DNA of 64,000 nucleotides, taken from positions 24,800 through 88,799 of IMG/VR virus record IMGVR_UViG_3300016478_000063; one strand, written 5' to 3'. This stretch comes from a virus (Duplodnaviria; Caudoviricetes). The notes beneath the pieces are model-generated. The model was given only the letters and a program-made list of their open reading frames with translations, ran no database searches and had not been told where the DNA came from. Shown here piece by piece: positions 1 to 64,000 of the stretch. A program made the position numbers and the translations under genes. Position 1 is the first letter of the stretch. Each line of letters starts with the position of its first letter.

Positions 1-9
1 GGATTGATT

Positions 10-258
10 ATGAATTGGGTATCTGTCAAAGAAAGGTTGCCGTTTAAAGCAAGTCCTGATGTAACATTTGAGTCTGTAGAAGTTTTGGTTACAGATGGAA
101 AACACGTGCAAGTCGCGGATTTTGCAAGAGGTGGAGGTCACATTGGAAATCCTTGGGCATCGTGGAGCCAATACTCAAGCATTCCCGCACAGTGGATTAC
201 TCACTGGATGCCTCTACCGGAACCACCAATTATGGAAAATGATCCAGGAAGGGCGTAA
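10..258 (+). CDS. DUF551-like phage protein
   Basis: N-terminal WVSVKERLP and C-terminal ITHWMPLPEPP motifs typical of DUF551. Confidence 0.7.
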   Translation: MNWVSVKERLPFKASPDVTFESVEVLVTDGKHVQVADFARGGGHIGNPWASWSQYSSIPAQWITHWMPLPEPPIMENDPGRA

Positions 259-330
259 CATTCATGCGTCTGTGTATTGTAAGAATGGTGCAGTATTTGA
301 TTATAACCCCGCTAAATTAATGGAGAAGAA

Positions 331-654
331 ATGAAAGAAATCTCTGTATATCTTGACGACTATGAATTTAACTGTACAATTACCTATTATTCAGCAGGCT
401 GCCCAGCTAAGACGTGGGCACTACCAGAACACTGCTGTCCAGAAGAACCAGAGGAAGTGGAGTTTGACGTAGACTCTGTATTTGTCTATAATGAGAATGG
501 TGATCTTGTAGAAGTTGTTGACAAAGGAGAGAAAGACTCTATTATCAGTGAGTATGTAGATAGAATTGAAGATAAGATTTTGGAAGAGATTCGTGAAGAG
601 GTGGAAGAGGATATTGATTATCCCGAGCCTCTAGATTATTATGATGGTTATTGA
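331..654 (+). CDS. hypothetical acidic protein
   Basis: 107 aa ORF, SD GGAG upstream, co-directional with the operon. Confidence 0.6.
   Translation: MKEISVYLDDYEFNCTITYYSAGCPAKTWALPEHCCPEEPEEVEFDVDSVFVYNENGDLVEVVDKGEKDSIISEYVDRIEDKILEEIREEVEEDIDYPEPLDYYDGY
614..642 (+). promoter_or_regulatory. sigma70-like promoter for the downstream HNH gene
   Basis: TTGATT-17 bp-TATTAT within the last codons of the upstream gene. Confidence 0.45.
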
Positions 655-666
655 CGAGAGGTGCGT

Positions 667-1254
667 ATGACCAGGCTTTATAAAAGAAAGCTAGTCTATA
701 GCGTTGGTATTAATGACGCCAATTATGATTTCTACATTAGAAACGGGAGTAAGATAGTTTGGTATTGTCCCTATTATGAAAAGTGGAGAGGGATGTTACG
801 CAGATGTTACTCAGAAAAATACATAACTAAGAATCCTTCATATAAAGGTTGCTCTGTTTGCGAAGAATGGTTAACTTTTTCAAACTTCAAAGCTTGGATG
901 GAGAATCAAGATTGGCAAGAGAAAGAACTAGATAAGGATATTCTTGGAAATGGAAAGCTATATTCGGTTGAAACTTGCTGTTTTGTATCTAAAAAGTTGA
1001 ACAGTTTTGTAGCATTTAATAGATTGAGCAACTGTGAATTGCCAGTTGGAGTATCTTTTCATAAAATATATAAGAAGTTTTCCTCGTCTGTGGATGGGAA
1101 ACTGATAGGCTTCTTTGAGACAAAGGAAGAAGCACATGACGCTTGGATTGCGACTAAGATAAATTTAGCAAAAGATTTGTTGCTACAAGAGAAAGTGAGT
1201 CTTAATATTTATGAAAAAGTTTTGTATAAAATAAGGAATGCTAATAATGTATAG
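667..1254 (+). CDS. free-standing HNH homing endonuclease (paralog family A)
   Basis: VGINDANY...CPYYEKWRGMLRRCY...VCEEWLTFSNFKAWM...ELDKDILGNGKLYSVETCCF; same family as five other ORFs in the window. Confidence 0.8.
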   Translation: MTRLYKRKLVYSVGINDANYDFYIRNGSKIVWYCPYYEKWRGMLRRCYSEKYITKNPSYKGCSVCEEWLTFSNFKAWMENQDWQEKELDKDILGNGKLYSVETCCFVSKKLNSFVAFNRLSNCELPVGVSFHKIYKKFSSSVDGKLIGFFETKEEAHDAWIATKINLAKDLLLQEKVSLNIYEKVLYKIRNANNV

Positions 1255-2989
1255 TGTTGGTAAAAACCCTTGTCCGAGGTGTAGAGAAGATGGCGGGGAC
1301 AAATCTGGGGATAATTTTTATTACTATGGTGAGGATAAAGGAGGTTATTGTTTTTCTTGCTCCTTTACTATCCCATCTAAAGAATATTCAGAGAATGAAA
1401 ATGATAATTTTAAATGGGAGGATATTGTGGGAAAACATTTTGATAAAGAAGTGAATGAGAAGATCAAAGAACAAACAGGAGTTGATAGCAAGGGTTATCG
1501 TGGGATTCGTACTGATGTGAGTAAACCGTTCGGTGTGCGTTATGAATATGATGATAACGGTGAAGTGAAAGCTACCTACTACCCTTGCACTCAAGATGGG
1601 CAACTGACAGGTTATAAAATTCGTCGTCATCCGAAAGATTTCACCAATCCTTATGGTGAGACTGGGAAAGATTGTGACTTGTTCATGCAATTTAAGTTTA
1701 TGAACACTCAGTCTGATACAGTTGTTATTTGCTCAGGAGAACATGACGCTTTGGCAACTTACCAAATGTTGAATGACTACATGACTTCAAAAGGTTACAA
1801 AGAAGTTCCTGTGGTTTCTTCCACTATTGGTGAAGGTGGTCTACATAAACAACTTCAGCTACAATATGAGTGGCTGAATAGATTCAACAAGATTATTTTT
1901 CTGCCAGATCAAGACAAGGCAGGAATGAAAGCCCTTGAAGAAGTTTCAAAAGTTGTACCGAAGCGTAAACTATTTGTTATGAGCATTTCTGAAAAAGATG
2001 CGAATGACGCTCTGCTTGCTGGAAAAGAACGTGAGGTCGTGAATGCTTACTACAAGGCTCGTGAGTATTCTCCTGTCGGTATCGTTGGTAGCTCTGAACT
2101 ACCTGATAAGATTATGGAAAGTGCTCTTGTAGAGAAGATTCCACTTCCACCGTTTATGCACAAAGCACAGAAACTCATGGCCGGTGGCATCCCTCTTGGA
2201 CGAATTGTAAATCTTGGCTCAATGAGCGGTGCCGGTAAGAGTACAATTATCGATGAATGTATTTACTACTGGATTTTTAATAGTCCATACAAAATTGGCG
2301 TTGTAAGTCTTGAGTCAGATAGCGGAGAATATGGTATCAAACTGCTGTCCCGCCATGTGGGATACAAGATTGATCTAATTGAAACCGTAGAACAGAAACG
2401 GGATTTTCTACTTCAAGAACATATTCAGAAAAAAGAATTTGAGCTTTTCTGTAACGAAGACGGTTCTGATCGCTTTAAACTTGTAGATGAGCGTGACGGT
2501 AGCGTTGAAGACTTGCAAGAACAAGTAAATCGTCTTGTAATTGAGTGTGAGTGTAAAATTATTATTCTTGATCCACTACAAGACGTTCTAGATGGTCTTT
2601 CGACTGAAGGTCAAGCTGTTTTTATGAAGTGGATGAAAGGTTTTACTAAGAGTCATAAAGTAACTTTTGTGAACATTAACCATGTTCGTAAGAACAGCGG
2701 TGGCACACAAGCTAACTCTACGGGTGCGGAACTTTATGAAGAGGACTTTTTAGGCTCATCCTCGATCTTCAAGAGTGCGGCTTGTAATATGTTGTTCATG
2801 CGTAATAAAGAAGCAGAAGACCACGTAGAGCGCAATACAACGCGAATGAAGATCACTAAGTGTCGCTGGTCTGGTCGTACCGCGCCTGATGCTGGTCGCT
2901 ACTATTACTGTAACGAAACTCACCGTCTGCATGATCTTGAGGATTGGCTTGATAAGAACCCAAGAAGTGTGGATAATATAGATTTTTAA
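1247..2989 (+). CDS. primase-helicase (Zn finger + TOPRIM + SF4 helicase)
   Basis: CPRC...CFSC zinc ribbon; TOPRIM SGEHDA and PDQDKAG; Walker A GSMSGAGKS; IILDPLQ; start taken at ATG 1247 (SD AAGGA). Confidence 0.9.
   Translation: MYSVGKNPCPRCREDGGDKSGDNFYYYGEDKGGYCFSCSFTIPSKEYSENENDNFKWEDIVGKHFDKEVNEKIKEQTGVDSKGYRGIRTDVSKPFGVRYEYDDNGEVKATYYPCTQDGQLTGYKIRRHPKDFTNPYGETGKDCDLFMQFKFMNTQSDTVVICSGEHDALATYQMLNDYMTSKGYKEVPVVSSTIGEGGLHKQLQLQYEWLNRFNKIIFLPDQDKAGMKALEEVSKVVPKRKLFVMSISEKDANDALLAGKEREVVNAYYKAREYSPVGIVGSSELPDKIMESALVEKIPLPPFMHKAQKLMAGGIPLGRIVNLGSMSGAGKSTIIDECIYYWIFNSPYKIGVVSLESDSGEYGIKLLSRHVGYKIDLIETVEQKRDFLLQEHIQKKEFELFCNEDGSDRFKLVDERDGSVEDLQEQVNRLVIECECKIIILDPLQDVLDGLSTEGQAVFMKWMKGFTKSHKVTFVNINHVRKNSGGTQANSTGAELYEEDFLGSSSIFKSAACNMLFMRNKEAEDHVERNTTRMKITKCRWSGRTAPDAGRYYYCNETHRLHDLEDWLDKNPRSVDNIDF
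2949..2977 (+). promoter_or_regulatory. sigma70-like promoter for the downstream HNH gene
   Basis: TTGATA-17 bp-GATAAT encoded in the last helicase codons. Confidence 0.4.
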
Positions 2990-2998
2990 GGAGATGCT

Positions 2999-3649
2999 AT
3001 GATTTACGGTGTTGCTGTAAACGATTTACCTGATCACAAAACGCAAATAGTTGAAAAACATATCAATTCATTCGGGAAGGTTACTAGAAAGGTGGTGTGG
3101 CAATGTCCATTTTATACTAAATGGTTTAACATGTTATCTAGATGCTATAAAAAGAGCGAGTTGACAAGACATCCTACTTATGAAAATAAAACTGTTTGTG
3201 AGGAATGGCTTAAATTCTCCAACTTCAAGAAATGGATGGAGCAACAAGATTGGGAAAATAAAGAGTTAGATAAAGATATTCTTTTCTCTGGAAACAGTAT
3301 TTATTCTCCAAGCACTTGTGTTTTTGTGAGTAAAGAAATAAATAAATTCATACTTGAGAAGACGAAAATTAGGGATTTTCCAATTGGTGTGTCTTTCCAT
3401 AAAAAGAAGAGCAAGTTCATCGCATCGATCAGCTTAGGCAGAAACGGTAAAATTCAGCATTTGGGGACTTTCGACAACCAATATGAAGCTCACCTGTATT
3501 GGGCTGAAAGAAAGCTGAGTCTTGTGATTGAATTAGTAAAATCTGAAGACGAGAGGGTTGCAAATGCTCTTGTAGATAGATATACTTCGATGTATTATAA
3601 TGCTAAACGTAGATATGAGGAGTTTATCAATGGGGAAAAATTGGTCTGA
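2999..3649 (+). CDS. free-standing HNH homing endonuclease (family A)
   Basis: YGVAVND...CPFYTKWFNMLSRCY...ELDKDILFSGNSIYSPSTCVF, plus AP2-like C-terminus. Confidence 0.8.
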   Translation: MIYGVAVNDLPDHKTQIVEKHINSFGKVTRKVVWQCPFYTKWFNMLSRCYKKSELTRHPTYENKTVCEEWLKFSNFKKWMEQQDWENKELDKDILFSGNSIYSPSTCVFVSKEINKFILEKTKIRDFPIGVSFHKKKSKFIASISLGRNGKIQHLGTFDNQYEAHLYWAERKLSLVIELVKSEDERVANALVDRYTSMYYNAKRRYEEFINGEKLV

Positions 3650-5834
3650 CGGAGATTGGATTTGGGATGAAGAGGTGTATCCAAACGTCTATACTTGTGC
3701 AGTAGTTCATTCAAGTGGTCAGAACTTCCAAGTTTTTGAAATAAGTGACAGAAAGAATGATGTGCAAGAGCTTCTTGAATTTATGCGAGACATTAAGCGA
3801 AAAAATCATAGGCTTGTAGGTTTCAACTCGGTAAACTTTGACTATCCTGTACTTCATTATATTTTGAATAAATCAAAAGAATCGAAAAAGTCAAAAATCC
3901 ATTTAAAAATTTCAGCAAAGGAAATCTATGATGTTGGTATGAATCTTATTAAATCTCAGGATGACGAAGAGTCTAAGTCTAGGGCAATTAAGGAGTCAGA
4001 GGTTATAATTCCGCAACTTGATCTTTTTCTTGTACATCATTTTAACAATCGTGCAAGAGCAACATCTTTGAAGATGCTTGAGTTCAACATGAGGTCTGAT
4101 CAAATTGAAGACCTACCTTTCCCTGTTGGGAAACACCTGACCTCTGATGAAATTGATGTTTTGATTAAATACAACAAACATGATGTTCTGGAAACTTTAA
4201 AATTTTACAATGAATCAAGAGAAGCTATTGAGCTGCGTAACGAGCTTACTAAGCAGTTCGGTTTCGATTGCACAAACTATAATGATACCAAGATTGGCAA
4301 GCAACTTTTCATTGATCGTTTGGAGAAGGAGAACCCAGGATGCTGCTACAGTTACGGTAAATTTGGACGTAAAATCAATCAGACAAAGCGCGATAAAATC
4401 GTAATCAAGGACTGTTTGTTTGACTACATTGATTTCTCTAAGAATCGTCCAGAATTTCAAGCTGTACACCAATGGTTCAAACGTCAAATCATCACTGAAA
4501 CAAAAGGTGTGTTTACTGATCTTCTTGAACACAATCTTGGTGATGTTGCAAAATATGCTGAGATGAAAGTTAAGAAGATCAAGTTCAAAGCTGAACCGAG
4601 CCAACAGGAAATTGATGAAGTAAAGAAAGAGTTTCCTATGGGTTGGGTTGAGGTTACAGAACTAAAAGCAATGGAGGTTGTCAAAGACTCAGAAGGTAAA
4701 CCGATCAAAGAAGCCTATATTGACGAAAACGGTAAACAGAAACAGCGCAATGTGAAAGTTCCAAAGAAATCCTATCATTGGTGCTACAATATCGCTGAAA
4801 CTCTAAACGTAGTTATCAACGGTTTTCGATATGATTTTGGTGTTGGTGGTATTCATGGTGCTAAACAAGGGACTCACAAGTCTACAGAGAAACGTAAGCT
4901 ACGAACATTGGATGTTGCCAGCTACTATCCGAACATGGCAATCAGCAACAATGTTTATCCGAAGCACCTTGGGATGACATTTTGCAAAGTGTACAAGGAT
5001 TTGTACGTTGAACGTAAGAAACACGATAAAAAGTCAGCAGCAAACAAGGCTCTGAAGCTAGCTCTCAATGGGGTGTATGGCGATAGCAATAACGAGTTTA
5101 GTCCACTGTATGATCCAGCATATACCATGAGCATTACGATTGGTGGGCAGCTTTCACTTTGTATGCTGATGGGTGCTCTTGTGGATCACTGTGATGCTGA
5201 AATCATTATGTGTAACACTGATGGCTTTGAATATTTTGTTGATGTTGACAAGATTGAAAAAGCTGATAAGATTGTCAAACGATGGGAACAAGTGACTGGT
5301 CTTGAGATGGAAGGAGACACTTACTCTGTTATGTATGTTAGGGACGTAAATAATTACACTAGCATTACAGAATCAGGGAAGGTAAAGACCAAAGGTGCTT
5401 ATGAAGTGCTGCCTTACCGTGAGCTTGGATGGCATAAGAACCACTCAGCAATGGTTATTGCAATGGCTGTGCAAAAGGAGTTGCTTGGTGAATGTTCGGC
5501 AGAAGAGTTCATTCGTTCCCACAAAGATGCCTATGATTTTGTACTCAGAACAAAAGTACCTCGATCATCCAAGCTTTATCTGTGTTACGATGATGGACGT
5601 GAGGAACAGCAACAGAACATCTGTCGCTATTATCCAGCTTCAGAAGGTGGTAAGCTTGTTAAGCTAATGCCTCCACTTGAGGGTAGTGATGAATGGCGTA
5701 GACTTGGAATTGATACGGAGTGGGATGTTCTCACATGCAACAATATGAAGGATTTCAACTGGTCAAAGCTAAACTACGACTATTACATCACAGAAGCTCA
5801 GAAACTGATTGAAGGGGTGAAGAATGTATCATGA
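3630..5834 (+). CDS. DNA polymerase, family B, with 3'-5' exonuclease domain
   Basis: ExoI WDEEVY; motif A LDVASYYPN; motif B KLALNGVYG; motif C CNTDG; start ATG 3630 after GAGGAG. Confidence 0.88.
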   Translation: MGKNWSDGDWIWDEEVYPNVYTCAVVHSSGQNFQVFEISDRKNDVQELLEFMRDIKRKNHRLVGFNSVNFDYPVLHYILNKSKESKKSKIHLKISAKEIYDVGMNLIKSQDDEESKSRAIKESEVIIPQLDLFLVHHFNNRARATSLKMLEFNMRSDQIEDLPFPVGKHLTSDEIDVLIKYNKHDVLETLKFYNESREAIELRNELTKQFGFDCTNYNDTKIGKQLFIDRLEKENPGCCYSYGKFGRKINQTKRDKIVIKDCLFDYIDFSKNRPEFQAVHQWFKRQIITETKGVFTDLLEHNLGDVAKYAEMKVKKIKFKAEPSQQEIDEVKKEFPMGWVEVTELKAMEVVKDSEGKPIKEAYIDENGKQKQRNVKVPKKSYHWCYNIAETLNVVINGFRYDFGVGGIHGAKQGTHKSTEKRKLRTLDVASYYPNMAISNNVYPKHLGMTFCKVYKDLYVERKKHDKKSAANKALKLALNGVYGDSNNEFSPLYDPAYTMSITIGGQLSLCMLMGALVDHCDAEIIMCNTDGFEYFVDVDKIEKADKIVKRWEQVTGLEMEGDTYSVMYVRDVNNYTSITESGKVKTKGAYEVLPYRELGWHKNHSAMVIAMAVQKELLGECSAEEFIRSHKDAYDFVLRTKVPRSSKLYLCYDDGREEQQQNICRYYPASEGGKLVKLMPPLEGSDEWRRLGIDTEWDVLTCNNMKDFNWSKLNYDYYITEAQKLIEGVKNVS

Positions 5835-5852
5835 AAATATTTCAGAAAACAT

Positions 5853-5881
5853 TTGACAACCCCTGAAAATCGTGATTTAAT
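5853..5881 (+). promoter_or_regulatory. sigma70-like promoter
   Basis: TTGACA-17 bp-TTTAAT in the intergenic gap after the polymerase. Confidence 0.7.
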
Positions 5882-5929
5882 AGATGCCAAGCTTGATAGA
5901 CAAGCTTTAAATAAACAGAAGAGAGGAGA

Positions 5930-6142
5930 ATGATAATGAATATTGAAAATCTATCGGACATTGATGTTCTTGAGCTGTATAAGAAGAAGGCTTCTAGCCT
6001 ATCTTTTTACAATGCAGCAGAAGGGCAATCTTGGTACGAAGAACGACCTGCTCGTGAGCAATGTAAGAAGGAATTTACAGAGGTTGCGGCAGAGATTGAT
6101 AAGCGTGGTTTGGAAACCCCATCTGGTGATTATCTTATTTAA
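5930..6142 (+). CDS. hypothetical protein
   Basis: SD GAGGAG; 70 aa. Confidence 0.55.
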   Translation: MIMNIENLSDIDVLELYKKKASSLSFYNAAEGQSWYEERPAREQCKKEFTEVAAEIDKRGLETPSGDYLI

Positions 6143-6152
6143 GGAGAAATAA

Positions 6153-6506
6153 ATGGGAAGCGTAACTGCAACAGTAAGCAACGCTGTTAACGAGATATTC
6201 CAAACACAAAGTCTTCATTTTGAGTCTTATGAAGATTTTGTTAAATATGAAAATGCGGCAACTTCACCTGCACAGTCAGAGAACAACGTCCACCTGACAG
6301 ACCAACAAATCTACAAGCTTCGTATCCTACTTGGTCATGTTCTTGGCGATAAAGATTGTGATAATCTTAACGAACAGCTTGACTATCTCTATGACAATGA
6401 GCTAGAATGTGAGGACTACGACAAGATGTTCTTTACTTTTATCGTAAATGATCTTCCTGTGGTCTTGGAAGATGGTGACAAAGAAGCTACAATTCAATTT
6501 AAATAG
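6153..6506 (+). CDS. hypothetical protein
   Basis: SD AAGGAG; 117 aa. Confidence 0.6.
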   Translation: MGSVTATVSNAVNEIFQTQSLHFESYEDFVKYENAATSPAQSENNVHLTDQQIYKLRILLGHVLGDKDCDNLNEQLDYLYDNELECEDYDKMFFTFIVNDLPVVLEDGDKEATIQFK

Positions 6507-6516
6507 GAGAAATAAA

Positions 6517-6684
6517 ATGAGTAACAAATTTGTATATGTTCTACAACAAAAATCTACTGGCATTCCTGTACAAGATGTATTCCTATCTCGACAAGAAGCC
6601 CGTAGCGCAAAGAATGTCTATGAGCAACGTGATGGAACTAAATACTCTATCATGCGTTATGAACAAAATGGTGTGATTCGTTAA
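6517..6684 (+). CDS. hypothetical protein
   Basis: SD AGGAG with ATG at 6517. Confidence 0.55.
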   Translation: MSNKFVYVLQQKSTGIPVQDVFLSRQEARSAKNVYEQRDGTKYSIMRYEQNGVIR

Positions 6685-6696
6685 GGAGAAATAAAT

Positions 6697-6915
6697 ATGA
6701 ACGCTAAACAAAGTAAACGTCTACGCCGACAGGCTCTCATCCAAGCTGTAGAACAAGGTCTTCCATATGTTCAATATGGTTTCAAGCAATATCGCAAAGC
6801 TTTTACAAAACTAACAGGTGAGGTTGTTCCATATTCTGTATATACTGCTTATCTGGAAGATTCACAACGCAAGCTGTATAAGCGGCTTAAGAAAGAATTT
6901 AAGCAGAACGCTTAA
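6697..6915 (+). CDS. hypothetical basic protein
   Basis: SD AAGGAG; 72 aa. Confidence 0.55.
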   Translation: MNAKQSKRLRRQALIQAVEQGLPYVQYGFKQYRKAFTKLTGEVVPYSVYTAYLEDSQRKLYKRLKKEFKQNA

Positions 6916-6991
6916 ATAATGCCATTAAGGCATAAATTGCAACAAATGGCATATTGCCAAGTGCATTCAAATAACTAAGAGGAAATAAAAT

Positions 6992-7642
6992 ATGACTACC
7001 CTAAACGCTGTGTTCGGCTACACCAAAATTCAACAAGCTGACTTCAAATATGGCAGCACCACTGATAAAGAGTGGAGTGTTGATTGTATTGTTGATAAAG
7101 CTACTGCTAAGGCTTGGAATAAGCAGTTCCCTAAGCAGAAAGCCAAGGAGATTGATAATGATGATTTTGAAAAGATTTTCAAGGTTGCTCCTCCTTATCC
7201 AGAGCAAGATGAACAATATGTGGTGAAGCTGAAGAAGCCAGCTCAATATAAGAAAGATGGTGAGACTCATCCTGTACCAGATCAATACCGTCCACGAGTG
7301 TTTGAGAAAGGTGCTGACGGTAAGCTTGTAGATATTACCAAGGATAAGCTGGTTGCTAATGGTTCCAAAGGTGTTGCTAGTTACGAGGTTAATAGTAATG
7401 ACTACGGTACTTTTGCTCGCCTGAAAGCTATTCGTGTAGATGAACTCATTGAGTACAAGCAAGCGTCTAAGGGTAATAACTTTGACGAGCTTGGTGAGGT
7501 ATCTAGCCTTGCAGATGATTTCTCTGATCTCCCTGAACGGGAGATGAGTGAAGTTCAGAAAGAGCAACGTAAACCAGAGAAACCGAAAGCAAAACCTGCG
7601 CCAGAGCCTGAGTTTGATGACTCTGAAGAATTACCGTTCTGA
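6992..7642 (+). CDS. ssb: single-stranded DNA-binding protein (putative)
   Basis: Position in the replication module, OB-fold-like pattern, and acidic tail ending FDDSEELPF. Confidence 0.7.
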   Translation: MTTLNAVFGYTKIQQADFKYGSTTDKEWSVDCIVDKATAKAWNKQFPKQKAKEIDNDDFEKIFKVAPPYPEQDEQYVVKLKKPAQYKKDGETHPVPDQYRPRVFEKGADGKLVDITKDKLVANGSKGVASYEVNSNDYGTFARLKAIRVDELIEYKQASKGNNFDELGEVSSLADDFSDLPEREMSEVQKEQRKPEKPKAKPAPEPEFDDSEELPF

Positions 7643-7661
7643 TGTAGTTTAAGCAATATAC

Positions 7662-7700
7662 TGCCGGTTGTTGAGAATATTTCCCGATAACCGGCATTTT
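7662..7700 (+). terminator. intrinsic terminator
   Basis: TGCCGGTT/AACCGGCA stem followed by TTTT. Confidence 0.55.
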
Positions 7701-7730
7701 AATTCCTATTCATAAGCAAGGAGATAAATA

Positions 7731-7979
7731 ATGAAAGAACGTAGCGACCTATACAAACGAGCATATCAACTATCCCAAGAGATTATTATGCTCCAAGAAG
7801 ACCTAAAAGAGCTTGCTGGTGAGTTTACTTACCACAAGGAGTACAACACTGAGGGCTTTGAGAAAAGCGAAGTGAAGAAGCTAATTAAGGCCGCTCAGGC
7901 GATGGCTAAACAAGATGATCTAAAATCTAAGGCTGAAGAGCTAGAAGAGCTTCAAGAAATTCAAGAGACTTACTCGTAA
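7731..7979 (+). CDS. small helical DNA-binding protein (T4 DsbA/GapR-like, putative)
   Basis: 82 aa coiled-coil pattern LQEDLKEL...G...VKKLIKAA. Confidence 0.4.
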   Translation: MKERSDLYKRAYQLSQEIIMLQEDLKELAGEFTYHKEYNTEGFEKSEVKKLIKAAQAMAKQDDLKSKAEELEELQEIQETYS

Positions 7980-7988
7980 GGAGATATA

Positions 7989-8249
7989 ATGAAAACTCTA
8001 TATGTTCTTGTTACAGATTGTGGGGATGGTTCTAGCAGCGCAAACTACACGTTTGATGGTGAGCTAATCAAGAAACTTGAAGATTTGGCAGAAAAAGATT
8101 TACTGGACTATGATTCTGGTTTGATTGACGGTGATGGGTTTCACTATGACGAGCTTTATGTTCCTGATGAATGCACTTATGAAAGTCTTGGTATCAGCTA
8201 TCCGTTTGAGATTGACTTGGAAGATATAGTTCAGGACGAAGAAGAGTAA
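7989..8249 (+). CDS. hypothetical protein
   Basis: SD AAGGAG; 86 aa. Confidence 0.55.
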   Translation: MKTLYVLVTDCGDGSSSANYTFDGELIKKLEDLAEKDLLDYDSGLIDGDGFHYDELYVPDECTYESLGISYPFEIDLEDIVQDEEE

Positions 8250-8307
8250 TCAACAAACAAGCCCTGCCGTAACAAGTGGGGCTTACTTACTTATTTATGA
8301 GGATGTT

Positions 8308-8508
8308 ATGACTAAGAAATTAGTATGGATTGTTGAGGATATTGAAACTGGTCAAGTGCGTTCTAATTGGTCAACAGGGACACGAATCTATTCACGAAAG
8401 AAGAATGCAGAAGCTGCTTTGAAGAAAGCTTGGTGGCGTACTGATATTCCTTCACCATATCGTATTGTAGAATATGAGCTTGTTCCTACGGAAAAGGAGA
8501 AGGAATGA
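8308..8508 (+). CDS. hypothetical protein
   Basis: SD GAGGA; 66 aa. Confidence 0.55.
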   Translation: MTKKLVWIVEDIETGQVRSNWSTGTRIYSRKKNAEAALKKAWWRTDIPSPYRIVEYELVPTEKEKE

Positions 8509-8561
8509 CTAAGCAATACACAGCACTGATTGATATTAGGTTTAGGGGTACATATGGGTAG
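8505..8561 (+). pseudogene. orphaned 5' end of the exonuclease gene (MTKQYTALID...)
   Basis: SD AAGGAG and ATGA overlap; 18-codon ORF whose first 10 residues resemble the first beta strand and catalytic Asp of 5'-3' exonucleases (compare MKKLLVVD at 9246). Confidence 0.5.
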
Positions 8562-9249
8562 GAAACTAGATTTAGCAGGTAAAAAATTTGGTAGACTTCT
8601 AGTTATTTCAGAAGCGCCTAAGCACATAATGCCTTCAGGCTACAAAGCTAGGAAGTGGAATTGTATTTGTGACTGTGGTGCAGAAAGAGAAGTTTTTCAG
8701 AATTCACTAACGACAGGTGTCACTCAGTCTTGTGGCTGTTTCCGTATTGAGCAACTTCCAAGCAATCGTGATTCTGCAAAAGGTTTGAGAACAGGTTGTG
8801 ACCGAAGCGACCCTCGGTATAATGTTTGGAGCATGATGATTCAGAGGTGTTATGAAAAGAATCATGACTCATATGAAATATATGGAGGTGTTGGTAAACT
8901 GGTCTGCGAACGCTGGTTGGAGAAGTATGCTGTTGGTTTTAAGAATTTTTGTGAAGATATGGGTGAACGTCCAGAAGGGTTCAAATTGGATCGTATAAAC
9001 AATGATCTTGGATATTCCCCTGAAAACTGTCGCTGGGTCGCAGACAAAACTTCTGTAATAAACAGGGGATTGAGTCGCAATAACACGTCTGGAGTTAAAG
9101 GTGTGACATGGCACGAGCATTGCGGTCGTTGGTGTGCTCAGATTGGTGTTGACTATTCAAACGTAGTTTTAGGATACTACGAAGATTGGTTTGAAGCCGT
9201 GTGTGCCAGAAAATCTGGAGAATTGGTTTATTTCAAGGGGTTGCTATGA
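8554..9249 (+). CDS. HNH homing endonuclease with AP2 domain
   Basis: DLAGKKFGRL...CICDCG...TQSCGC...KLDRINNDLGYSPENCRW...NNTSGVKGVTW. Confidence 0.85.
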   Translation: MGRKLDLAGKKFGRLLVISEAPKHIMPSGYKARKWNCICDCGAEREVFQNSLTTGVTQSCGCFRIEQLPSNRDSAKGLRTGCDRSDPRYNVWSMMIQRCYEKNHDSYEIYGGVGKLVCERWLEKYAVGFKNFCEDMGERPEGFKLDRINNDLGYSPENCRWVADKTSVINRGLSRNNTSGVKGVTWHEHCGRWCAQIGVDYSNVVLGYYEDWFEAVCARKSGELVYFKGLL

Positions 9250-10202
9250 AAAAACTATTAGTTGTTGATGCGGATACGATATTACATGCTTCATCAGCCC
9301 AACAGCAGCTCAATAAATGTCTAGCTACAAACATTGAATACGGCTCACAACGTCTATTTGAATCTAAGACAGCCTTTAATGATTGGGCTAAGGAGAATAA
9401 CAGAGACAAAGCAAACTACTCATTTGAAACAGTATCAGAAATCAAACCAGATGCAGAACCACGATTTGCTTTTCAAGCGATCAAGCAGAAGGTGGACAAG
9501 ATTGTTGAAGCTGCTAAGTGTGATGATTATGTTCTCTGCATCGAAGGTGAAGGGAACTTTCGTAAAGACTTCAAGTCTAGGTTCGTAGACTACAAAGGAC
9601 AACGTAGTGAAAAACCAATTCTGTTTGAAGAATGCAGAGAGTTCTTTCTGAAGAAATACAAAAAGAAAGTGATCCTTTCTGAAGGGCGAGAAACTGACGA
9701 CACTTGTAACATCATGGCTTGGGAAAGCTACAACAAAGGTGTTAGTTCTAAGGATAAGAGTAAGTGTAATGTTGTTCTGGCATACTGTGATAAAGACCTA
9801 AAAGCCAACAGTCGTGGCTGGATGCTCAACTACAACAAGCTGGAAGAGGGAATCTTCTGGAATGATGCTTTCACACAGTCCTATAACTTTGCTACACAGC
9901 TTCTGATTGGAGACAGTGCAGATAACATTCCGGGCATTGAAAAGCTTTCCAAGATTACGAAAGAGCGATTCAATATCAAAGTGGAAGGTGTTGGCCCTGC
10001 TACGGCTAAGAAGATTCTTGCTGATTGCAAGACAGAAGTTGATTTAGCCAGTAGGGTGTATGAGTGCTATTCTGCAATGTATGGTGATGAAGAAGGTTGG
10101 GAAGAACGTCTGTATGAAAATGGATTCTTCTTGTATTTGCTTAGATATGAAAATGATAAGTGGGATTTGGATAGGTATCTGAGAGGGACAATTTATGAAT
10201 AA
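9246..10202 (+). CDS. 5'-3' exonuclease (FEN/T5 D15-like)
   Basis: LVVDADT, ETDD, DKDL and GDSADNIPG...VGPATA motifs. Confidence 0.85.
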   Translation: MKKLLVVDADTILHASSAQQQLNKCLATNIEYGSQRLFESKTAFNDWAKENNRDKANYSFETVSEIKPDAEPRFAFQAIKQKVDKIVEAAKCDDYVLCIEGEGNFRKDFKSRFVDYKGQRSEKPILFEECREFFLKKYKKKVILSEGRETDDTCNIMAWESYNKGVSSKDKSKCNVVLAYCDKDLKANSRGWMLNYNKLEEGIFWNDAFTQSYNFATQLLIGDSADNIPGIEKLSKITKERFNIKVEGVGPATAKKILADCKTEVDLASRVYECYSAMYGDEEGWEERLYENGFFLYLLRYENDKWDLDRYLRGTIYE

Positions 10203-10404
10203 GGTTGCAGGTTATTGCATTATTGACACAGAAACTGGTGAACGCTGGGGTGATCTTTATGAATCTCAAGCAGGTGCTAAGTCTAGTTTTAATAGTTGGG
10301 TAAAACAGCGAAACTATTACAGAGATAACGTGCAACCCAAGTTCAATGAGCAAACTCAGTATGTAATCAAACCAGTATGGTTGCTAGATGACAGTCCCAA
10401 CTAA
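10195..10404 (+). CDS. hypothetical protein
   Basis: 69 aa, overlapping starts and stops with neighbours. Confidence 0.5.
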   Translation: MNKVAGYCIIDTETGERWGDLYESQAGAKSSFNSWVKQRNYYRDNVQPKFNEQTQYVIKPVWLLDDSPN

Positions 10405-10969
10405 AGCAGACTTAGACAAACGAGAGAAGAAACTAAAAGAGTTCTTGAAAAATCTAGATCAATCTGGTAAAGGCAAGGAAGCCAAGATCATTGGAGTTGT
10501 TCGTAGTGCTATTCGCAGTGCTTGGCTAAAATCCGACACTAAGTTGGCCTATCTCTATATGAACACAATCCCAGATATGGATGATTCAACAAGAACTAAA
10601 TGGCTTTGGAAGTGTGAGATTTGTGGAGAACTATTTCAACTAAAAGACATTAACGTAGACCACAAGTGGGGCAACCATGCTTTCACAAAGCTTGAAGACT
10701 TCCCTAATTATTTCAAAAATATTCTTATGGTTGGGTTTGACGATCTTCAGATTCTGTGTAAGAATGACCATGATATCAAAACGCTGGGGGAGTCTATGGG
10801 AGTTTCTTTTGAGATTGCTTCTTATCACAAAATAGCGATTGATTTACAACGTAAAAAGCTTGATAAAGAATGGTTAGCATCTAAAGGTGTTGTTGCAGCT
10901 AAAACTAAAGATGCTCGACGTGAACAGATTGTTGAAATATTGAAAGAGGAGAAAGAGAATGTGGAGTAG
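10388..10969 (+). CDS. HNH/endonuclease VII-like nuclease (probable resident resolvase)
   Basis: KCEICG...VDHKWGNH...LQILCKNDHDIKT; located beside the exonuclease. Confidence 0.65.
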   Translation: MTVPTKADLDKREKKLKEFLKNLDQSGKGKEAKIIGVVRSAIRSAWLKSDTKLAYLYMNTIPDMDDSTRTKWLWKCEICGELFQLKDINVDHKWGNHAFTKLEDFPNYFKNILMVGFDDLQILCKNDHDIKTLGESMGVSFEIASYHKIAIDLQRKKLDKEWLASKGVVAAKTKDARREQIVEILKEEKENVE

Positions 10970-11038
10970 GTTTGAAAAATATATGATGTTTAGCATCGGG
11001 TATGGCGATTGGACTTCTGTAGGAATTGAGGTGATTCA

Positions 11039-11251
11039 ATGAGTTTAACAGACATTGACTTTTTAATCTTGAAAAAGAAACTTGATCTTCTGGAAGATAG
11101 ATTATTTTCTTTAGAGCAAGAGTATAATCGACTCAATTATTATACAGAGCAAGACATTAAGAAAAGCTCAAACTATGTACTTGAACAAGGGACGTTAGAT
11201 GATGCGGGAAGTGATCAAGTGTGGAAACGAAGTGAAGGAGGAGAGAAATGA
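11039..11251 (+). CDS. hypothetical protein
   Basis: 70 aa ORF with SD GAGG. Confidence 0.45.
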   Translation: MSLTDIDFLILKKKLDLLEDRLFSLEQEYNRLNYYTEQDIKKSSNYVLEQGTLDDAGSDQVWKRSEGGEK

Positions 11252-11312
11252 ACCACTATTTTGATTGGATGCTTTATGGGAAACTTGTAGAATCTGCTGT
11301 GTTTTCTGAGAT

Positions 11313-11549
11313 TTGGTTACGACAAGTGGGTTATTTCCTTTGAGTATTCTATCATTCAACAAGCCTAAGAAAACACGGCTACAAGAAATCTTGGAAGATG
11401 TTAATAAATATGAAGAAGTTGTGTTGAAAAGTGTTATGGATTTTCATACATACTCTCCATATCAGAAGCAAGAGCTATACAATTCTCTTGCACAGTTTAA
11501 CATCAGCATTCTGAAGCAGTTGGTTGCTTATAAACAAGAGGAGAATTGA
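11313..11549 (+). CDS. hypothetical protein
   Basis: 78 aa ORF, start uncertain. Confidence 0.35.
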   Translation: MVTTSGLFPLSILSFNKPKKTRLQEILEDVNKYEEVVLKSVMDFHTYSPYQKQELYNSLAQFNISILKQLVAYKQEEN

Positions 11550-12472
11550 TTTTGAATGATTGGCAACTAGAAGCACTAAAACTACGGGCGCTAGGTTGGA
11601 GTAGTCGTAAGATTGGGGACACCCTGAAGAAAGGTAAATCTACAGTCAATGATCTGTTTAAGCGTCTGGATTCAAAACCAGAAGTAACTCATTTTAATTT
11701 TCTTGGTAATCAAGAACAAAACAAAGCAAAGATTCTTGTTCTAGATATTGAAACTAAATACATGCTTATGGAAGGTTGGGGGCTGTTCAATCAGAACTTC
11801 TCTGTAGATCAGATTGCAGAAGATTGGAGTATTTTGTCTTATTCAGCTAAGTGGTATGATTCTGACGAAGTGATGTACTCTGACGTTACAGAGAAAACTG
11901 AGGATGGTTTGCTTCAAGAGCTACACGATCTTTTAGACAAAGCTGACTTTGCGATTGCCCACAACGGCAGACGCTTCGACTTGAAAAAGATTCGAGCGAG
12001 AATGGTTACTCGTGGATTCAAGCCTTACAGTCCCGTGCGTGTGATTGATACCCTTGAGATTGCTAAGACAGAGTTTGCCTTTACAAGTAACAAGCTTCTA
12101 TACCTAACTCGTTTGCTATGTCGTAAGCATCAGAAGTCAAGCCATGCTAAGTTTGCAGGCCATTCCTTGTGGAAAGAGTTTGTCAAGGGGAATCCTGAAG
12201 CGATTCAAGAGATGCGTGAATACAACATTATTGACGTTGTGTCTCTGCAAGAGCTTTACGATATTATCGCTCCGTGGAGTAGTAAACTGCCTGTGTTTGA
12301 GATGTACAATGATGAAATTAACCTTGACAACTGGGAACAAGATGGGTATCATTATTCTAATCTAGGCAAGTATGTTCGTTACCGTCATAAAGTCACTGGA
12401 CAATATCGACGTGGACGTACTAATCTTCTAGATAAAGATCAGAAGGTTAACCTGTTGGCTAATATTGTGTAA
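11546..12472 (+). CDS. DnaQ/RNase H-like exonuclease with N-terminal HTH
   Basis: ILVLDIET, AHNGRRFD and YNIIDV DEDD-type motifs; N-terminal LGWSSRKIGDTL HTH. Confidence 0.7.
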   Translation: MILNDWQLEALKLRALGWSSRKIGDTLKKGKSTVNDLFKRLDSKPEVTHFNFLGNQEQNKAKILVLDIETKYMLMEGWGLFNQNFSVDQIAEDWSILSYSAKWYDSDEVMYSDVTEKTEDGLLQELHDLLDKADFAIAHNGRRFDLKKIRARMVTRGFKPYSPVRVIDTLEIAKTEFAFTSNKLLYLTRLLCRKHQKSSHAKFAGHSLWKEFVKGNPEAIQEMREYNIIDVVSLQELYDIIAPWSSKLPVFEMYNDEINLDNWEQDGYHYSNLGKYVRYRHKVTGQYRRGRTNLLDKDQKVNLLANIV

Positions 12473-13061
12473 GGAGGAAGATATGGAAGAAGAACTAGAT
12501 GCTAATTTTGAATGCGACTATTCCCTTGAAATTGGCGATGTAGTGCTCATTCAAAATTCAGGGCACGGTTTTATCAAACGAGATGTTGGTAAATATGTTG
12601 AGGTGATTGGGGAAGGTAGCTACTTTGGTGAAGATGGTGTGATGGTGACAGCATACGATAAGCCGCTTGAAACTGTTGAATACGGAGATGTCGATGGTGT
12701 TGTAGGTTATGGCACCTTCGGTACTAAGCCAATGATTCTTCTGAATACCAATGAGGAGCATGTAGTAGACCCAGAGCATGTAGCTGTAGCTAAGGGAAGT
12801 AAGGAAGAAGTAGACAAGGCTCTGGGGATTGATAGACTAGTACATAAACCAAAACACTACTCCCTTTTTGAAGATGTAGAAGCGATTGAAGTGATTGCTC
12901 GTAGCCTCACTAAAGAACAGTTCCGTGGGTATTGCTTTGGCAATCTGCTCAAATATCGGCTTCGTTGCGGTAAAAAGGATAGTGTAGAGCAGGAGTTGGC
13001 TAAGGCTGATAAGTATAAGGAGTTATACGAAAAGTATAAAGGTCTTTGTCACAATGAATAA
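12465..13061 (+). CDS. DUF3310 (SaV-like) domain protein
   Basis: C-terminal VHKPKHY...GYCFGNLLKYRLRCGKK...ELAKADKY. Confidence 0.7.
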   Translation: MCKEEDMEEELDANFECDYSLEIGDVVLIQNSGHGFIKRDVGKYVEVIGEGSYFGEDGVMVTAYDKPLETVEYGDVDGVVGYGTFGTKPMILLNTNEEHVVDPEHVAVAKGSKEEVDKALGIDRLVHKPKHYSLFEDVEAIEVIARSLTKEQFRGYCFGNLLKYRLRCGKKDSVEQELAKADKYKELYEKYKGLCHNE

Positions 13062-13578
13062 GATTGTTGCAATAGATGTTGATGAAACAGTGGTGGATGT
13101 ACTTCCGGTCTGGAATAGGTGGTGTTCAGCATTCTTTGGTAAGATTTACATCGGAGATGAATATGACCTCTGTAAGATTTATGGGGAGGAGGCTATGACA
13201 TTCTGGTCTACTCCTTTCCTATACCAGAAGTTGACACCAAAGCCTGATGCTGTAGAATACATAACTAAACTTCACAACGAAGGATTTGAAATTGGGTTTG
13301 TCACTTACTGCAAGAAGGCCCACTTGTCTTCCAAATGTAAGATGATTAAGAAGTATTTTCCCTTCTACAAATTCATCCAAGCAACAAAAGAGAAGCATTA
13401 TACAAGGTGCGATTATTTTATTGATGATCGTATCAAGTACCTGTTTAAACAACCAGAAAATGTTAAGTGTATTAGGATTGACACACCGTATACACAAGAC
13501 TATTATGAAACCGAAAGGGAGATTCTGGTAGCAAAAGATTGGAAAGAAATTTACAATATTATTAAGGAGACAAAGTGA
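13054..13578 (+). CDS. HAD-family 5'(3')-deoxyribonucleotidase
   Basis: AIDVDETVVD motif I and FIDD motif IV. Confidence 0.75.
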   Translation: MNKIVAIDVDETVVDVLPVWNRWCSAFFGKIYIGDEYDLCKIYGEEAMTFWSTPFLYQKLTPKPDAVEYITKLHNEGFEIGFVTYCKKAHLSSKCKMIKKYFPFYKFIQATKEKHYTRCDYFIDDRIKYLFKQPENVKCIRIDTPYTQDYYETEREILVAKDWKEIYNIIKETK

Positions 13579-14051
13579 GTAAAGAAAGTGTAAAGCGTTT
13601 TAATTGTGTAGCCGGTAATCCACCCTCTCAAGGCGATCTTTGGGAAGTATGGAAACAACTGAAAATGCAAGCAAAACTTATTCGTGAAGAGGGACTTGAG
13701 ATTTTTGAAGCTACAGAAAATGAAGACTTTGAAAATCTAATCAAGGAAACAATGGATGTTAAATATGTCCTCACTTACATGGAACAACTGCTTGAAGCAT
13801 TTGGTGTAAATGTTGTTGAAGCATTCAATCAAGTGTGTAACAATAATGACCAGAAACTGACACAAAGTTATCTGTACGCTTCTGATAGCAAAGAAGCTCT
13901 TGAAGATAAAGGAATCACTTGCTATGTAGAAGAAACCAATTATAATGGTGAAACGTGGTACACAGTGCGAGACGACAGCGGTAAAGTTCGTAAACTAAAG
14001 CATTACCAGTCTTGTGATCTGTCCCATCTTGTACCGCAAGAATTCCGTTAG
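13575..14051 (+). CDS. MazG-like NTP pyrophosphohydrolase
   Basis: LIREEGLE...KETMDVKYV...NNNDQK helical pattern. Confidence 0.55.
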   Translation: MSKESVKRFNCVAGNPPSQGDLWEVWKQLKMQAKLIREEGLEIFEATENEDFENLIKETMDVKYVLTYMEQLLEAFGVNVVEAFNQVCNNNDQKLTQSYLYASDSKEALEDKGITCYVEETNYNGETWYTVRDDSGKVRKLKHYQSCDLSHLVPQEFR

Positions 14052-14068
14052 TTTGTAAGGAGGAAAGA

Positions 14069-14251
14069 ATGCTAACAGGTATCGTGCCTACAGGACGCAC
14101 CAAAGAAGATTGGCGTCCTTACATTAAAACAGAGCGTGACTTCAAGTTGGCAGTAGACAGTGGGTTGGCTTGGGTGGTGTTCAAAGACTTCCCTTTTAGC
14201 TGGGCAGATTGTAAGAAAATCATTGAAGAGGAGAAAGAGAAAAGTGAGTAA
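14069..14251 (+). CDS. hypothetical protein
   Basis: SD AGGAGG; 60 aa. Confidence 0.5.
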   Translation: MLTGIVPTGRTKEDWRPYIKTERDFKLAVDSGLAWVVFKDFPFSWADCKKIIEEEKEKSE

Positions 14252-14341
14252 AGAGTTTGGTGTACGTTCTCTACCAACAAGCCTTATCGTTAGTATGGTT
14301 GTTGGGGATAAATATAAAGAAATTAAGGAGGCTTTGGAATA

Positions 14342-15214
14342 ATGGGTATTAGTGCAAAAGTTATCGCTGACAGTAAATATCGTGATACACGACTGATTAC
14401 TCTGGAGATTGAGCTACACCGCTTCATTCTTCCTGAAGCAAACACTCACAAAGCTCTTAGCCGTAATTATCAAAGCAGCCGAGCGATTCCGATTCTTCGT
14501 CAGCTAGAGCAGATTGCAAATGATCCAGCTATGCCCGTATATTATGGGAAAGATCAAGCAGGAATGATTGCAGGTGAAGAACTGGAAGGTCGTGATCTTG
14601 AGCTTGCGAAGATGATTATTCTTGGTATGCGTGACGCCTGCTTGAACGGGGTTAAGCAGCTTCATAAGCTTGGTCTGCACAAGCAAGTGAGTAATCGCTA
14701 TGTTGAACCTTGGATGTGGACGAAAGGTGTTATTACAGCTACACACGAACACTTTAAAGCTATGTTCAGGCTCCGCAGACACTTTGCAGCACAACCAGAG
14801 ATTAAAGCTATTTTTGATGCAATTTACGAAGCTGTTAAAGCAAGTAAGCCTGTAGAACTTAAAGCTGGTGAATGGCATACCCCTTATTATGATCTAGGGT
14901 TTTGGCTTAAGGATTCTATTTACACAAAGAATGCACTAAAAGAGGCAATTCAAATCAGTGCGAGCTGTGTAGCACAAGTGAGCTACCGCAAGCTAGACGA
15001 TTCTCTTGAGAAAGCTACAAAGGTTTATGATATGCTAAATCTTCCTGTAGATGGTGTATATCCCGATGATCCTCCACATTTTAGCCCAACAGAGCATATT
15101 GCTAAAGCTGGTGATTGTGACATTGAAATGAGTGGTAACTTCCACAGTAATGACTTTATTCAGTACCGTAAGGTGCTTGAGAAAGGTCTTGAGAAAAAGT
15201 ATATTGGAGGGTAG
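14342..15214 (+). CDS. thyX: flavin-dependent thymidylate synthase
   Basis: ELHRFI..EANTHKALSRNYQSSRAIP ThyX motif; FRLRRHFAAQPEI. Confidence 0.85.
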   Translation: MGISAKVIADSKYRDTRLITLEIELHRFILPEANTHKALSRNYQSSRAIPILRQLEQIANDPAMPVYYGKDQAGMIAGEELEGRDLELAKMIILGMRDACLNGVKQLHKLGLHKQVSNRYVEPWMWTKGVITATHEHFKAMFRLRRHFAAQPEIKAIFDAIYEAVKASKPVELKAGEWHTPYYDLGFWLKDSIYTKNALKEAIQISASCVAQVSYRKLDDSLEKATKVYDMLNLPVDGVYPDDPPHFSPTEHIAKAGDCDIEMSGNFHSNDFIQYRKVLEKGLEKKYIGG

Positions 15215-15215
15215 T

Positions 15216-15398
15216 ATGATTACAAATGAACGGAAAGGTGAGCTGATGGCTGAGTTTGAGTACAGTGTTAATCGCTACCTAGACAAACAGTGGGTTATTT
15301 CCGACATAATTTCTAATATTGCCGAGGACGAAGAGGAAACTCGTTTCATGAACAATCTGAATTATTATTTCGCTGTACTTTTGCCGGAGGAGAACTAA
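15216..15398 (+). CDS. hypothetical protein
   Basis: ATG 15216 after GGAGG. Confidence 0.45.
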   Translation: MITNERKGELMAEFEYSVNRYLDKQWVISDIISNIAEDEEETRFMNNLNYYFAVLLPEEN

Positions 15399-15399
15399 A

Positions 15400-15570
15400 A
15401 TGTACGACAAATCGGCATGGTTGTTTGATCTTCACAACATGTTTAAAGTTAGAGATAAACTCACTAGTGAGCAATCTTATCGTCGTATTATTGATGGCAT
15501 CCTAGAGTTTGAAGAGATTTTTGATGAAGGGCTTTCGGCACAAGAGGCTTATGATGAGTTTTGGAATTAA
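15400..15570 (+). CDS. small hypothetical protein (not in ORF track)
   Basis: MYDKSAWLFDLHNMF...YDEFWN, 56 aa, SD GGAGGAG. Confidence 0.5.
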   Translation: MYDKSAWLFDLHNMFKVRDKLTSEQSYRRIIDGILEFEEIFDEGLSAQEAYDEFWN

Positions 15571-15580
15571 GGAGTAAAAT

Positions 15581-15982
15581 ATGACACCAAGGAATCTAAG
15601 TTTCCGGGATTTGGCGAAAGTGCCAAACGCTGTAAAAATTATGCAAAATGGTAACAAAGATGAGCTTGATAATCTTCTGTATCAGTATGGTTATGATGTT
15701 CGTGTTGGATACGAGATTGAAAATAAATACCATCGCCCTCTGACAAGCAACGAAGTTGTATTTGGGCCTTATATTATGGGGTTTGAGCGTCAAGATAAAG
15801 AGTGGATTGAAAGTGGATTTGCCAGCCTTGAAGCTAAGATTGAAGCTATTAAAGACCCCCATCTTCGGGAGGATTTGGTTCAGATGAATCGTACAGGCAG
15901 CAGTGATAAGACATTCCAAAATGAAGACACAGCAAAGGCTGTTCTTCGTAACGAAACAAGTAAGCACCAGAAAACGCAATAA
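15581..15982 (+). CDS. hypothetical protein
   Basis: SD AAGGAG; 133 aa. Confidence 0.6.
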   Translation: MTPRNLSFRDLAKVPNAVKIMQNGNKDELDNLLYQYGYDVRVGYEIENKYHRPLTSNEVVFGPYIMGFERQDKEWIESGFASLEAKIEAIKDPHLREDLVQMNRTGSSDKTFQNEDTAKAVLRNETSKHQKTQ

Positions 15983-15999
15983 GAAAGAGGAGACAGAAA

Positions 16000-18180
16000 T
16001 TGCTATCAAGTGTAGTTAAAAATGATGGAACGGTTGAAGATTTTAGTGCAGAAAAACTAAATAAGTGGGCGCAGTATGCAACTAAGACTGGAGGCAACTG
16101 GTCTGAAATTGCGATGGAGACTTACAAACGTCTTCCACAAATAGCTAAAGCGTCTGATATTCATCAAATGATGATTAACGTCTGTCTGGATAAAGAAGAT
16201 ATTAACTATTCTCGTATTGCAGCCCGCTTGGAACAAGCCAGTCTGCGTAAAAATATGGAGAGGCTTCTCGGTGTAAGTGATCGTGGAAGTTTTAAGGATA
16301 TTTTTAACGCGATGATTGAATCTGGGATTTGGTGTAAAAACACCCTTCCAGAGTATAACCCAGAGTGGGAAAAGTGGTATGAGGTTATCTACCCAACTAA
16401 GCTTGAGTATTGGCAGATCGTTCAGTGGGGTGATAAGTATTCTCTGCGGTATAAAGGGCTACCGATTGAAACCCCTCACGTTGGGGTGATGGGGATTGGT
16501 CTTGGTTTGCACGGAGACACCAAAGATGCTCGTGATCTGATTGAAGCTGTAATTACAGGGAAGGTAAATCTACCCACGCCAGCCCTTAATGGGATACGTA
16601 ACGGAGATTTTGATACCATTAGTTGTTGTATTATCACAGGAGGGGATTCTGTAGACAGCATTGGTGTGGCAGAACACATTGCTTATAAGATGACTGCAAA
16701 GAAAGCCGGTATTGGAATTGAGTTTGATACTCGGTCTAAGGGTTCTCCCGTTAAAGGTGGTGCCGTGGATCATCTTGGTAAGCACAGCATCTACAGCACC
16801 CTAGACAAAGCAGTAAAGATGTTCACGCAAGTAACGAGGGGTGGGAGTGCTACTGTTACTTTCAAGTGTATTGATCCTGAAGTTGAAAGTATTGTTATGT
16901 GGAAAACCCAACGTGTAGATATTGAAACTCGTTTGGATAAGATGGACTACAGCTTTGCTTACAACAACGCTTTCCTCCAAGCTGTTATCAAGGACGAAGA
17001 TTGGTATTTGTTTGATTTAATTGAAAGTCCAAAAATTCATGAGGCTTTCTACACAGCCAAGGCAGAAGAATATAATGCTTTGGTGAAACATGAACTACAA
17101 TCAGGTAAAAAGAGCAAGAAGGTAAAGGCTCGTGATGTTCTGCGTAGTGTGTTGATTGCCCGAAACGAAACAGGCCGTGTTTACTCCATTAACGTAACTC
17201 GTGTGAATGAACATACTCCATTTATTGACATTGTGCGTCTGTCAAATTTATGTCAGGAAGTGACGCTGCCAACAAAACCTTACGTCAATATGCCGGATTT
17301 GTATTCTGAGCAAAGCGAGGGAGAGACAGCTTTTTGTAGTTTAGCTGCCTGTAACGTAGGGAAGCTGGAGCTAACTGAATATCCACATTATACTGAAGTG
17401 GCTCTTAGGGCTGTGGATAAGATGATTGATCTTGCTCCTGCGATGACACCTTCAATGAAGAAGTCAATCACATCCCGGCGATCTGCTGGTATTGGTATTA
17501 TGGGTTTGGCCGGGGCTTTGTACAATAATGGGATGGATTATGATGGGTCAGAGGAGAGCTTGGCGTTTGTAAGTAAAATTGCAGAACACCACTACTTCTA
17601 CTTGCTCAAGGCTTCACAAAAGCTTGCTGATGAAAGTGGGTACTGTCCTGAAGGTATTGATTTAAACTGGCTTCCTATTGACACACGGATCAATAAATAT
17701 AGCCTGACTCTGGACTGGGAATCCCTACGGGGTAAGAAACGCAAGAACTCTGTGCTTGTTGCTCACATGCCAACAGAATCCAGTGCTCTGTTTTCTGACG
17801 GTGCTAACTCTTTGTACCCACCACGTCAAGCGGTGATTAACAAGAAGTCCCGTAAAGGTGTTGTGCAATATATTTGTAAGGAGTGGGATAGCAGCAAGAA
17901 GTTTGCTTGGGATGTTGACAACGTAACACTAAGTCGTTATTATTCTGCCGTACAGGATATGACAGATCAAGCAATCAGTGCTGACTACTACTTTGATCCT
18001 AGCAAGTATGCAGATGAAAAGAAGCCTCTGAGTGAACTCATGAAGGAGTGGGTGGCTCAGGCCAAGTTAGGTAACAAAACGATGTACTACATGAACACAC
18101 GTGACTACAATGGTGGTGGTGTTCAAGATGCAATGAAGGCCGAACAATCTGTTGATGATTGCGAAGCTTGTAAGCTTTAA
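16000..18180 (+). CDS. nrdA: ribonucleotide reductase class Ia alpha subunit
   Basis: ATP-cone-like N-terminus; NLPTP, ISCC and SNLCQE; PTESS; C-terminal CEACKL; uninterrupted. Confidence 0.92.
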   Translation: MLSSVVKNDGTVEDFSAEKLNKWAQYATKTGGNWSEIAMETYKRLPQIAKASDIHQMMINVCLDKEDINYSRIAARLEQASLRKNMERLLGVSDRGSFKDIFNAMIESGIWCKNTLPEYNPEWEKWYEVIYPTKLEYWQIVQWGDKYSLRYKGLPIETPHVGVMGIGLGLHGDTKDARDLIEAVITGKVNLPTPALNGIRNGDFDTISCCIITGGDSVDSIGVAEHIAYKMTAKKAGIGIEFDTRSKGSPVKGGAVDHLGKHSIYSTLDKAVKMFTQVTRGGSATVTFKCIDPEVESIVMWKTQRVDIETRLDKMDYSFAYNNAFLQAVIKDEDWYLFDLIESPKIHEAFYTAKAEEYNALVKHELQSGKKSKKVKARDVLRSVLIARNETGRVYSINVTRVNEHTPFIDIVRLSNLCQEVTLPTKPYVNMPDLYSEQSEGETAFCSLAACNVGKLELTEYPHYTEVALRAVDKMIDLAPAMTPSMKKSITSRRSAGIGIMGLAGALYNNGMDYDGSEESLAFVSKIAEHHYFYLLKASQKLADESGYCPEGIDLNWLPIDTRINKYSLTLDWESLRGKKRKNSVLVAHMPTESSALFSDGANSLYPPRQAVINKKSRKGVVQYICKEWDSSKKFAWDVDNVTLSRYYSAVQDMTDQAISADYYFDPSKYADEKKPLSELMKEWVAQAKLGNKTMYYMNTRDYNGGGVQDAMKAEQSVDDCEACKL

Positions 18181-18187
18181 TCTTAAC

Positions 18188-18212
18188 GGGGGCTGAAATA
18201 TGCCCCTTTCTT
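18188..18212 (+). terminator. hairpin/terminator between nrdA and nrdB
   Basis: GGGGC/GCCCC stem followed by TTTCTT. Confidence 0.5.
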
Positions 18213-18222
18213 AATAAAGGAG

Positions 18223-19302
18223 ATGTTTATGGCAGTATTTAATCCGAACAACAAAGGTTATGAAACAAGCAAGTATCCCCTATTTCTTGGGGAAGATTTG
18301 GGACTGTTTGATACAGTTAATTGCGTATACCCAGTGCTTGAAGATTTGTATCAAAAACAAATAAGTCAGATTTGGAACGAGAATGAAATCTCGCTTGTAC
18401 AAGATAAGCAAGACATGCTAACTTTGCCGAAAGATACTGTTGATCTGATGGTGAAGACAATCTCATGGCAACACCTTGCTGATTCAGTAGCATCTAAATC
18501 TATCTCAGGACTTTTGATGCGCTATGTAAGCAACTCAGAGCTTGAGGGGCTGTTGAACTCTTGGTCGTTTTTTGAAACTATCCACGCTCGTGCTTACAGT
18601 CACATTGTAAAGCAAACCTTTGTAAATCCCAATCAAATGCTGCGAGACACTTATAACAGTGTAGAAACTATTATTCGTAGCGAAGCTATTGTTGCGGCAT
18701 TTAATAACCTTGAACAGCTGCCCGTTAATGCAAGCAAAGAGGATAAGCGGGAAGCTATTGCGTTGGCCTTTACAGCCTTGTTTGCACTTGAAGCTATTGC
18801 ATTCATGAGTAGTTTTGCTGTTACGTTCGCAATCACTGAGACTGGCGCATTTCAGGGGATTGGTCAGGAAGTCACTCTTATCGCAAGGGATGAGCTTTTA
18901 CATACTCGCATGGACTACGCTATTCTTAACATTTTAAAGCAAGACCTAGAGTGGGTAGATTCTTTTACTAAACTTGCACCTAATATCAAGACGGTATTGG
19001 ACAGCGTAGTAAATCAGGAACTTAAATGGGCAGAATACCTTTTTAGCGAGGGTCGTCAAGTAATCGGACTAACTTCTACTCTTCTTAAAGAGTATACACT
19101 GTACATGGCCAAGCCTCTTTATGATGCCCTTGGTATTCAATTTGATTTTGAATCCGTAACAAAGAATCCTTGTCCTTACATGGATAAGTATATTGACAGC
19201 ACTAAAATCCAAGTAGCACCACAAGAACTGCAAATTACATCTTATAAGATTGGTTCTGTTAAAGATGATACAGAAAACCTCGATCTTGATTTTGATCTAT
19301 AG
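18223..19302 (+). CDS. nrdB: ribonucleotide reductase class Ia beta subunit
   Basis: DSVAS, ETIHARAYS, EAIAFMSSF, RDELLH and QVAPQE motifs. Confidence 0.92.
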   Translation: MFMAVFNPNNKGYETSKYPLFLGEDLGLFDTVNCVYPVLEDLYQKQISQIWNENEISLVQDKQDMLTLPKDTVDLMVKTISWQHLADSVASKSISGLLMRYVSNSELEGLLNSWSFFETIHARAYSHIVKQTFVNPNQMLRDTYNSVETIIRSEAIVAAFNNLEQLPVNASKEDKREAIALAFTALFALEAIAFMSSFAVTFAITETGAFQGIGQEVTLIARDELLHTRMDYAILNILKQDLEWVDSFTKLAPNIKTVLDSVVNQELKWAEYLFSEGRQVIGLTSTLLKEYTLYMAKPLYDALGIQFDFESVTKNPCPYMDKYIDSTKIQVAPQELQITSYKIGSVKDDTENLDLDFDL

Positions 19303-19307
19303 GGGCA

Positions 19308-19571
19308 ATGATGAGTTTTATTATCTACAGTAAAGACAACTGCACATACTGCGTGCAAGCAAAGAACCTCCTTTCACAAAAAGGGTTGATGTTTGAAGAG
19401 ATGAAAATAGGGCAAGATATTTCACGGGACGACTTCTTCTTGCTATACCAAGAACGTGACTTGCCGGTTCCTCGTACAGTACCTCAAATCTTTTTTGAAG
19501 ATGAGAACGGTGTAACGTATGTTGGTGGGTTTGATCAACTGAAGAAATATTTGCTTGACAAGACAACCTGA
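19308..19571 (+). CDS. glutaredoxin
   Basis: CTYC active site; RTVPQIF; YVGGF. Confidence 0.88.
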   Translation: MMSFIIYSKDNCTYCVQAKNLLSQKGLMFEEMKIGQDISRDDFFLLYQERDLPVPRTVPQIFFEDENGVTYVGGFDQLKKYLLDKTT

Positions 19572-19637
19572 CTAACCTATTCTGACCCCACTAGCGCAGG
19601 AATGTGTTGGTGGGGCTTTTCTTTATCTGGAGGGTTC

Positions 19638-19790
19638 ATGTACAATCTAAGCGACTACATTCCCTACACCGGACAAACCATCTCAGGTACTCACAAAGTG
19701 CTTGCATGGAATAAACAAACGGGGTACTATTTCACAGAAGCCGGATTTTGTATTCTGGACACTAAATTGATTGCTATGGAGGATAAATAA
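19638..19790 (+). CDS. small hypothetical protein
   Basis: ATG 19638 after GGAGG. Confidence 0.4.
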   Translation: MYNLSDYIPYTGQTISGTHKVLAWNKQTGYYFTEAGFCILDTKLIAMEDK

Positions 19791-20078
19791 ATGAAACCAC
19801 TAATCGCTGCCCTTGCTCTTGTATCTTTCTCTGTAATGGCTGAAGAAGATATTTGCCTTGAGCGGGCTTATAAACCTGCTTATCGTATTATGCAAGCCCG
19901 TCAAGTTGGAATCCCTATGCCAGAAGTAATGGCTACTGCCCCTACTGATCTGTGGAAGCAAATCATTATCCGTGCTTATCAGCAAGCACAGTATATGGGA
20001 GATGAATACCGTGAACGTGTAAGTAAAGAGTTTGCTAATGAAATCTACATGCTTTGTCTTACTTATAAAGAAGCATAA
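19791..20078 (+). CDS. exported protein with signal peptide
   Basis: MKPLIAALALVSFSVMA signal peptide; two Cys. Confidence 0.6.
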   Translation: MKPLIAALALVSFSVMAEEDICLERAYKPAYRIMQARQVGIPMPEVMATAPTDLWKQIIIRAYQQAQYMGDEYRERVSKEFANEIYMLCLTYKEA

Positions 20079-20090
20079 ATCTTAGACAAC

Positions 20091-20133
20091 AAAAAGCCCC
20101 AAGGACTACCTATTAAGGCTTTCCAAGGGGCTT
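20091..20133. terminator. bidirectional terminator at the convergence of the two arms
   Basis: AAAAAGCCCC...GGGGCTT; the T-tract is strongest on the minus strand. Confidence 0.6.
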
Positions 20134-20203
20134 AGTCTCTGAGGAATGTTGGAGCACTTAGTTGTGCCCTCTTATTGTTGTTCTTTATTTAATAGGATAA
20201 ATT

Positions 20204-20797
20204 ATGATTCGTGGTAAAAAGTTAGTTTATGGGGTTGGGATAAACGATGCGGATTATCCCGTAACCAAGTATAGCTTACATGAAGGAAAGAAAGTACAAA
20301 CATGGGTGTGTCCATTCTATAAAAAGTGGAGAAGTATGTTACAGCGTTGTTATGACCCAAAGAATATCAACAGGCAGCCAGCGTACATCAGTTGCTTTGT
20401 ATGGGAAGGGTGGCACACTTTCTCTAGCTTCAAATCTTGGATGGAACAGCAGGATTGGGAAGGGAAAGAGCTAGACAAAGATTTGCTAGGAGATGGAAAG
20501 CTATACTCCCCTATCAACTGTTGCTTTCTTTCCCCGGATTTGAACAAGTTCTTATTAGATAGATTCGCTGCTAGAGGAGAATATCCGATAGGCGTTTCGT
20601 GGCATAAAAGGAGAAACAAGTTTCAAGCCAGTTGTAAAAATCCTCTTACAAAGTCTCAAGATTATCTCGGACTGTTTTCTTGCCCTAATGAGGCTCACCT
20701 TGCATGGAAGAAGAGAAAAAGAGAGTTAGCTCTTATACTTGCAGACCAACAAAATGATATTAAAATAGCCAATGCACTCCGCTCTTTATTCCTTTAA
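20204..20797 (+). CDS. free-standing HNH homing endonuclease (family A)
   Basis: YGVGINDADY...CPFYKKWRSMLQRCY...ELDKDLLGDGKLYSPINCCF. Confidence 0.82.
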   Translation: MIRGKKLVYGVGINDADYPVTKYSLHEGKKVQTWVCPFYKKWRSMLQRCYDPKNINRQPAYISCFVWEGWHTFSSFKSWMEQQDWEGKELDKDLLGDGKLYSPINCCFLSPDLNKFLLDRFAARGEYPIGVSWHKRRNKFQASCKNPLTKSQDYLGLFSCPNEAHLAWKKRKRELALILADQQNDIKIANALRSLFL

Positions 20798-21151
20798 TTT
20801 ACTTTCTTGACTACTCCCGTTTACTACAGCAGAATTGTTATTTATAATTCTGCTGTTTTCCCTTTTCCTATTTTCTAGGTTTTGTTGTCTAACTTCTAAT
20901 ACTTCAATACGTCTAGTTGTGTTCACTTGGTATGAGTCTTGATTACTGGCTACGCGGTTAATCTTATCTTCCAAGTACATAAAATTTGACTGATTAGCTT
21001 TGTTTACTTCCTGCCTTAAATCTTGCAGAGCTATTTCATAGTTTGAAAAATCTGTTCTATAATTGTCATTCTTCAAAAGAATTGTCATTATAGTGACGGC
21101 AAGGAGAAGGAAGGTGCAGTTTACAACTAGGTTTAATGTCTTCCAAAACAA
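20786..21151 (-). CDS. membrane-anchored coiled-coil protein (lysis-associated, putative)
   Basis: N-terminal TM helix followed by coiled coil. Confidence 0.5.
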   Translation of the reverse strand: MFWKTLNLVVNCTFLLLAVTIMTILLKNDNYRTDFSNYEIALQDLRQEVNKANQSNFMYLEDKINRVASNQDSYQVNTTRRIEVLEVRQQNLENRKRENSRIINNNSAVVNGSSQESKLKE

Positions 21152-21178
21152 TTCGCCTTTCCTTCTTTCAATGATTGT

Positions 21179-21493
21179 TTACTTCTTCTCTAGGTAGAAT
21201 GTAAGAATCTGTCTAACGTCTGCTCTAACAGCCTCTGTCTGATTTTTTACATCGGCACGGAGGGCTTCATTACCAGCGGTAAGTCTAGTCTCTAGTTCTT
21301 TAAGCTCTTGTTTAGTTACAGAAGTGCGATAAAGCTCTAAAACTTTAGTATTCAGGTCTTTAATTTCTGTTTTATATTCTGCCTTGTCTGCCCAATATTG
21401 TGTTTGGGCAAGAGCCAGCAAGAGCATTAGAAGACCAATAGCAGCCCTCTCAAATAAATTGTTAATGCGGTGATTCGCGTTTTCAATCGCCAT
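21179..21493 (-). CDS. membrane protein (holin/antiholin-like, putative)
   Basis: One TM helix AAIGLLMLLLALA plus coiled coil; follows the spanins. Confidence 0.45.
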   Translation of the reverse strand: MAIENANHRINNLFERAAIGLLMLLLALAQTQYWADKAEYKTEIKDLNTKVLELYRTSVTKQELKELETRLTAGNEALRADVKNQTEAVRADVRQILTFYLEKK

Positions 21494-21596
21494 CTTTAAA
21501 CAGAGCCTCTATCTTTTGGTTATAATCTTTTTGTTTTTCCAATAGAAGCCTATACTCCCCAACACAGGATGTGTTCTTTACATATCCCCGAGCTAA
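21483..21596 (-). pseudogene. orphaned 3' end of the o-spanin gene
   Basis: LARGYVKNTSCVGEYRLLLEKQKDYNQKIEALF matches the intact o-spanin C-terminus at 20/35 aa; its stop overlaps the ATG of the next gene. Confidence 0.85.
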
Positions 21597-21602
21597 CAAG
21601 TC

Positions 21603-21632
21603 TTGACAACCATGTATGTTTTCGAATAATAT
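21603..21632 (+). promoter_or_regulatory. sigma70-like promoter of the antisense HNH cassette
   Basis: TTGACA, then AATAAT/TAATAT 16-18 bp downstream; SD AGAGGA before ATG 21665. Confidence 0.55.
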
Positions 21633-21664
21633 AGTTTTTTTTTCATAACACAGAGGATTCCTAA

Positions 21665-22330
21665 ATGAAAATTGTTCAAACTGTCGGCATAAACGATGCT
21701 GATTACCCAGTAAGCCAATCAGTGAACGGAAAGAGGCAGATTTGCCCATTTTATAAGGTATGGACGGGTATGCTTACTAGGTGCTATAATCTAAAATTTA
21801 AAGAAAGGCGGCCGACCTATAAAGATTGTACCGTGTGTGAGGAGTGGTTGACATTCTCCACATTCCGTTCATGGATGGAGTCTCAGCCTTGGCAAGGTAT
21901 GCGACTTGACAAGGATTTGACGTTTATGGGCAACACCCACTACAGTCCACACACCTGTGCATTTATCCCAAACTGCATAAATTGTATTTTGGGAACCTGT
22001 AAAGCATCTCGCGGGGAACACCCTGTGGGTGTTTCTAAGGAAAAAATTGCCAAAGATATGGTGAACTACCTCAAAAATCCTTTCAGAGCGGAAGTACAAA
22101 CCTTGAATGGAAAACGAAAGCACTTGGGTATGTACTCCACAGCAGCAGAGGCACACGCTGCATGGCAAAAGGGAAAAATAGATGTTATCCGAGAGTATAT
22201 TTTGTGGTGGGAGTTTGATCCATCTGTTAATCAAACTTTTAATACAACAATCGCTGATAATCTATTAGCTATCGCAGAGAAAATAGAACAAGATTTACGA
22301 AAAGGCGTGGAGACATTATCCTACTTTTGA
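21665..22330 (+). CDS. HNH homing endonuclease (family A), antisense insertion in the lysis cassette
   Basis: TVGINDADY...CPFYKVWTGMLTRCY...RLDKDLTFMGNTHYSPHTCAF. Confidence 0.85.
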   Translation: MKIVQTVGINDADYPVSQSVNGKRQICPFYKVWTGMLTRCYNLKFKERRPTYKDCTVCEEWLTFSTFRSWMESQPWQGMRLDKDLTFMGNTHYSPHTCAFIPNCINCILGTCKASRGEHPVGVSKEKIAKDMVNYLKNPFRAEVQTLNGKRKHLGMYSTAAEAHAAWQKGKIDVIREYILWWEFDPSVNQTFNTTIADNLLAIAEKIEQDLRKGVETLSYF

Positions 22331-22593
22331 TACAAGTTTAAAACTTTTTCGTTGTACTGTCTCTGCTTTTCTAACAAAAGCCTATATTGTAATATACAAG
22401 ATGTGTTTATAACATAGGCTTTCGCTAACCTACGCACAGTATCCCCTGCACCTATTGCTTCACAAGGGATAACTAAAAGACTATTAGGGATTTGTACAGG
22501 CACGTCCTTTTGAATGTAAACAACTTTCGGAGAGCATCCTAACAAGATCATCAGGCAACTTACGATCAAGGATGCTTTGAGAATGCAATTCAT
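22321..22593 (-). CDS. o-spanin (Rz1-like lipoprotein)
   Basis: Lipobox LLGC, Pro-rich linker, overlaps the i-spanin 3' end. Confidence 0.8.
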   Translation of the reverse strand: MNCILKASLIVSCLMILLGCSPKVVYIQKDVPVQIPNSLLVIPCEAIGAGDTVRRLAKAYVINTSCILQYRLLLEKQRQYNEKVLNLYQK

Positions 22594-22882
22594 GTTGTTC
22601 CTCTTTATGAGACATTCTGTCCAACTTATCTAAGTAGTCTTGTGTCTTGTCTCTATGCTCTTTTTGTTCTTCTTTGTAATCAGACACTACAGCATCTTGA
22701 ATTTTACAAAGAGATTGTTGTCTTTTCACGCTATTCTCTAAGGTTTTATTCGCTTCTTGACAGAGGGATAAGGATTGCTCTGCCTTAACTTTTTGCCCAT
22801 AAAAAGCATAAGAAACATAACCAAATAAGCCATTTAGAGATAGACTGACAATGAGGAATGTAATTAGTGTACGATTAACCAT
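22484..22882 (-). CDS. i-spanin (Rz-like)
   Basis: N-terminal TM, coiled coil, C-terminal LPDDLVRML..C...C. Confidence 0.75.
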   Translation of the reverse strand: MVNRTLITFLIVSLSLNGLFGYVSYAFYGQKVKAEQSLSLCQEANKTLENSVKRQQSLCKIQDAVVSDYKEEQKEHRDKTQDYLDKLDRMSHKEEQHELHSQSILDRKLPDDLVRMLSESCLHSKGRACTNP

Positions 22883-23135
22883 CTTTATGTTCTTCCCTTT
22901 TACAACTACCTTCTCTTACATCATCTAATCCTTGGTCAATAACCCTCCCGATTAAACCTAATACCCCAAGAGGAATGCCAATAATCAGAATGGTGGTAAG
23001 GGCAAACTCAGAAGTGAGAATGCCCAATACCGATAGACCAGAAATAGAGAGAGCAATGAGAATGTTGGAAAGAATAGAAAGACTTGAATAAGATTTAATT
23101 AAACGAGATTTCCAGTTCTTTGCAAGTCTTTTCAT
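22875..23135 (-). CDS. holin-like two-TM protein
   Basis: True start probably MKRLAKNWK at 23135 (SD GGAG inside the repeat); two hydrophobic segments and a charged tail. Confidence 0.5.
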   Translation of the reverse strand: MKRLAKNWKSRLIKSYSSLSILSNILIALSISGLSVLGILTSEFALTTILIIGIPLGVLGLIGRVIDQGLDDVREGSCKREEHKDG

Positions 23136-23138
23136 AGG

Positions 23139-23197
23139 TGCTCCGTTAATTGGTATCTGCGCTGCGTCGCGGCCACCCGCGTTTTGGGAGAGGGTGG
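23139..23197 (-). repeat. tailspike 3' repeat, copy 1
   Basis: Near-identical to 27490-27544; CCACCC/GGGTGG hairpin, then GC-rich tract, then ACCAATTAACGGAGCA. Confidence 0.85.
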
Positions 23198-23214
23198 CGT
23201 CAGGACGCATGCCT

Positions 23215-25728
23215 CTAGTATGACACGTTGTTTGCAACAACTTTATTTGCACTTGGCGTAGGGTAGGTAGCAGTACCATCAATCACATTCCCTGTAACAG
23301 TAGCGTTTGTGATTTCGGCGTCAGTAAGGGTTACTACGCCCTTGATAAAATTATTTGCAAATACGCACGCTTTGATCAGATTGCTCGATGCAATTACGAA
23401 GCTACTTGTGGCGTCGGTTGCTTGCTGGATCAAATTTCCGACCGCAACCAACGTGCCGGTAAAACCGACTGCATTAAATACCCTAACAGCACCCCCTGTA
23501 ACACCAGCCAGATTATTCCAACTGAATTGGCAGTCATTCACTGTCGATAAAAGCTGGAAGCGCACCTCTCCTGTGTTCCCGTTAAAAACAACTTTTGCAG
23601 CCTGTGGGCGGAATAATTGATTATTTGGGTCAACTCTGAAGTTGCATCCAACAAAGCTGTTTACTGCGCCGTAAAAATCACGTGTCCCGGATGCAGCCGC
23701 GCCCGGATCAAAACTACAGTCGTTGAAGTAGAACGATCCGGTATTTGATGTCGTTCCCGTAAAAGCGAAATACTGCGTATTCCCTGGCTTAATCACAAAA
23801 CGAGAACCGACAGCGTACAGCGAGCCGTTTGCGAATTGCGCTAACCCGACAACTGTGCAGTTGTGCAGATGCACACGGTAGCCGTCCAAAATGTTTAATG
23901 AGCGCTGACTGTCCTGAGCAACAAGAATACAGTTGCTAACACGAATATCACCAGAGTCAAAAGCACCGTTTGTAACGTCAGATTCTGTCAGGATACCGCC
24001 GAACAACTGGCAGTTTTCAACCAGCACGTCTGCGTTGCCGACCGCTATTGCATATGCGACAACCGATGGCCGCATCTGGACAAGCGTGTTGCTGACGCGC
24101 AGCCCGCTCCCCTTGTTTCTAAAGGCGATCCCCCGGGGTGCAGCGCAATCGACCACAGAGCAGTTGGAGATTGTGATCTGGTCGGTGGTATCACCAAAAC
24201 CTGTATTAACCCGACCTAGCACAAACGCGCCGTCAAAGGCCGCACTTTGCGATACGCATCGGTCATAAACAATGTCGTATTCAAAGGCGGTGTGTAGTGT
24301 GTAAGACGCGCTCAACGTATTGCTATCGACGCAATCCGAGGCCGTGATATGCCATGCGACAGTGAAGTCCAAAGTGTGTCGGCATCGCGCACCAATGACA
24401 CGCTTTGCAGTCGAGTTGTAAACGTACTCAAACTGTAAAGCATATCCTTCACCACCGCCTGTTGCAGCAGGGTTTCTGCAATAAATGTCAGATACATGTG
24501 CGTTAAGAGCAAATTGAAATTTCACACCCTTAAACCAAAACCCGACAAAGGTGCAGTTTCTGGCGAAGCAGTTTGCTGTGTATTGGAAAAACACACCACC
24601 CATGCCGTTTGCGCGTGAAGTCTGCCCCGTAGCTACAAACTTGCAGTTTTCAATGCCCGACCCTTCAACTGCGTTGAGTTTAGTAACACTGACCGTTTCA
24701 GAGGCCGTAAGCGCCAAGCGGCGCGTCACATCAGTGGTAATCGTTGCGCCAGAGATCGCAGTAATACGTGCAGTGACGTTTACATAGAGTCCGGGCAGCG
24801 CGGCAGAAGCCGAATCAATCTGCACCACGTCACCAACAGCAAAACCGGCTGCGCTGGCAACAACCATGGCACTTGTGTACTCGGCAGCGTCGGCAGCAAC
24901 TGTCGTAGCGGTCGCTGACAAAGTACCCTTGAACTCAAAAACTCCAGTGTTCAGGCTGTCAAGCCCCGCCCCAGCCCAAATAATCGTGGCACCCTCGCCG
25001 TCGATTGTGAATCCTGAAATGTCTACATTGACCCGAGAAGTTAGCTTATAGGTTCGCCCAGCAAGTTTCAGGCCACGTTTACCACTCGCCTTGCAGTCGG
25101 CAATGGCAGCCACAAATTCCGCTGTGTCATCAGCAACGCCGTCACCAACGGCACCGTAATCCATAACGGAGGCCCAATCGTCGAGTTTTTCCGCGACAGT
25201 GCGCCCCATGTACCCCACCAACCCAGCCCCCTTCGATGGGTCGGTGGCGTTGGCAAGGTCATTCCTTAAAACATCTGTATAACCTTGAGCTTGACCTTCT
25301 ACAATGTCCAACTCCGCTTGTGTAGCAAAATCTTCTACATTCTGGAAGGCAGCAGTACCAAGAGAGGATAGAGTAAGTTCTACGGCATCTAAGCGAGAAT
25401 CAATCTCTGATGGGTTGTCAATTTTTACGGCAGATACGCCATTAAACTGATAGAAATCCCCGTTGCTTTTAATCTTAAAGATAAAAGACTTAGGACAAGG
25501 AGAGCTATACCAAACACTGTCAACACCGAAATAAAATCTATTATCTGCACTATTGAAGTGGGCAGCACCGTTAGACACTGGGGGTAAAGAAGCTACAATG
25601 CTGTCTACATTACCATCAAACATGAAAGAGAACTTTAGTAAGTTCTCATCCATGCCGGTATTCCAATTGTTCTCTCCGTAATTCCACCCGTATTTCCCTT
25701 CAAGAAAAGGGCTTTGTTGTTGAGGCAT
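23215..25728 (-). CDS. tailspike A (beta-helix depolymerase-like receptor-binding protein)
   Basis: VMDYGAVGDGVADDT pectate-lyase-like start and parallel beta-helix repeats; GC-rich after the DLANATDPSKG linker. Confidence 0.8.
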   Translation of the reverse strand: MPQQQSPFLEGKYGWNYGENNWNTGMDENLLKFSFMFDGNVDSIVASLPPVSNGAAHFNSADNRFYFGVDSVWYSSPCPKSFIFKIKSNGDFYQFNGVSAVKIDNPSEIDSRLDAVELTLSSLGTAAFQNVEDFATQAELDIVEGQAQGYTDVLRNDLANATDPSKGAGLVGYMGRTVAEKLDDWASVMDYGAVGDGVADDTAEFVAAIADCKASGKRGLKLAGRTYKLTSRVNVDISGFTIDGEGATIIWAGAGLDSLNTGVFEFKGTLSATATTVAADAAEYTSAMVVASAAGFAVGDVVQIDSASAALPGLYVNVTARITAISGATITTDVTRRLALTASETVSVTKLNAVEGSGIENCKFVATGQTSRANGMGGVFFQYTANCFARNCTFVGFWFKGVKFQFALNAHVSDIYCRNPAATGGGEGYALQFEYVYNSTAKRVIGARCRHTLDFTVAWHITASDCVDSNTLSASYTLHTAFEYDIVYDRCVSQSAAFDGAFVLGRVNTGFGDTTDQITISNCSVVDCAAPRGIAFRNKGSGLRVSNTLVQMRPSVVAYAIAVGNADVLVENCQLFGGILTESDVTNGAFDSGDIRVSNCILVAQDSQRSLNILDGYRVHLHNCTVVGLAQFANGSLYAVGSRFVIKPGNTQYFAFTGTTSNTGSFYFNDCSFDPGAAASGTRDFYGAVNSFVGCNFRVDPNNQLFRPQAAKVVFNGNTGEVRFQLLSTVNDCQFSWNNLAGVTGGAVRVFNAVGFTGTLVAVGNLIQQATDATSSFVIASSNLIKACVFANNFIKGVVTLTDAEITNATVTGNVIDGTATYPTPSANKVVANNVSY
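25226..25260 (-). repeat. tailspike 5' module-junction repeat, copy 1
   Basis: 30/35 nt identical to 29312-29346; encodes DLANATDPSKG; marks the AT-to-GC transition. Confidence 0.8.
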
Positions 25729-25738
25729 ATACCACTCC

Positions 25739-26092
25739 TTATGCGTCTGGTGCTACTGGACGCTTATCTTTATTCGGGAAACCCTCAGACTCAGGATAAC
25801 TTCTCAGAGCCTTTCTATATTCACGCCATTGTGCTACAGAACCAACAGCTTTGGGGTCACTGTCCTGAACTTTATAAAGTTCAATATCAGCACGAAGAAG
25901 CTCTTTATCCCTCCACATCCGCTCTTGAACTTCTAAGTTTGTACTTACCATGTTGAGATGCTTAGTGACAGCATCTGCATCCATCGCTACAAGGTCATGC
26001 TTGCCGTACTTATTACGGTCTTTTTCTGTTTCATAGGCGAAAACTTCGCCTTTTGCGTTCTTGAAGTAGATCATTAGCGTAGCTCCAACCAT
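25739..26092 (-). CDS. tail fibre assembly chaperone
   Basis: YFKNAKGEVFAY...ERMWRDKEL...WREYRKALRSYPESEGFP...RPVAP. Confidence 0.7.
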   Translation of the reverse strand: MVGATLMIYFKNAKGEVFAYETEKDRNKYGKHDLVAMDADAVTKHLNMVSTNLEVQERMWRDKELLRADIELYKVQDSDPKAVGSVAQWREYRKALRSYPESEGFPNKDKRPVAPDA

Positions 26093-26943
26093 TTACGAAG
26101 ATTGACACCACCGCTTGAGGCGAGTCTATAAGTATTGTTAGCAGGGATAATCGGGGAAAATAGTATAGGTGTCCCGTCCCCACCAACAAGGTCAGTGACT
26201 GTCCAAGTTATCCCATTGATGTCGAACGTAAGGCTCCCAACACTCCCGGAGTCCCGCACATCAACCATTAACTGAATGGGGCGGTCAGTTGTATTTGTAT
26301 AAGTTGTGTTAAGAGCACGACTTGCTGTTAAGTCTTGCCATGTTTGATTGATCCCTAATACTTTAGAATCCGCCCACTCCTTTGTACGTAATGGCGTCAT
26401 CAGTGTATTATTAACTACACCCGCTTGGGCTTGAGCTGTGGACGCTACTGTAGTACGGGCGTCCACTTCTGCTTTAGTGTAAGTCTGTGCTTGAGAATAT
26501 ACACTGATGTTATTACGGAATGTAGCAGCATTAGCAATATCACTACCATTAGCTGCTTTACTTAGGAAAGCCCCATTCACTTCTGCTTTAGTGTAGAAGT
26601 CTCCAGCAGAAGCAAATGCAATAATCCAATAAGTATTGCTTAGGTCTGTTTCTGGGTTCTGGTTGGTATGTGTTTGTACACAGCGGTACACAGTGCCGTT
26701 GGTTGGGCCTTGTACATAAGATTTATTAGCTTGGTATTCTGTTGTAGCATCCCACACAGCAACACCGTGTTGGTTGATGTGAGCGATTGCGGTATCCTGA
26801 CGATTATCAAGATAGTTGAACCATTGACGAGGTGGAATTTCAACAGTCCAGCCTGTAGCATATTTCGTATTACCTGGGTCAAGTACATCCCCACCAGAAG
26901 CCCAAGTCAGGCTAAGGTTGGAGGGTTTTAGAATTTGTGGCAT
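26074..26943 (-). CDS. tail fibre protein
   Basis: WASGGD...KYATGW..EIPPRQWFN anchor; C-terminal QTWQDLTASRALNTTYTNTTDRPI knob. Confidence 0.75.
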   Translation of the reverse strand: MPQILKPSNLSLTWASGGDVLDPGNTKYATGWTVEIPPRQWFNYLDNRQDTAIAHINQHGVAVWDATTEYQANKSYVQGPTNGTVYRCVQTHTNQNPETDLSNTYWIIAFASAGDFYTKAEVNGAFLSKAANGSDIANAATFRNNISVYSQAQTYTKAEVDARTTVASTAQAQAGVVNNTLMTPLRTKEWADSKVLGINQTWQDLTASRALNTTYTNTTDRPIQLMVDVRDSGSVGSLTFDINGITWTVTDLVGGDGTPILFSPIIPANNTYRLASSGGVNLRKWLELR

Positions 26944-26964
26944 ATTTATTTCCTCAGAATTTAA

Positions 26965-27441
26965 TTATTTAAGACCAGAAAGGCAAAGTTCTTTTTCTTG
27001 TTCACGTCTTTTGGCAAGGCCACGGAGTTCTTTACCTTTTGCAAATCTCCACCTTGGAAGTTCATTACAAGCCCCAACCCTGTCCCCGGTGTTTAGTTTA
27101 CGGAGTAGGGTGGAACTTCTTAGATTTCCGCTCCCTACGTTGTATACAAAAGAAAGGTAAGCTGCGTGTTCTTGTTCAGATAAAGGTACTTTAACAAGAC
27201 GCATTAGTTCTTTATTGTGTTTACTAAGGTCTTCAGCTAATTGCTCTAAGCACTCATCTTCTGTGAACTTCTGACCTATGCGTAAAGACTTATCTACATG
27301 TCCATAACAGGATGTAATGATTCCTACAGGATCAACATAAGTACCCAAGACAAGTCCTTCGTGTGTTGCAATCCCTACACCCGCTGTTGCAAGAGATGCG
27401 GATAAACCAAGAGCTAAAAGTTTTTGTTTAATCTTGTTCAT
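26965..27441 (-). CDS. endolysin, GH24 lysozyme, probable SAR type
   Basis: HEG-x8-D-x5-T catalytic triad (EGLVLGTYVDPVGIIT); weakly hydrophobic Gly/Ala-rich N-terminus. Confidence 0.88.
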   Translation of the reverse strand: MNKIKQKLLALGLSASLATAGVGIATHEGLVLGTYVDPVGIITSCYGHVDKSLRIGQKFTEDECLEQLAEDLSKHNKELMRLVKVPLSEQEHAAYLSFVYNVGSGNLRSSTLLRKLNTGDRVGACNELPRWRFAKGKELRGLAKRREQEKELCLSGLK

Positions 27442-27489
27442 GTAAGACCTTTAGAAAAGCGTAGGAGATGAACACGGTGGTCAATGCTT

Positions 27490-27544
27490 TGCTCCGTTAA
27501 TTGGTGCTGCGCTACGTCGAGGCCACCCTCGTTTGGGAGGGCGG
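27490..27544 (-). repeat. tailspike 3' repeat, copy 2
   Basis: Near-identical to 23139-23197; 8-bp hairpin CCGCCCTC/GAGGGTGG. Confidence 0.85.
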
Positions 27545-27561
27545 TGTTCTGGGATTTATTG

Positions 27562-29559
27562 CTAAATCCAGCTAACAGATGCGGTTAGTGCCGCAAAGGC
27601 CCCTGTATAGCCCGAGCCTGTTACAGACAGCCCCGCCCCGCCTGGGGCAGCTGCGACAGTCAGTGTAAGGGGAAGCCCGCCTGTTGTGTCTGTACCTATT
27701 TGCGTTGCTCTAGTGAGAGTAAACGCGCCAGTGCTACTTAACGTACCCAGCACGATGTATTCGCGCATAGTGTATTGAGCACTGCTGTCTACAGCATTGC
27801 GCGCAGTTACGCGCAAATGCAGAGATACTTCTGCGTTTTTCTTTTGAGCAGCGAGATATTTGCCGGGGATAACGCACACCGCCCCAGACGCTGCAAGGCT
27901 CCCATAAATCGAACGGAAGTACCTCCCGTTTGCAAAAGCCACCGGCCCCATGTAAACGCCTGCCGCGTTTTTCGGGAACAACGGCGACCTGTTGTAGCCA
28001 GATGACGGGTCTAGTCGCAGCAGCTCGTGATTGGGGGATGGTGTGTAGACCTGTATAGGGACATCCAAGAGCGCGACATTCGGGCCTGGCAGCACTGCGA
28101 TGCCAATGTTGGATGTAAGCATGGTTTTCTCGACAGTATAAAGGCGGCCTTCGTTGTCGTAAGCGCCAACTCTGGCGATTGGTTGGCTCGCCGGCAGGTT
28201 GCTGCCAAGTGCGTCGAATGAACAGGTTATATCGATATTGATGTACTTTCCAGTGCCATCAGCTACCGGCTGGTCGGCGATTACAACAGGGCCATTTAAC
28301 TCACCAAACGACGCTGTGCATTTTATGTTTTGCGTTGCAGGAAACCCAGTCCCGCTATTGGAAAGCAAAAGCGCTGCGGAAGCGGGGTCTGAAATGTCAG
28401 AGTGACATCGCACGTCCACGCCATCCACGCCGTAGACAAATAATGCGCGGAGACTGCGAGTCAGTGAGTATGTTCCCGACACATTGTCGCCGTTATTAGC
28501 GAGGTTCAGCCCGTAGTAAACATTGCCACCGGTACAGTCCCCAATAAGTGCAATCCCGCTGCTGCGGTAGCTCATTGGCGAACTTGATGCACAAGTCAAA
28601 AGAGACTGTCCACGGGCAACGTGCATTGGGCCTATACCGTGGCCGGATGTATTTTTAGCAACGGCCAGGATTACAACCGGAGCTACCCCCCTGCTTGGCC
28701 CTGCCATTGTGAAATTGATGTCGTCAAATATATAGTTGGACATTCGTGCGCGGCAGTCGGTAAAACGGAAAAGCGCTGCGTCTGTCCCCGACTGACTATT
28801 GTCACAGGCACATACCAAGGTAGAGCCATTCCAATCAATAACAACGTCCCTGCTCACGTCATAGACTGTCGAGTTTACAGCGACATCTCCGAACCAGTAC
28901 GCACCACCTGCGCCTAAAATTTTGCTCACGGTCACATCAGCCAGCAGCGCTGCCACACTGGCGCGACAGGATGTGCCTGTTGCCCCGTTCCAGTCTGCAA
29001 CAGCGCCAGCCATTTCTGGAGTGGCTGCCCCGTCAAAAACCCTTACCCAGCACCCGTTACCTGGGCCACCTGCCGCTGACAAATAGGCGGAAATCCCCAC
29101 AGGGTCGCCTGACCAAGGGATGCCTGGGTCAATTACACGCCAGCCGTTGTGTTCGGTCTTTGGGCGAGAAGGCTCCCAGCGAAACACACCGCCACCGATC
29201 CCCCGCCCTGAATAAAAAGATGCAACCACGATCATCTGACTAGCGTCTTGACGCGCCAGCCGCATGTCAGCGATTGATGCAACAGAGACGCAACCACGGC
29301 CTAAAATGGCCGCCCCCTTCGCCGGGTCTGTAGAGTTGGCAAGGTCTTGTTCCAGCGTTGTAATATCATCGAATGCTGCATCTACTTGCGTTTTAAGGTA
29401 GGCTGTTCTGTCAGCAAGCTGTTTGATAGGAGCATTGGAATAACCAGTGGTGGGATTACCGGCCATATCAAATTCTGGTGTCCCTCCCAACACAGGATCG
29501 TTCAAATCTAACTGGTAGATATTTGGACTGTATGTTGCTGTTTCATTAATGTTTGCCAT
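27562..29559 (-). CDS. tailspike B (receptor-binding protein)
   Basis: N-terminal IYQLDLNDPVLGG...SNAPIKQLADRTAYLK baseplate anchor; GC-rich body after DLANSTDPAKG. Confidence 0.78.
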   Translation of the reverse strand: MANINETATYSPNIYQLDLNDPVLGGTPEFDMAGNPTTGYSNAPIKQLADRTAYLKTQVDAAFDDITTLEQDLANSTDPAKGAAILGRGCVSVASIADMRLARQDASQMIVVASFYSGRGIGGGVFRWEPSRPKTEHNGWRVIDPGIPWSGDPVGISAYLSAAGGPGNGCWVRVFDGAATPEMAGAVADWNGATGTSCRASVAALLADVTVSKILGAGGAYWFGDVAVNSTVYDVSRDVVIDWNGSTLVCACDNSQSGTDAALFRFTDCRARMSNYIFDDINFTMAGPSRGVAPVVILAVAKNTSGHGIGPMHVARGQSLLTCASSSPMSYRSSGIALIGDCTGGNVYYGLNLANNGDNVSGTYSLTRSLRALFVYGVDGVDVRCHSDISDPASAALLLSNSGTGFPATQNIKCTASFGELNGPVVIADQPVADGTGKYINIDITCSFDALGSNLPASQPIARVGAYDNEGRLYTVEKTMLTSNIGIAVLPGPNVALLDVPIQVYTPSPNHELLRLDPSSGYNRSPLFPKNAAGVYMGPVAFANGRYFRSIYGSLAASGAVCVIPGKYLAAQKKNAEVSLHLRVTARNAVDSSAQYTMREYIVLGTLSSTGAFTLTRATQIGTDTTGGLPLTLTVAAAPGGAGLSVTGSGYTGAFAALTASVSWI
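29312..29346 (-). repeat. tailspike 5' module-junction repeat, copy 2
   Basis: 30/35 nt identical to 25226-25260. Confidence 0.8.
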
Positions 29560-29567
29560 GTAATCTC

Positions 29568-30437
29568 CTACAGAAGCGTAGCAAAGTAGCCGCCCTGTGT
29601 TGTAGTTGTTCCGCCTGAAACTGGTGAATAGAATACATCACCATCATAATCTACGCTTCCATCGTGTTCCGCTTGGGGGATTGTGTCTGCACCACCCCAT
29701 TTAAGACCATAAACCCTACCATAACCAACTGTCTTACTGATGTCACCAAAACCCTTAGCGTTCGGTACGCCTTGAAAGCCAAAATAACTGTCAGCATCAA
29801 AGTAACCAAAATTGATTCTTACACCAACAGTTTTAGGAATTAAGCGAGAGGGATAACCAGACGATGTACTAACATAATTAAGAAGGGTTTGTTCTAATGT
29901 GGATAGCTCTCTTCCAAACATCACAGTGTACTGAGCATTGCCTTCGGCAAGAATTGCTGTAACATTTGTACCAAACAAGAAGTTAATAAACGATAAGAAC
30001 TCTTCTGGTGTAGATGCTGTCCTATTCTTTAGAATTTTTGCTTTAATGAATAGGCGGTAGGTGTTATCATCAAGCAGGACATTACCACCAAGAGGTTGTC
30101 CGAAGTCATACCATCTGCTACCTACTGTTGGTCTGCCAAAGTCCCCAAAGGTGTCTGCTTTTAGAGCACCTTGAAAACCAAAGAAGTTAAATAGGTCTGC
30201 GCTAATGAGTTCTCTTGGTTGACCAACAATCTCTCCAATAACATCCAGCGCAGCACCTTCAGCCTCATCAATACTTCTTTTCTGAATCAAGTCAGCAAAC
30301 ATTTGCTGAGTTTCTGCTTGTCCGTCAATAAGCAGTTGCAAGTATTTATCAACAACTACTTTATCTTCAAACTGAGAAGTAATTCTTTCCCTTGCTTCTT
30401 TTAGGTAGTCTACAGAATTAACAGGAACTAAAGCCAT
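29568..30437 (-). CDS. baseplate wedge protein (DUF2612-like)
   Basis: LDVIGEIVGQPR, FFGFQG and LDDNTYRLFIKAKI motifs. Confidence 0.75.
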   Translation of the reverse strand: MALVPVNSVDYLKEARERITSQFEDKVVVDKYLQLLIDGQAETQQMFADLIQKRSIDEAEGAALDVIGEIVGQPRELISADLFNFFGFQGALKADTFGDFGRPTVGSRWYDFGQPLGGNVLLDDNTYRLFIKAKILKNRTASTPEEFLSFINFLFGTNVTAILAEGNAQYTVMFGRELSTLEQTLLNYVSTSSGYPSRLIPKTVGVRINFGYFDADSYFGFQGVPNAKGFGDISKTVGYGRVYGLKWGGADTIPQAEHDGSVDYDGDVFYSPVSGGTTTTQGGYFATLL

Positions 30438-30447
30438 TCTGTTCTCC

Positions 30448-31917
30448 TTATACTACCGTTACATTGATGTTTACTGACTCGAAAGAACCAATCTCATTGA
30501 AAGCTACAGGAATGTTGCTTGTACCCAAAGGTGCTGGGGAAGTACCAATAAACAAACTATCTACTTGATGCCCAGCCACTTTGTTGATTGGAGTGAATAG
30601 GCGAGAATAGATAATGTCCCTGCCTACACCAAAATTAGCCTTAGCGTAGCTAATAATCTCTGCTTTAATTTGATCTGCACCATCGCCGGGGAATGGTGTC
30701 AAAGATTCTGCATCAAGGCTTAGTGTAATATCAATATACACAGTGACTGGGTTTGGCCTTTCAAATCCAATGTCATGTGTGAAGCCTTGACTATCTGTGA
30801 TAGTTACAACAGTATTCCCTTCACTGGAAATACCCATTGGCTTATTACGCCAGATTGTTTCAGCAATTACTTGACTTGACCCGCCAAGAACTACAGGGAA
30901 GAAGCTGTGAGGAGATACACCATTAGCATCTACAACATCTGTATCGTTCTCATAGATTGCTACTTCTTCTACATTTGGTATATTAAGAAGAGCTGAGTAC
31001 AAGGAATCCAAGATGTTAGAAGATCGCTCTAACTTCGTGTTACGGAAGCGGATACGAAGTTCTTCATCTGTTTCTGTCAATCTTCCAGGGGAGGCTGCTA
31101 CAGGGTTTGTAACAAAATCCCAACCCAATACAGGAGTAAGGATAGTATTGAGCGTGTTCGCTTCTTGTTCTACAGCACCATTGACACTGCATGTTAGTTG
31201 TCCAAGTTTACCAACTTTGTTAATTAACAATCCTGCACCAACCGCAAAATTACTAACTTGAAAAACATCTACACGCCAGATAGCAAGCTCATCTCCAAAA
31301 GGAATAGTTGCTGTAAGCAGTGGGTGACTCAAATCAATAACAGCCTTTAATCCGTTCAAGATTTCTGAAGCTGTTGCACTTACAGAGGATGTGTAGCTTA
31401 CTGTGTTTGTAAGTCCATTAGCTGTTGTATAAGTGATTGTATACTGTGTGCTGTTTAGAACATTAACAACAGTTACGTTGATACCACTTGCTTGAGAAGG
31501 TGAAAGTGCTACACTACCTTGAACAGAGAATTGATTATTAGTGTTTACATCTGAAACAGCACTTCCCGAAGGGATGAGTACGCCGTTGTTGCCTACAAAA
31601 AGCCCCGTTGCTGTGGAAGGAGCAGCATTAAATCGTGAAATACCCGAATACTGTACCAAATTATCTAAAGAGATTCCTGTAGCAGAATTGGGGTCAAATG
31701 AACTCCAACAATCCTGCCCAAGTTCCCAAAGATCAGCATCCCCAACAACATCCAAAGCAATTAGCCGACCAAGGAGAGAGGATTCGCTTGTGTCTACAAC
31801 GTCTCCCTCTTGTACTAAATCTTGGAACAGTTGAACAGCACGTTGTCGCTTTTCTCGTAACAGATCATCCAAACGCTTTAATACAAAGCCTGCATCTGTT
31901 ACACCATAGTTAGCCAT
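30448..31917 (-). CDS. baseplate J-like wedge protein
   Basis: YGVTDAGFVLK...DPNSATGISLD...ETDEELRIR. Confidence 0.85.
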   Translation of the reverse strand: MANYGVTDAGFVLKRLDDLLREKRQRAVQLFQDLVQEGDVVDTSESSLLGRLIALDVVGDADLWELGQDCWSSFDPNSATGISLDNLVQYSGISRFNAAPSTATGLFVGNNGVLIPSGSAVSDVNTNNQFSVQGSVALSPSQASGINVTVVNVLNSTQYTITYTTANGLTNTVSYTSSVSATASEILNGLKAVIDLSHPLLTATIPFGDELAIWRVDVFQVSNFAVGAGLLINKVGKLGQLTCSVNGAVEQEANTLNTILTPVLGWDFVTNPVAASPGRLTETDEELRIRFRNTKLERSSNILDSLYSALLNIPNVEEVAIYENDTDVVDANGVSPHSFFPVVLGGSSQVIAETIWRNKPMGISSEGNTVVTITDSQGFTHDIGFERPNPVTVYIDITLSLDAESLTPFPGDGADQIKAEIISYAKANFGVGRDIIYSRLFTPINKVAGHQVDSLFIGTSPAPLGTSNIPVAFNEIGSFESVNINVTVV

Positions 31918-31927
31918 CAGCTACTCC

Positions 31928-32314
31928 TTATAAATTGGTATTTATTGAAATAGTTTCTGTAAGGCTTCCGTCTAATACACGAACAACGAAACTCATTTCA
32001 TATTGTCTGTTTTGAAACGTAGAAGAAAAAGAAACCAGCTCTCTAACTCCACGCTCTGAAAGAATCTGTTGTTGAAAGATTCGATCTACTGCAACTTTTG
32101 TTGTTTTCTTAGCAAGGATTTGTTGGTAGTAAGGGACACCATATCCAACATCTAAAAACCACTCTCCGAGGTATGTCTTGAGTCGGATTGATAACCTTTG
32201 TGCAACAACCTCTGCGGACTCTTGTGTAATACCAGAAGAACTCAAAGGGCCATTAACAAAAATTGCATCCCCAAAGTCTAAGGATGTTCTGTCATTGTTT
32301 AGTAGAATATCCAT
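31928..32314 (-). CDS. baseplate wedge/sheath initiator (gp25-like)
   Basis: VAQRLSIRLKTYLGEWFLDVGYGVPY. Confidence 0.75.
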   Translation of the reverse strand: MDILLNNDRTSLDFGDAIFVNGPLSSSGITQESAEVVAQRLSIRLKTYLGEWFLDVGYGVPYYQQILAKKTTKVAVDRIFQQQILSERGVRELVSFSSTFQNRQYEMSFVVRVLDGSLTETISINTNL

Positions 32315-32327
32315 TCATTTACCTTTA

Positions 32328-33047
32328 TTAACTTGGAGGAGGGGATGCACCATGGACGTGAGAATTAAATACAATGCCGTTGAATGTCTGAACACCTGTA
32401 CCTGTATAATTACCAAAGTGCGTAATGTTACCTGCCCATACTGTTTCATCAATGTTGAAAGACGCTGAAGCAGCATTTAGTTCTATTTCATTCTGTGCAT
32501 TTACTGTGGCGTTATTACAGTTGACTTCTACATTCTGGTTCGTGTTGATTACAACATCGCCATTCTTTTTAAGTCTTACTTCGTTCTCAACAGAGCCAAT
32601 GTTATTTGCTACAACAACATCCCCTGTATCATGTTGCCAAACTCTAATCTGAGGGTTGTTGATTGACTCAGAGAACGGCCAAATGCCGGGAATGGCAATG
32701 CAATCCCGCTTATCAAACTTACGGAAGTCTGAAGGCGTGGTGTTAGCACCCTTACCACGCTTCCACGTATCCAAACCCCTCATTGTGTAGATAAGTAGGA
32801 CAGGATCACCAACATTTACAGGGTATGTAATTGCTGCCGTGCGTGAGGAAGGCATCTGTACAGGGACGTTCAATACAACGGGGCGTTCTTTAGTTGTATC
32901 ATCTTTATTACGAATATTGATAGTAGGCTGAACGTCTACAGATAATGCGTTTAAATTATCTCTTACAGATACTACAATGCCGGGGAGGGCTGTGTACATG
33001 TTATTAGTTTGATAATCAAAAGATGCGTTCATTAGTTCTTCAAACAT
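32328..33047 (-). CDS. baseplate spike (Gp138-like)
   Basis: YTALPGIVV...VDVQP...GDPVLLIY; terminal HVH iron-binding motif. Confidence 0.8.
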   Translation of the reverse strand: MFEELMNASFDYQTNNMYTALPGIVVSVRDNLNALSVDVQPTINIRNKDDTTKERPVVLNVPVQMPSSRTAAITYPVNVGDPVLLIYTMRGLDTWKRGKGANTTPSDFRKFDKRDCIAIPGIWPFSESINNPQIRVWQHDTGDVVVANNIGSVENEVRLKKNGDVVINTNQNVEVNCNNATVNAQNEIELNAASASFNIDETVWAGNITHFGNYTGTGVQTFNGIVFNSHVHGASPPPS

Positions 33048-33050
33048 TTA

Positions 33051-33932
33051 TTACACCTTTATCTTATCTTCAAGTCTTAGTTCTGTGTACCAGTTACTTC
33101 CCCTGTACTCCCCATAAGAGCGTAGGGAAGCAACTTTATAGTAACCATCGTAATCTTCGTCTTCAATCTTGACGATTGAACCACAGACAATATCGGGGTT
33201 TAGTAGCAGCTTTACTTGTACACCGCCTTTCTTTGCCTTATCCTTTGCTGTACGCCTTAGATCACCAGACACAGCGTAAGGGCGCTCAATCATGCCAGTG
33301 GTTCTACTAATTACATAGGCTGTATTTAGATCGTCTGTGTGTGTGCCACCCGCATCTGCCACATACATTACATCGTCATCAATGCTTATTTCAACATCAA
33401 TAGCTCTTGCAATCTCATCAAGCATTTCTCGGGGAGTACCAGATAGCGGATACCCATCAATCACCTGAGACTGAATGTTAGTGCCATTAAAAGCTACACG
33501 ACTAATACCTGGGATATCTTTAGCCAACTGCCCAATAACATATTTGTAGTCTTTTCCCGGAGGGATAAGTTTACTGAGTGTTTCGTGGTTAAGCTCTTTA
33601 TAAGCCGTACCCATTTGAATTTGTGTTATTGTATCAGTACCGCTCTTTCTTGTTGTTGCAGATGTTACTTGCCCTGCAAACAACCTTTTAACTTGAGTAT
33701 CTACATATCCGGCAGAAAGAACACAAGCTATGTAATCTTGTTCAAGAAGTCTTTGTTTCTCTTTAGACAAATTGTATATCTCAATTACACAACTGTTTTG
33801 TCCTTTCTTACTATCGCTGGATTTGTTTACATCGAAGTTGATATTCAAATCCCTTACTTCAAACCCATCTCCTGTATTGGCATCACCAAACACAACGGAA
33901 TAGGCTCTGTTCTTTTGGTAGATAATTGCCAT
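33051..33932 (-). CDS. baseplate hub protein
   Basis: IEIYNLS...LSAGY...LFAGQV; LLLNPDI..GSIVKI. Confidence 0.75.
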   Translation of the reverse strand: MAIIYQKNRAYSVVFGDANTGDGFEVRDLNINFDVNKSSDSKKGQNSCVIEIYNLSKEKQRLLEQDYIACVLSAGYVDTQVKRLFAGQVTSATTRKSGTDTITQIQMGTAYKELNHETLSKLIPPGKDYKYVIGQLAKDIPGISRVAFNGTNIQSQVIDGYPLSGTPREMLDEIARAIDVEISIDDDVMYVADAGGTHTDDLNTAYVISRTTGMIERPYAVSGDLRRTAKDKAKKGGVQVKLLLNPDIVCGSIVKIEDEDYDGYYKVASLRSYGEYRGSNWYTELRLEDKIKV

Positions 33933-33937
33933 ACTTA

Positions 33938-34690
33938 TTACTCTTGATCGTAGTGTGGTTTAACTTCATAATTAAGGATGGAGTTATATGTAGTTTCTTT
34001 TAAATATGGCTTGTATTCGAAAGCAATGAGTTTGATCTTGTCCTCAACAAACATTTTAACTGCCATCCACGCATCATCGGGGTTACTATAGACCCCGAGA
34101 TAGGTATTCTTACCCCTAATAGAAGAAACAGCTTGAAACGATCCACCGGGAAGTAATGACACACCTCTTGGGTATTTTGAGTTTGATACTCTCTTCTTCC
34201 TTAGAATAACATTTAACTCTTTTGGGAGGTAGCAGCAAGTTTGCGGGGAATATAGTTTACCGTTCCCTAATAAATCCTTGTCAAGCTCCCAACCCTCTAT
34301 AAAATTTTCGGAGTGCCATTTAGCAAAATTCTGAAAGTTATGCCACTCTTGACAAACAATTACATTTTCATAAGACTTCTGTTTATTTTTACCATAACAC
34401 CTGTTCATCATTGCAGACCAAGCGTTATAACACTGTGTGATTTTACCACCTGAAACAGAAGAACTGTGCGGCCCCTGTCCAATAAAGCCTACGCCGAAAA
34501 CCGAGGGGAAGTTAGGATTCTTAACAGACCCTAATTTAAAATCAGATGCCCGTGTCCTAACTTTCGTACCATCTTCAAACGTAACCTCAACGTCTAAAGC
34601 CCCTGTATAGAGAGATACGGTACATGTTCCTGTACTGGTAGTAACAGTATCCCCAACAAAAACAGACTGTTTCGGGCCTTTCTTATTCAA
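33938..34690 (-). CDS. free-standing HNH homing endonuclease (family A core)
   Basis: WSAMMNRCY...VCQEWHNFQNFAKW...WELDKDLLGNGKLYSPQTCCY; start TTG 34690 after AAGGAG. Confidence 0.8.
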   Translation of the reverse strand: MNKKGPKQSVFVGDTVTTSTGTCTVSLYTGALDVEVTFEDGTKVRTRASDFKLGSVKNPNFPSVFGVGFIGQGPHSSSVSGGKITQCYNAWSAMMNRCYGKNKQKSYENVIVCQEWHNFQNFAKWHSENFIEGWELDKDLLGNGKLYSPQTCCYLPKELNVILRKKRVSNSKYPRGVSLLPGGSFQAVSSIRGKNTYLGVYSNPDDAWMAVKMFVEDKIKLIAFEYKPYLKETTYNSILNYEVKPHYDQE

Positions 34691-34721
34691 AAGATTTCTC
34701 CTTCTGCAAATGTGAGGACTA

Positions 34722-34750
34722 ATTATACAGGTTTTAATATAAGAAGTCAA
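34722..34750 (-). promoter_or_regulatory. sigma70 promoter of the HNH gene
   Basis: TTGACT-17 bp-TATAAT; the -35 overlaps the upstream gene's stop codon. Confidence 0.75.
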
Positions 34751-35079
34751 TCTTCTGATTCAAAAATATAGAACAGCCTGAAATACTTAGCAAGTAGTGT
34801 AGGGTCAGTTCTATATCGTTCAATACTTTTACCGATAGGTTCTAAGAATAGATAACCAGTTAGGTTAGGTAGAGCGTAGTCAATAAGGATTGGGTAATTA
34901 GCCACCAACCTTTCACCAACTACAACATCAACACCATCCTCAGTCTTTAAGCCAAAAAACCACCCTTCTGCACGTTCATTATAGTACGCACTGAAGATAT
35001 AAGACCTTCCCTCCAATGAAACACGATAAAAGTAACTTGCATCTTCATAAAGAGGCAAAGAAACATATTGTAAAGCCAT
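34747..35079 (-). CDS. virion/baseplate protein
   Basis: Conserved position between the tube initiator and the hub; YRVSLEG..Y...YNERAEGW. Confidence 0.55.
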   Translation of the reverse strand: MALQYVSLPLYEDASYFYRVSLEGRSYIFSAYYNERAEGWFFGLKTEDGVDVVVGERLVANYPILIDYALPNLTGYLFLEPIGKSIERYRTDPTLLAKYFRLFYIFESED

Positions 35080-35089
35080 TCTTCACCTC

Positions 35090-35917
35090 TTAATTCGTTC
35101 CGAACTTATCAGCGTCTGTTGGTAGCTGATCTGCCGGGGTACTTGGAGCAGTGGAATCCCCTGCGGCTTGAGCAGCTTCGCAATTCTTTGGGGTGCTATT
35201 AGCGTTAGTCTTTTTCTTTGTTGGTTCTACTTTCTTTTTAACAGCATCCGCCACATCTTTAGGAATTTCTGTTTTCTCTAAAAGAGCAAATGTAACTTGT
35301 TCTAAAGTAAGATTAAGAAAAAGAGCATCCCCTGTGTCGGGATTCTCATCTATTCTAAAACTTGTAATAACAAGGTCAGAAATAATATCCCTGATGTTTG
35401 TTCCGTCAAACTCATAAAGCTCTACAAGCTGAATATGACTCTCTGATCTATCTGTTTTGGGGTTGTACTTTAACCCCTTAAGGACGCCTTTCAGAATATC
35501 CTTAACAACTACCTCATTAGATAAGTCTGTACGCTGATTACCAAAAAACTCAACCTTTGGTTTTGACGTACCTAAAAACTGTCCAATGGTGGCAGGGAGA
35601 TACTGTAACAACTTACTTCCTTGTAAGTTGATTGAGATTGGCTCTGGTTGTTCCTGCGCATTCAATGGACGTTGCTGATTTTCATCTAAAAGCTGCCAAG
35701 GGATGTGAGACAAATCTGTTCCGCTTACTACACCAGATATAGTGAATATAGGATTCTCTTTGATAAAGTGGTCTGTAATAGAAGCCCCTGCGTCTACAGG
35801 GTGCTTCGTAACTTGTCCACGATAATCTTGAGAATAGCTTGTAACAGCATCAAGATATATGTATCCACTTGGTTCTTCTGGGTTGTCCAAACTCCCCCAC
35901 TTAATCGCTAATGACAT
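35090..35917 (-). CDS. baseplate/tail-tube initiator (Dit-like)
   Basis: YLDAVTSY...VTKHPVDAGASITDH; L.FNLTLEQV. Confidence 0.65.
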   Translation of the reverse strand: MSLAIKWGSLDNPEEPSGYIYLDAVTSYSQDYRGQVTKHPVDAGASITDHFIKENPIFTISGVVSGTDLSHIPWQLLDENQQRPLNAQEQPEPISINLQGSKLLQYLPATIGQFLGTSKPKVEFFGNQRTDLSNEVVVKDILKGVLKGLKYNPKTDRSESHIQLVELYEFDGTNIRDIISDLVITSFRIDENPDTGDALFLNLTLEQVTFALLEKTEIPKDVADAVKKKVEPTKKKTNANSTPKNCEAAQAAGDSTAPSTPADQLPTDADKFGTN

Positions 35918-38900
35918 TATTGTCCTCCAGAATATCCGTAAGATGTGAGGGTTTGCTGTAGTTTGTCATCCAGCATTTTTACAAAGCTGTTAGCAACATC
36001 CTCTGTCTTCTCTGCTGTAATGTTAGCGTCAAGTTTAACTTCAACCTTCATAACACCAGGAAGTTTTGTACCATAAGCATCCATGTTCCGCTGCATCATA
36101 GACTCCTGAGCCATGTTTTTAGCATTCTCATCGTACATCTCAGGTGTCCAGCCATACATCCCGCTGGAAGGATTATTAAGAGCATTACGCTTCTTTTGTT
36201 CTTGATCAAAAGGTTTTAACCCGGTACTAGCTGTATTCGCTAAAGGATCATAACCCAAGCCTCTGCCGATCATTCCAGCAGGACCGTTACGAATACCAAT
36301 AGAAAGGGCTTGCTTTAACCCTTCGCCCGCACCAGAAAAATCCCCACTGGCCAGTTTGTTTATAGACTGTAAGGTGATCAGAAGGGAGGTTTGTATCTCT
36401 TTGAGTGTATTCAGTACAGTCTGGAGTGCTCCTGATTCTTTGAAAAGATCGAAAAGCATCTTCCATCCTTCATAGGATTTGACCCTAAGCTCTCCAACTT
36501 CTTTAAGAATATCTCTGATGTTAAACATCATTTGCATGATTGTTTCACCAGTCTCTCCTTGACCAAACAACCACTTCTGAAAGTTGCTATCCCTCCCATC
36601 AAACATACGTCCAATAGATTGAGGTAAAAGAACCATCTGCCTAAAGAAGTAAGTTCCTTTATCAAACATCTCTCCGAGATTAGGCATTATTCTATCCATT
36701 TCTCGCATAGCGTCAGTTGCTGTACGCCACAAACGAGCAAAGCCTGTTTCACCACCAGCTTTAGAAAAGCTCTCTAACATCTGAGTTTGCATATTCTGTG
36801 AACGGGCTTGTTCCGCGATAGATGATTTCTTCATAACATCAATCTTGGGCGCTGCGCGTTCACTTAGGATTCTTGCAACAATAGGGAGAATTTTAGCTGA
36901 TTCAATGTTCCCTTTTTCAATATCCTCATAGAATTTGGCATGAGCTTCTTGTCCAACCAACCCGCTACCTGTCATTTCTGCATAGGACTCTGCGAATACG
37001 TCCATCGTCGTTTATGTTCAGGGAGGGGCGTTAATCCCTCCCCCGCTTTATTCAAGCTGCTTATGCTTTCACATAAGACCAGATCATATCACAATCCTAA
37101 AATATAGGATTCCTACCGTTTCGCTTCACTTGAAGCTACGTCCGAAGACTGATCGTTGAACGTTACCCTTAAATGTTTAAAAGTCTTCCCAGCTTTGATA
37201 TTACTTACAGTGTGTCTATTAACACGTGGATGATTCATGCAGTCAACAATATCTGTTATCGAAAGGTTGTTCTCGATAAGTTCTAATATTTTAAGAACAA
37301 GATCATCAGTAATTTTAGGCTTAGTTTTACTAAAATTAAAATCTTTTGAAACCTCTTGCCACGTTCTGCGAGATTTAACAGAATAAACTACAGAAAGATT
37401 TACACCAGTTTTTCTGGATATTTCTCTGCAATTAAAACCATCAACAAGCATTTGGCAGACAGTCATTATCTCACCATTGGTATAGGTTGAAACAAAAGCA
37501 TCTTCTGCTTTTGGGAAATTTCCTGCCTCTACCCCATGAGTTGAGTTTTCTTGTGCTGTAACCCATTCTAAGTTACCAATAGAATTGTTAGTTCTATTAG
37601 AATCTATGTGATTCACGAAAGGTTTGTTTGAGGGGTTTGGTACAAAGACCAGTGCTACAGCCCTGTGGACATATATTCCACGAAGCTTAGAACCATCCCA
37701 AACTTTACAACGAAAATAACCGTCTTTATCTTTAAAAGGTTTATAAATACTTTTAGTAAAGCTACTACGAATCTGCCCAAGCTCATTCACTTCTGCAAAT
37801 TCATAATTTGGAACAACATAAAACATTTCGACCTCCTTGGTTAAAGAAGATCGGGTCTTCGCTGCGGATTACCCAATCTTGATTTCTTAAATCGCAAGTG
37901 TACCACACTTTTAAGAAAATGCAAGCTCTAAGGGCTTTCCCGCAATTAGATAGGTTTGCTATCACCATTACTGGCGAAAGGGGCTACAAATTAACCCGGC
38001 ATTGATTCGGCCATCTGCCGCCGCACTTCCTCCATACTAAGGACACCTTTCGTTTATGTTCAAGGGTGGTCGTTAATCACCCCCCGCTTTATTCAAGCTG
38101 CTACATGTTTCCATGCAGACCAGACCATATCTTCACTTAAAATCAGTGCCTACCGTTTCGCTTCACTTGAAGCTACTCTACTCCATTCAGATAAATCTGT
38201 GTTTCGATGGTCGTTGGGGGCGAGGCGTTTTATGCCTATCCCTGCTGATTGCCCAATTCTTCCGATTGTTACTGCCTTTAGGCTAGTACGAAAGACTCTA
38301 AGGGGTTTCCAGCATATTGTAGGTTTTAGTTGAGCTGTTATGTTAACCCAACATCTGCGAGAGGGCGTTTTGTACTAACTTACGTCTTGCTGGAGTTACA
38401 CCCATTGCAGTTTGGTACTCAGAGAAGCCTTTAAAAATATCTTGACTCTGCTCTACACCAAGACCCGCACCCAGTGAGTTTGAAAGGAATTGGTTGTAAT
38501 CTGGCAAGGCTTCCATGTAGTTGAAACCAACGTCATTAGCCAAACCAAACAACCACTTATTAGCATCAACACCTTGCTGCGTACTGTACCCCTTAGCTGC
38601 TAACACAGCTTGAGTTGTAAGTTGTCCAGAGATTAGTTCTTGGTTTGCTGTGTTCAATGAACCAAGACCATAAACACCACCAACAAAAGGAAGGCTTGCT
38701 ACACCATAACGAGCAAGAGCACCGCCAGCACCGCCAGCATGTAGGAAATTAGCTCTTGAAAAAGAAGAATCACTTCTTGTTTGTTTTGTTGTAGCCGAGC
38801 CTACTGCTTGCTTCACTGGTGCCATTCGGGGTGTCAAGCTGACTTGCTTATTAGCTTGGTTAATTGCTTGCCTGATTGCGGAAGAGACTTGACCGGCGAG

Positions 38901-39158
38901 ATTCTGCTTATTTACAACAAAATTATCAACAGGGAACCTAACTCTACGACTTACTTCATTAAACGCTCTCTGAACATCGAATTGAAGTCTGTTAGTGTTG
39001 AATGTGAAGTTTATGTTTAACTTCCCACTCTTTGCCATCCTTTTCTGGAAGTCCATTAGGCGTTTTTCAATAGACTTCAGATAGGTATCAACTTGTTTAA
39101 TCTGACCTTTATCTACTCGCAGGGCAACGCGTGCGAAATAGCTGGAAATAGCTACCAT
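35917..39158 (-). CDS. tape measure protein, three exons: 39158-38346, 38050-37994, 37008-35917 (653 aa spliced)
   Basis: Joining restores ALSQMLG|KGVLSMEEVRRQMAESMPG|TMDVFA, the conserved tape-measure motif; exon lengths 813, 57 and 1092 nt are all in frame. Confidence 0.9.
37113..37826 (-). CDS. intron-encoded HNH homing endonuclease
   Basis: YVHRAVALVF...VNHIDSNRTNNSIGNLEWVT; C-terminal HTH-like repeats; last codons run into the intron core. Confidence 0.88.
   Translation of the reverse strand: MFYVVPNYEFAEVNELGQIRSSFTKSIYKPFKDKDGYFRCKVWDGSKLRGIYVHRAVALVFVPNPSNKPFVNHIDSNRTNNSIGNLEWVTAQENSTHGVEAGNFPKAEDAFVSTYTNGEIMTVCQMLVDGFNCREISRKTGVNLSVVYSVKSRRTWQEVSKDFNFSKTKPKITDDLVLKILELIENNLSITDIVDCMNHPRVNRHTVSNIKAGKTFKHLRVTFNDQSSDVASSEAKR
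37897..37924 (-). promoter_or_regulatory. promoter inside the P5 extension of TMP-I2
   Basis: TTGCAT-16 bp-TACACT with extended -10 TG. Confidence 0.5.
38051..38345 (-). mobile_element. group I intron TMP-I1 (295 nt, ORF-less)
   Basis: P1 TTGGGT|...GCTCAA; P4 TGCTG/CAGCA; P3 CCTAC/GTAGG; P7 GACCA/TGGTC; ends GAACATAAACG. Confidence 0.92.
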
Positions 39159-39162
39159 TCAA

Positions 39163-39456
39163 CTATCCTTTATTGTTTGCACTCTTTTGTGCTTGTTTGG
39201 ATTGTTGAGCCTTTTGTGCTTCTTCTTTCATCGTTTCTTGAGCATCCATAATCTCAATGAAATCATAAAAATCATCTATAGAATACAAGTGCTCAAGTTC
39301 ATGTTTGGTGCAAAGTCTAGGCTCATATGTCAAAAGACGCATCACTTGGAAGTCTTGACTAAACTCATCAGTGAGCCTTTGCATTTCCTCTGTTCTCACT
39401 ACCGCTGAAGCAGATTTACTCTTGCTTACTCTTCGGTAGCGTTTTCTTCCAAAGGG
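39163..39456 (-). CDS. tail assembly chaperone frameshift extension (gpT-like)
   Basis: The -1 frame is open from the slippery site through the 78 aa ORF; fusion about 199 aa. Confidence 0.75.
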   Translation of the reverse strand, partial: PFGRKRYRRVSKSKSASAVVRTEEMQRLTDEFSQDFQVMRLLTYEPRLCTKHELEHLYSIDDFYDFIEIMDAQETMKEEAQKAQQSKQAQKSANNKG

Positions 39457-39761
39457 TCGGCAAAATTGTACTCCAAGATCATAGCAAGTAGTTGGAAAAT
39501 TTCAGTATACTTACCTGCAAAGTGGTTATCAAAAGTCTTTTGATCAAATGCCATACTCCCTTTTGAGCAACCAAGAGAAATAATCTTGAATACTTGATCT
39601 GGATTCAGTGCCATCACGTTAATACCATCTTCCGTAAACAGACCGGCATCATGAATGTCTTTTTGAACACTTAAACCAGCAAGAGCACGAAACTTCTTCA
39701 GATTGTAAATCTCACCACCAACTTCTACTTCCTTGGTTTGGAAGGAATTTAGATTACCCAT
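39426..39761 (-). CDS. tail assembly chaperone (gpG-like)
   Basis: Lies between tube genes and tape measure; 111 aa. Confidence 0.75.
   Translation of the reverse strand: MGNLNSFQTKEVEVGGEIYNLKKFRALAGLSVQKDIHDAGLFTEDGINVMALNPDQVFKIISLGCSKGSMAFDQKTFDNHFAGKYTEIFQLLAMILEYNFADPLEENATEE
39450..39456 (-). other. -1 ribosomal frameshift slippery site C CCT TTG
   Basis: X XXY YYZ heptamer in the correct phase (GAC CCT TTG). Confidence 0.75.
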
Positions 39762-39765
39762 TTAT

Positions 39766-40780
39766 TTATTCCTCAGAATTGAAAATAACCCCTCCAAACG
39801 AGGAGTAAATTTGTTTTATTTTGTCTATATTAAAACTAAAAAGTCGTCTCTGTGTAGCCGTCTGGCATTTCACTTCTAAGAAGAACGCCACACTCCAACT
39901 TTTTCTTACATGCTCTTTCGGCATTTTTACAAGATTCAACGTCAGGAAACTTATATGTTAAATAATTTTTTATTTTGTATATTGACCTAGAGTTTTGTCC
40001 TTTAATTCTCTGCCTACTATCCCTTGCAATACCAAACTTTATGGCTACAATACTTTCCGTAGAATCCATAACGAGATTAATATAAGCCTCTTGTTGTCTC
40101 ATCGGAGAGCATGCACAAGGTCTGTGACCTTTTCTTAAATCACCACTTATGGACTCTCCTACTTCACCGCATACTGGGCACAATGTATTCCAGTAGGCAC
40201 GCCAACCCAGATTATTTAGTCTGTCACTTCTCCAGAACTTGGTGTCGGGGTGGAAAGCTCCTGTATCTAAAAAGGCTGTAATCATTACATTATCAGGCGT
40301 CTTCTTTACTTCCTTCATATATTCGCGACGACATTCAGGGCAGCCTGTATCGTTATTAAGTAAATTACCAATTACCCCACTACTCCACTCTCCGTGTTCA
40401 TCACAAACCATCTTGAGTTTGGTTTTCCTACCACACCACTCCCCCATAAAACCTAGAAACTTGTAACCAAGTTCTTCAGCTTTACGTGAACACAACACAG
40501 CATATTGTTCCACAGACCGCCTAGGTGCTTTACTGCAACCGCAAGGAAGTTGTTTTGCTTTGAGAAGTTTTCTTTTTGAACTCTTAAAGTACCCTTCACC
40601 AAACAACTCAGTGTCTTTACAACAAAGTTCACACTTTACTATATAGTATTTATTATTTCCTGTTCTACCACTCCAACCTATAACAGTTAGCTGATTATCC
40701 TTCCCAAACCTAGGCTTACTCAAAGACCATTCGTCTTGTTGTAGTCCGTATTCGGGGTCAATTACATCTTCTAAATTCAT
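39766..40780 (-). pseudogene. Zn-ribbon + T5orf172/GIY-YIG-like homing endonuclease with a +1 frameshift near its 3' end
   Basis: CxxC repeats; IKFGIA...R...GYTET; ORF stops at TTT TAG (39836) while the +1 frame continues SFNIDKIKQIYSSFGGV. Confidence 0.6.
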
Positions 40781-40808
40781 AATATCTCCTATATAAAATT
40801 AAAAGAAT

Positions 40809-40837
40809 ATTATACAGGAAGATTAAACATCTGTAAA
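40809..40837 (-). promoter_or_regulatory. sigma70 promoter plus SD-sequestering hairpin
   Basis: TTTACA-17 bp-TATAAT; TCCTGTATAA (40819-40810) pairs with TTATATAGGA (40796-40787). Confidence 0.7.
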
Positions 40838-40840
40838 GAC

Positions 40841-41353
40841 TTAAAAAATACCACTAACCGCATCACTCACTGTAGAAAGACCATCACCAACAAAAGCTGT
40901 GACTTTATTAAACAGTGAATTTTGTACTTCACTATTACCACCGATGTTCCAATCTGCTTGACTGGATAGGCAATAAATAGTCCAAACACGGTATTCAAAT
41001 TGACCACTAAAGGTGGTCTGTGGAAAGTCAACAATAAACGCTTCATCACTATGAAACAAAGTTGATCCGCTTCCGTCTTTTAGTGTAAGACTAATACGTC
41101 CCGTACCAAGTCTTAAATCTTCTCTGTGAATCTCTGACATTAAGTCGTTGGCATCACCAGTCTGTAGGCAGGAAAATGATATAGTGGCAGATGTATCACT
41201 GTTTTTATAACGAGTGTTCTTGCCCCTAATCCCTCTTACAGCGGTGTAGCCGGGTTGATTCTTTTGTAAAGAGATTGTGTCCCATCCTGACAATGGGTAT
41301 CCACCAAATGTGAGCGTAACTTGTGTGGGACTGTATGTTGCTACATTAAACAT
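40841..41353 (-). CDS. tail tube-like protein (paralog 3)
   Basis: VATYSPTQVTLTFGG; DUF3277-like pattern shared with the two upstream genes. Confidence 0.7.
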   Translation of the reverse strand: MFNVATYSPTQVTLTFGGYPLSGWDTISLQKNQPGYTAVRGIRGKNTRYKNSDTSATISFSCLQTGDANDLMSEIHREDLRLGTGRISLTLKDGSGSTLFHSDEAFIVDFPQTTFSGQFEYRVWTIYCLSSQADWNIGGNSEVQNSLFNKVTAFVGDGLSTVSDAVSGIF

Positions 41354-41852
41354 TTAGGATTCCTCCGATAATGGGGGCGGCTGCCGTCACTGTATTTACG
41401 AGGTCATCCAATAAACCAGCAGGTTCTACGTTACTGCCAATGTTGCTAATGGCTTGAGAGCTTCGTAGTGTCCATGTTCTTGTGCTGATTTGATCTGAAA
41501 ATTCTTGGTCTGGTTCTGCTTCAATCCATGTGGACGTTGAGAAGAAGAACGAAGTACCTTTAACATCTTTAATCAATAAAGGGAAAATCCCTTTCAATAA
41601 CGTCTGATCTAACAACGACAATTTAGTTAGCACATCGTTACTCTCTGCCGCACTATGTAGTGTAAGAGTGATTGTATAAGTCTGATCGTTGTTGTATAAT
41701 CTAGCAACCTGACCATCACTGGTTCTCTGTGCCGAGAAAGGCTGCATATTTTTTGAGATAGTGACAAAACTGCCCGCCGCTAACCCCGTAATAGGGACAA
41801 TCCCTGCTACAAGGATATTTACATCTTCAGGACTGTATGTACTTAATTTCAT
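41346..41852 (-). CDS. tail tube-like protein (paralog 2)
   Basis: LSTYSPEDVNILVAG...ITLTLHSAAESNDVL. Confidence 0.72.
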   Translation of the reverse strand: MKLSTYSPEDVNILVAGIVPITGLAAGSFVTISKNMQPFSAQRTSDGQVARLYNNDQTYTITLTLHSAAESNDVLTKLSLLDQTLLKGIFPLLIKDVKGTSFFFSTSTWIEAEPDQEFSDQISTRTWTLRSSQAISNIGSNVEPAGLLDDLVNTVTAAAPIIGGILNV

Positions 41853-41872
41853 TAAGAGCTATCCTTGTAAGG

Positions 41873-41897
41873 AAAGGGCGCTCAAAAGAACGCCCTA
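41873..41897 (-). terminator. terminator after the major tube gene
   Basis: AGGGCG/CGCCCT stem followed by TTCCTT. Confidence 0.5.
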
Positions 41898-41905
41898 TTT
41901 GTCAC

Positions 41906-42430
41906 TTATTTCCAGCGATCTGCTACAGTACCACCAAGCTGACCAAGAGCAGCAGCACCATCAGTGCTGAACTTACCATTGCCGCCAGTAACACCTTGCA
42001 GGGAAACACACTGAAGACCCCAGTCACGATTCTCAATACCAGTGCTGAAAGAGCGGTCTGGTTCAATTGAGATAAACGCTTGAGGGCTGAAGTACAGACT
42101 ACGGCCAGTGTTGTCTTTGATAGTTAGGCTGAACAACCAAGTGTTGTCACGAGCTTGCTCATCATTAGCCAGAAGCTGAGAAAGAACATCGTTACTTTCA
42201 GAGGCTTGATGCAGGCTCACTGTAACAGTGGAAGCCTTGTTAGCACGAATAACACGGGCGTTGCTCAGATCACTACCTACATACAAAGTAGAAGCTGGAA
42301 CTTCGCGTGTGATGTTAATAAAAGACCCATCAGCGTAGCCACTAATTACATGGCTAAAGCTATCATTTGCGAGGACAATAACAACATCCTCGGGGCTATA
42401 AGTTGAAAGAATCTCTGTCATGGAAGCCAT
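41906..42430 (-). CDS. major tail tube protein
   Basis: LSTYSPEDVVIVL...VTVSLHQASESNDVL; directly follows the sheath gene. Confidence 0.78.
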   Translation of the reverse strand: MASMTEILSTYSPEDVVIVLANDSFSHVISGYADGSFINITREVPASTLYVGSDLSNARVIRANKASTVTVSLHQASESNDVLSQLLANDEQARDNTWLFSLTIKDNTGRSLYFSPQAFISIEPDRSFSTGIENRDWGLQCVSLQGVTGGNGKFSTDGAAALGQLGGTVADRWK

Positions 42431-42446
42431 TTATATCTCTCCTTGA

Positions 42447-44818
42447 TCACACACGGGCTACGCCACGGATGATGACTTTACGAACCGAGCCTGCAAGCCG
42501 GAACGCGATAAGGAAGTCACCCATCAGCCGTTGAGCACGTTGAACTTCTGGAATTGCCAGAGGATCAGGAGCTACTACCGTATATGGAGTGTCGTCAGCA
42601 ATACCACCATTAGCCACGCCTTGACTCATGACAGTGCGAATGTCATTTTCAATAATTGTGGCCCCGGTGCGCGTGAATGGGATTTTTTTCACATTAACCA
42701 TGCGGAAAAACACAGATTCTTCCAAACGAGTGATCAGCCACAGGATGAATACTGATTCCGTTTATGTTCACACAAGATCGTTACTCTTGTACTGCTTTAG
42801 GTTTCGTTGTCCACCCATTTTTATTTCCTTTGCACCAGCTCTCAACAATGTAAGGCTCTACATTACCGTAATACTTTGCTGCAAAGATAGGGCTTTCAAA
42901 CTCTAAACCTTCTGGAGATATGAATATACTTTTACTTCTTGAAGAGGTCATGTGCAGGAACTCTTCATTTCTTTCTGCATTTATAATCAAAGAGTCACTA
43001 AACTCTCTTGAAACCTGTTTCTTCTTTTCTGCGCTCGCTTGCACTGCTTTAAGCATCTGAGCATACCCTTTCTCAGTGGCTCTGTATTCAATCATTTGAG
43101 CGCGTTTAATTTCCTTCCATTCCTCAGAACGTTTTTGACCTGTCCACGCTTCTCTTGCAAGTTTTGCATACTCTTTGATAAGACCAGAGGAAACTTTATA
43201 ATCGTTTAGCTCTTTAAGTTTCCTTTGCCGCTCTGGTGTGTTAGCAAGCAACCTTATCCTTTCTAATAAACCAGACTCAACATTAGCTAAACCTCTAGCT
43301 ACCTTCTGATCCACTGTTTGTCCACGCATCATTACCCAAGCCATATAGTCAGACGCCCTTTTATACGCCTTCCACAACAACCTGTGTGCAAAAACATGCT
43401 GTCTGTAATCTAACCTTATAAGGTTTTCTTTTGAATCATCGCCTCCTGCATGGCGAGGAATGATGTGGTGGACTTCTGTATAAGTTCCTTCATCAAACAC
43501 TTGATTCTTGTATTTTTCTATAAATGCAAAATAAAGTTTTTCGTAATTCATTGTATCTCCAAGCTACTTACGCTTTCACGTAAGACCAGACTATATCTTC
43601 ACCTTTCTTTTCAAGTTAAGGTGCTCCCCATTTCGCCTCACTTGAGGCTACGGCATCACTGCCTAGTCGTTGAACCTTCCCCTCATCAGGGCTTGGCTGC
43701 TGATTGCCACATAATATGTTGTTTTCAAACATTCACGCTTAACTATATCTCAAGTTTACGTTGTAGTCAACATATCTTCGCGGGTTTCCAGCAATTAAAG
43801 GAGTTATTCAAAAGTCATTTCTGACTTAGGCGACTTGTTTCAAATCGATAGGAGCACCACTAACCATGTTACCATCTTGGAAAACTTCAACACCAGCTTT
43901 ACGGGTATAGAAGTTGCAGTTTTTACTACGCAGGTTAGTTTTCTGAGTCTCGGTTAGACGATCAACAGTAATACCAGTTGCAGTTTTTAGGTTCCAATCA
44001 TTAGAACCCGGAACTTCTGGGAGTTGGCTACCAATCCACGCACATTCAGGGTACTGAGTGGCTGCATTCTTACTGTAGATAAGGAATGTCTGGTCATAGT
44101 TAAGATCACTAAGAGCCGTGGCTACGTCAGTGATTTGAGTGGTAGGAACATCTGCATCAGCAGTTGCGGCACCATAAATCTTACGGCGAGCTTGAATGGC
44201 AGCAGCAATCTCAAGAATGTCAGCTTTAACGCGAGTCTCGGTAGTCAAAGCAAACCACTGATCATTTACATCTTCAACAGCATCAATCGTGTCTGTCCAA
44301 GTCTCTGTAGGTGCCGCATCTTGCTTAACAAGGTTAGAAGATACTCGTACTGACCAATCGCTACCCGGAGTAGCAGGAGCAATAGTAAGACTGCCGGTGT
44401 TGTCTGTTACGTTAATACCTGCAACAGTACCAATAGTCAGATCAAGACCAGTTGCAATTTCATCTGCTGTAGCATTGGCATCTGAAGTGTAGCTATAGTC
44501 CACTTCATTGATGGTTACAACATAGGTTGCATTATTAGCCACTGTTGGTGTGATAGTGACGCTATCAACTTGGCGACGGCCTACTACAACAGAAGCAGGT
44601 TTTAGTTCTTGACCAAATAAGGTCTGAACCATTTTATATACAACATCTGAACTATCGAAATCTTCTGCAATACCTGTAATACTTGTGTATACACGAGCAC
44701 GCTCAGGGAAGTTTGTAAACGCAGCCATTACACATGGAATGTCAAAGCTGGCTGTATCAATAGCAGACGTTTGTTTGTCGATAAATACCTCGACAACATC
44801 TGACAAGTTATTTGCCAT
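42447..44818 (-). CDS. tail sheath protein, two exons: 44818-43844 and 42758-42447 (428 aa spliced)
   Basis: Joining gives GAPID|ESVFILWLITRLEESVF, the conserved sheath ID..W motif, then KIPFTRTG; exons of 975 and 312 nt are in frame. Confidence 0.9.
42781..43551 (-). CDS. intron-encoded HNH homing endonuclease (MobE-like N-terminus)
   Basis: EVHHIIPRHAGGDDSKENLIRL..RQHVFAHRLLWKAY. Confidence 0.85.
   Translation of the reverse strand: MNYEKLYFAFIEKYKNQVFDEGTYTEVHHIIPRHAGGDDSKENLIRLDYRQHVFAHRLLWKAYKRASDYMAWVMMRGQTVDQKVARGLANVESGLLERIRLLANTPERQRKLKELNDYKVSSGLIKEYAKLAREAWTGQKRSEEWKEIKRAQMIEYRATEKGYAQMLKAVQASAEKKKQVSREFSDSLIINAERNEEFLHMTSSRSKSIFISPEGLEFESPIFAAKYYGNVEPYIVESWCKGNKNGWTTKPKAVQE
43742..43770 (-). 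promoter_or_regulatory. promoter inside the P5 extension of the sheath intron
   Basis: TTGACT-17 bp-TATAGT. Confidence 0.65.
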
Positions 44819-44830
44819 TAGGCTTCCTCT

Positions 44831-45382
44831 TTATGGAGTTGGTTGTGGGAGTGGAGGGACTGTAATAATCTCACCAGAGTTAACATCGACAATAGATACA
44901 TGTTCCACCCAATCAATCTCTTGTTTGGTGTAAACCATGTATGAAAATGTAACGTCAACATTGAAAAACTCTACCCATTGCGTATCTCGTTTTTGGGGAG
45001 AGCGTCTTAGCCCACTCTTTCGGATTGGAGCCAAGTGATTCTTTTGATACGCTTCTCTTACTACAACACTACCTAAGATAGAGTTGTGAAATTCTGTACC
45101 CATATCTGGAGCATCAGTACCCGCAAAGGTGAACTGAATAACTGCTTCATAATGGTTTTTGTAAATCAGATTCTTCTTTGGAACTGAATCATCTGTGAAT
45201 GTTGCTTCTTCTTTTCTACCAACTTGGTTGATATTTACGATTTGAACTACAACATAGCTTGAAGATGGTTCGGGTGCATTTTGGTGAGAATAGATAACAG
45301 GTGTAGTGCTATATCCTGCTTGCTTTAGAGCTTCAACTGTTCCAAGTCTTACAGCATTTCTCATACTTGAATAAATAGACAT
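44831..45382 (-). CDS. tail terminator/neck protein
   Basis: Position directly upstream of the sheath; IYSHQNAPEP..SYVVVQI. Confidence 0.6.
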   Translation of the reverse strand: MSIYSSMRNAVRLGTVEALKQAGYSTTPVIYSHQNAPEPSSSYVVVQIVNINQVGRKEEATFTDDSVPKKNLIYKNHYEAVIQFTFAGTDAPDMGTEFHNSILGSVVVREAYQKNHLAPIRKSGLRRSPQKRDTQWVEFFNVDVTFSYMVYTKQEIDWVEHVSIVDVNSGEIITVPPLPQPTP

Positions 45383-45392
45383 TTAGGATTCC

Positions 45393-45878
45393 TTATAAGT
45401 CACGGCCATCAGCCACTCGATATTCAACAGAATCCAGCATCTTGCCTGTATCAATCAGAGGATTGTTCACGCCACCTTTCAATTCGATAGTTCTTTCTGC
45501 GTTCATTGGGATAGACCACATTTCAATTTCTTTCTGCATGATCTGAACAAAAACAGGGCCGAGTTTGTGATACAACTGGTTCCAAGACATTTGACCAAGA
45601 GCAACAGCACTAACCATCCCTTTTACTTGAGGGGTGATCCATTCAAGTTTTTCAATGTTTTTAATCATGAAGCCAGCACGCATGAATGGACGCATTGGAG
45701 GACCAAGCCCTTCTTCTTGAATCTTAGCAACGTAGGCTACAGGAAGGTTGTCATTTTCAGGGCCATAGTATTCATCAAAGAACCCAACATCCAAGGACTT
45801 GTAATTCCCTTTAAGTAGATTCTTTTTCATGGAATCCCAAACACGAGTATCTTTGATAAAGCCTGAGTTTCTTGCCAT
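45393..45878 (-). CDS. neck/tail completion protein
   Basis: VGFFDEYY...VAYVAKIQEEG...PPMRPFMR...NPLIDTGKMLDSVEYRV. Confidence 0.7.
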   Translation of the reverse strand: MARNSGFIKDTRVWDSMKKNLLKGNYKSLDVGFFDEYYGPENDNLPVAYVAKIQEEGLGPPMRPFMRAGFMIKNIEKLEWITPQVKGMVSAVALGQMSWNQLYHKLGPVFVQIMQKEIEMWSIPMNAERTIELKGGVNNPLIDTGKMLDSVEYRVADGRDL

Positions 45879-45889
45879 ATCAAATCCTC

Positions 45890-46261
45890 TTAGTTAGGTG
45901 TGCGTGGCTCTCTGGCAGCCATTGCACGATAATGGTCAAGAGTTCCCATCTGGTAACGCCTAACCTTCATCACTCGATACCAATCACCATTCCATTGAAA
46001 GCGATCTGCATCCCAACCCCCTGTACCTTCCTTAGTAGCTTTAATCTCAGAAACAGAGTAGATTTTGTACCACTCCTTGCTACGCTCAGATTCAGGGAAC
46101 AGCATGAGTTCTTCGTCTTTTACAGGTTGGATGTTTGCTTGGATAACTACATCTGATGTAGTAGCGTCTTGCCATACACCATCAACATAGCCACCTACTG
46201 TGGATGGTCTTTTAAGTGTGAGAGGGATTGTTTTGGTTAAGAGAAACTGTGGTTGTAGCAT
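45890..46261 (-). CDS. head closure/stopper protein
   Basis: G.YVDGVW...IQANIQP...L..PESER...D.FQWNG.WYRV. Confidence 0.65.
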   Translation of the reverse strand: MLQPQFLLTKTIPLTLKRPSTVGGYVDGVWQDATTSDVVIQANIQPVKDEELMLFPESERSKEWYKIYSVSEIKATKEGTGGWDADRFQWNGDWYRVMKVRRYQMGTLDHYRAMAAREPRTPN

Positions 46262-46274
46262 CTACCAAATCTCC

Positions 46275-46385
46275 TTAACACCCACAGGTATTTGAATTGA
46301 ATGGATCAGAATAAAATAAACCACTCCCATCACAAACTCTTACTCTTGTTAGAGAAGGACGAACATTATCTGGATTATTGTTATT
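46275..46385 (-). pseudogene. orphaned 3' end of the head-tail adaptor gene (not in ORF track)
   Basis: NNNNPDNVRPSLTRVRVCDGSGLFYSDPFNSNTCGC* versus the adaptor's NNANPDNIRPELTKIRVCSIDKTFFGC*; followed directly by the RBS of the next gene. Confidence 0.85.
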
Positions 46386-47397
46386 AGAACAAACACTTCT
46401 CTTCATGTTCTTTATACCTCTCATATTTTCTTTTTAGTTTAAAGTCAGAGTCTTCGTAAAGAATAGAAAGAATAGTCAATGCTTTTGAACCATAAACACC
46501 AATACGGTACAGGTCATTCCCTTTACTTTTAATTATTTTTGGAAGTTTTTCAAAAGTTACAAGGTTTTTACAAAAGTCTAAAAACTGCTCACAAATTATA
46601 GAACTTCCGCACAGAGTGACACAGGTAGTATTCTTAGGGTGACCAACATGGCCATCACCATCAATCACACCGCGCCAAAAGTGACGGTCGCTTAAAAATT
46701 CTTCGGGACAGACTTCCTTCATGGATTTTCTTGGAGTAAGACCTAAACTTCGTAAATCTGAAGATATATCATCGGATTTAAAATGCAATCTTGAGGATAG
46801 ATAAGTCTTTCCTGTCCTGCTGTCGAACCTAGAGTAATCTTTCACTTCATTCTTGAGGCACAGGAAATTCCTCAGTTCTTCAAGAATGTGTCGGTCGGTT
46901 TGCTTGAGTCTTATCTCAACAGTACCGTCATCCCATAGACAACCATCGGTTAGTAGTAATCCGTAGAAGTAAGACCTTTGCTCGGACGGTACACTAAAAG
47001 CTGCGTTATTCAGTCCGAATACAGCCTTCATTTTAATACCGAGGTTTGTATCCTTCCCAAACTTATTATGCAGTAAAGCAAGTACAGATTTGTAGTCTAT
47101 TTCTAACTTACTAGCTATCTCTGTAGAATTATACCCACTCTCCCACAAAGAGAGTATTTCTGGGAACAAAGACTCATGAATATTTCTAGAAAGTCTTTTA
47201 GTGTCAAGACGAAAATCTAAGAACCTTTCAAATATGTATGTATGAGGAACAGCAAAGTCTTTAGCTATACTTTGGAGTGTCTCGCCATCTCTGTACCTTA
47301 AATAACAACTCATCAACCAAGTTTCGCCGCCTAGCGCCTCAAATCTTGGTTTTGCCTTCTTACTGATTCCGACGTAACTTTTAACTTTGTATCCCAT
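46384..47397 (-). CDS. free-standing double-motif LAGLIDADG endonuclease
   Basis: YFYGLLLTDGCL and HFWRGVIDGDGHV motifs; N-terminal HTH repeats. Confidence 0.85.
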   Translation of the reverse strand: MGYKVKSYVGISKKAKPRFEALGGETWLMSCYLRYRDGETLQSIAKDFAVPHTYIFERFLDFRLDTKRLSRNIHESLFPEILSLWESGYNSTEIASKLEIDYKSVLALLHNKFGKDTNLGIKMKAVFGLNNAAFSVPSEQRSYFYGLLLTDGCLWDDGTVEIRLKQTDRHILEELRNFLCLKNEVKDYSRFDSRTGKTYLSSRLHFKSDDISSDLRSLGLTPRKSMKEVCPEEFLSDRHFWRGVIDGDGHVGHPKNTTCVTLCGSSIICEQFLDFCKNLVTFEKLPKIIKSKGNDLYRIGVYGSKALTILSILYEDSDFKLKRKYERYKEHEEKCLF

Positions 47398-47422
47398 TCA
47401 CAACCCCTTCTTTAAATATTAG

Positions 47423-47451
47423 ACATTAACAGCCAAAGAAGGTTTTGTCAA
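47423..47451 (-). promoter_or_regulatory. sigma70 promoter encoded in the adaptor's replacement 3' end
   Basis: TTGACA-17 bp-TAATGT; spacer CCTTCTTT pairs with the SD region AAAGAAGG. Confidence 0.6.
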
Positions 47452-47845
47452 TAGAGCATACTCTAATTTTAGTAAGTTCTGGACGGATGTTATCAGGATT
47501 AGCGTTGTTGGCTTCCCAATCAATTTTACTAATCCCAGCAGCATATGGCATAAGACCATTTGGCAGTGTTGCAGAACTTGTATCTTTAATTAGATTCTCA
47601 AGAGCTTTTAGGTATTGCGTAGAGAGATTTGACCATATTTCGATGTCACCTACCCTCTCGCGCGATGTCCAACCAGCTAACTGCATAGAAGCAGCAATAG
47701 CAGCAAGCCTTGCAGCTTGCATAACATTCCCACCAGTCATATCTAGGAATGCTTGAATTTCATTGTCTGTGAACAGTTGATAAAAAGGGCTACCTTCTGT
47801 ATCACCAATGAGCACCCTCACCTTTTCCACATCAGTCAATGCCAT
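47426..47845 (-). CDS. head-tail adaptor (head completion) protein
   Basis: VRVLIGDT...LFTDNEIQAFL...; position after the major capsid gene. Confidence 0.7.
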   Translation of the reverse strand: MALTDVEKVRVLIGDTEGSPFYQLFTDNEIQAFLDMTGGNVMQAARLAAIAASMQLAGWTSRERVGDIEIWSNLSTQYLKALENLIKDTSSATLPNGLMPYAAGISKIDWEANNANPDNIRPELTKIRVCSIDKTFFGC

Positions 47846-48794
47846 GATATTTCTCCAAATATACTTGATATTTTCTGGACAGTTTGTAATTACACTCTTT
47901 GTAAATTTCGTCCAGAATTTTCTTTATTTGGTATTTGGAGGAAACATAACCCACATGCATTTTTCCATTCAGTGTAACCTTTGGTGTGTACTCCGGGCAA
48001 ATTGTTGCACAGTAACAAGCAAATGACTCTGCTAATTCTTTTCCGCCGCATACCTCAAGTCTGAATGAATTTTTAGCAATGTGGCCGTCGCCTTCAATAA
48101 CTCCTCGCCAAAAATGTCTGTTGAATGCTAGTTGTTCAGGACATTTTTCGTTTAAGGATTTTTTAGCATCAAACCCAAAAGCTTTAAGTCTTTCGAGAAT
48201 GGTTGCATGGGAGAATGCAAAAGAACTTTGGTGGTAAGTATTCCCTGTCCTGCTATCTACTCTAGACCTTCTACGAATTGTATTAGAACTTTGTAAGTAG
48301 TTCTTAAGATTTAGTAAAATCTCTTCATCTTGCGATGATAATTCAAGAGAAACCGATTTTTTAGAAAGACAACCATCGGTCAGCAGCCATCCATAAAAAT
48401 AAGCGCACGCTTCCTCATTTACATCAGAAAAAGCTTCTTCGTTGATAGTATATCCTTTATAGAATTTAATATCTTCCTTGCTGCGTATTTCAACACCTCT
48501 TTTACGAAGTATCGTAAACGCAGTATCTTTGGAACAAGGTAAATCTTTACATATAGCAGGAACAGATTCACCGGACAGATACCTTAACTCAAGGCTATCA
48601 ATTTCAGATTGTGATAGAATACAAAAATCTTTCTGGAAAGAGAACCCAACTTTTTTCATTTGCCAAGACAAGGCTGCTGGTTTTACTCCAAGAATTTCTG
48701 CAATTTCATTTCTGCGTTTACCTTCACTGGAAAGCTTCTTAACTAACTCAGTGTCAATGAGGATACGAATTTTTTCAATATCTGTTAAAGCCAT
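47832..48794 (-). CDS. free-standing LAGLIDADG endonuclease fused to the old adaptor N-terminus
   Basis: YFYGWLLTDGCL and HFWRGVIEGDGHI motifs; begins MALTDIEKIRILIDTE versus the adaptor's MALTDVEKVRVLIGDTE. Confidence 0.87.
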   Translation of the reverse strand: MALTDIEKIRILIDTELVKKLSSEGKRRNEIAEILGVKPAALSWQMKKVGFSFQKDFCILSQSEIDSLELRYLSGESVPAICKDLPCSKDTAFTILRKRGVEIRSKEDIKFYKGYTINEEAFSDVNEEACAYFYGWLLTDGCLSKKSVSLELSSQDEEILLNLKNYLQSSNTIRRRSRVDSRTGNTYHQSSFAFSHATILERLKAFGFDAKKSLNEKCPEQLAFNRHFWRGVIEGDGHIAKNSFRLEVCGGKELAESFACYCATICPEYTPKVTLNGKMHVGYVSSKYQIKKILDEIYKECNYKLSRKYQVYLEKYHGID

Positions 48795-48814
48795 TAGGGA
48801 CTCCTTTATTACTT

Positions 48815-48840
48815 AAAGGATGGGGGAAACAAGTTCCCCC
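48815..48840 (-). terminator. hairpin after the major capsid gene
   Basis: GGGGGAAC/TTTCCCCC stem with weak U tract. Confidence 0.45.
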
Positions 48841-48857
48841 TCTCCCATTTAGCTCAA

Positions 48858-49895
48858 TTAGCCAGTGTAGCCACGTACCACGAGCTGAGGACGACGAATC
48901 ACGTTAATGAAGTTCGACTCAGATTGTAGCAGGATTTCGGTATCAGTTTGGTTGCGATATTCGAAAGCGTATGCTTCCATACCGATGGTATTGGTGAATT
49001 CAAAACGGTTGGCTGGGCCAAAGTAGGTTTTGAAGACTTCATCAGTACCAACTGGAACAAAGTAAGCATCGTTTGCAGGAATGAAACGCTGACCCAGTGG
49101 ATCGAAACCACGATATTCCATGAAGCGGATAGCACCATGAACGAACTCACGGTCAAGACCCTGAGCATTACCCATACCACGACCACCACGACGCAGAGGC
49201 TCTTGAGTGCTTACGTAGTATTGATACGCAGTAGCAACAGAAGGATGGGAGATCAGCTTGGTGAAGAACTCAGGGGAGCACAGGGCAACCACTTCGTTGA
49301 TAACGTCACCAGTAAAAGCGTTGTCTTGGATATGGGCAACTACTTCTTCAATCTTAGACAGCACGTTAGTGGTGTTGGTATCAAGATCAAAGTCCACTTC
49401 TTTACGGACAACAGAGAAGTCAGTGTAGAAGTTACCGGCGATGGTGCCGTTAGGGGCATAAATATCACCAGTAGTCAGAGTACGGACACGGGCAGTTTCC
49501 AGAGTTTGTGCATGGGAACGACGAATACGCTCCAGCTTACGGGCACGAACTTGATCTAGAACTTCTGGTACGCCTGCACCGGCACCACCGTAGGCGCTCT
49601 TACCTTGAATATCTTCAGGCTTGATAGCGTCATCGTATGGAAAGTGAGGAACAGGATAAGAACGGATTAGGCGGGTGTAATCCTTGCCTACGTTGTTACG
49701 CTCGCCACGAGGACGATCACCAATCAGACCAATAGACTGGTTGATTTGTTCGAAGGTTACAGTATTGGTGGCAACGCCTTCAGCTTGGAACAGGCCCATA
49801 GCCTGAATCTTACCGTACTGGTTAGGAACAATTAGAAGTTCCTGAGTCCAGTCCGCAATGTTAAAGGGATTGGTAAAGTCTCTTACGATTGGCAT
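48858..49895 (-). CDS. major capsid protein (lambda gpE-like, HK97 fold)
   Basis: PHFPYDDAIKPEDIQG...LERIRRSHAQTLE...QSESNFINVIRRPQLVV; high CGT/GGT codon bias. Confidence 0.9.
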   Translation of the reverse strand: MPIVRDFTNPFNIADWTQELLIVPNQYGKIQAMGLFQAEGVATNTVTFEQINQSIGLIGDRPRGERNNVGKDYTRLIRSYPVPHFPYDDAIKPEDIQGKSAYGGAGAGVPEVLDQVRARKLERIRRSHAQTLETARVRTLTTGDIYAPNGTIAGNFYTDFSVVRKEVDFDLDTNTTNVLSKIEEVVAHIQDNAFTGDVINEVVALCSPEFFTKLISHPSVATAYQYYVSTQEPLRRGGRGMGNAQGLDREFVHGAIRFMEYRGFDPLGQRFIPANDAYFVPVGTDEVFKTYFGPANRFEFTNTIGMEAYAFEYRNQTDTEILLQSESNFINVIRRPQLVVRGYTG

Positions 49896-49914
49896 TCTAA
49901 TATTTCCTTATTTC

Positions 49915-50313
49915 TTATACAGTGGTGAGGACGTTGATGTTCAGAGCTTCAAGAGAGTCATAAACAGCTTGTTTCTTGGTGTTGTCGTTGTAAGTGGCAT
50001 CCAGAACCAGAGCGTCTTTGCTCACTTCTGCTGGGCCTTTAACCAGAACAACTACTTTAGTGTCAGTGGTGGCAGCAATGCTTTGTGCGGAAATGACAAG
50101 AGCAGCAGCTACTTTGGAACCATCAACAGCAGTCTCAACTGCAATTTTGTATTTACCAGAAGCAGTAACTTTACCGAGAACAGTACCAACTACATAGGAT
50201 TTGGCAGTAGCTTCGTTTACGATTACTTCTTTGCGGCAGAAGCCGGTTTCTGGCCACAGCTCATGCTTAACCAGATTAGAAAGGCGGGCAACATCAGTGC
50301 TTACGATAGGCAT
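49915..50313 (-). CDS. head decoration/cement protein
   Basis: VGTVLGKVTASGKY...DGSKVAAAL...LVKGPAEV. Confidence 0.8.
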   Translation of the reverse strand: MPIVSTDVARLSNLVKHELWPETGFCRKEVIVNEATAKSYVVGTVLGKVTASGKYKIAVETAVDGSKVAAALVISAQSIAATTDTKVVVLVKGPAEVSKDALVLDATYNDNTKKQAVYDSLEALNINVLTTV

Positions 50314-50333
50314 AATTATTTATCTCCGAGATA

Positions 50334-51674
50334 TTATTGTTTTGCGTATTTTTGCTTCAGAAGTACGGCAGTAGCGTTTTCTTCTTTTGGCTCTTCAACT
50401 TCCATCTGCTTGCTCTTCTGAACAAAAAGATCGGATTCTTCTAGTTTTTCTTCTTTTGCTTTCATGCTAGAAACTACCGTCTCAAAAGCAGCATCGGAAA
50501 GAGTGGAGGTTGCTTCAAAAAGAGCAGCCTGTTTTTCAACATCAGCCTCTACAGCCTTAATAGCCTCTTTACGGGCATTAATTTTTTGCTGTTCAGCAGC
50601 AGCTTCTAGAGCTTGTTTTTCTTCTACAACAGCTTTCAGTTGTTCTTGAACTTGACTTAGTTCAGCAGACAGGGAGGCTACTTTTTCTACCTGAGCTTGC
50701 AGCTCAACGCCCTGTTCATTGAATTTTGCTTCAAGTTCGGAGTGCTGCGCTTGCAGTTCCTCAAGTTGTTTCATTTCTACCTCACTATTATCTTTGGTGA
50801 ACCCAAAGAGATTTGTTTTTGACAACATATTGTTTTCCTTCTTGGAAAATTCTGCTTGATAATCCATGAACTCTTCATGAGTCATGACTTTATCAACTAA
50901 GCCAAGAGAGATAGAATCTTTAGCCATAAAGACTTTAGCTTCTGTACTCTTAACCTGATCTACAGGAATATCACGCATCTCGGAGACATACACTGTAAAT
51001 TCTTCATATAGGGAGTCCACCTTACCTTGAATATCAGCAAGAAACTCTTCCCTAAACTCACCTTCCGCATTGAAAGGAACCTTATTCCCACCAGCATAAA
51101 CGAAGGTACGTTCATAGCCTTTTTGTTCTAGTGCCTTACTATCATTAATAAGACGAACAACGACACCAATGCTTCCAACCTCTGCATTAGGGTTTGCAAT
51201 TACTTCATCGGCAATACAAGACAAACCGTAGCAAGCTGAAGCAGAAAGACCATCTACATAAGTAAGAATCTTGATACCAGCTTCGTCTGCGCGTTTACGC
51301 AGATAGCGACCAGTTTCCATCATTCCATATGCTTCTCCACCGCCTGAATCGGCCCAGAGAATCACAGTTTCAGCTCCCATATCAACCATGCTGTTGAATT
51401 GTTCAACAACAGATTCATAAGAGCAACCACCGCAAAGGGCTTCCCATCCAGTAGACTTGTAAGTAATTGGCCCTTCTACAGAGATTGTTCCAACCTTTGT
51501 ATCAGGGTTGTAATTGAGATGCCGTTCTTCTTTTTGTTTTGACTTGGAATCAATAGCCATCTCCCCAACATTACGTTCTGTCAGATATTCAAGAATCCCT
51601 TGAAAACTTACAGGATCAATAAGGTGAGGAGTGTTATTTAATTTCCGAGTCAGCAATTTTAATTCATGTGCCAA
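50334..51674 (-). CDS. S49 prohead protease with C-terminal scaffold domain
   Basis: ADSGGGE, SASACYGL and GSIGVV motifs; coiled-coil C-terminus. Confidence 0.88.
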   Translation of the reverse strand: MAHELKLLTRKLNNTPHLIDPVSFQGILEYLTERNVGEMAIDSKSKQKEERHLNYNPDTKVGTISVEGPITYKSTGWEALCGGCSYESVVEQFNSMVDMGAETVILWADSGGGEAYGMMETGRYLRKRADEAGIKILTYVDGLSASACYGLSCIADEVIANPNAEVGSIGVVVRLINDSKALEQKGYERTFVYAGGNKVPFNAEGEFREEFLADIQGKVDSLYEEFTVYVSEMRDIPVDQVKSTEAKVFMAKDSISLGLVDKVMTHEEFMDYQAEFSKKENNMLSKTNLFGFTKDNSEVEMKQLEELQAQHSELEAKFNEQGVELQAQVEKVASLSAELSQVQEQLKAVVEEKQALEAAAEQQKINARKEAIKAVEADVEKQAALFEATSTLSDAAFETVVSSMKAKEEKLEESDLFVQKSKQMEVEEPKEENATAVLLKQKYAKQ

Positions 51675-52461
51675 AGGATTCCTCCTTAAAAGTTTTTAGC
51701 CAAAGGTCATCTTCCAAAGGAATCCAGCCGTTTTTAAAATGTTTGAACAGTGATTGAAGTTGATCGCGCCTGAGTCCTAATTTTTTGCTTACAAGATAAG
51801 CAGACAACCCTTCAGTAAAATGAGCATAATATGTATCGGCATTAGCCCATATTTGCAAATTTGCTCTGGGCGTGTTCCAGTAACCTTTGGCTTTCAGGGT
51901 CTCAGACTGCTTGTTTCTAGCTTCTTCTGATCTTTTCTCACCAATTCTGGCCTTATTCCTTTCGACAAGCAGAGTGATCATCTTTTCCGTCACCGGCCTA
52001 TTTCTGAGATTCTCTGAAATCTTCGCTTTATGTTCTTCGGACAGACTTCTCCCTCTATTAGCCAACAACAGGGCTTCTTTAGCCTTTTCTGGCATTGGTC
52101 TCCCTTTGAGTGCCTTTGAGAGCTTATCTCTGACCTCTTGGGAGACTGGCAAACCCTTCACACCGGGCGGTTTTTCTCCACCGACAGCTACATTCCAACC
52201 GATAGACTTTTCCGGTCTTAGTTTATTTTCAACATCATAACAGTAGGCTTCTTCTGCTATAATTACGGTTTCGCAAATTAGATTCTCAGCTCCTATGGCC
52301 TTAATAGCCTTGTGTACCACGGACTTTTTACTCTTCTTTGCATTTGCAGTGTCAATATGAACTTTGAATCTATCTTGTGCTGTTTTGGACGTTACACCAA
52401 CATACCCTTGTGAGAATATGTCAGTGTGTTCCTTCTTTCTAATCCAGTACACTTCCGCCAT
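51664..52461 (-). CDS. free-standing GIY-YIG homing endonuclease with NUMOD3 repeats
   Basis: VYWI...GYVGVT...RFKVH; E..LRP...GWN; repeated SEEHKAKIS-like motifs. Confidence 0.85.
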   Translation of the reverse strand: MAEVYWIRKKEHTDIFSQGYVGVTSKTAQDRFKVHIDTANAKKSKKSVVHKAIKAIGAENLICETVIIAEEAYCYDVENKLRPEKSIGWNVAVGGEKPPGVKGLPVSQEVRDKLSKALKGRPMPEKAKEALLLANRGRSLSEEHKAKISENLRNRPVTEKMITLLVERNKARIGEKRSEEARNKQSETLKAKGYWNTPRANLQIWANADTYYAHFTEGLSAYLVSKKLGLRRDQLQSLFKHFKNGWIPLEDDLWLKTFKEESFGT

Positions 52462-53945
52462 TATGTATTCTCGCTGTTTCCGGCAGAGCTGTCCCCACCT
52501 GATCCATCTGCTTTACCTGTTCCAGACGGAAGTCCTGAGTCCATTCCTTCTGCTGCGTTACTGGTATAGCCTGTCATTTCCTTTTTAGCATCCTCTGTAG
52601 AGATGTTCGTATCAGGGAAGACCACAGGCATATTAGCTTGTTCGGCAATCCAGTTCGCAGTCTTAGCATTGGCACTAATCAGTCCTTGGCTACCTACACG
52701 TTGGATAAACTTAGACAGAACATCAAGGTCAGGGGATTTAAGATCACCAAAGGCAAAATAAGGAGTTACTTCTGTACTCCAACCATTTAGTGAAAATAGC
52801 TGTGGAATGAGGTCATGATTAAGCTGTTCTTGAATCTCAATTAGCTTAGATTCAATAGCCATATCACTAATCCCTTGTAGAGATTCAGCAAGAGAGAAAC
52901 TACCACCACCATCTTGACCAAGGATTAGCTGAGAAGCCATCAGAGACGTAATAATTTCTTTTTGGTATCTGGAAATAATCTGAGAAACATCGAAGCTCTT
53001 AGTACCTTGGATACCGAGCAACTGGAAATCAGCAATCATTTCTTCACCATTCTCATCTTTCAGGGATGGAATGATTACACCGCTTTGTTCCCCTAAGTGC
53101 AGATTACGCATCATGTTCTGCCAATAGGCATAAACGGCTTTATCTTCAGCGGAAGCATTTGGGTCCATGTAACGGGGGTTCAGTTTAAGAACTTTCAACC
53201 CACGAACATCAGAAGCAACGCCCGAGCCTTCAAACTTTTCAAGTTCTGTCTTATACTTCCAAGCTACATAGCATGATGCCAGCGGGCTGATACCAACGGG
53301 ATCATCCTTTAGAGCATTGTTGCGGAAGTGTAGAAACTTCTTACGAGGAATCCACTCATCTTGATTCACCTCAAGATATTGAGCTTTGTCTTTACCAGTA
53401 GGCTTATTCTTGTATTGATATAGCCCAGTTAGTTTACGTCCTGTCTCATCCCAATCCCAAGATTCAACAGAGTCTTGAGTAATCAAAGGTAGAGATTGAA
53501 TACCAACTAAACCATCGTCGTATTTACTGCCATTCTTCTTATAGCGTTTACGATACACTTTCTCATGTACAGAAAAACCATAACGATTGAATGTAACGCA
53601 TTGACGAATAAAGTGACCCCAGCTATGCTCCATATCGTTCATACACTGATGCAGGAACTCAGCTTTATCTTTTAGTTGGTCTTCATAGCCTTCTGGAATC
53701 TTAATGCTCCAAGGGACACGAGCAATAGCCATCTCAACAAGGGATAGTGCTGGAGCAATAGTGGCATCTTTAGCCATCTTTTTATAAGTGAAAATTGCCG
53801 TTGGCCACCTAAGTTCTGCCGAGCAATCTTCATAAACATTACCACCGAACACGTTCAAGCCGTTGTAAGACATTTGACTTAAACGGATGCGGGGAATTGT
53901 GCTATCCTCCCCTTGTGTGAGAGGAACAGTTTGTTCTTCAGCCAT
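52461..53945 (-). CDS. portal protein (DUF935-like)
   Basis: YGFSVHEKVY, PVGISPL and GGSFSLAE motifs. Confidence 0.88.
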   Translation of the reverse strand: MAEEQTVPLTQGEDSTIPRIRLSQMSYNGLNVFGGNVYEDCSAELRWPTAIFTYKKMAKDATIAPALSLVEMAIARVPWSIKIPEGYEDQLKDKAEFLHQCMNDMEHSWGHFIRQCVTFNRYGFSVHEKVYRKRYKKNGSKYDDGLVGIQSLPLITQDSVESWDWDETGRKLTGLYQYKNKPTGKDKAQYLEVNQDEWIPRKKFLHFRNNALKDDPVGISPLASCYVAWKYKTELEKFEGSGVASDVRGLKVLKLNPRYMDPNASAEDKAVYAYWQNMMRNLHLGEQSGVIIPSLKDENGEEMIADFQLLGIQGTKSFDVSQIISRYQKEIITSLMASQLILGQDGGGSFSLAESLQGISDMAIESKLIEIQEQLNHDLIPQLFSLNGWSTEVTPYFAFGDLKSPDLDVLSKFIQRVGSQGLISANAKTANWIAEQANMPVVFPDTNISTEDAKKEMTGYTSNAAEGMDSGLPSGTGKADGSGGDSSAGNSENT

Positions 53946-53953
53946 ATTTGTTC

Positions 53954-55429
53954 CTATGCAAAGGGGTTATTTGTTTTTAGAATTGAATCTGATTGCTGGA
54001 GGCCAGTCATGAAGTTGGGGATTTGAACTCTACTTGCCAATGCCATGAAGGCGTCCGAGCAAACATCGACAAGATCGTCGTGACCATTTACACCAGACTT
54101 CCGCTCTCCGGTAAAACCTTCTAACTCGTTGTAGAAGAATTTAAGATCGTTATAAACCTTATTTTCGTAATCTGTACCACAGTTCTTTAAGGTGTTCATC
54201 CCACCATTCATGGTGAATGACGCGAACGGACGAAAACGGTCGATCTTTTTACCTGAAGCCTTCATTGTTCTAACAAAGAAACCTTCTTCTGAGATTTGAC
54301 GAGCCATCATCTGTGTTGCAGCTTTAGCGGCTGGGTTTGGGTCAATAGGTAAAATAATGTCTACCTTGTTACCGTCCCTTCTCGCATTCTCAAGAACAAA
54401 ATCTGCCCATTGACCAAATCTAATTCGGATTCGCTGAACATCATGAATAAAATATTCCCCATTCTTTAGCTTTGATAGCTTGACACAAGTTGTATAATCG
54501 GGGTCATACGTCATATCTTGAGTTTTAATTGTTCCAGCAAAGTCATAAGCCCTAACTGTTTTTACAATATCTGTCCAAGCAGGCTCTTCATCACACTCTC
54601 TAAACCACTCACGCTTAATTAGCCCCTCACCCTCTGGGCGAGCGTCCCAGTTGCCCCATAAAAGTAACTCTTTTTGAATGCGAGGCAAACCTTCAAGAAA
54701 CGCAATATAGCTTGGTTCAATATATGGATTGTCGTAGACGGATGCCGAGATGAACCTGAAAGACAGTGGAGTAGATTTAGGAAACTGTTCAAGAATTTCT
54801 TCTTTACTATTTGCCCAATGTAACTCGTTATCTATACGAACAAACCAACGAATTGCTCCTTGTTTAGAAGGATCAGGTCTGCCATGTAATTCATGGTCAG
54901 GCGGATAAAGATACCAGTCTACATATTTCCTAACCCAACTATTGGCATCAGGGTTCATTGTGGCACGCATGTTCGGCTTCATCTTCGCTTTTGTACGAAG
55001 ACGCGAAAGAATATAGTCAAATTGAGGTTCTTCAAATTGACACAACTCCTCCATTACACAACTGGAAATTTGTGCGCCTTGAAAGTTGTCCGTATCGTCA
55101 ACTCTTTCAAAGTGGGAGAACTGTACTTCACCCCCACTGCTTGCCACGATTTTTAAATCTTTAATTTTAATCCTGCAATTTGGATCAAATTCTTTATAGA
55201 GTTGCTTTGCTTCGTCCCAAACTGCACCGGGCTTTAGTAGCATCGGGGTAGTTCTACGAAGTGTCAACCCCCGGTAAAGGGGGTCGTTGATATATTTAAG
55301 ATGGTGGGCAAGGCCCGCCCAAGTTTTTCCGCCGCCCGCCTGACCCCCGTAGAAACAAATATCTACCCAGTCAGGGGTAGTCAAAAACATTTCTTGGGGC
55401 TTACTGGCAGGTTGGATTACAGCTACCAT
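53954..55429 (-). CDS. terL: terminase large subunit
   Basis: YGGQAGGGKT Walker A; MEELCQF Walker B; RAYDFAG and HDDLVD nuclease motifs; start ATG 55429 coupled to the upstream stop (TAATG). Confidence 0.92.
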   Translation of the reverse strand: MVAVIQPASKPQEMFLTTPDWVDICFYGGQAGGGKTWAGLAHHLKYINDPLYRGLTLRRTTPMLLKPGAVWDEAKQLYKEFDPNCRIKIKDLKIVASSGGEVQFSHFERVDDTDNFQGAQISSCVMEELCQFEEPQFDYILSRLRTKAKMKPNMRATMNPDANSWVRKYVDWYLYPPDHELHGRPDPSKQGAIRWFVRIDNELHWANSKEEILEQFPKSTPLSFRFISASVYDNPYIEPSYIAFLEGLPRIQKELLLWGNWDARPEGEGLIKREWFRECDEEPAWTDIVKTVRAYDFAGTIKTQDMTYDPDYTTCVKLSKLKNGEYFIHDVQRIRIRFGQWADFVLENARRDGNKVDIILPIDPNPAAKAATQMMARQISEEGFFVRTMKASGKKIDRFRPFASFTMNGGMNTLKNCGTDYENKVYNDLKFFYNELEGFTGERKSGVNGHDDLVDVCSDAFMALASRVQIPNFMTGLQQSDSILKTNNPFA

Positions 55430-56451
55430 TAAACCTCCTTCGTGATTTTGTACTCTTCTTCCCAAGAATCGCGTTGAGCTGCTGCTTGTTCAAAAGTTTT
55501 AAACTGCTTAGTAAGATATTTACCGTTCACGTCCATCCGAGCAACATATATCTGCCTACGTTTATCGTATTTCACTCCCACCTTCCCACAAATCCCTTTA
55601 GGTTCTCTTGGAAATTTATACATTGTTTTAGAGGCTTCTACTTTAGTAACCCACATACAATTATCTTTACTGAAATCCCCAAGAGGGTTTAGTCTAATTA
55701 GTTGTAAGTTATCAGGCTTCTCACCCATATCTTCAACAAAATTATCAACTCCATCCTCTCCTAACCACCTTTCGCAAACCTCAATACCGTATTTAACGAA
55801 GTTGTGATTAGATTTGTGGGACTCACTATAACAGCGGTAAAGCATGTTACGGTAGGCTTCGTAAGTTTTTCGGGAGTAGCTCCATTTTCTGTTGGCTTTT
55901 GAAGTCTGATCTTTGTGAAAACAACCACAAGACTTGGTGTCACCTGATTGCAATGCGCCTACCATCACTGATGTTTCGTTACCACAATCACAAACACAGT
56001 CCCATCTGGCTTTTCTTTGACCATTAGGGAAGTGATGCCATGAGTACGTGTCTTTGACTACAAGTCTACCAAATCTCTTACCAGATAGATCAATATGTCT
56101 TGTTTCACCATAACCGGCACCCTCTGTACGAAGTGAGCGTTGGAAAGAATACTCTTCTTTAATCTTTGCAAGAACTTTTGTCGGTAAGAATTTACCATAC
56201 TCTCTTGTATTGGCCATCATGTGAGCGGCGTTTGTTAAACCAAGATGCTTTGGATACGCTTTCCAAAGCAATATATGTGCAATGATATGCTCTCGTGCGG
56301 TAAACATCACAAGATTATCATCTTCATCACTGCCGCCTAAACAGCGTGGAACAATATGATGCTTCTCAAAGTAACCTTCAAGAATAGATTTATCCAAGCC
56401 TCTAACTTTACACTTTTCTACTAATCGGTCATAAACCTTTTTATAATCCAT
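55429..56451 (-). CDS. composite HNH homing endonuclease (intact N-terminal HNH, degenerate second HNH, AP2)
   Basis: EKHHIVPRCLGGSDEDDNLV; DLSGKRFGRL..CDCG..KSCGC..LIRLNPLGDFSKDNCMW; GKVGVKYDKRR. Confidence 0.8.
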   Translation of the reverse strand: MDYKKVYDRLVEKCKVRGLDKSILEGYFEKHHIVPRCLGGSDEDDNLVMFTAREHIIAHILLWKAYPKHLGLTNAAHMMANTREYGKFLPTKVLAKIKEEYSFQRSLRTEGAGYGETRHIDLSGKRFGRLVVKDTYSWHHFPNGQRKARWDCVCDCGNETSVMVGALQSGDTKSCGCFHKDQTSKANRKWSYSRKTYEAYRNMLYRCYSESHKSNHNFVKYGIEVCERWLGEDGVDNFVEDMGEKPDNLQLIRLNPLGDFSKDNCMWVTKVEASKTMYKFPREPKGICGKVGVKYDKRRQIYVARMDVNGKYLTKQFKTFEQAAAQRDSWEEEYKITKEV

Positions 56452-56454
56452 TTT

Positions 56455-56475
56455 CACTCCTAAATAAAAGGAGTG
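56455..56475 (-). promoter_or_regulatory. SD-sequestering hairpin of the HNH gene
   Basis: CACTCCT-TTTATTT-AGGAGTG perfect 7-bp stem burying AGGAG, 3 nt before ATG. Confidence 0.75.
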
Positions 56476-56756
56476 CCCCAACCTGCGTAGCCGTCAAGAC
56501 AACTCTATAGCAGGAATTACGGGTTCACAAAACTAAATTAAACAGAGCGTCATCACGACGAGTCTAATTCTTTTCAGACTTAACGTCTATTCTTCCCAAA
56601 AGAAAGCTCCACGCTTTCTCTCATTCAATAAAAACAGTATATCAAAAATTCATTAGCTGAAGCAAGCTTTTTGAAAATAAATATGAAATAATCTTAAGCG
56701 ATGATCCTCACAAAGAAGATCATCTATAAAACTACTTACTATATTTACGAAGGATT

Positions 56757-57217
56757 GTCTGTAGCAAGAATAGTAAAGCCATATTGAATTTTACCGTGTT
56801 AATTCTAATCCGGCTGAAATAGTGCTGAAGGCCACAGCTACCTGCCAATCAGCGTGAGAAACCAAAAATGTTTCCCCTCTCCCCAAACACGCAATCTTCG
56901 TTGCGTTTAAAACGATCCAGACACCATTTACAAGCAGACTTGCTTTGCTACCGACATTTCAGCTCTAATAGCTTGGTGTGGGCTGGGCTACGCTCCATCT
57001 CATCTGGTTAGTCGTAGCGATCATATCAAGCACTAACGTAGCTTTCACGAAATGATGCTTCAAGGTAGCGATCACACCTTCTTCATTCACTAGGCAAAAT
57101 GTTTGAAGATACGGGCTTTCGCCCGAGCTGGGTTTTATCCCAGCCCCAAGCCGTAGGCTTGATTTGGGATAGTGCATTGCACTATATTCTTTTGTCCACA
57201 ATCCACAGACCGTGGAC
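56757..57217 (-). ncRNA. candidate large structured non-coding RNA
   Basis: No credible ORF; many perfect hairpins including a GAAA tetraloop, plus two long-range helices. Confidence 0.55.
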
Positions 57218-57246
57218 AGTTATTCTTTATTTATCAGTGAACATTA

Positions 57247-57882
57247 TCAGCTAATATCTTTGAAAGGGTTGATTTCAAGTGTCCATCCCTTCCAATAATC
57301 ATACTCATCAGATTCAACAACATTGTTGTGTTCAAGGCGAATCTTGTTACCAATCTGAACCACCAAACCTCTGTCAGAATCTTTATATCGTTTAACAATG
57401 TACAATTGGTAACGTGGGAGCCAACCATCTTTAGGAGTGGCTTTCAGTAGTTGCCAACCAGCATTATCAAAATCATCTCGTACATAATCTTGTCCAGCCA
57501 GCTTTGTGATCGTGTATTTACGTACATCACAACCAAGGACAAATCTCTTAAAGTTGTTGAATGGATTGCGAACCGCCATCCACCAAAACCTATTTAAAGG
57601 CTTTCTGCTATCTGCACCAAAACTGTTTGCATCCCACCAACCACGATGATCGCCAGTAGATGAATCTTCAAGGTTATCCCAAGGCCAGAATACTTTAGGA
57701 AACACCTCTCTAATCCATTTACGATTGGTATTGTACATTGTGAAGTGTTTGGCGGATTCAGGATCATATTTTCCAAGTAGGAGCATGATAGGGACTACCA
57801 AGAATCCTAACAAAATACCGCATACTTGAAGGACAAAGAACAAGATAGTAGTTACTGCGAATACAACAACTTCTTTAAACAC
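57247..57882 (-). CDS. membrane-anchored Trp-rich phage protein
   Basis: N-terminal TM; FWPWDN...WMAVRNP.NN pattern. Confidence 0.6.
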   Translation of the reverse strand: MFKEVVVFAVTTILFFVLQVCGILLGFLVVPIMLLLGKYDPESAKHFTMYNTNRKWIREVFPKVFWPWDNLEDSSTGDHRGWWDANSFGADSRKPLNRFWWMAVRNPFNNFKRFVLGCDVRKYTITKLAGQDYVRDDFDNAGWQLLKATPKDGWLPRYQLYIVKRYKDSDRGLVVQIGNKIRLEHNNVVESDEYDYWKGWTLEINPFKDIS

Positions 57883-58292
57883 TATTCTTTATCCTTCTTA
57901 ACAGCATCGTTGACGAACAGAGAGAACACAGCACCATTCGGTTGTTTTTCCTGCTCTTCTTTCTCAGCTTCTTCTGCTTCAATAGCGTCACCCTTCCAAC
58001 GAAGACCGTTCATCTCTGCTTCGTCAACAGCGGCAGCCTTGGTAAAGCTGATAAGGTTGTTCAGCACCCATTTTGCAGTCTGGAGTGATTCCCGGTCTAC
58101 GGCTTCCTCTTTTACTGACTTCTCAACCAGAGCCAGTGAATGAGGCTCAAGTTCTTGCAACTTAACCAAAGTCTTACGCAGGGCTGATTTTTTAATACGC
58201 TTTTTACGCTGATTTTGATTATCGGCTGCCAAAGTATTACCTTTCTCAAACCTGTGCGTCGGATTCGGATTACCCTTGGGCATAATTTTCAT
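57882..58292 (-). CDS. terS: terminase small subunit (putative)
   Basis: RFEKGN N-terminal motif, helical body, upstream of terL. Confidence 0.55.
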   Translation of the reverse strand: MKIMPKGNPNPTHRFEKGNTLAADNQNQRKKRIKKSALRKTLVKLQELEPHSLALVEKSVKEEAVDRESLQTAKWVLNNLISFTKAAAVDEAEMNGLRWKGDAIEAEEAEKEEQEKQPNGAVFSLFVNDAVKKDKE

Positions 58293-58896
58293 ACCTCTTA
58301 ATTATAGCTTCTGAAATACATCTATCAGATTCTAGGCGTGCAAACTCATAAGCCAGTTCCAATTTTCTTGAAAGCCAAGCTTCATGTGCTGATAGTGGAT
58401 CACGAAAATTCCCCAAGAACTCCCTCTTTCCACTAAAAGGGTTGGAAATCTTAGCATCAAACATGTTCTTTTTATTATGGAAGCTAACACCTATTGGCCA
58501 CTCTCCCCTTAGCGCAGACCTCTCTGTCATAAAAGAGTTTAACTTTTTACTGATAAACACGCATGTTTCTGGGGAGTAATGTTTGTTGCCTCTGAGTAAC
58601 AAATCTTTATCTAAGTACTTACCTTGCCAATCTTGTTGTTCCATCCAAGCTTTGAAGTTACTAAAAGTTAGCCACTCTTCGCAGACAGTGCAATCTTTAT
58701 AGGATGGTTTAGTTTTATGGTACTTGTCAGAATAGCATCTTTCAAGCATGCTTGCCCACTTATTATAGAATGGACATACAGCATTTTTCTTATTTGTTAC
58801 AACCTCAGATAAATGTGATTCACCATGAACATGGTAGTCTGCATCATTTATACCAACACCATAAACTAATTTAGTTTTCTTATAGACCTTCTTCAT
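58270..58896 (-). CDS. free-standing HNH homing endonuclease (family A)
   Basis: YGVGINDADY...CPFYNKWASMLERCY...YLDKDLLLRGNKHYSPETCVF. Confidence 0.83.
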   Translation of the reverse strand: MKKVYKKTKLVYGVGINDADYHVHGESHLSEVVTNKKNAVCPFYNKWASMLERCYSDKYHKTKPSYKDCTVCEEWLTFSNFKAWMEQQDWQGKYLDKDLLLRGNKHYSPETCVFISKKLNSFMTERSALRGEWPIGVSFHNKKNMFDAKISNPFSGKREFLGNFRDPLSAHEAWLSRKLELAYEFARLESDRCISEAIIKRYENYAQG

Positions 58897-59050
58897 TTTA
58901 AAACCTCTATAGTCAAATTACTCAATGTCGCAACAGGGACATGCAACAAACCCTACAAAGAGTAATTTGCTATAAAAGTCTTACTGTCGCTTGTTTCTAA
59001 AGGCTGTTGCGCAGCCTGTGTAAAGCATTTCTGCTTTCTATAATCAACTC

Positions 59051-59225
59051 AAAAGAATTAACTATAGAAAGCATCCTATCAGATCAATAGGTGAACAAGG
59101 ATGCTTAATGATAGCCCAACAGACAGGAGGAATCCGTAGGACTACCGAGGATGCAGATGAAGGAGAGAACATCTGCGAGGAGAAACTTAATTCTAAAAAT
59201 TCACAAGCTCTGTATATAGCTTGCA
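59051..59225. ncRNA. candidate small RNA with seven AGGA motifs (strand unresolved)
   Basis: AGGA with GGA at 59099, 59126, 59129, 59139, 59149, 59162 and 59179; closed by an AGAATTAA/TTAATTCT helix. Confidence 0.45.
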
Positions 59226-59229
59226 ATAT

Positions 59230-59257
59230 ATTATACGCGATTTATTTTTATTTGCAA
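59230..59257 (-). promoter_or_regulatory. sigma70-like promoter heading the packaging/morphogenesis operon
   Basis: TTGCAA-16 bp-TATAAT. Confidence 0.6.
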
Positions 59258-59264
59258 CAATTAT

Positions 59265-59471
59265 TTAGTCATTTAGTGGTTTTGCTGGTGTAACTTCTCT
59301 CGAAAAGGGCACTTCAGTAATATCTTCAAGCTGATAAGACCTATAATCGCAAAATTCAGGTTCATCAATAAAAGGCTGACAAGACCAACAAATATCATTC
59401 ATTGATCCGTCAGGAAGATCAAAACTCATCTCACCACGAGTAAGCACAACACCACAACAGGAACATCTCAT
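59265..59471 (-). CDS. small Zn-finger protein
   Basis: CSCC...CWSC. Confidence 0.55.
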   Translation of the reverse strand: MRCSCCGVVLTRGEMSFDLPDGSMNDICWSCQPFIDEPEFCDYRSYQLEDITEVPFSREVTPAKPLND

Positions 59472-59553
59472 AAAACACCTTTCTTGTTTTTGTTATTAAG
59501 TAAGACACAGTGTACCACAACAATAGGTACCTATGTCAACCCCTAAGCAAAAT

Positions 59554-59805
59554 TTATTTTAGATATTCTTCTCTATAGCTCAAATAGTCCATAATCCCAA
59601 CATACTTAGGATCAGACACCTTATATGCAACATAGCTATGAATCAGACCAGATTCCTCGCTCCAATCATTTAAACTGTTACTCTTAAACCAAATATGGAC
59701 ACCATCATTCTTGTGGTAGTGATAGCCTTCTGAGTAAAGTTTCTCAGCATGAAGTAAGCCTTCGTACCAATCACTACGTTTGTATTTCTTTTTAAACAGA
59801 TTCAT
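59554..59805 (-). CDS. hypothetical protein
   Basis: Likely start MNLFKKKY at 59805. Confidence 0.45.
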   Translation of the reverse strand: MNLFKKKYKRSDWYEGLLHAEKLYSEGYHYHKNDGVHIWFKSNSLNDWSEESGLIHSYVAYKVSDPKYVGIMDYLSYREEYLK

Positions 59806-59974
59806 TGATTTTAGACTCCAGATATAAAATATATTCACAAAGCTCTTCCACAGATTCTGACACTCTCCAACCCTCACTATAACGATATTCTCTATAATCT
59901 TCTAATACGCCACGAGGTTTATACCCTTGACTGAAGGCTTCGAGCATTTCATCTCTGGTCTTTACTAAATTCAT
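59792..59974 (-). CDS. hypothetical protein
   Basis: SD AAGGAGG; 60 aa. Confidence 0.5.
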   Translation of the reverse strand: MNLVKTRDEMLEAFSQGYKPRGVLEDYREYRYSEGWRVSESVEELCEYILYLESKINESV

Positions 59975-59991
59975 TTCTCAATCCTCCTTAC

Positions 59992-60168
59992 TTAGCATTT
60001 TACTTCCCACTGACGCAAAGTGTAAACATAATCTTCTTCATAATCCTCCGACTCTAACTCTCGGATGTGGATTAGCGCCCTCTCTTCGTTATCAAATACT
60101 GAACAAATCCAACTGCCATTCTCATAAGGTGCTGAACTCATACCTTCAATAATCCATACAGTTCTCAT
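59992..60168 (-). CDS. small hypothetical protein (not in ORF track)
   Basis: MRTVWIIEGMSSAPYENGSW...EVKC, 58 aa; ATGA overlap with the upstream stop. Confidence 0.55.
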   Translation of the reverse strand: MRTVWIIEGMSSAPYENGSWICSVFDNEERALIHIRELESEDYEEDYVYTLRQWEVKC

Positions 60169-61400
60169 ACTAATACTTTCTCCTCTGAAAATTCACCATT
60201 ATCTTTCCACGTAATCCCGACTGGCACCAAGAAACCTACACCAAACCTTTTACGGAAGCAATTACCCATTGTGTCAGCCAACAGACCACAGTGTTCTCGC
60301 TCTACTATAAAGCTGTCATGCACAGGGAGGCAAGGAATATTTTTCTCAATCATCACACTAAGAACATCTGCGGCGAGTTCACTGTCAAAATACTGTAGAA
60401 CGCTACCGTACCCATCGCCCATGCAGAACAAATCCTTGAACTCTGGATATGCACATTCCACAAGAGCCATGACACTCGACGCTTTACCAAGCGTGTACTT
60501 CTCATCCTTGTATTTTCTAATCTCCTGTTCAATCGCCCCACGAGCTTTGTCTTTAGTGAGACTGTTAAACATGATATTTACGGCAAGCTTCACAATCTTA
60601 CGGTTTGAGGCTGATCGTTCATCTTCTTCCAAAATTCCCGAGTAAACGTCTGATGGAACCTTGGATAAATCAATCCCTTCACGAGCAGCAGCAATGCGGA
60701 AATGAAGATTACCAAAATCTACCTCAACAATCGGATTACCATTGATAGTTATATCCAGACGACCTTTGCTATTTTTATTCTCAATACGCAGTACATCAGC
60801 ACGATAGAATCTGCCACCATGACTGAAATCGGTGTTGAATACACGACAGTAAAAATTAGAGAGTACAGCACCACTACCATCTCGGATTGTACAAATGTCA
60901 ATCAATGTATTCAGTTTACGAACAACCTCTTCAAGCTTCTTGGTTCTCTCTGTTGTTCTGAAGATTACAGGATTTTTATCCTCATCACGAAGCTCAATGT
61001 ATGCGTAGGAATCCTGATACGCAAGCTCTGCCACACGGACAGCTTCCACGTCCGTGCAGAAATCTTCAATAAATTTATCTGTTGGAAGAATATAACTCAC
61101 TTCCCTCTTCTCCTCTATCTTATGCGCCTTACCAATGAAGTTGATGACATACCCATGATTTGACAGGTAGTCAACAGCTTTGATTATCCTTCGTGCAGTC
61201 ATACCCTTCTTACTCAGTGCTACTTTACCTGTCATACGTGAGTAGACAAGCTTACGATTCTTACGAACACAAGCAATGAGGTTAGTTATAACAACACCAA
61301 CAGCAGAGGTATCAGTGTTCCACCCTCTAACCACTGCACTAACTGAAGGTCTTACCTTAATGTCATAGGTAAGTAATCTGGTATTTAACACTACGTCCAC
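60165..61400 (-). CDS. minimal T7-RNAP/PolA-superfamily nucleotide polymerase
   Basis: GGRFY; motif A EVDFGNLH; motif B RKIVK; motif C PVHDSF. Confidence 0.7.
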   Translation of the reverse strand: MDVVLNTRLLTYDIKVRPSVSAVVRGWNTDTSAVGVVITNLIACVRKNRKLVYSRMTGKVALSKKGMTARRIIKAVDYLSNHGYVINFIGKAHKIEEKREVSYILPTDKFIEDFCTDVEAVRVAELAYQDSYAYIELRDEDKNPVIFRTTERTKKLEEVVRKLNTLIDICTIRDGSGAVLSNFYCRVFNTDFSHGGRFYRADVLRIENKNSKGRLDITINGNPIVEVDFGNLHFRIAAAREGIDLSKVPSDVYSGILEEDERSASNRKIVKLAVNIMFNSLTKDKARGAIEQEIRKYKDEKYTLGKASSVMALVECAYPEFKDLFCMGDGYGSVLQYFDSELAADVLSVMIEKNIPCLPVHDSFIVEREHCGLLADTMGNCFRKRFGVGFLVPVGITWKDNGEFSEEKVLV

Positions 61401-61615
61401 ACATACCTCCTATCTCTCCTCCTCTACCATATAGCGCAATAATTGATGTTAAAATCCTCTGTAGGCCACGGGGCACTAAGGCTGTAGCCATTTTTCAGTC
61501 AATTCAAATAGCCTTTTAGCCCACTCAACAGCACGAACAATACGTCCTTCGGACTGTCTGCATTCAGTCCTGCACACAGGAAAGATACATAGGTAATTTC
61601 TCCCCGTGTTCTGCA

Positions 61616-61643
61616 ATTCTACACCAATCCTCACACCTGTCAA
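61616..61643 (-). promoter_or_regulatory. leftward sigma70-like promoter
   Basis: TTGACA-16 bp-TAGAAT. Confidence 0.55.
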
Positions 61644-61658
61644 CAATCAAATTTCTGC

Positions 61659-61687
61659 TTGCATTCCCAAGCAACATGGGATAAAGT
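61659..61687 (+). promoter_or_regulatory. rightward sigma70-like promoter
   Basis: TTGCAT-17 bp-TAAAGT, divergent from the leftward promoter. Confidence 0.55.
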
Positions 61688-61804
61688 GTACCACAACCTG
61701 AGCTAAGAAAACAAGCCTTTATGAGCAAATTTATTTTCAAAAGACTTGTTTACAGGGCATGTGTCTGTGTTAGAATAGGTACATCAACAACGAAAGGAGG
61801 ACAA

Positions 61805-61993
61805 ATGAAAATCATCATGCATAAACGTCCACATATCATCCGAGGACACCTTCTACAAAACGTAGAGAAAGGAAAGCCTTATGAAGTTCTTGACACATAC
61901 CAGAAATCTTATAAGATTGTAGATGGAACAGGTAAAGAGATTTGGGTATCTGGAGCTGCATTTAGAAAGTATTTTTATGAGGAGAAACGATAA
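61805..61993 (+). CDS. hypothetical protein
   Basis: ATG 61805 after AAGGAGG. Confidence 0.55.
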   Translation: MKIIMHKRPHIIRGHLLQNVEKGKPYEVLDTYQKSYKIVDGTGKEIWVSGAAFRKYFYEEKR

Positions 61994-62739
61994 TGAAGTA
62001 CATGGGGTCAAAAGCACGACACGCTAAGGAGCTTCTACCGATCATCCTGAAAGACCATAAACCTGATATGTGGTATGTAGAGCCTTTTGTTGGCGGTGCT
62101 AACATGATTGACAAAGTTCCTGCTAACATTGCACCAAAACGCCTTGGTTGTGATGTGCATGAATATCTCATTGCAATGTGGCAAGCTGTTAGTGAAGGCT
62201 GGTTGCCCAATAAGCTGATTACCGAAGAAGACTATTTAGAAATTCGTAACAATAAAGATGTGGATAAAGCTTTAACTGGCTACGTTGGATTTGCAATGTC
62301 TTTTGGTGGTAAATGGTTTGGCGGCTATCGTAGGGATATTGCAGGGACTAAAGAAAATCCAAAGCTAAAGCAGCTTAATGAAAACGATCAAAGTCGTAAA
62401 TCTTACCAAAGTCTTTTAAAGCAACAGAAAAATCTACTAGGTGTTCACTTTCAAAACAAATCCGTGTTTGACATTGATTTTAGTCGTTGTGGTAAGGCGA
62501 CTATTTACTGTGATCCGCCATATCTCGGCACTACAAAATACAAAGATGATTTCGATCACGAACGCTTTTATGATTGGTGTGTAGAACGTCACAAAGAAGG
62601 TCATAATGTGTTTATCTCGGAATACTGGATGCCAGAAGATCGCTTTGAATGTGTTTGGTATAAAGAAGTTAACAACTCCTTGACAAAAGATACAGGTTCA
62701 AAGAAAGGTGTTGAGAAACTGTTTATTGTCAAGGGGTAA
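61993..62739 (+). CDS. DNA N6-adenine methyltransferase (D12/Dam class)
   Basis: KYMGSK, VEPFVGGANM and YCDPPY motifs. Confidence 0.88.
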   Translation: MKYMGSKARHAKELLPIILKDHKPDMWYVEPFVGGANMIDKVPANIAPKRLGCDVHEYLIAMWQAVSEGWLPNKLITEEDYLEIRNNKDVDKALTGYVGFAMSFGGKWFGGYRRDIAGTKENPKLKQLNENDQSRKSYQSLLKQQKNLLGVHFQNKSVFDIDFSRCGKATIYCDPPYLGTTKYKDDFDHERFYDWCVERHKEGHNVFISEYWMPEDRFECVWYKEVNNSLTKDTGSKKGVEKLFIVKG

Positions 62740-62743
62740 GCAA

Positions 62744-62974
62744 ATGAAGCCAAGTGCTATGAGGCGTAAACAGGCTGTAGATGCAGCAAGAGAATTTGTA
62801 TACGGGAAGCGATGTGAAATGCCGCAAGGGTTTGATGAAAGACAGCAGAGAATCTTTCTTAAATATGTGAGCATCACACAGAATCAAAAGCAATTCTATG
62901 ACAACCTTGATAATGATTGTTGGATTGCATATACTGGAATGACCAGACAAGGGTATGAGGAGGAAAACAAATGA
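62744..62974 (+). CDS. hypothetical protein
   Basis: ATG 62744; 76 aa. Confidence 0.45.
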   Translation: MKPSAMRRKQAVDAAREFVYGKRCEMPQGFDERQQRIFLKYVSITQNQKQFYDNLDNDCWIAYTGMTRQGYEEENK

Positions 62975-63327
62975 AGATCACAGACGAAGATCGCCAGAAA
63001 GCAAAAGAGAGTCGTCTTGCTAAGAAGCAATGGGCTGAAGAGAATTTAAAACTTGTCTATGAAGATGAAAATGTGTGGGAAGAACTTGCTAAGAAACATC
63101 GTGTGCGCCTCCCGCAGAAACACCTTCCAAATACAGAGCTGAAATACATGAAACGTATGTTCAAGCATTTAGGGCTTGACACGAAGCTGTATTTGGAGAA
63201 TTGTGGAGTAGCGTCCCTGAAGCAACTGGTAAACCTCAACCCAACATGGACAGCTCGTGCAGAATGTGGGATGTTGTTGGAGTATTTTGATAAATTCTTT
63301 AGCGAAGAGTTCTGCACAGAGCCTTAA
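62971..63327 (+). CDS. hypothetical protein
   Basis: SD GAGGAGG; 118 aa. Confidence 0.6.
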   Translation: MKITDEDRQKAKESRLAKKQWAEENLKLVYEDENVWEELAKKHRVRLPQKHLPNTELKYMKRMFKHLGLDTKLYLENCGVASLKQLVNLNPTWTARAECGMLLEYFDKFFSEEFCTEP

Positions 63328-63444
63328 ACAAAGGTAAAAATGCTCCGTTAGTGGGGAAAATGAGGGTGTAAATCAACGATCTACTCATAAGGTAGGCTAC
63401 CCTACTGGGGTAGGCTTACAAAGCAAATAAAGAGGAGAAATCCA

Positions 63445-63627
63445 TTGACAGAACAAGATAAGAAACCAGACATTAGCTCCTATGATGCTTATGTAAGAGC
63501 AGTTAAAGAAGAAATTGGTGTAAAGGTTCTTACAGAAGAGCTTGCACAATACTTGATGAGGATGTATATTAGCAAAACACCAGTAAGCGTTGTGGTGGAT
63601 AACCTTGAAAAGATGAAGGAGAAATAA
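63445..63627 (+). CDS. hypothetical protein
   Basis: TTG start after GAGGAG. Confidence 0.5.
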   Translation: MTEQDKKPDISSYDAYVRAVKEEIGVKVLTEELAQYLMRMYISKTPVSVVVDNLEKMKEK

Positions 63628-63825
63628 ATGTCATTGATTCTTTGGATAACCTTACTCTCTTACTTAGCTGTGGCTATGGTCTTTAACCTAGCTATGTTAA
63701 GTTTTTACAGAGAAGATAAGAATAATCCTAACTCCTCTTGGAGTGGGAGTGAAGTTTGTGATAAAAATTGGTATGGTAATCGCCAGTATGATTTGGCCCG
63801 TTTGTATTGGCTATGGGTTCTTTAA
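63628..63825 (+). CDS. small membrane protein
   Basis: N-terminal hydrophobic helix. Confidence 0.5.
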   Translation: MSLILWITLLSYLAVAMVFNLAMLSFYREDKNNPNSSWSGSEVCDKNWYGNRQYDLARLYWLWVL

Positions 63826-63853
63826 GATGTATACTAAGAAGGAGAAGTAAATA

Positions 63854-64000
63854 ATGACCAGTAAATTGATTCTAAGCACCAACTATGTAGTCGTCCTACA
63901 AGAATTTGAGAAAGCTGTCCTGCAAGGCTACCTATTTGTACCGGGACGTTCTGATCTTGCAATTCATCCTACGGGACTCATGGAGTTGGAACTTTTTAAA
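63854..64000 (+). CDS. hypothetical protein, truncated by the window edge
   Basis: SD AAGGAG, ATG 63854, open to the end of the window. Confidence 0.5.
   Translation, partial: MTSKLILSTNYVVVLQEFEKAVLQGYLFVPGRSDLAIHPTGLMELELFK

What the first reader, a model, noticed from the sequence alone, without database searches (positions are those of the whole stretch)
8505..48794. Recurrent 'gene-end replacement' by free-standing homing endonucleases, leaving orphaned termini
Seen: at four sites an endonuclease gene lies between two diverged copies of one end of an essential gene. These are the o-spanin 3' end (22428-22321 vs 21596-21483), the adaptor 5' end (48794 vs 47845), the adaptor 3' end (47426 region vs 46385-46275) and probably the exonuclease 5' end (8505 vs 9246). 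Protein sequence is conserved between copies while many third positions differ. Two rules are visible. In 5'-end insertions the nuclease reuses the resident RBS/start and supplies a new start for the host gene. In 3'-end insertions the cassette supplies a new 3' end and carries its own sigma70 promoter. Known: fungal mitochondrial HEGs duplicate displaced 3' ends (e.g. rps3), and phage HEGs are associated with diverged neighbouring alleles. Inference: this is a splicing-independent way to invade essential phage genes, in which the replacement end repairs the gene and destroys the cut site. It is used here by both HNH and LAGLIDADG families.
Basis: partly seen in the sequence, partly recalled or inferred. 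Interest (0 to 1): 0.88.

Follow-up and report, generated by a model that had tools for sequence, protein, structure and literature searches.

The report
Nuclease cassettes that replace gene ends
In this uncultured 89-kb phage, four selfish nuclease genes sit inside the ends of working genes, and each brought a substitute gene end and stranded the original end beside it. Close relatives with and without each insert confirm this splice-free way of invading coding DNA, which has so far been described mainly in fungal mitochondria.

Summary
Self-comparison detects three duplicated ends: o-spanin 3' end, head-to-tail adaptor 5' end and adaptor 3' end. Their flank-duplication scores are 114, 65 and 85, against a null median of 35. 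The exonuclease site is too diverged for self-comparison, but relatives show an 11-codon orphaned start at 8505-8537.

- Adaptor 5' end: 37/39 nt match the orphan versus 28/39 for the working copy.
- Adaptor 3' tail: 100/120 nt match the orphan.
- o-spanin tail: 94% identity to the orphan versus 59% for the working copy.

Metagenomic relatives show all four states at the adaptor gene: no nuclease, 5' only, 3' only, and both (this window). The replacement ends travel with their nuclease genes. The recoded start is 38/39 nt identical in another genome, and the short tail plus LAGLIDADG gene occurs in three adaptor backgrounds.

Best reading: these are mobile homing-endonuclease cassettes that carry a replacement gene end. 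This matches fungal mitochondrial "mORF gene hybrids" and partly the T4 MobA cassette. I found no phage paper that describes orphaned ends. Cut-site immunity and the "own promoter" rule remain unproven. This scan noted similar phage cases before.

The parts
22321..22593 (-). Working o-spanin gene (90 aa, lipobox LLGC). Codons 1-53 are native; the tail from about 22434 to 22321 is the imported replacement.
   Evidence: PHROG 456 Rz-like spanin. Against the nuclease-free relative L125, the first 159 nt are 156/159 identical and the last 111 nt only 66/111.
21665..22330 (+). Free-standing HNH endonuclease gene, convergent with the o-spanin gene. The two 3' ends overlap by 10 nt.
   Evidence: PHROG 953 HNH endonuclease, E 2.6e-81. 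Absent at this site from 7 relatives.
21603..21630 (+). Promoter-like site in front of the HNH gene, sitting on the cassette/orphan junction.
   Evidence: TTGACA-16-AATAAT, 11 of 12. This is a consensus match only.
21483..21608 (-). Orphaned native o-spanin 3' end. It still overlaps the start (21493) of the downstream gene 21179-21493.
   Evidence: 94% nt identity over 119 nt to the single o-spanin tail of L125. The same stop/ATG overlap with the next gene is seen in G008 and G001.
48747..48794 (-). Orphaned native adaptor 5' end (16 codons, one codon deleted), behind the native terminator hairpin and ribosome-binding site. It now serves as the start of the LAGLIDADG ORF.
   Evidence: 37/39 nt identical to the nuclease-free relatives L122/L123, versus 28/39 for the working copy. 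The first 15 nt are identical in six IMG/VR relatives.
47832..48794 (-). LAGLIDADG endonuclease gene (320 aa, two motifs, N-terminal HTH), fused in frame to the orphan start. Its stop overlaps the new adaptor start by 14 nt.
   Evidence: Pfam LAGLIDADG_3 and PHROG 4645. Same arrangement in L121; a 55% identical homologue is in L017.
47426..47845 (-). Working head-to-tail adaptor gene (139 aa). It has a recoded start (47845 to about 47800), a native-like core and an imported short tail (about 47527-47426).
   Evidence: A profile of this family hits PDB 11bp_M 'Head to Tail protein gp72', E 4.5e-21. The start is 38/39 nt identical to L121's post-nuclease start, and the tail is 90/105 nt identical to L118's.
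46384..47397 (-). Second LAGLIDADG endonuclease gene (337 aa) with its own ribosome-binding site. Its last codons and stop lie in the orphan sequence, in another frame.
   Evidence: Pfam LAGLIDADG_3 and PHROG 4645. 77% aa identical in L118 and 64% in L119/L120, always behind a short-tail adaptor.
46275..46397 (-). Orphaned native adaptor 3' end (about 40 codons, intact frame, ends CGC-stop), 13 nt before the head-completion gene 45890-46261.
   Evidence: 100/120 nt identical to L121's contiguous native tail and 94/120 to L122's. The working tail aligns over only 56-57 nt.
8505..8537 (+). Orphaned native exonuclease 5' end (11 codons). Its ATG overlaps the stop of gene 8308-8508. The leftover 18-codon ORF stops at 8559-8561, overlapping the HNH ATG at 8554.
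   Evidence: Homology to L112 ends at 8512 and to L115/L116 at 8533. The L115/L116 exonuclease starts with the same residues. Sequence read.
8554..9249 (+). Free-standing HNH endonuclease gene. Its stop overlaps the new exonuclease ATG (ATGA).
   Evidence: PHROG 374 HNH endonuclease, E 1.9e-72. Absent upstream of the exonuclease in 14 relatives.
9246..10202 (+). Working 5'-3' exonuclease (FEN-like). The whole gene is a different allele type from the one the orphan belongs to.
   Evidence: PHROG 107, E 1e-49. It is 81-86% nt identical to L032-L036 starting exactly at 9246-9249, but only about 55% identical to the exonuclease of L112/L114, which share the upstream gene at 89-93%.

Best explanation
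Four free-standing homing-endonuclease cassettes (two HNH, two LAGLIDADG) have inserted within the first or last 11-40 codons of four phage genes: the 5'-3' exonuclease, the o-spanin and both ends of the head-to-tail adaptor. Each cassette consists of the nuclease gene plus a diverged copy of the gene end it displaces, so the host gene stays whole without any splicing. The native end is left beside the cassette as a non-functional orphan.

The cassettes most likely spread as other free-standing homing endonucleases do. In a mixed infection the nuclease cuts the nuclease-free allele near the junction. Repair then copies the nuclease gene and the adjoining replacement end from the donor. Because the native end outside the junction serves as one homology arm, the orphan is carried over or regenerated.

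At 5' ends the nuclease takes over the native ribosome-binding site and start codon, and its own 3' end supplies the new start region of the host gene. The synonymous recoding of the replacement end probably protects the carrier from self-cleavage and from loss by repeat recombination.

Shown: the anatomy, the polarity (the orphan is the native end), independent presence/absence of the cassettes, and co-inheritance of nuclease and replacement end. Inferred: cleavage, the homing pathway and cut-site immunity.
For: (1) The duplicated ends flank nuclease genes far above chance.
(2) Nuclease-free relatives have one end and it matches the orphan. Adaptor 5': 37/39 vs 28/39 nt. Adaptor 3': 100/120 nt full length vs about 41/57 partial. 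o-spanin: 94% vs 59%. Exonuclease start remnant.
(3) The orphans keep native junctions: the terminator and ribosome-binding site upstream of the adaptor, and stop/start overlaps with neighbouring genes.
(4) A 2x2 polymorphism exists at the adaptor gene: L122/L123 have no nuclease, L121 has the 5' one only, L118 has the 3' one only, and the window has both.
(5) The replacement ends travel with the nuclease. The recoded start is 38/39 nt identical in L121. The short tail plus LAGLIDADG gene is found behind three different adaptor cores: P0023, P0029/P0043 and P0099.
(6) Sequence identity breaks sharply at the cassette edges.
(7) The same architecture occurs in relatives at other places: L017 (adaptor 5', decayed orphan) and G001 (HNH after a MazG-like gene, score 88).
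(8) The junctions are reproduced in independent assemblies (L118, L121, L124), so they are not assembly artefacts.
Against: No nuclease activity, target site or homing event has been observed. Immunity of the recoded ends is inference, and for T4 MobA polymorphisms alone did not block nicking (bioRxiv 10.1101/2022.08.31.505936). L119/L120 carry the short tail plus nuclease with no orphan, so the orphan is not an obligatory part of the element. At the exonuclease site the whole gene allele, not only its end, differs from the resident type; that fits general nuclease-bounded recombination as well as a compact cassette. Long duplicated flanks are absent from 11 of the 14 nucleases in the window and from 52 more distant nuclease loci.
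Confidence: 0.78

Rival explanations
1. The duplications are one-off scars of illegitimate ('one-sided') double-strand-break repair. In this view each nuclease gene was intergenic in its donor. Homing into a diverged recipient used homology on one side and a non-homologous or microhomology join on the other, which happened to leave the recipient's gene end behind. The replacement end is then only co-converted flanking DNA, not part of a defined mobile unit.
For: One-sided illegitimate repair during homing is established in T4 (review PMC2988022). The phage relatives here are very diverged: only about 12% of the genome aligns by blastn, so clean two-sided homology would often be lacking. At the exonuclease site the imported block is at least the whole gene. 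Most nucleases here lack duplications.
Against: The same junctions recur in diverged genomes. The window and L121 share the orphan-nuclease fusion and a 38/39 nt identical recoded start. The window and L118 share short tail, nuclease and orphan although the nuclease is only 77% aa identical. The short tail plus nuclease occurs in three adaptor backgrounds joined at or near the same point. Independent scars would not repeat like this. This rival is best seen as the origin of the cassettes rather than an alternative to them.
Confidence: 0.15
2. The interrupted genes are expressed by splicing. The nuclease genes would lie in group I introns or inteins, and the downstream 'orphan' would be the true final or first exon.
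For: The same phage does use a group I intron carrying a nuclease gene in its tail sheath gene.
Against: Rfam finds only that one intron in 64 kb and none at the four sites. The duplicated coding segments would be redundant under splicing. The working copies are complete ORFs with their own stops or starts. The nuclease ORFs are out of frame or antisense to the host gene and show no Hint domain. L119/L120 have the short tail and no orphan at all.
Confidence: 0.02
3. Each gene end was duplicated in tandem within this lineage, the copies then diverged, and a nuclease gene later landed between them. Alternatively the duplications are a metagenome assembly artefact joining two strains.
For: The copies are direct repeats in the same orientation, and the record is a metagenome assembly.
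Against: Each orphan is 83-95% identical to the single native end of close relatives, while the working end is only about 60-70% identical. That asymmetry does not fit in-place divergence. The working ends are near-identical to nuclease-linked ends in other genomes. Independent assemblies from other samples show the same junctions.
Confidence: 0.03

Closest known systems
Mobile endonuclease ORFs (mORFs) that create 'gene hybrids' in fungal mitochondria: Allomyces macrogynus atp6, and Glomus sp. atp6/atp9/cox2/nad3 (Beaudet et al. 2013, PMC3630166). C-terminal duplications of atp6 and cob next to LAGLIDADG/GIY-YIG ORFs in Endoconidiophora resinifera (PMC6279837).
   Same: An endonuclease ORF sits in the 3' end of an essential gene. 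The inserted foreign C-terminus is in phase with the gene core. The native C-terminus lies downstream and matches close relatives, while the two copies are only about 63% identical in DNA. More than one nuclease family is involved.
   Different: This case is in a bacteriophage, not an organelle. The 3' nucleases are not fused in frame to the host gene: one has its own ribosome-binding site and one is antisense with a promoter-like site. There is also a mirror-image 5' form, in which the nuclease takes over the native start and supplies a new one; I did not find that form in those papers. Here presence/absence of each cassette is seen among close relatives.
Phage T4 MobA / gene 39-gene 60 mobile cassette (Bonocora et al. 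2011, as cited; survey in bioRxiv 10.1101/2022.08.31.505936)
   Same: A free-standing HNH nuclease is inserted inside an essential phage coding sequence without an intron or intein. The element carries its own diverged copy ('homR', 67-81% DNA identity) of the host segment at the cut site, plus new terminal extensions. It has inserted independently in several clades.
   Different: MobA splits the gene into two polypeptides, deletes rather than strands the native segment, and needs a translational bypass element for immunity. Here the gene stays in one piece, the insertion is at a gene end, the native end survives as an orphan, and nothing suggests bypassing.
Intronless homing by free-standing T-even nucleases (SegB, SegF, SegG, MobE; review PMC2988022), and nuclease genes at boundaries of genetic exchange in ICP1-like phages (Barth et al. 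2023, PMC10448857)
   Same: Free-standing nucleases lie next to conserved genes, flanking markers are co-converted, translation overlaps neighbouring genes, and sequence affinity switches sharply at the nuclease gene. This is most evident at the exonuclease site.
   Different: Those elements are described as sitting between genes. Text searches of these papers found no orphaned or duplicated host-gene ends.

Membership tests
Free-standing homing endonuclease gene (intronless homing) | Encodes a nuclease of a homing-endonuclease family and is not embedded in an intron or intein | tested here: met
   HNH (PHROG 374 and 953, E 1e-72 and 1e-81) and double-motif LAGLIDADG (Pfam PF14528, PHROG 4645). 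No intron at these sites.
Free-standing homing endonuclease gene (intronless homing) | Present or absent at the same site among otherwise close relatives | tested here: met
   2x2 matrix at the adaptor gene. Nuclease-free o-spanin (L125) and exonuclease loci.
Free-standing homing endonuclease gene (intronless homing) | Flanking donor sequence is co-inherited with the nuclease gene | tested here: met
   The recoded start is 38/39 nt and the short tail 90/105 nt identical between carriers. Identity drops from 98% to 59% at the o-spanin junction.
Free-standing homing endonuclease gene (intronless homing) | Site-specific cleavage of the nuclease-free allele and super-Mendelian inheritance in mixed infection | not testable with these tools
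   Needs purified protein and phage crosses.
mORF-type gene hybrid (fungal mitochondria) | The inserted gene end is diverged from the native end, and the native end is retained beside the nuclease ORF and matches relatives | tested here: met
   compared with PMC3630166.
mORF-type gene hybrid (fungal mitochondria) | The endonuclease ORF is fused in phase with the upstream host gene at the 3' end, as in some of the described hybrids such as Glomus atp6 and nad3 (PMC3630166) | tested here: not met
   The adaptor 3' nuclease starts 28 nt after the adaptor stop with its own ribosome-binding site. The o-spanin nuclease is on the opposite strand. In-frame fusion occurs only in the 5' form.
Group I intron- or intein-borne homing endonuclease | A ribozyme core or Hint splicing domains flank the nuclease, so that the host product is restored by splicing | tested here: not met
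   The only Rfam hit is the sheath-gene intron at 43567-43853. Pfam gives no Hint domains. The duplicated ends make splicing unnecessary.
T4 MobA-type cassette | The insert carries a diverged homologue of the target segment | tested here: met
   The replacement ends are 61-69% identical to the orphans, compared with 67-81% for homR.
T4 MobA-type cassette | The host gene is split into two polypeptides and a translational bypass element is present | tested here: not met
   All four host genes are single complete ORFs.

The most novel reading that the evidence does not exclude
Gene-end replacement may be a regular, splice-free invasion strategy of phage homing endonucleases, not a rare accident. 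Compact cassettes (nuclease plus recoded gene end) would home into coding sequence and regenerate an orphan each time. The 5' orphans would be exapted as the nuclease's translation start. As a by-product, the cassettes would shuffle functional protein termini between phage lineages, such as the cysteine-rich adaptor tail and the o-spanin C-terminus that must pair with the i-spanin. Selfish nucleases would then be a direct source of allelic diversity in structural and lysis proteins.
Probability: 0.35. Interest if true: 0.78.

Novelty: new variant of a known kind. Interest (0 to 1): 0.64.

Why it matters
Homing endonucleases are usually said to enter coding DNA only with an intron or intein, or else to stay between genes. 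This genome and its metagenomic relatives show a third route in phages, at four sites and in two nuclease families. Natural carriers and non-carriers define the cassette edges to within a few bases. That gives ready-made substrates for cleavage and homing experiments: native versus recoded junctions.

It also explains orphan gene fragments and odd short ORFs that confuse phage annotation. It shows how nucleases can swap protein termini and whole alleles between diverged phages. It links the phage and mitochondrial literatures on the same trick.

Tried and rejected
- Megablast of both regions against 50,697 phage records found nothing.
- Peptide-pattern scans of IMG/VR with the i-spanin and with the 3' LAGLIDADG found no relatives.
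- The protein-database search with the o-spanin gave one short hit, probably because embedded spanin genes are rarely called.
- Self-alignment cannot show the exonuclease duplication; only relatives do.
- A score of 61 at nuclease 37113-37826 is an alignment through stop codons on the non-coding strand, so it is chance.
- Borderline flank scores of 51-57 in L063, L074, L079, G007 and G008 are low-complexity noise.
- I considered that the whole working adaptor is foreign. Its core is about equally close (82-84%) to several lineages, and it is contiguous at 89% with L121, so only its two ends are imported.
- I considered that gene 8308-8508, which starts with the same 9 nt as the exonuclease of relatives, was an older orphan fusion. 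It is a conserved 66-aa protein family with 20 homologues, so I rejected this.
- The null distribution's single maximum of 100 was not inspected. Random windows can straddle the same duplications or paralogous HNH genes.


Full report
CONTEXT. The window is bases 24800-88799 of an 88.8-kb IMG/VR phage record rated complete. The nearest named phage is Pseudomonas phage vB_PsaM_M1, labelled Ounavirinae, with an adaptor 67% identical in protein. Related IMG/VR genomes are so diverged that blastn aligns only about 12% of the genome. The window is dense in nuclease genes, with at least 14: HNH, LAGLIDADG and other homing-endonuclease PHROG families.

THE OBSERVATION.
- On the minus strand the o-spanin (22321-22593) is followed by a convergent HNH gene (21665-22330, plus strand). 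A second copy of the o-spanin's last ~37 codons (21596-21483) follows and runs into the start of the next gene.
- The adaptor gene (47426-47845) is bracketed by two LAGLIDADG genes. The upstream one (47832-48794) begins with the adaptor's own first 13-16 residues. The downstream one (46384-47397) is followed by a second adaptor tail (about 46397-46275).
- I scored six-frame alignments of the two flanks of all 14 nuclease genes. The three sites gave 114, 85 and 65, against a null median of 35 and a 95th percentile of 46.
- The copies are 61-69% identical in DNA, and most differences are at third positions.
- The adaptor assignment is supported: a family profile hits the solved 'Head to Tail protein gp72', E 4.5e-21.
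- The o-spanin has a lipobox and PHROG spanin hits. The exonuclease matches PHROG 107.

WHICH COPY IS NATIVE: ADAPTOR. Nineteen IMG/VR relatives have a single adaptor gene with no nuclease at its 3' end. The large protein collection then supplied much closer relatives, and their contigs give a natural 2x2 matrix.
- L122 and L123 have no nuclease at either end and a 148-aa adaptor.
- L121 has only the 5' LAGLIDADG, with the same fused orphan start, and a contiguous long native tail.
- L118 has only the 3' cassette: short tail, a LAGLIDADG 77% identical in protein, and an intact orphan tail.
- The window has both.

DNA mapping shows the first 40 nt of the L122 adaptor aligning twice in the window, to the orphan and to the working start. 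Its tail region also aligns twice. Quantified:
- Native starts match the orphan at 37/39 nt (L122/L123) and 34/39 nt (L118), against 28/39 and 24/39 for the working copy.
- The working start is 38/39 nt identical to L121's post-nuclease start.
- Native tails match the orphan over their full length (100/120 nt for L121, 94/120 for L122) and match the working tail over only 56-57 nt.
- The working tail is 90/105 nt identical to L118's.
- The orphan start also keeps the conserved terminator hairpin and ribosome-binding site found downstream of the capsid gene in relatives.

THE TAIL TRAVELS WITH THE NUCLEASE. All 139-aa short-tail adaptors found are followed by a 336-345-aa LAGLIDADG gene. They have three different cores: window-like (P0023), L007/L012-like (P0029, P0043) and L013-like (P0099). 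In L119/L120 the nuclease abuts the next gene and no orphan remains, so orphans can be lost. L017 carries a 55% identical homologue of the 5' nuclease. It shows the same overlap of nuclease stop and adaptor start. Just upstream lies a decayed 14-codon adaptor-like ORF that stops right at the nuclease start. This looks like an older instance at the same insertion point.

o-SPANIN. Six diverged relatives have one uninterrupted o-spanin and no nuclease there. A metagenome contig, L125, is decisive. Its o-spanin is 156/159 nt identical to the window's working copy over the first 53 codons and then only 66/111 nt identical. Its tail is 94% identical over 119 nt to the window's orphan. A second contig, L124 (98% identical), carries the window's replacement tail, which confirms the junction independently. 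The orphan retains the stop/ATG overlap with the downstream gene seen in G008 and G001.

EXONUCLEASE. Nine IMG/VR relatives lack the HNH gene upstream of the exonuclease. The small upstream gene (8308-8508) belongs to a conserved family. In five contigs its homologue is followed directly by the exonuclease with an ATGA overlap. In the window the same overlap leads into an 18-codon ORF. Its first 11 codons match the exonuclease start of L115/L116, and its stop overlaps the HNH start codon.

The blastn boundaries are sharp. Homology to the relatives that share the upstream gene ends at 8512-8533. Homology to a different exonuclease allele type (L032-L036, 81-86%) begins exactly at 9246-9249. So at this site the nuclease marks a recombination boundary and the whole exonuclease allele was exchanged. 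The working start also lacks the second codon (Thr) that most relatives have.

HOW IT LIKELY WORKS. The anatomy fits mobile cassettes made of a nuclease gene plus a recoded copy of the displaced gene end, spreading by double-strand-break repair. Because the insertion point lies inside the coding region, the native end outside it acts as a homology arm and persists as the orphan.
- At 5' ends the nuclease is translated from the native start, by fusion or by stop/start coupling. The host gene restarts from a ribosome-binding site inside the nuclease's 3' end.
- At 3' ends the nuclease has its own ribosome-binding site (adaptor) or lies antisense with a good promoter-like site (o-spanin).
- One-sided illegitimate repair, known from T4 (PMC2988022), is the likely origin of such cassettes.
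- Cleavage, the target sites and the immunity of the recoded ends are all inferred. For T4 MobA, polymorphisms alone did not confer immunity, so this step needs testing.

HOW GENERAL. Long duplicated flanks occur at 3 of 14 nucleases in the window and at 1 of 15 in three related complete genomes. That one is G001: an HNH after a MazG-like gene, score 88. They occur at 0 of 33 distant HNH loci and 0 of 19 distant LAGLIDADG loci. The scan misses short orphans: L017's scored only 42.

ALTERNATIVES. Rfam finds one group I intron in the window, in the tail sheath gene, and none at the four sites. Inteins, in-place duplication and assembly artefact are each contradicted, as set out under the rival explanations.

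COMPARISON AND NOVELTY. The closest described system is the fungal mitochondrial mORF 'gene hybrid' (PMC3630166; PMC6279837). The closest phage precedent is the MobA cassette with its insert-encoded homologous region. My full-text searches found no phage paper describing orphaned gene ends beside free-standing nucleases; this search is limited to open-access text. Earlier notes of this scan report similar cassettes in two other phages and in archaeal tRNA genes. I therefore rate this as a new variant of a known kind. It is unusually well documented, with four sites, two nuclease families, both gene ends and natural carrier/non-carrier pairs.

Noticed in passing
window 42447-44818 (-): The tail sheath gene is split by a group I intron (Rfam RF00028, 99 bits, 43567-43853) that carries a homing-endonuclease gene (42781-43551). 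Exon 1 is about 44818-43854 and exon 2 ends at 42447. The same phage therefore uses both the intron route and the gene-end-replacement route.
   Followed up: partly
window, whole: There are at least 14 nuclease genes in 64 kb: 661-1254, 2999-3649, 8554-9249, 20204-20797, 21665-22330, 33938-34750, 37113-37826, 39836-40780, 42781-43551, 46384-47397, 47832-48794, 51664-52461, 55429-56481 and 58270-58896. Several lie between replication or virion genes, for example on both sides of the primase/helicase gene 1238-2989. Short orphans at these sites were not searched for with close relatives.
   Followed up: partly
L006:3291-4010: In another relative an unrelated endonuclease (PHROG 681/559) occupies the same capsid-adaptor gap. 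Its 3' end runs through the native ribosome-binding site and first adaptor codons, with no duplication. The site is a hot spot for different nuclease families.
   Followed up: partly
G001:C1:25849-26666 (L055): A fifth case is in a related genome. An HNH gene (25907-26575, minus strand) follows a MazG-like pyrophosphatase gene, and the gene's last ~26 codons are repeated downstream of the nuclease (score 88).
   Followed up: partly
L119:2271-3308 and L120:1911-2948: The short-tail adaptor plus LAGLIDADG is present, but the nuclease abuts the next gene and there is no orphan tail. Either the orphan was deleted or the replacement was clean.
   Followed up: partly
window 21490 and L125:2526: Identity of 94% to L125 stops exactly at the start of the gene downstream of the orphan (21179-21493). 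That gene is only distantly similar in L125, so a second mosaic boundary lies next to the cassette.
   Followed up: no
window 51664-52461 (-): A homing-endonuclease gene lies between the portal and protease genes. M1 ('intron-associated endonuclease') and G001 (41% identical) have a nuclease gene in the same position, so this insertion appears older and shared.
   Followed up: no
L124:1025-1059: This public metagenome contig ends in Illumina adapter sequence directly after the o-spanin replacement tail, so its last 35 bases are not phage DNA.
   Followed up: yes
adaptor C-terminal tails: The last 15-25 residues of this adaptor family are hypervariable and cysteine-rich, and most end in CGC. 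At least five tail types occur on near-identical cores, which suggests frequent tail exchange even without a resident nuclease (for example L014/L016).
   Followed up: no

Follow-up and report, generated by a model that had tools for sequence, protein, structure and literature searches.

A predicted three-exon tape-measure gene carrying two group I introns 57 nt apart in an uncultured Felix-O1-like phage

How does a phage that appears to have only pieces of a tape-measure gene encode a complete tape-measure protein? In the window, by which we mean the whole 64,000-nt stretch analysed here, ORF calling at this locus returns only a 271-aa fragment (39158..38343) and a 362-aa fragment (37005..35917), as the original prediction had stated. 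The source genome is a metagenome assembly of an uncultured phage of 88.8 kb, a Felix-O1-like myovirus of a marine lineage. We will argue that the fragments very probably belong to one tape-measure gene with three exons and two group I introns, called I1 and I2, which lie 57 nt apart and have exactly defined boundaries. Splicing of its transcript is a prediction made from the sequence and from comparison with relatives. The features are collected in Table 1, and the layout, coordinates and numbers first proposed for the locus all hold, to the nucleotide.

Table 1. Features of the predicted tape-measure gene and its surroundings, in window coordinates.
Feature	Coordinates	Strand	Description
Tail assembly chaperone	39426-39761		Upstream of the tape-measure gene
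Exon 1	38346..39158	-	271 codons; ends ..LSQMLG; last bases UUGGGU, followed by UAA of I1
Intron I1	38051..38345	-	295 nt; without ORF
I1 internal guide GCUCAAC	38329..38335	-	Predicted P1 with exon end GUUGGGU; U.G at the splice site
Exon 2	37994..38050	-	57 nt, 19 codons; encodes KGVLSMEEVRRQMAESMPG
Intron I2	37009..37993	-	985 nt; HNH gene in the P6a loop
I2 internal guide GCCC	37981..37984	-	Predicted P1 with exon-2 end GGGU; U.G at the splice site
HNH-gene Shine-Dalgarno AAGGAGGU	37831..37838	-	Predicted hairpin with upstream GAUCUUC
HNH homing-endonuclease gene	37113..37826	-	237 aa; within I2, looped out of P6a
Exon 3	35917..37008	-	363 codons; begins ACG AUG GAC = TMDVFAESY
Dit-like gene	35090-35917		Downstream of the tape-measure gene

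The three exons together make up a reading frame of 1962 nt, which encodes 653 aa with 0 internal stops. Removal of both introns had been expected to restore a single 653-aa frame, and the joined exons are indeed open and colinear with the uninterrupted 692-aa gene of the Pseudomonas phage vB_PsaM_M1 (44% identity, E 8e-107). The alignment runs unbroken over both predicted junctions: exon 1 shares 52% identity with the N-terminal portion of that gene, exon 2 aligns with KGQIMQEELKGQLAEA.. and exon 3 is colinear with both vB_PsaM_M1 and a relative, L035.

That the product is a tape-measure protein is a probable assignment, based on synteny, on weak profile matches and on homologs annotated as tape measure. 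The order chaperone, tape measure, Dit is found likewise in vB_PsaM_M1 and in phage Bitten. Exon 1 scores 20.2 bits against Pfam TMP_3 and does not reach the cut-off of 41; for the uninterrupted homolog in vB_PsaM_M1, the same profile gives 23.1 bits across residues 183-342, a range that spans the intron region. Exon 1 also matches PHROG 20644, 'tail length tape measure protein' (E 7e-6). The protein is matched by 65 Pseudomonas phage records, many of them annotated as tape measure.

A megablast search with this region gave no close DNA relative among GenBank phages, and a protein-pattern scan of IMG/VR gave one distant relative and nothing closer. The relatives L035 and L039 were found by scanning for the conserved P7.2 motif, and they provide natural alleles of both insertion sites. 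At the I1 site, L035 is intron-free and reads CAGATGCAGGGT/AAAGGCGTC, which is exactly the predicted ligated junction, while an I2 ortholog with 74% identity is present at the identical I2 site. L039 shows the reverse arrangement, with an I1 ortholog (L039-B) and an intron-free I2 site. Three other readings of the locus, namely an intein, a programmed frameshift and a split gene, were rejected, as the inserts fold into group I ribozymes and open with in-frame stops, and homologs lack them exactly at the predicted junctions.

Another option considered is that the introns have decayed and no longer splice, with the tape measure made as separate polypeptides, or that the interruption is an artefact of the assembly. 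An ATG is indeed available as the second codon of exon 3, at 37005. However, reading the sequence ahead of this ATG revealed no Shine-Dalgarno, and in exon 2 neither a start codon of its own nor a ribosome-binding site was found, and yet 18 of the 19 exon-2 residues are identical between the window and L035. The homologs are single uninterrupted genes, the I2 insertion is present also in the independent contig L035, and, as described next, the core helices of the introns are all intact and covarying. The counterpart in Vibrio phage ICP1 splices (PMC10448857). We consider this scenario very improbable in all its forms.

The RNA folds were examined for each intron separately. A U.G pair at both 5′ splice sites, full cores and a terminal G had been claimed for the two introns, and the sequence together with RNAalifold on ortholog pairs bears this out. 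Compensatory pairs were counted on ortholog pairs; a six-intron MAFFT alignment, in which the 5′ cores are misaligned, was left out.

I1 opens with an in-frame UAA and closes with ..GAACAUAAACG, that is, with the terminal G. Against Rfam RF00028 it scores 49.6 bits (E 7e-11, or 1.3e-9 over the whole window), 0.4 below the gathering score of 50, while its ortholog in L039 lies over that score with 55.1 bits and the other introns beside this ortholog have 68.9 and 77.4 bits. RNAalifold of I1 and L039-B gives 70 pairs, 20 of which are compensatory, and the U at the splice site pairs with G. Exon position -6 covaries with its partner in the guide, being U-A in the window and A-U in L039-B. P7 is GACCA/UGGUC and P3 is CCUAC/GUAGG. 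I1 is a group I intron with P7.1/P7.2, IA2-like, in which a P7.1 hairpin CAGA..UCUG is followed by GCUUC-AAGU-GAAGC. A P10 pairing was sought in I1, and none was convincing.

I2 begins with UAAUUUGUAGCCCC, with an in-frame UAA at its start, and ends as I1 does, in ..GAACAUAAACG with the terminal G. Its match to RF00028 is divided by the 714-nt ORF into 30.4 bits for the 5′ half and 14.8 bits for the 3′ half (gathering score 50). The exon side of P1 consists of 4 pairs only. RNAalifold of the 5′ half together with L035 keeps P1, P2, P4, P5 and P5a/b, and for four 3′ intron halves P7.2, P8, P9, P9.1 and P9.2 are kept, with 16 compensatory pairs. P3 is CCUAUC/GGUAGG, and P6a reads ACCC/GGGU in the window and ACCU/AGGU in L035. 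P7.1 (GUC-UUCG-GAC) is followed by P7.2 (GCUUC-AAGU-GAAGC), with compensatory changes in relatives. P7 changes compensatorily among the three introns of the window: GACCA/UGGUC in I1, GAUCA/UGAUC in I2 and GACUA/UAGUC in a third intron, I3. The search for P10 in I2 gave 3 possible pairs only (ACG/UGU).

Turning to known systems, the closest counterpart is the tape-measure gene of ICP1, which has four exons and three introns according to RNA-seq and RT-PCR (Barth 2023, PMC10448857). The middle intron encodes an HNH-3 gene, and the tape-measure gene is termed 'frequently interrupted' by these authors (PMC10448857). In our hands the ICP1 region gives 77.9, 38.9, 28.9 and 17.5 bits against RF00028. 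As in the window, the host is Gram-negative, the phage is a myovirus and clustered group I introns occupy what we read as the matching conserved motif of the tape-measure gene, with an HNH_3-type nuclease intron beside ORF-less introns and with micro-exons between them. Since the homologous ICP1 introns in the same motif splice in vivo, splicing in the present case is supported as well. The two loci differ in detail: ICP1 has three introns, with exons that we read as 8 and 16 nt, whereas the window has two introns and the 57-nt exon, and the insertion sites, as read here, are ..KNQVMA/EEL/KGQLG/EVMPN.. in ICP1 versus ..QMLG/KGV.. and ..MPG/TMD.. in the window. The two tape-measure proteins are too distant for a BLAST match.

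Introns are also described by Tourasse and Kolsto (2008, PMC2504315) for the tape-measure genes of Bacillus cereus-group prophages, where TMP-IVS1, IVS2 and IVS3a/b occupy three sites and some strains have two introns per gene. Paralogous introns there are 80% identical at different sites, with P1 adapted to each. These are IA1/IA2 introns with related copies in one tape-measure gene, like those of the window (PMC2504315). Unlike the window, these are temperate siphovirus-type prophages of Gram-positive hosts, with genes of more than 1200 aa and sites far apart, and in the text consulted no micro-exon, which the window has, is described (PMC2504315).

In the original prediction, a tape measure with two introns in a row appeared unusual for a phage with a Gram-negative-type lysis cassette. 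This does not stand, because ICP1 and the Bacillus cereus prophages are already published; Staphylococcus phage Twort, treated below, likewise has two similar introns around a short exon. The arrangement is known from the same motif of the tape-measure gene in ICP1, and the present locus is another example of it, with no new mechanism.

On this basis, the following sequence of events can be proposed. In the late tail transcript, the in-frame UAA at the start of each intron would stop ribosomes. Each intron would fold into a ribozyme having P1 with its U.G wobble, a P3-P8 core with the P3/P7 pseudoknot, P7.1/P7.2, P9-P9.2 and the terminal G, and would remove itself by two guanosine-initiated transesterifications, so that the spliced mRNA would yield the 653-aa tape measure. 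During co-infection, the HNH enzyme of I2 would make a nick or a cut in alleles that lack the intron, and repair would copy I2 into them. I1, which has no nuclease, would be carried by I2 or by nuclease genes nearby, or would simply be inherited. The pair would then be one case in which selfish introns have accumulated at a tape-measure hot spot, and not a regulatory device. In the relatives that were fetched, which are few, we read 1-5 introns each, with five in one of them, and ~10 insertion sites within a motif of ~100 nt, and both introns of the window lie in the best-conserved motif of the tape-measure protein.

The history of I1 can be understood in two ways. It might hitch-hike, moving only within the co-conversion tract of the repair that follows the I2 HNH enzyme, 57 nt away, with both introns transferred as one unit. 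The short spacing makes co-conversion plausible, and collaborative homing is an established concept (PMC10448857). In its first 150 nt, I1 is 71% identical to L039-B versus 55% to I2, while its last 125 nt are 79-82% identical to I2-type introns versus 72% to the positional ortholog L039-B; a 5′ part like L039-B and a 3′ part like I2 suggest recombination between neighbouring introns. This mosaic signal hangs on ~10 nucleotide differences, however, and the two introns do occur apart, with I2 next to an intact I1 site in L035 and the I1 ortholog next to an empty I2 site in L039. Nor do the flanking exons, compared between the window and L035 in nucleotide and third-codon-position identity by distance from I2, carry a co-conversion signature (50-60% near the intron versus 10-70% elsewhere), and third-codon-position identity does not rise beside I2. 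The flat profile thus gives no evidence of recent homing between the two lineages. We regard hitch-hiking as possible, with the balance leaning against it.

The other way is that I1 is independent, having lost a nuclease of its own or having earlier used a free-standing one, and that it is now inherited vertically, immobile and still splicing. We judge the chances of this to be about even. I1-type and I2-type introns are found separately in relatives, ORF-less introns in L039 and ICP1 have nuclease-encoding introns on either side, and free-standing endonuclease genes are present on the flanks of the tail module in the window. For the ICP1 tape-measure introns, moreover, Barth et al. report that splice junctions persist through changes in nuclease content (PMC10448857). 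Against an independent I1 stand the absence of an ORF remnant within it, as judged from the ORF list, and its I2-like 3′ part, which points to some exchange between introns.

The interpretation has consequences for annotation. If the introns are not recognized, the locus becomes two gene fragments and an orphan nuclease and the 19-codon exon is lost, which the exact exon coordinates mend. With this locus, a marine lineage of Felix-O1-like phages also joins the evidence for a short, conserved tape-measure motif as a preferred landing site of group I introns and their nucleases. It lends support, too, to the proposal by Barth et al. that nucleases drive exchange among co-infecting phages within tail genes (PMC10448857).

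A further point concerns the fidelity of splice-site choice. Exons 1 and 2 both end in GGGU, the I2 guide pairs with those four bases only, and the last ~125 nt of I1 and I2 are ~80% identical. Because of the shared GGGU, the four-base guide and the similar 3′ ends, the I2 ribozyme could also act at the splice site of I1, so that exon 1 would be joined straight to exon 3. The length of exon 2 is a multiple of three, so the skipped product would be in frame and 19 residues shorter. We consider such skipping unlikely. If it did take place, it would be a case of group I alternative splicing in a phage of a Gram-negative host, similar to that of Twort orf142 in vitro, and tail assembly or length could possibly be affected. 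In Staphylococcus phage Twort, orf142 is the tail tube gene and is interrupted by three introns of group I (Landthaler and Shub 1999, as summarized in PMC10136302 and PMC11878797). It resembles the window in being a late tail gene in which two highly similar IA2 introns surround a very short exon, of 23 nt; it differs in the gene and in the Gram-positive host, and exon skipping has been demonstrated there, whereas it is only possible in the window.

We finally consider the gene inside I2. Its product matches Pfam HNH_3 with 38.4 bits (cut-off 24.8), PHROG 59 with E 7e-46 and the I-HmuI structure 1U3E with E 5e-9, while HTH_23 is matched with 17.5 bits, which is under the Pfam cut-off. The nuclease is thus probably of the I-HmuI type and is predicted to nick or cut DNA. 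In Bacillus phage SPO1, I-HmuI is carried by the intron of the DNA-polymerase gene, so that a nuclease of this type lies within a group I intron in both phages, and the host gene differs. The 3′ ~50 nt of the HNH gene overlap J6/7, P7, P7.1, P7.2 and P3′ of the ribozyme, and the stop codon, UAG, falls in P3′. At the other end of the gene, RNAalifold of the window and L035 places the Shine-Dalgarno in a hairpin (columns 153-160/170-177), which may have a regulatory role.

The interruption of the tape-measure gene by two group I introns, called I1 and I2, is confirmed as real and well defined; the boundaries, the intron structure, the restored frame and a series of natural alleles are all observed. 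The gene, both introns and the inner ORF lie on the minus strand of the window. Direct reading places the end of exon 1 at CAG AUG UUG GGU, immediately followed by UAA, and I1, which is 295 nt long, ends in GAACAUAAACG. Exactly 57 nt of open frame come next, coding for KGVLSMEEVRRQMAESMPG and ending in GGU, again followed by UAA. I2 is 985 nt long with the same 3' end as I1, and exon 3 starts with ACG AUG GAC (TMDVFAESY). The joined exons give 1962 nt in frame, that is, 653 aa without a stop. Since this frame is open and the boundaries are as read, every figure for the layout in the original prediction is correct. The exact layout is of use for annotation, and its novelty is modest.

Coordinates of the tape-measure parts and of related introns and nuclease genes (window positions unless a locus is named)
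Feature	Position	Strand	Remark
Exon 1	39158-38346	-	
I1	38345-38051	-	
Exon 2	38050-37994	-	
I2	37993-37009	-	
Exon 3	37008-35917	-	
271-aa frame, exon 1 side	39158..38343	-	ORF list
237-aa frame between the two tape-measure fragments	37826..37113	-	ORF list
362-aa frame, exon 3 side	37005..35917	-	ORF list
Third intron, tail sheath gene	42759-43843	-	RF00028 99.3 bits
256-aa HNH ORF, downstream of core	43551..42781	-	within third intron
CapR-domain / PHROG 681 endonuclease match, between tail tube and chaperone genes	39836-40780	-	free-standing
HNH endonuclease (PHROG 953), downstream of baseplate-proximal genes	33938-34750	-	free-standing
LAGLIDADG_3 protein	46384-47397	-	free-standing
Five-intron tape-measure gene of a relative (IMGVR_UViG_3300028603_000078)	L039:3017-6071	-	RF00028 and reading
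Split polymerase locus, Pseudomonas phage vB_PaeM_C2-10_Ab02 (Pakpunavirus)	L041:963-4387		about 72% identity over I1 3' 160 nt

Exon 1 matches PHROG 20644 (tape measure; E 7e-6) and, weakly, Pfam TMP_3 (20 bits; cut-off 41), and the gene is flanked by a tail assembly chaperone gene upstream and a Dit-like gene downstream. With tblastn, 66 phage records were matched, nearly all from Pseudomonas myoviruses of 88-101 kb and many annotated as tape measure. In the best of them, vB_PsaM_M1 (Ounavirinae, seawater), a single 692-aa ORF between chaperone and baseplate genes aligns with the spliced protein through both junctions without a break (44% identity, E 8e-107; NALSQMLGKGVLSMEEVRRQMAES..MPGTMDVFAESY in the window versus NAVAQMGAKGQIMQEELKGQLAEA..LP..QLFAEAY). 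TMP_3 covers residues 183-342 of this protein, and the introns thus fall in mid-domain. GenBank labels the vB_PsaM_M1 gene (L001:6001-8079; OP714164.2 55891-57969) 'nucleotide kinase', which, judged by position and homology, is an annotation error.

At gathering thresholds, the Rfam search of the window reported only a third intron (43853-43567, 99.3 bits). At E-value thresholds, both tape-measure introns match RF00028 with scores below the gathering threshold: I1 end to end with 49.6 bits, 0.4 bits under the curated cut-off (E-value 7e-11 in the region, 1.3e-9 across the whole window), and I2 with 30.4 bits (P1-P6) and 14.8 bits (P6'-P9), its match being broken in two by a looped-out 714-nt ORF. 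In the entire 88,799-bp virus record (IMG/VR, CheckV 100%), RF00028 matches only these three introns.

Scanning IMG/VR for the conserved P7.2 motif turned up 32 loci, several with tape-measure homologs. In the phage locus L035, whose protein is 65% identical to the window protein upstream of the I2 site, the I1 site is uninterrupted and reads CAGATGCAGGGT directly followed by AAAGGCGTC, the exact ligated junction predicted for the window. Its I2 ortholog (983 nt, 74% identical including the nuclease) stands after CCGGGU and ends in GAACAUAAACG before ACA AUG. No interruption through the motif was found in L022, L008, L037, L025, L006, phage Bitten or vB_PsaM_M1.

The relative L039, an extension of L021, has five consecutive RF00028 matches (35.9 to 77.4 bits). 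Its exons read ..KLVMSA, LSQMMG (18 nt), 11 nt, 15 nt, 22 nt and MPGTMSTF.., the five introns lying within about 75 coding nt; each has U before it and G at its end, and two of the five hold HNH_3 genes. Their removal in silico leaves an open 648-aa frame that aligns with the window protein over residues 1-530 (E 2e-88). The second L039 intron occupies the I1 site and is orthologous to I1, and sequence reading and the spliced alignment find no intron at the I2 site. Two further IMG/VR phages have a single intron each: L020, a locus from a complete 94.7-kb genome, has one of 906 nt at KGKITA/EEL (L020:3439-4344, minus strand), and L023 has one after EELKGQ (L023:14660-14964, plus strand, running off the locus end). 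In phage ICP1, four RF00028 matches cover three introns in the same motif, with cuts read from the sequence as ..KNQVMA/EEL/KGQLG/EVMPNAM. Pooled, the window, its relatives and ICP1 have about ten distinct insertion sites in roughly 100 nt of coding sequence.

The orthologous IMG/VR introns offer independent structural support for I1 and I2 as group I introns. For I1 and its L039 ortholog (74% identical), RNAalifold predicts 70 pairs, 20 kept via changes on both sides, in P1, P3, P4, P5, P5a, P6, P7.1, P7.2, P8, P9, P9.1 and P9.2. In P1, the guide G is paired with the terminal U of the exon, and exon position -6 is U-A in the window versus A-U in L039, so that exon and guide covary. Folding the I2 5' half with the L035 ortholog gives P1 (GGGU/GCCC, U.G), P2, P4, P5 and P5a/b, and the stem closing over the I2 ORF is ACCC/GGGU in the window versus ACCU/AGGU in L035. 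In the 3' halves of four introns P7.2, P8, P9, P9.1 and P9.2 are kept, with 16 compensatory pairs. P7, outside the reach of nested folding, was read from the sequence and differs in a compensatory manner: GACCA/UGGUC (I1), GAUCA/UGAUC (I2) and GACUA/UAGUC (third intron). The window introns have P7.1 and P7.2, like phage IA2 introns.

By sequence comparison, I1 and I2 are paralogs, and their relation is mosaic. Over its first 150 nt, I1 shares 71% identity with the L039 ortholog and 55% with I2; over its last 125 nt, the figures are 79-82% for I2-type introns and 72% for the L039 ortholog, which hints at exchange between adjacent introns. The same pattern fits the proposal that I1 hitch-hikes on the I2 nuclease, but the two introns are found apart in relatives and the exons carry no co-conversion signature; we therefore regard hitch-hiking as possible but rather doubtful.

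Each intron would self-splice out of the late transcript, and the in-frame UAA at its start would bar ribosomes from the ribozyme. Since I1 and I2 share no exon nucleotides for P1, either could splice first. Because GGGU stands at the end of both upstream exons and these four bases are all that the I2 guide pairs with, I2 might, speculatively, use the I1 splice site, with the 57-nt exon skipped in frame. A strong Shine-Dalgarno sequence, AAGGAGGU, precedes the I2 ORF; its pairing with GAUCUUC is predicted, in a hairpin kept in L035. The final ~50 nt of the ORF also serve as J6/7 to P3'. Together, these features suggest that nuclease translation and ribozyme folding are mutually exclusive, as they are in other phage introns. 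Since the nuclease is I-HmuI-like, the expected homing route would be nicking close to the insertion site.

While the introns and the restored frame of the original prediction stand, its view that tandem introns appear unusual in the tape measure of a phage with a Gram-negative-type lysis cassette does not, given the known precedents. The tape-measure gene is frequently interrupted in phages, and RNA-seq and RT-PCR resolved the ICP1 transcript into four exons and three introns; the middle intron usually holds an HNH-3 gene, and nuclease content differs among isolates (Barth et al. 2023, PMC10448857). For Bacillus cereus-group prophages, Tourasse and Kolsto (2008, PMC2504315) describe group I introns at three tape-measure sites, two in some genes, with 80%-identical paralogs at different sites and adapted P1 helices. 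Twort orf142, a tail tube gene, is described in PMC10136302 and PMC11878797 as having three introns, with a skippable 23-nt exon between two similar IA2 introns. The window arrangement is a further example of this known clustering.

The third intron splits the tail sheath gene (44818..42447) after ..GAPID and ends in GAACAUAAACG, identically to I1 and I2; the vB_PsaM_M1 sheath protein is colinear across the junction (residues 335/336). The three free-standing endonuclease-like genes are scattered through the tail module and together give the impression of a 'nuclease island' surrounding it, of the kind described for ICP1-like phages. The Pakpunavirus DNA polymerase gene is split by the same intron family, with 'part I' and 'part II' on either side of an 'endonuclease VII' ORF.

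Follow-up and report, generated by a model that had tools for sequence, protein, structure and literature searches.

Two paralogous LAGLIDADG cassettes that carry spare gene ends have very probably invaded the coding sequence of a single adaptor gene in a bacteriophage. The locus is part of a 64,000-nucleotide stretch of the IMG/VR virus record IMGVR_UViG_3300016478_000063 (hereafter the window), and every gene of the locus is located on the minus strand. The gene order is a capsid gene, an orphan adaptor start of 13 codons that is joined in frame to nuclease 1, the 139-codon adaptor gene, nuclease 2, an orphan adaptor tail, and a head-completion gene (Table 1). Both orphans were found at the coordinates that the initial annotation of the sequence had given.

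Table 1. Features of the adaptor locus, with coordinates in the window.
Feature	Coordinates	Strand	Basis and remarks
Major capsid protein gene	48858..49895	-	Pfam PF03864, E 2.4e-63; left flank, context
Native capsid-adaptor intergenic spacer	48795..48857	-	GC hairpin and native adaptor ribosome-binding site; direct reading
Orphan N end (codons 1-13 of the native adaptor), opening the nuclease 1 ORF	48756..48794	-	Match to L024
Nuclease 1, double-motif LAGLIDADG, 320 aa	47832..48794	-	PF14528, phrog_4645, AlphaFold/Foldseek
Imported replacement 5' end of adaptor (codons 1-29)	47759..47845	-	Nucleotide differences from L024, identity to L032
Working chimeric head-to-tail adaptor gene, 139 aa	47426..47845	-	phrog_1732, E 6.9e-28
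Replacement 3' end of adaptor (codons 107-139 and stop), short tail type	47426..47527	-	Comparison with relatives
Nuclease 2, double-motif LAGLIDADG, 337 aa, own ribosome-binding site	46384..47397	-	PF14528, phrog_4645
Orphan C end, ~40 native adaptor codons and native stop	46275..46397	-	Match in the phage's own genome with the adaptor as query, E 1.2e-5
Open ORF enclosing the orphan C end, 49 codons (43 from the second ATG, 46406)	46275..46424	-	Kept in L024
Head completion protein gene	45890..46261	-	phrog_939, E 7.2e-28; right flank, context

The native ribosome-binding site of the adaptor (AAGGAG, 48801-48806) lies within the capsid-adaptor spacer, and this site and its spacing are those that precede the working adaptor in the related locus L024. 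The adaptor start codon and the nuclease 1 stop overlap by 14 nt, and the 3' end of nuclease 1 also contains the adaptor's ribosome-binding site. The last 5-7 codons and the stop of nuclease 2 come from orphan-derived DNA that is read in a different frame, and the final bases of the orphan C end contain the ribosome-binding site of the next gene. A promoter and terminator scan returned nothing that exceeded the shuffled expectation, and no slippery site that could shift ribosomes translating nuclease 2 into the frame of the orphan was seen at the junction.

The initial annotation had described both ends of the adaptor as duplicated, and both duplications were recovered. The beginning of the nuclease 1 ORF and that of the adaptor shared 13 of 16 residues with one gap, different codons were used for 8 of the 12 identical non-Met residues, and the first 39 nt were identical at 27 positions. 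The small ORF beyond nuclease 2 matched the adaptor tail at 12/17 residues, of which 7 of the 12 identical ones were recoded (34/51 nt identical). In a targeted upstream-versus-downstream comparison, the tail pair matched with E 1.3e-8 and the start pair with E 5.7e-6; these matches are not due to chance. The synonymous differences between the orphans and the current ends may only reflect the divergence of the donor rather than selection for immunity. The orphan start was identical to the working adaptor start of L024 at all 13 residues and at 34 of 39 nt, and followed the same ribosome-binding site, whereas the current adaptor start of the window agreed with that of L024 at only 24 of 39 nt. 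Capture of a native N-terminal piece by nuclease 1 is thus upheld, but its previously proposed length of 16 residues is probably too great. The captured start most likely comprised 13 codons: the next three residues fit the native N-terminus of free-standing nuclease homologues, and the orphan lacks the Gly codon that all adaptors have at the next position.

The protein encoded by the 139-codon gene is homologous to a structurally defined head-to-tail protein, and the gene is positioned between the capsid and head-completion genes. A profile of adaptor relatives (n = 16) matched 24 chains from two PDB entries (11bp_M/9zbs, "Head to Tail protein gp72", E 1e-20). An AlphaFold model of the adaptor (pLDDT 63) was too weak and was set aside for this identification. 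The 139-codon ORF is intact, with a dN/dS of ~0.1 between the window and L024. At its 5' end, 29 of 87 nt differed from L024, followed by a stretch (codons 30-52) with 1 difference in 69 nt, and the first 55 nt were 100% identical to a further related locus, L032. The 5' tract of the adaptor that was imported together with nuclease 1 is therefore only ~87 nt long. The replacement 3' part begins at codon 107, where it diverges from all nuclease-free relatives directly after the conserved G-I-S codons, and differs from the tail of L024 by 15 nt and 1 amino acid over 33 codons. This short tail type was found only beside nuclease 2 homologues, namely in the window, L024, L027, and L028. Both nuclease ORFs are located inside the host gene, an in-phase inserted copy of the displaced end restores the full adaptor ORF, and the native ends, which are nearer to the relatives than the inserted ends, are stranded beyond the nucleases. 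The orphans and the working gene together account for one uninterrupted adaptor with two insertions.

Relatives of the locus were available in several states. In 17 nuclease-free loci (Pseudomonas phage vB_PsaM_M1 and 16 IMG/VR contigs), the capsid gene is followed by an adaptor of 140-148 codons. The earlier reading of the adaptor as a chimera with two imported ends implied that relatives lacking the nucleases should resemble the orphans and not the current ends, and this was borne out: the start of L024, the nearest relative that lacks nuclease 1, is of the orphan type, and the tails of 14 of 16 relatives without nuclease 2 are nearer to the orphan than to the current tail. The two exceptions (L012 and L014) have short tails that are slightly nearer to the current type. 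Searches of the 4.1-kb region against cultured phages by megablast gave no match, and only protein-level relatives were present there. IMG/VR scans likewise gave no match for nuclease 2, the homologues of which came from a large protein index.

The relatives also point to an order of events. L024 contains nuclease 2 (77% identical) and a stranded tail, and it agrees with the window in its right-hand junction, down to the 4 extra bases, and in its replacement tail. The nuclease 1 fusion was also present in L032, an independent assembly. Nuclease 2 arrived first and nuclease 1 second, in two separate events, because nuclease 2 is common to L024, which lacks nuclease 1, and the nuclease 1 fusion is common to L032. 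Cassette 1 seems to have spread recently, since it is more alike between the window and L032 (~90% for nuclease 1, 100% over 55 nt for the new adaptor start) than the 3' end of the capsid gene (77%); the capsid-adaptor spacer is 97% identical between the two. Thus, cassette 1 shows both presence/absence polymorphism, being absent from L024, and the identity contrast of horizontal spread. On the other hand, no sign of mobility was found for cassette 2: nuclease 2 is 73% identical to its L024 counterpart at the nucleotide level, which is as diverged as the flanks, and thus nothing indicates that it is still mobile. The capsid gene is 81% identical to that of L024 in nucleotides.

The locus has a mirror symmetry, each nuclease being truncated or fused at its outer, orphan-facing end. 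This would fit a single illegitimate event in which one block, made up of nuclease 1, a foreign adaptor, and nuclease 2, took the place of the central part of the native gene; not just the ends but all of the present adaptor gene would in that case be of foreign origin. This is contradicted by L024, in which nuclease 2, the right-hand junction, and the replacement tail accompany a native start without nuclease 1. Furthermore, the near-identity of codons 30-52 to L024 means that the gene body is held in common with the nuclease 1-free lineage. A capture of this kind is very improbable.

The two flanking nucleases are paralogous, as had been proposed, with 41% identity over the catalytic part (residues 121-330), and the genome contains no other LAGLIDADG gene. 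Both exceeded the curated cut-off of PF14528 (22.5 bits), with 28.7 bits for nuclease 1 and 29.5 bits for nuclease 2, and both matched phrog_4645 ("endonuclease"; E 4.9e-33 and 1e-39, respectively). Nuclease 1 carries two N-terminal helix-turn-helix units. Both LAGLIDADG helices end in a conserved acidic residue, with an invariant motif-end Asp, and Asp-Gly 140-141 and Gly-Asp-Gly 235-237 (nuclease 1 numbering) were invariant in an alignment of 26 sequences that included both window nucleases. A close solved relative was not found by sequence for either nuclease. The AlphaFold model of nuclease 1 (pLDDT 89) was matched by Foldseek with probability 1.00 to the TliVMA intein endonuclease, I-AniI, bI3 maturase, I-SceI, and I-DmoI, and the modelled structure has the two-domain alpha-beta-beta-alpha-beta-beta-alpha fold. 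Both proteins belong to the double-motif, monomeric family of LAGLIDADG homing endonucleases and are predicted to cut DNA and to home. Even in distant phages the insertions fall at identical conserved codons, a placement which suggests that nuclease-free alleles may be cut at specific sites.

Both arrangements were also found in distant phages. Homologues of nuclease 1 were located directly upstream of an adaptor, with a stop/start overlap, in L015, L026, L029, L030, and L033, and the orphan adaptor starts ended after about codon 6 (L029), 14 (L030 and L026), or 16 (L015). The orphan start was in frame with the nuclease at four of five independent junctions. In L025, a nuclease 2 homologue with 45% identity accompanied an adaptor with an identity of only 36%, and the orphan tail was fused in frame. 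A nuclease 2 profile retrieved 80 metagenomic loci, mostly of distant LAGLIDADG proteins, of which 8 were adjacent to an adaptor (one duplicating L025). No orphan was detectable in L033 and several more distant loci that contain a nuclease, and six distant adaptor-linked loci showed no significant orphan start. L040, L042, and L043 share a short stretch downstream of the capsid stop that is possibly an eroded orphan, with a score below the shuffled 95% level. Low-complexity matches in GC-rich loci swamped the general upstream-versus-downstream repeat screen, the results of which were used for the adaptor-linked loci only. As both arrangements recur across both nuclease families, insertion with a spare end is a systematic mode and not a one-off accident.

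Direct repeats of gene pieces on the flanks of the nucleases could also be produced by tandem duplication of the adaptor, followed by entry of free-standing nucleases into the intergenic spaces and decay of the outer copies to stubs. However, the stubs are exactly complementary (codons 1-13 alone upstream, roughly the final 40 codons alone downstream), they directly adjoin or overlap the ORFs of the nucleases, and they are intact without erosion. Moreover, two or more full adaptor copies were found in none of 30 loci, and phages whose adaptors are 36-60% identical have their junctions at identical conserved codons. Such a history is very improbable.

Introns are the usual carriers of homing endonucleases in phage structural genes, and the tail sheath gene of this phage (window 42450-44818) contains a group I intron with an HNH endonuclease ORF (Rfam RF00028, 99.3 bits), so that the orphans might be considered true exons or exteins that are joined at the RNA or protein level around self-splicing introns or inteins. 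There is hardly any chance of this being correct: the same tool gave no Rfam match at E <= 1 over 45500-49500, Pfam gave only LAGLIDADG and helix-turn-helix matches and no intein domain, the adaptor ORF is complete unspliced with both ends duplicated and not interrupted, the pieces are separated by stops and frame changes, a stop ends the adaptor ORF ahead of nuclease 2, and the nuclease 1 stop overlaps the adaptor start. Equally negligible is a chimeric contig of two co-occurring strains with false partial repeats, for although the window is a metagenome-derived virus record and the related IMG/VR locus L006 has an odd inverted capsid copy, the same junctions are present in independent assemblies from other samples (the nuclease 1 fusion in L032, nuclease 2 and the orphan tail in L024), and the start and tail repeats are only ~67-69% identical, which is too low to mislead an assembler.

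Under the preferred reading of two successive cassette insertions, cassette 2 brought a substitute for the adaptor 3' end (codons 107-139 and stop), followed by a ribosome-binding site and nuclease 2. It is placed right after the conserved G-I-S codons, with the native tail stranded past nuclease 2. Cassette 1, the later arrival, consists of nuclease 1, with its own first codons lost, and then a replacement adaptor 5' end; it is placed after native codon 13, so that the native ribosome-binding site and 13 codons now open nuclease 1. Each enzyme would cut adaptor alleles that lack its own gene near the insertion point. For nuclease 1 the candidate target is formed by the conserved LIGD codons, and for nuclease 2 by the bases immediately ahead of the NPDN codons. 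When cassette-bearing and cassette-free phages infect one cell, the break could be repaired from the cassette-bearing genome, with the orphan providing the outer and the adaptor body the inner homology arm. The replacement ends, in which ~31-33% of the bases are unlike those of the orphans, would escape cutting, and the same divergence would prevent repeat-mediated deletion of the nuclease gene.

The conservation of the stranded tail is a remaining puzzle. The orphan tails of the window and L024 were 81% identical in nucleotides; synonymous sites differed by ~59% and amino acids by ~6%, corresponding to a dN/dS of ~0.05. This value is unexpected for a dead remnant, and the tail is not decaying. 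The tail is contained in an ATG-initiated ORF of 43-49 codons that is open in two lineages (window and L024), with both ATGs at identical positions, and in the distant relative L025 it reads as the C-terminal tail of the nuclease itself. An in-frame orphan start would couple translation of the nuclease to the signals of a late structural gene. It is possible, though rather doubtful, that the stranded ends are working parts of the system and not dead remnants; in that case, the cassettes would depend on, or the phage would still use, a peptide or a translational coupling provided by the old ends.

Phage genomes are tightly packed, and introns and inteins are the accepted routes by which a homing endonuclease enters a coding sequence without killing the gene. 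The locus and its relatives indicate a third route in phages, that is, a cassette with a spare gene end, used here at both ends of one small essential gene, and the natural "before," "half-way," and "after" states are all present among the relatives. The reading yields predicted cut sites for two LAGLIDADG lineages, at the LIGD codons and in the stretch before the NPDN codons, and a testable account of the origin of mosaic structural-gene ends. It also carries a warning for annotation: the first 13 residues of the nuclease 1 ORF belong to a different protein, and a small ORF beside a nuclease may be a stranded gene end.

The sheath gene of the same genome likewise harbors a selfish nuclease gene inside an essential structural gene, without duplicated exon ends. 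Its intron avoids damage by RNA splicing, whereas the adaptor cassettes do so at the DNA level by means of spare ends. The Seg and Mob enzymes of T-even phages are free-standing, without intron or intein, and adjoin conserved phage genes ("intronless homing"), and such nucleases are preferentially inherited in mixed infections with co-conversion of flanking markers. The homologues in L033, L027, and L028 resemble this simple version. However, the T-even Seg and Mob genes are intergenic and are not known to be accompanied by duplicated gene ends, whereas the insertions described here are inside a coding sequence and the cassette carries the replacement. No published phage cassette with a spare end was found within the literature searched. 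Nuclease genes that bracket essential phage genes at recombination boundaries have been described as HEG islands, in an account of nucleases that are free-standing or carried by introns or inteins (Barth et al., 2023, PMC10448857). The likeness consists of an essential morphogenesis gene between two homing endonuclease genes, with sharp shifts in nucleotide identity at the borders; in the parts of that account considered here, duplicated or replaced gene ends were not found to be mentioned (PMC10448857).

The closest counterparts are the mobile-ORF (mORF) "gene hybrids" of fungal mitochondria, which have been described for atp6 of Allomyces macrogynus, atp6, atp9, cox2, and nad3 of Glomus, atp9 of Rhizopus, and cox2 of Mortierella (PMC3630166). 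In these hybrids, a LAGLIDADG or GIY-YIG endonuclease ORF lies within a protein gene, a foreign in-phase C-terminal segment restores the ORF, and the native C-terminal segment is stranded downstream and is nearer to close relatives than the inserted segment (PMC3630166). Cassette 2 and the in-frame form in L025 agree with these hybrids on every point, although the host is a bacteriophage structural gene and not an organelle respiratory gene (PMC3630166). In addition, two paralogous enzymes have here struck a single 139-codon gene, one at each end. Cassette 1 mirrors the hybrids in that the start of the gene is replaced, whereas the mitochondrial cases described are C-terminal only; a start-replacing nuclease, which acquires the ribosome-binding site and first codons of its target and thereby its translation signals, is absent from that account (PMC3630166). 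The adaptor locus is thus the phage counterpart of the fungal mORF gene hybrids, together with a mirror-image form that replaces the start of the gene.

Both nucleases of the locus flank a gene that is a head-to-tail adaptor. The adaptor had no match in Pfam and belongs to a PHROG family without a name (phrog_1732), and a profile of 16 relatives matched the chains annotated as 'Head to Tail protein gp72' in PDB 11bp and 9zbs (E 1e-20; 24 chains in the two entries). Its position between the capsid and head-completion genes was the same in relatives. The source record is an IMG/VR virus of 88.8 kb that was judged complete, and its nearest cultured relative at the adaptor locus is Pseudomonas phage vB_PsaM_M1, which is filed under Ounavirinae.

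Features of the adaptor locus (first eight rows, in order of transcription; all genes on the minus strand), of the split tail sheath gene and of HNH matches in the window
Feature	Coordinates	Strand	Remarks
Major capsid gene	48858-49895	minus	PF03864
Spacer, 63 nt	between capsid gene and nuclease 1 ORF	minus	GC hairpin and AAGGAG ribosome-binding site
Nuclease 1 ORF, 320 codons	47832-48794	minus	LAGLIDADG model matches
Adaptor ORF, 139 codons	47426-47845	minus	start overlaps nuclease 1 stop by 14 nt
Spacer, 28 nt	between adaptor and nuclease 2 ORF	minus	second ribosome-binding site
Nuclease 2 ORF, 337 codons	46384-47397	minus	LAGLIDADG
Small open frame (orphan tail)	46275-46424	minus	between nuclease 2 and head-completion gene
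Head-completion gene	45890-46261	minus	phrog_939
Tail sheath gene	42450-44818	minus	split by intron
Sheath exons	44818-43844 and 42758-42450	minus	residues 1-335 and 336-438 of vB_PsaM_M1 sheath protein
Sheath group I intron, full length	43567-43853		RF00028, 99.3 bits
HNH endonuclease ORF in sheath intron, 256 codons	42781-43551
HNH_3 match, 41.5 bits	37542-37673	minus	within 251-codon frame
HNH match, 20 bits (just under cut-off)	56305-56391	minus	within 354-codon frame

As the initial annotation had described, both ends of the adaptor are present twice, and the second copies (the orphans) lie outside the nucleases. Residues 1-16 of the nuclease 1 ORF agreed with the adaptor start at 13 of 16 aligned positions, with one gap, and different codons were used at 8 of the 12 identical non-Met residues. 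Between the small frame after nuclease 2 and the adaptor tail, 12 of 17 residues matched, seven of them recoded, and 34 of 51 bases were the same. When the adaptor was searched against the complete phage genome, the tail copy was recovered (E 1.2e-5); a targeted comparison of the sequences on either side of each nuclease gave E 1.3e-8 for the tail and 5.7e-6 for the start. About one-third of the bases differed between replacement ends and orphans, with no long identical run. The captured native start piece probably comprises 13 codons, because the next three residues fit the conserved N-terminus, itself different, of free-standing nuclease 1 homologues. The nuclease 1 junction lies one codon ahead of the invariant Gly in the LIGD motif.

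The relatives used for comparison were metagenomic contigs, several of them short. In vB_PsaM_M1 and 16 of 18 IMG/VR loci, the next gene after the capsid gene, or after a small head-fibre gene that sometimes accompanies it, is an adaptor of 140-148 codons, and no nuclease is present; the other two loci are an adaptor fragment without upstream sequence and L015, which carries a nuclease 1 homologue. Comparison with nuclease-free termini bore out the view that the orphans, not the current ends, are the native ones. From the NPDN motif on, the tail scored closer to the window orphan than to the current tail in 14 of 16 nuclease 2-free relatives, the exceptions (L012 and L014) each having a short tail of their own. 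For the start, the 13 residues of the window orphan are exactly the start of the working adaptor of L024, a 27-kb contig, with the same ribosome-binding site ahead; the orphan shared 34 of 39 bases with it, compared with 24 of 39 for the current start. L024 has the best relative of nuclease 2 (77% identity; capsid protein 87% identical to that of the window) in the order capsid, adaptor, nuclease 2, orphan tail and head completion, and the upstream nuclease is absent. It shares the short replacement tail with the window (one amino acid and 15 bases differ across 33 codons), as well as an identical right-hand nuclease 2 junction, where four extra bases relative to nuclease-free sequence make nuclease 2 terminate within the orphan but out of its reading frame. 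L032, from a separate assembly, has the nuclease 1 fusion with the same junction as the window (protein 93% identical). Cassette 2 (replacement tail plus nuclease 2) therefore entered first, and cassette 1 (nuclease 1 plus replacement start) later.

The proposal that both adaptor ends were imported also held, and the tracts could be delimited. Against L024, codons 1-29 differed at 29 of 87 bases and codons 30-52 (47690-47758) at 1 of 69, far below the genome background of 19%; therefore, about 87 bases arrived with nuclease 1. Both the window and L024 diverge from all nuclease 2-free relatives directly past the conserved G-I-S codons, so the replaced part of the tail is codons 107-139. The adaptor body is itself mosaic relative to L024: codons 53-80 (47606-47689) differed at 28 of 84 bases, with nine amino-acid changes, and both variants of this patch were present among nuclease-free relatives. 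This pattern suggests a further recombination tract that is linked to neither nuclease. The first 31 bases of the orphan start were identical in L032 (186-230) and the window (48750-48794), followed in codons 9-14 by eight mostly synonymous differences in 18 bases, the cassettes being otherwise about 90% identical; this could reflect a junction-side hotspot or homing into different recipient alleles.

Nucleases 1 and 2, the only LAGLIDADG genes in the genome, both exceeded the curated PF14528 threshold and matched phrog_4645; they are paralogous, as initially proposed, with 41% identity over the catalytic half. The acidic residue ending each LAGLIDADG helix was invariant in a 26-sequence alignment, and nothing in either gene suggests decay. 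The nuclease 1 model (pLDDT 89) comprised two helix-turn-helix units and then a double LAGLIDADG fold, and its best structural matches were an intein homing endonuclease, I-AniI, bI3 maturase and I-SceI. Homologues of nuclease 1 (39-77% identical) were always located immediately upstream of an adaptor gene, whose start overlapped the nuclease stop. In-frame fusions carried about six (L029) and 14 (L030) adaptor codons; L015 had about 14-16, likewise in frame but ending at a stop; L026 had 19 (equivalent to the same motif), followed by a stop and then by a separate ribosome-binding site; and L033 had none. The nuclease frame was kept in four of five independent start junctions (chance approximately 0.045 by our own arithmetic). 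In L015 (4136-4183), the 14-codon orphan start ends in a TAA stop, followed by a same-frame TTG opening the nuclease ORF; the arrangement could derive from a fusion later broken by a nonsense mutation, or could serve to throttle nuclease translation. In L029, a 257-codon HNH gene (5246-6019) lies between the head-completion and neck genes, so that two nucleases bracket the adaptor and head-completion block. Nuclease 2 homologues directly followed the adaptor. L027 and L028 lack the orphan, yet their adaptors end in the same type of short tail. In L025, whose adaptor is 36% identical to that of the window, the orphan tail starts a few codons ahead of the same conserved motif and is fused in frame to the nuclease end. 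The recurrence of both arrangements among homologues points to two site-specific lineages that travel with the adaptor gene across a wide phage clade.

Beyond the demonstrated architecture, insertion order and recurrence of both arrangements, a mechanism can be proposed in which each enzyme would cut naive adaptor alleles close to its own insertion point, and the cassette-bearing genome would serve as repair template, the orphan providing the outer arm of homology and the gene body the inner one. First entry into a lineage with a different neighbour gene would have needed one illegitimate join, leaving the orphan. At the sequence level, cassette 1 shows signs of recent horizontal movement; between L032 and the window, identity was 77% at the capsid 3' end, about 90% in nuclease 1 and 100% across 55 bases of the new adaptor start. 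Gene order beside the adaptor varies among these phages. The two genes after it, neck and head completion, have opposite orders in L004-L014, L027 and L028 and in the window, L024, L009 and L001; with no flank in common, a cassette that moves from one sub-group to another may be forced into illegitimate joins, which would give rise to orphans. In the IMG/VR contig L006 (5454-6547), the capsid and decoration genes occur a second time, inverted, directly past the adaptor; this copy resembles an assembly fold-back more than a biological feature. Base divergence of the replacement ends from the orphans would block self-cutting and repeat-mediated loss; the caution of the initial annotation stands, in that donor divergence alone could yield the same pattern.

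The orphan tail was conserved between the window and L024, with 15.5 synonymous differences over 26 sites and 5.5 non-synonymous differences over 91 sites (a deficit with a probability of approximately 3e-7 under neutrality, by our own arithmetic from the counts). One explanation is repeated homing of the cassette into diverged working alleles, each orphan being young; the shared right-hand junction is compatible with such homing, since it falls within the donor arm. Alternatively, the orphan tail may be translated and under selection. Both genomes keep its frame open and have ATG codons at two matching positions, and its last bases contain the head-completion ribosome-binding site.

An intron or intein reading of the adaptor locus was rejected; an Rfam scan of 45500-49500 gave no match at E <= 1, though the same tool recovered the group I intron of the tail sheath gene. 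The sheath exons abut perfectly against the vB_PsaM_M1 protein, with no overlap or duplication. One genome thus holds both solutions side by side, a group I intron in the sheath and spare ends in the adaptor. HNH-type matches also occurred at two further places of the same record outside the window, and the phage seems rich in selfish nucleases.

No phage report of spare-end cassettes was found in the literature searched, itself incomplete, and the searched passages of a study of essential phage genes bracketed by nuclease genes (PMC10448857) contained none. In gene hybrids formed by fungal mitochondrial mobile ORFs, an inserted C-terminal segment is followed by an endonuclease ORF, behind which the native C-terminal segment, similar to that of relatives, is left stranded (PMC3630166). 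Cassette 2 matches these hybrids feature for feature, whereas cassette 1 is their mirror image, acting at the gene start and using the target's own translation signals. The adaptor case offers intermediate states and site specificity at the level of nuclease families.
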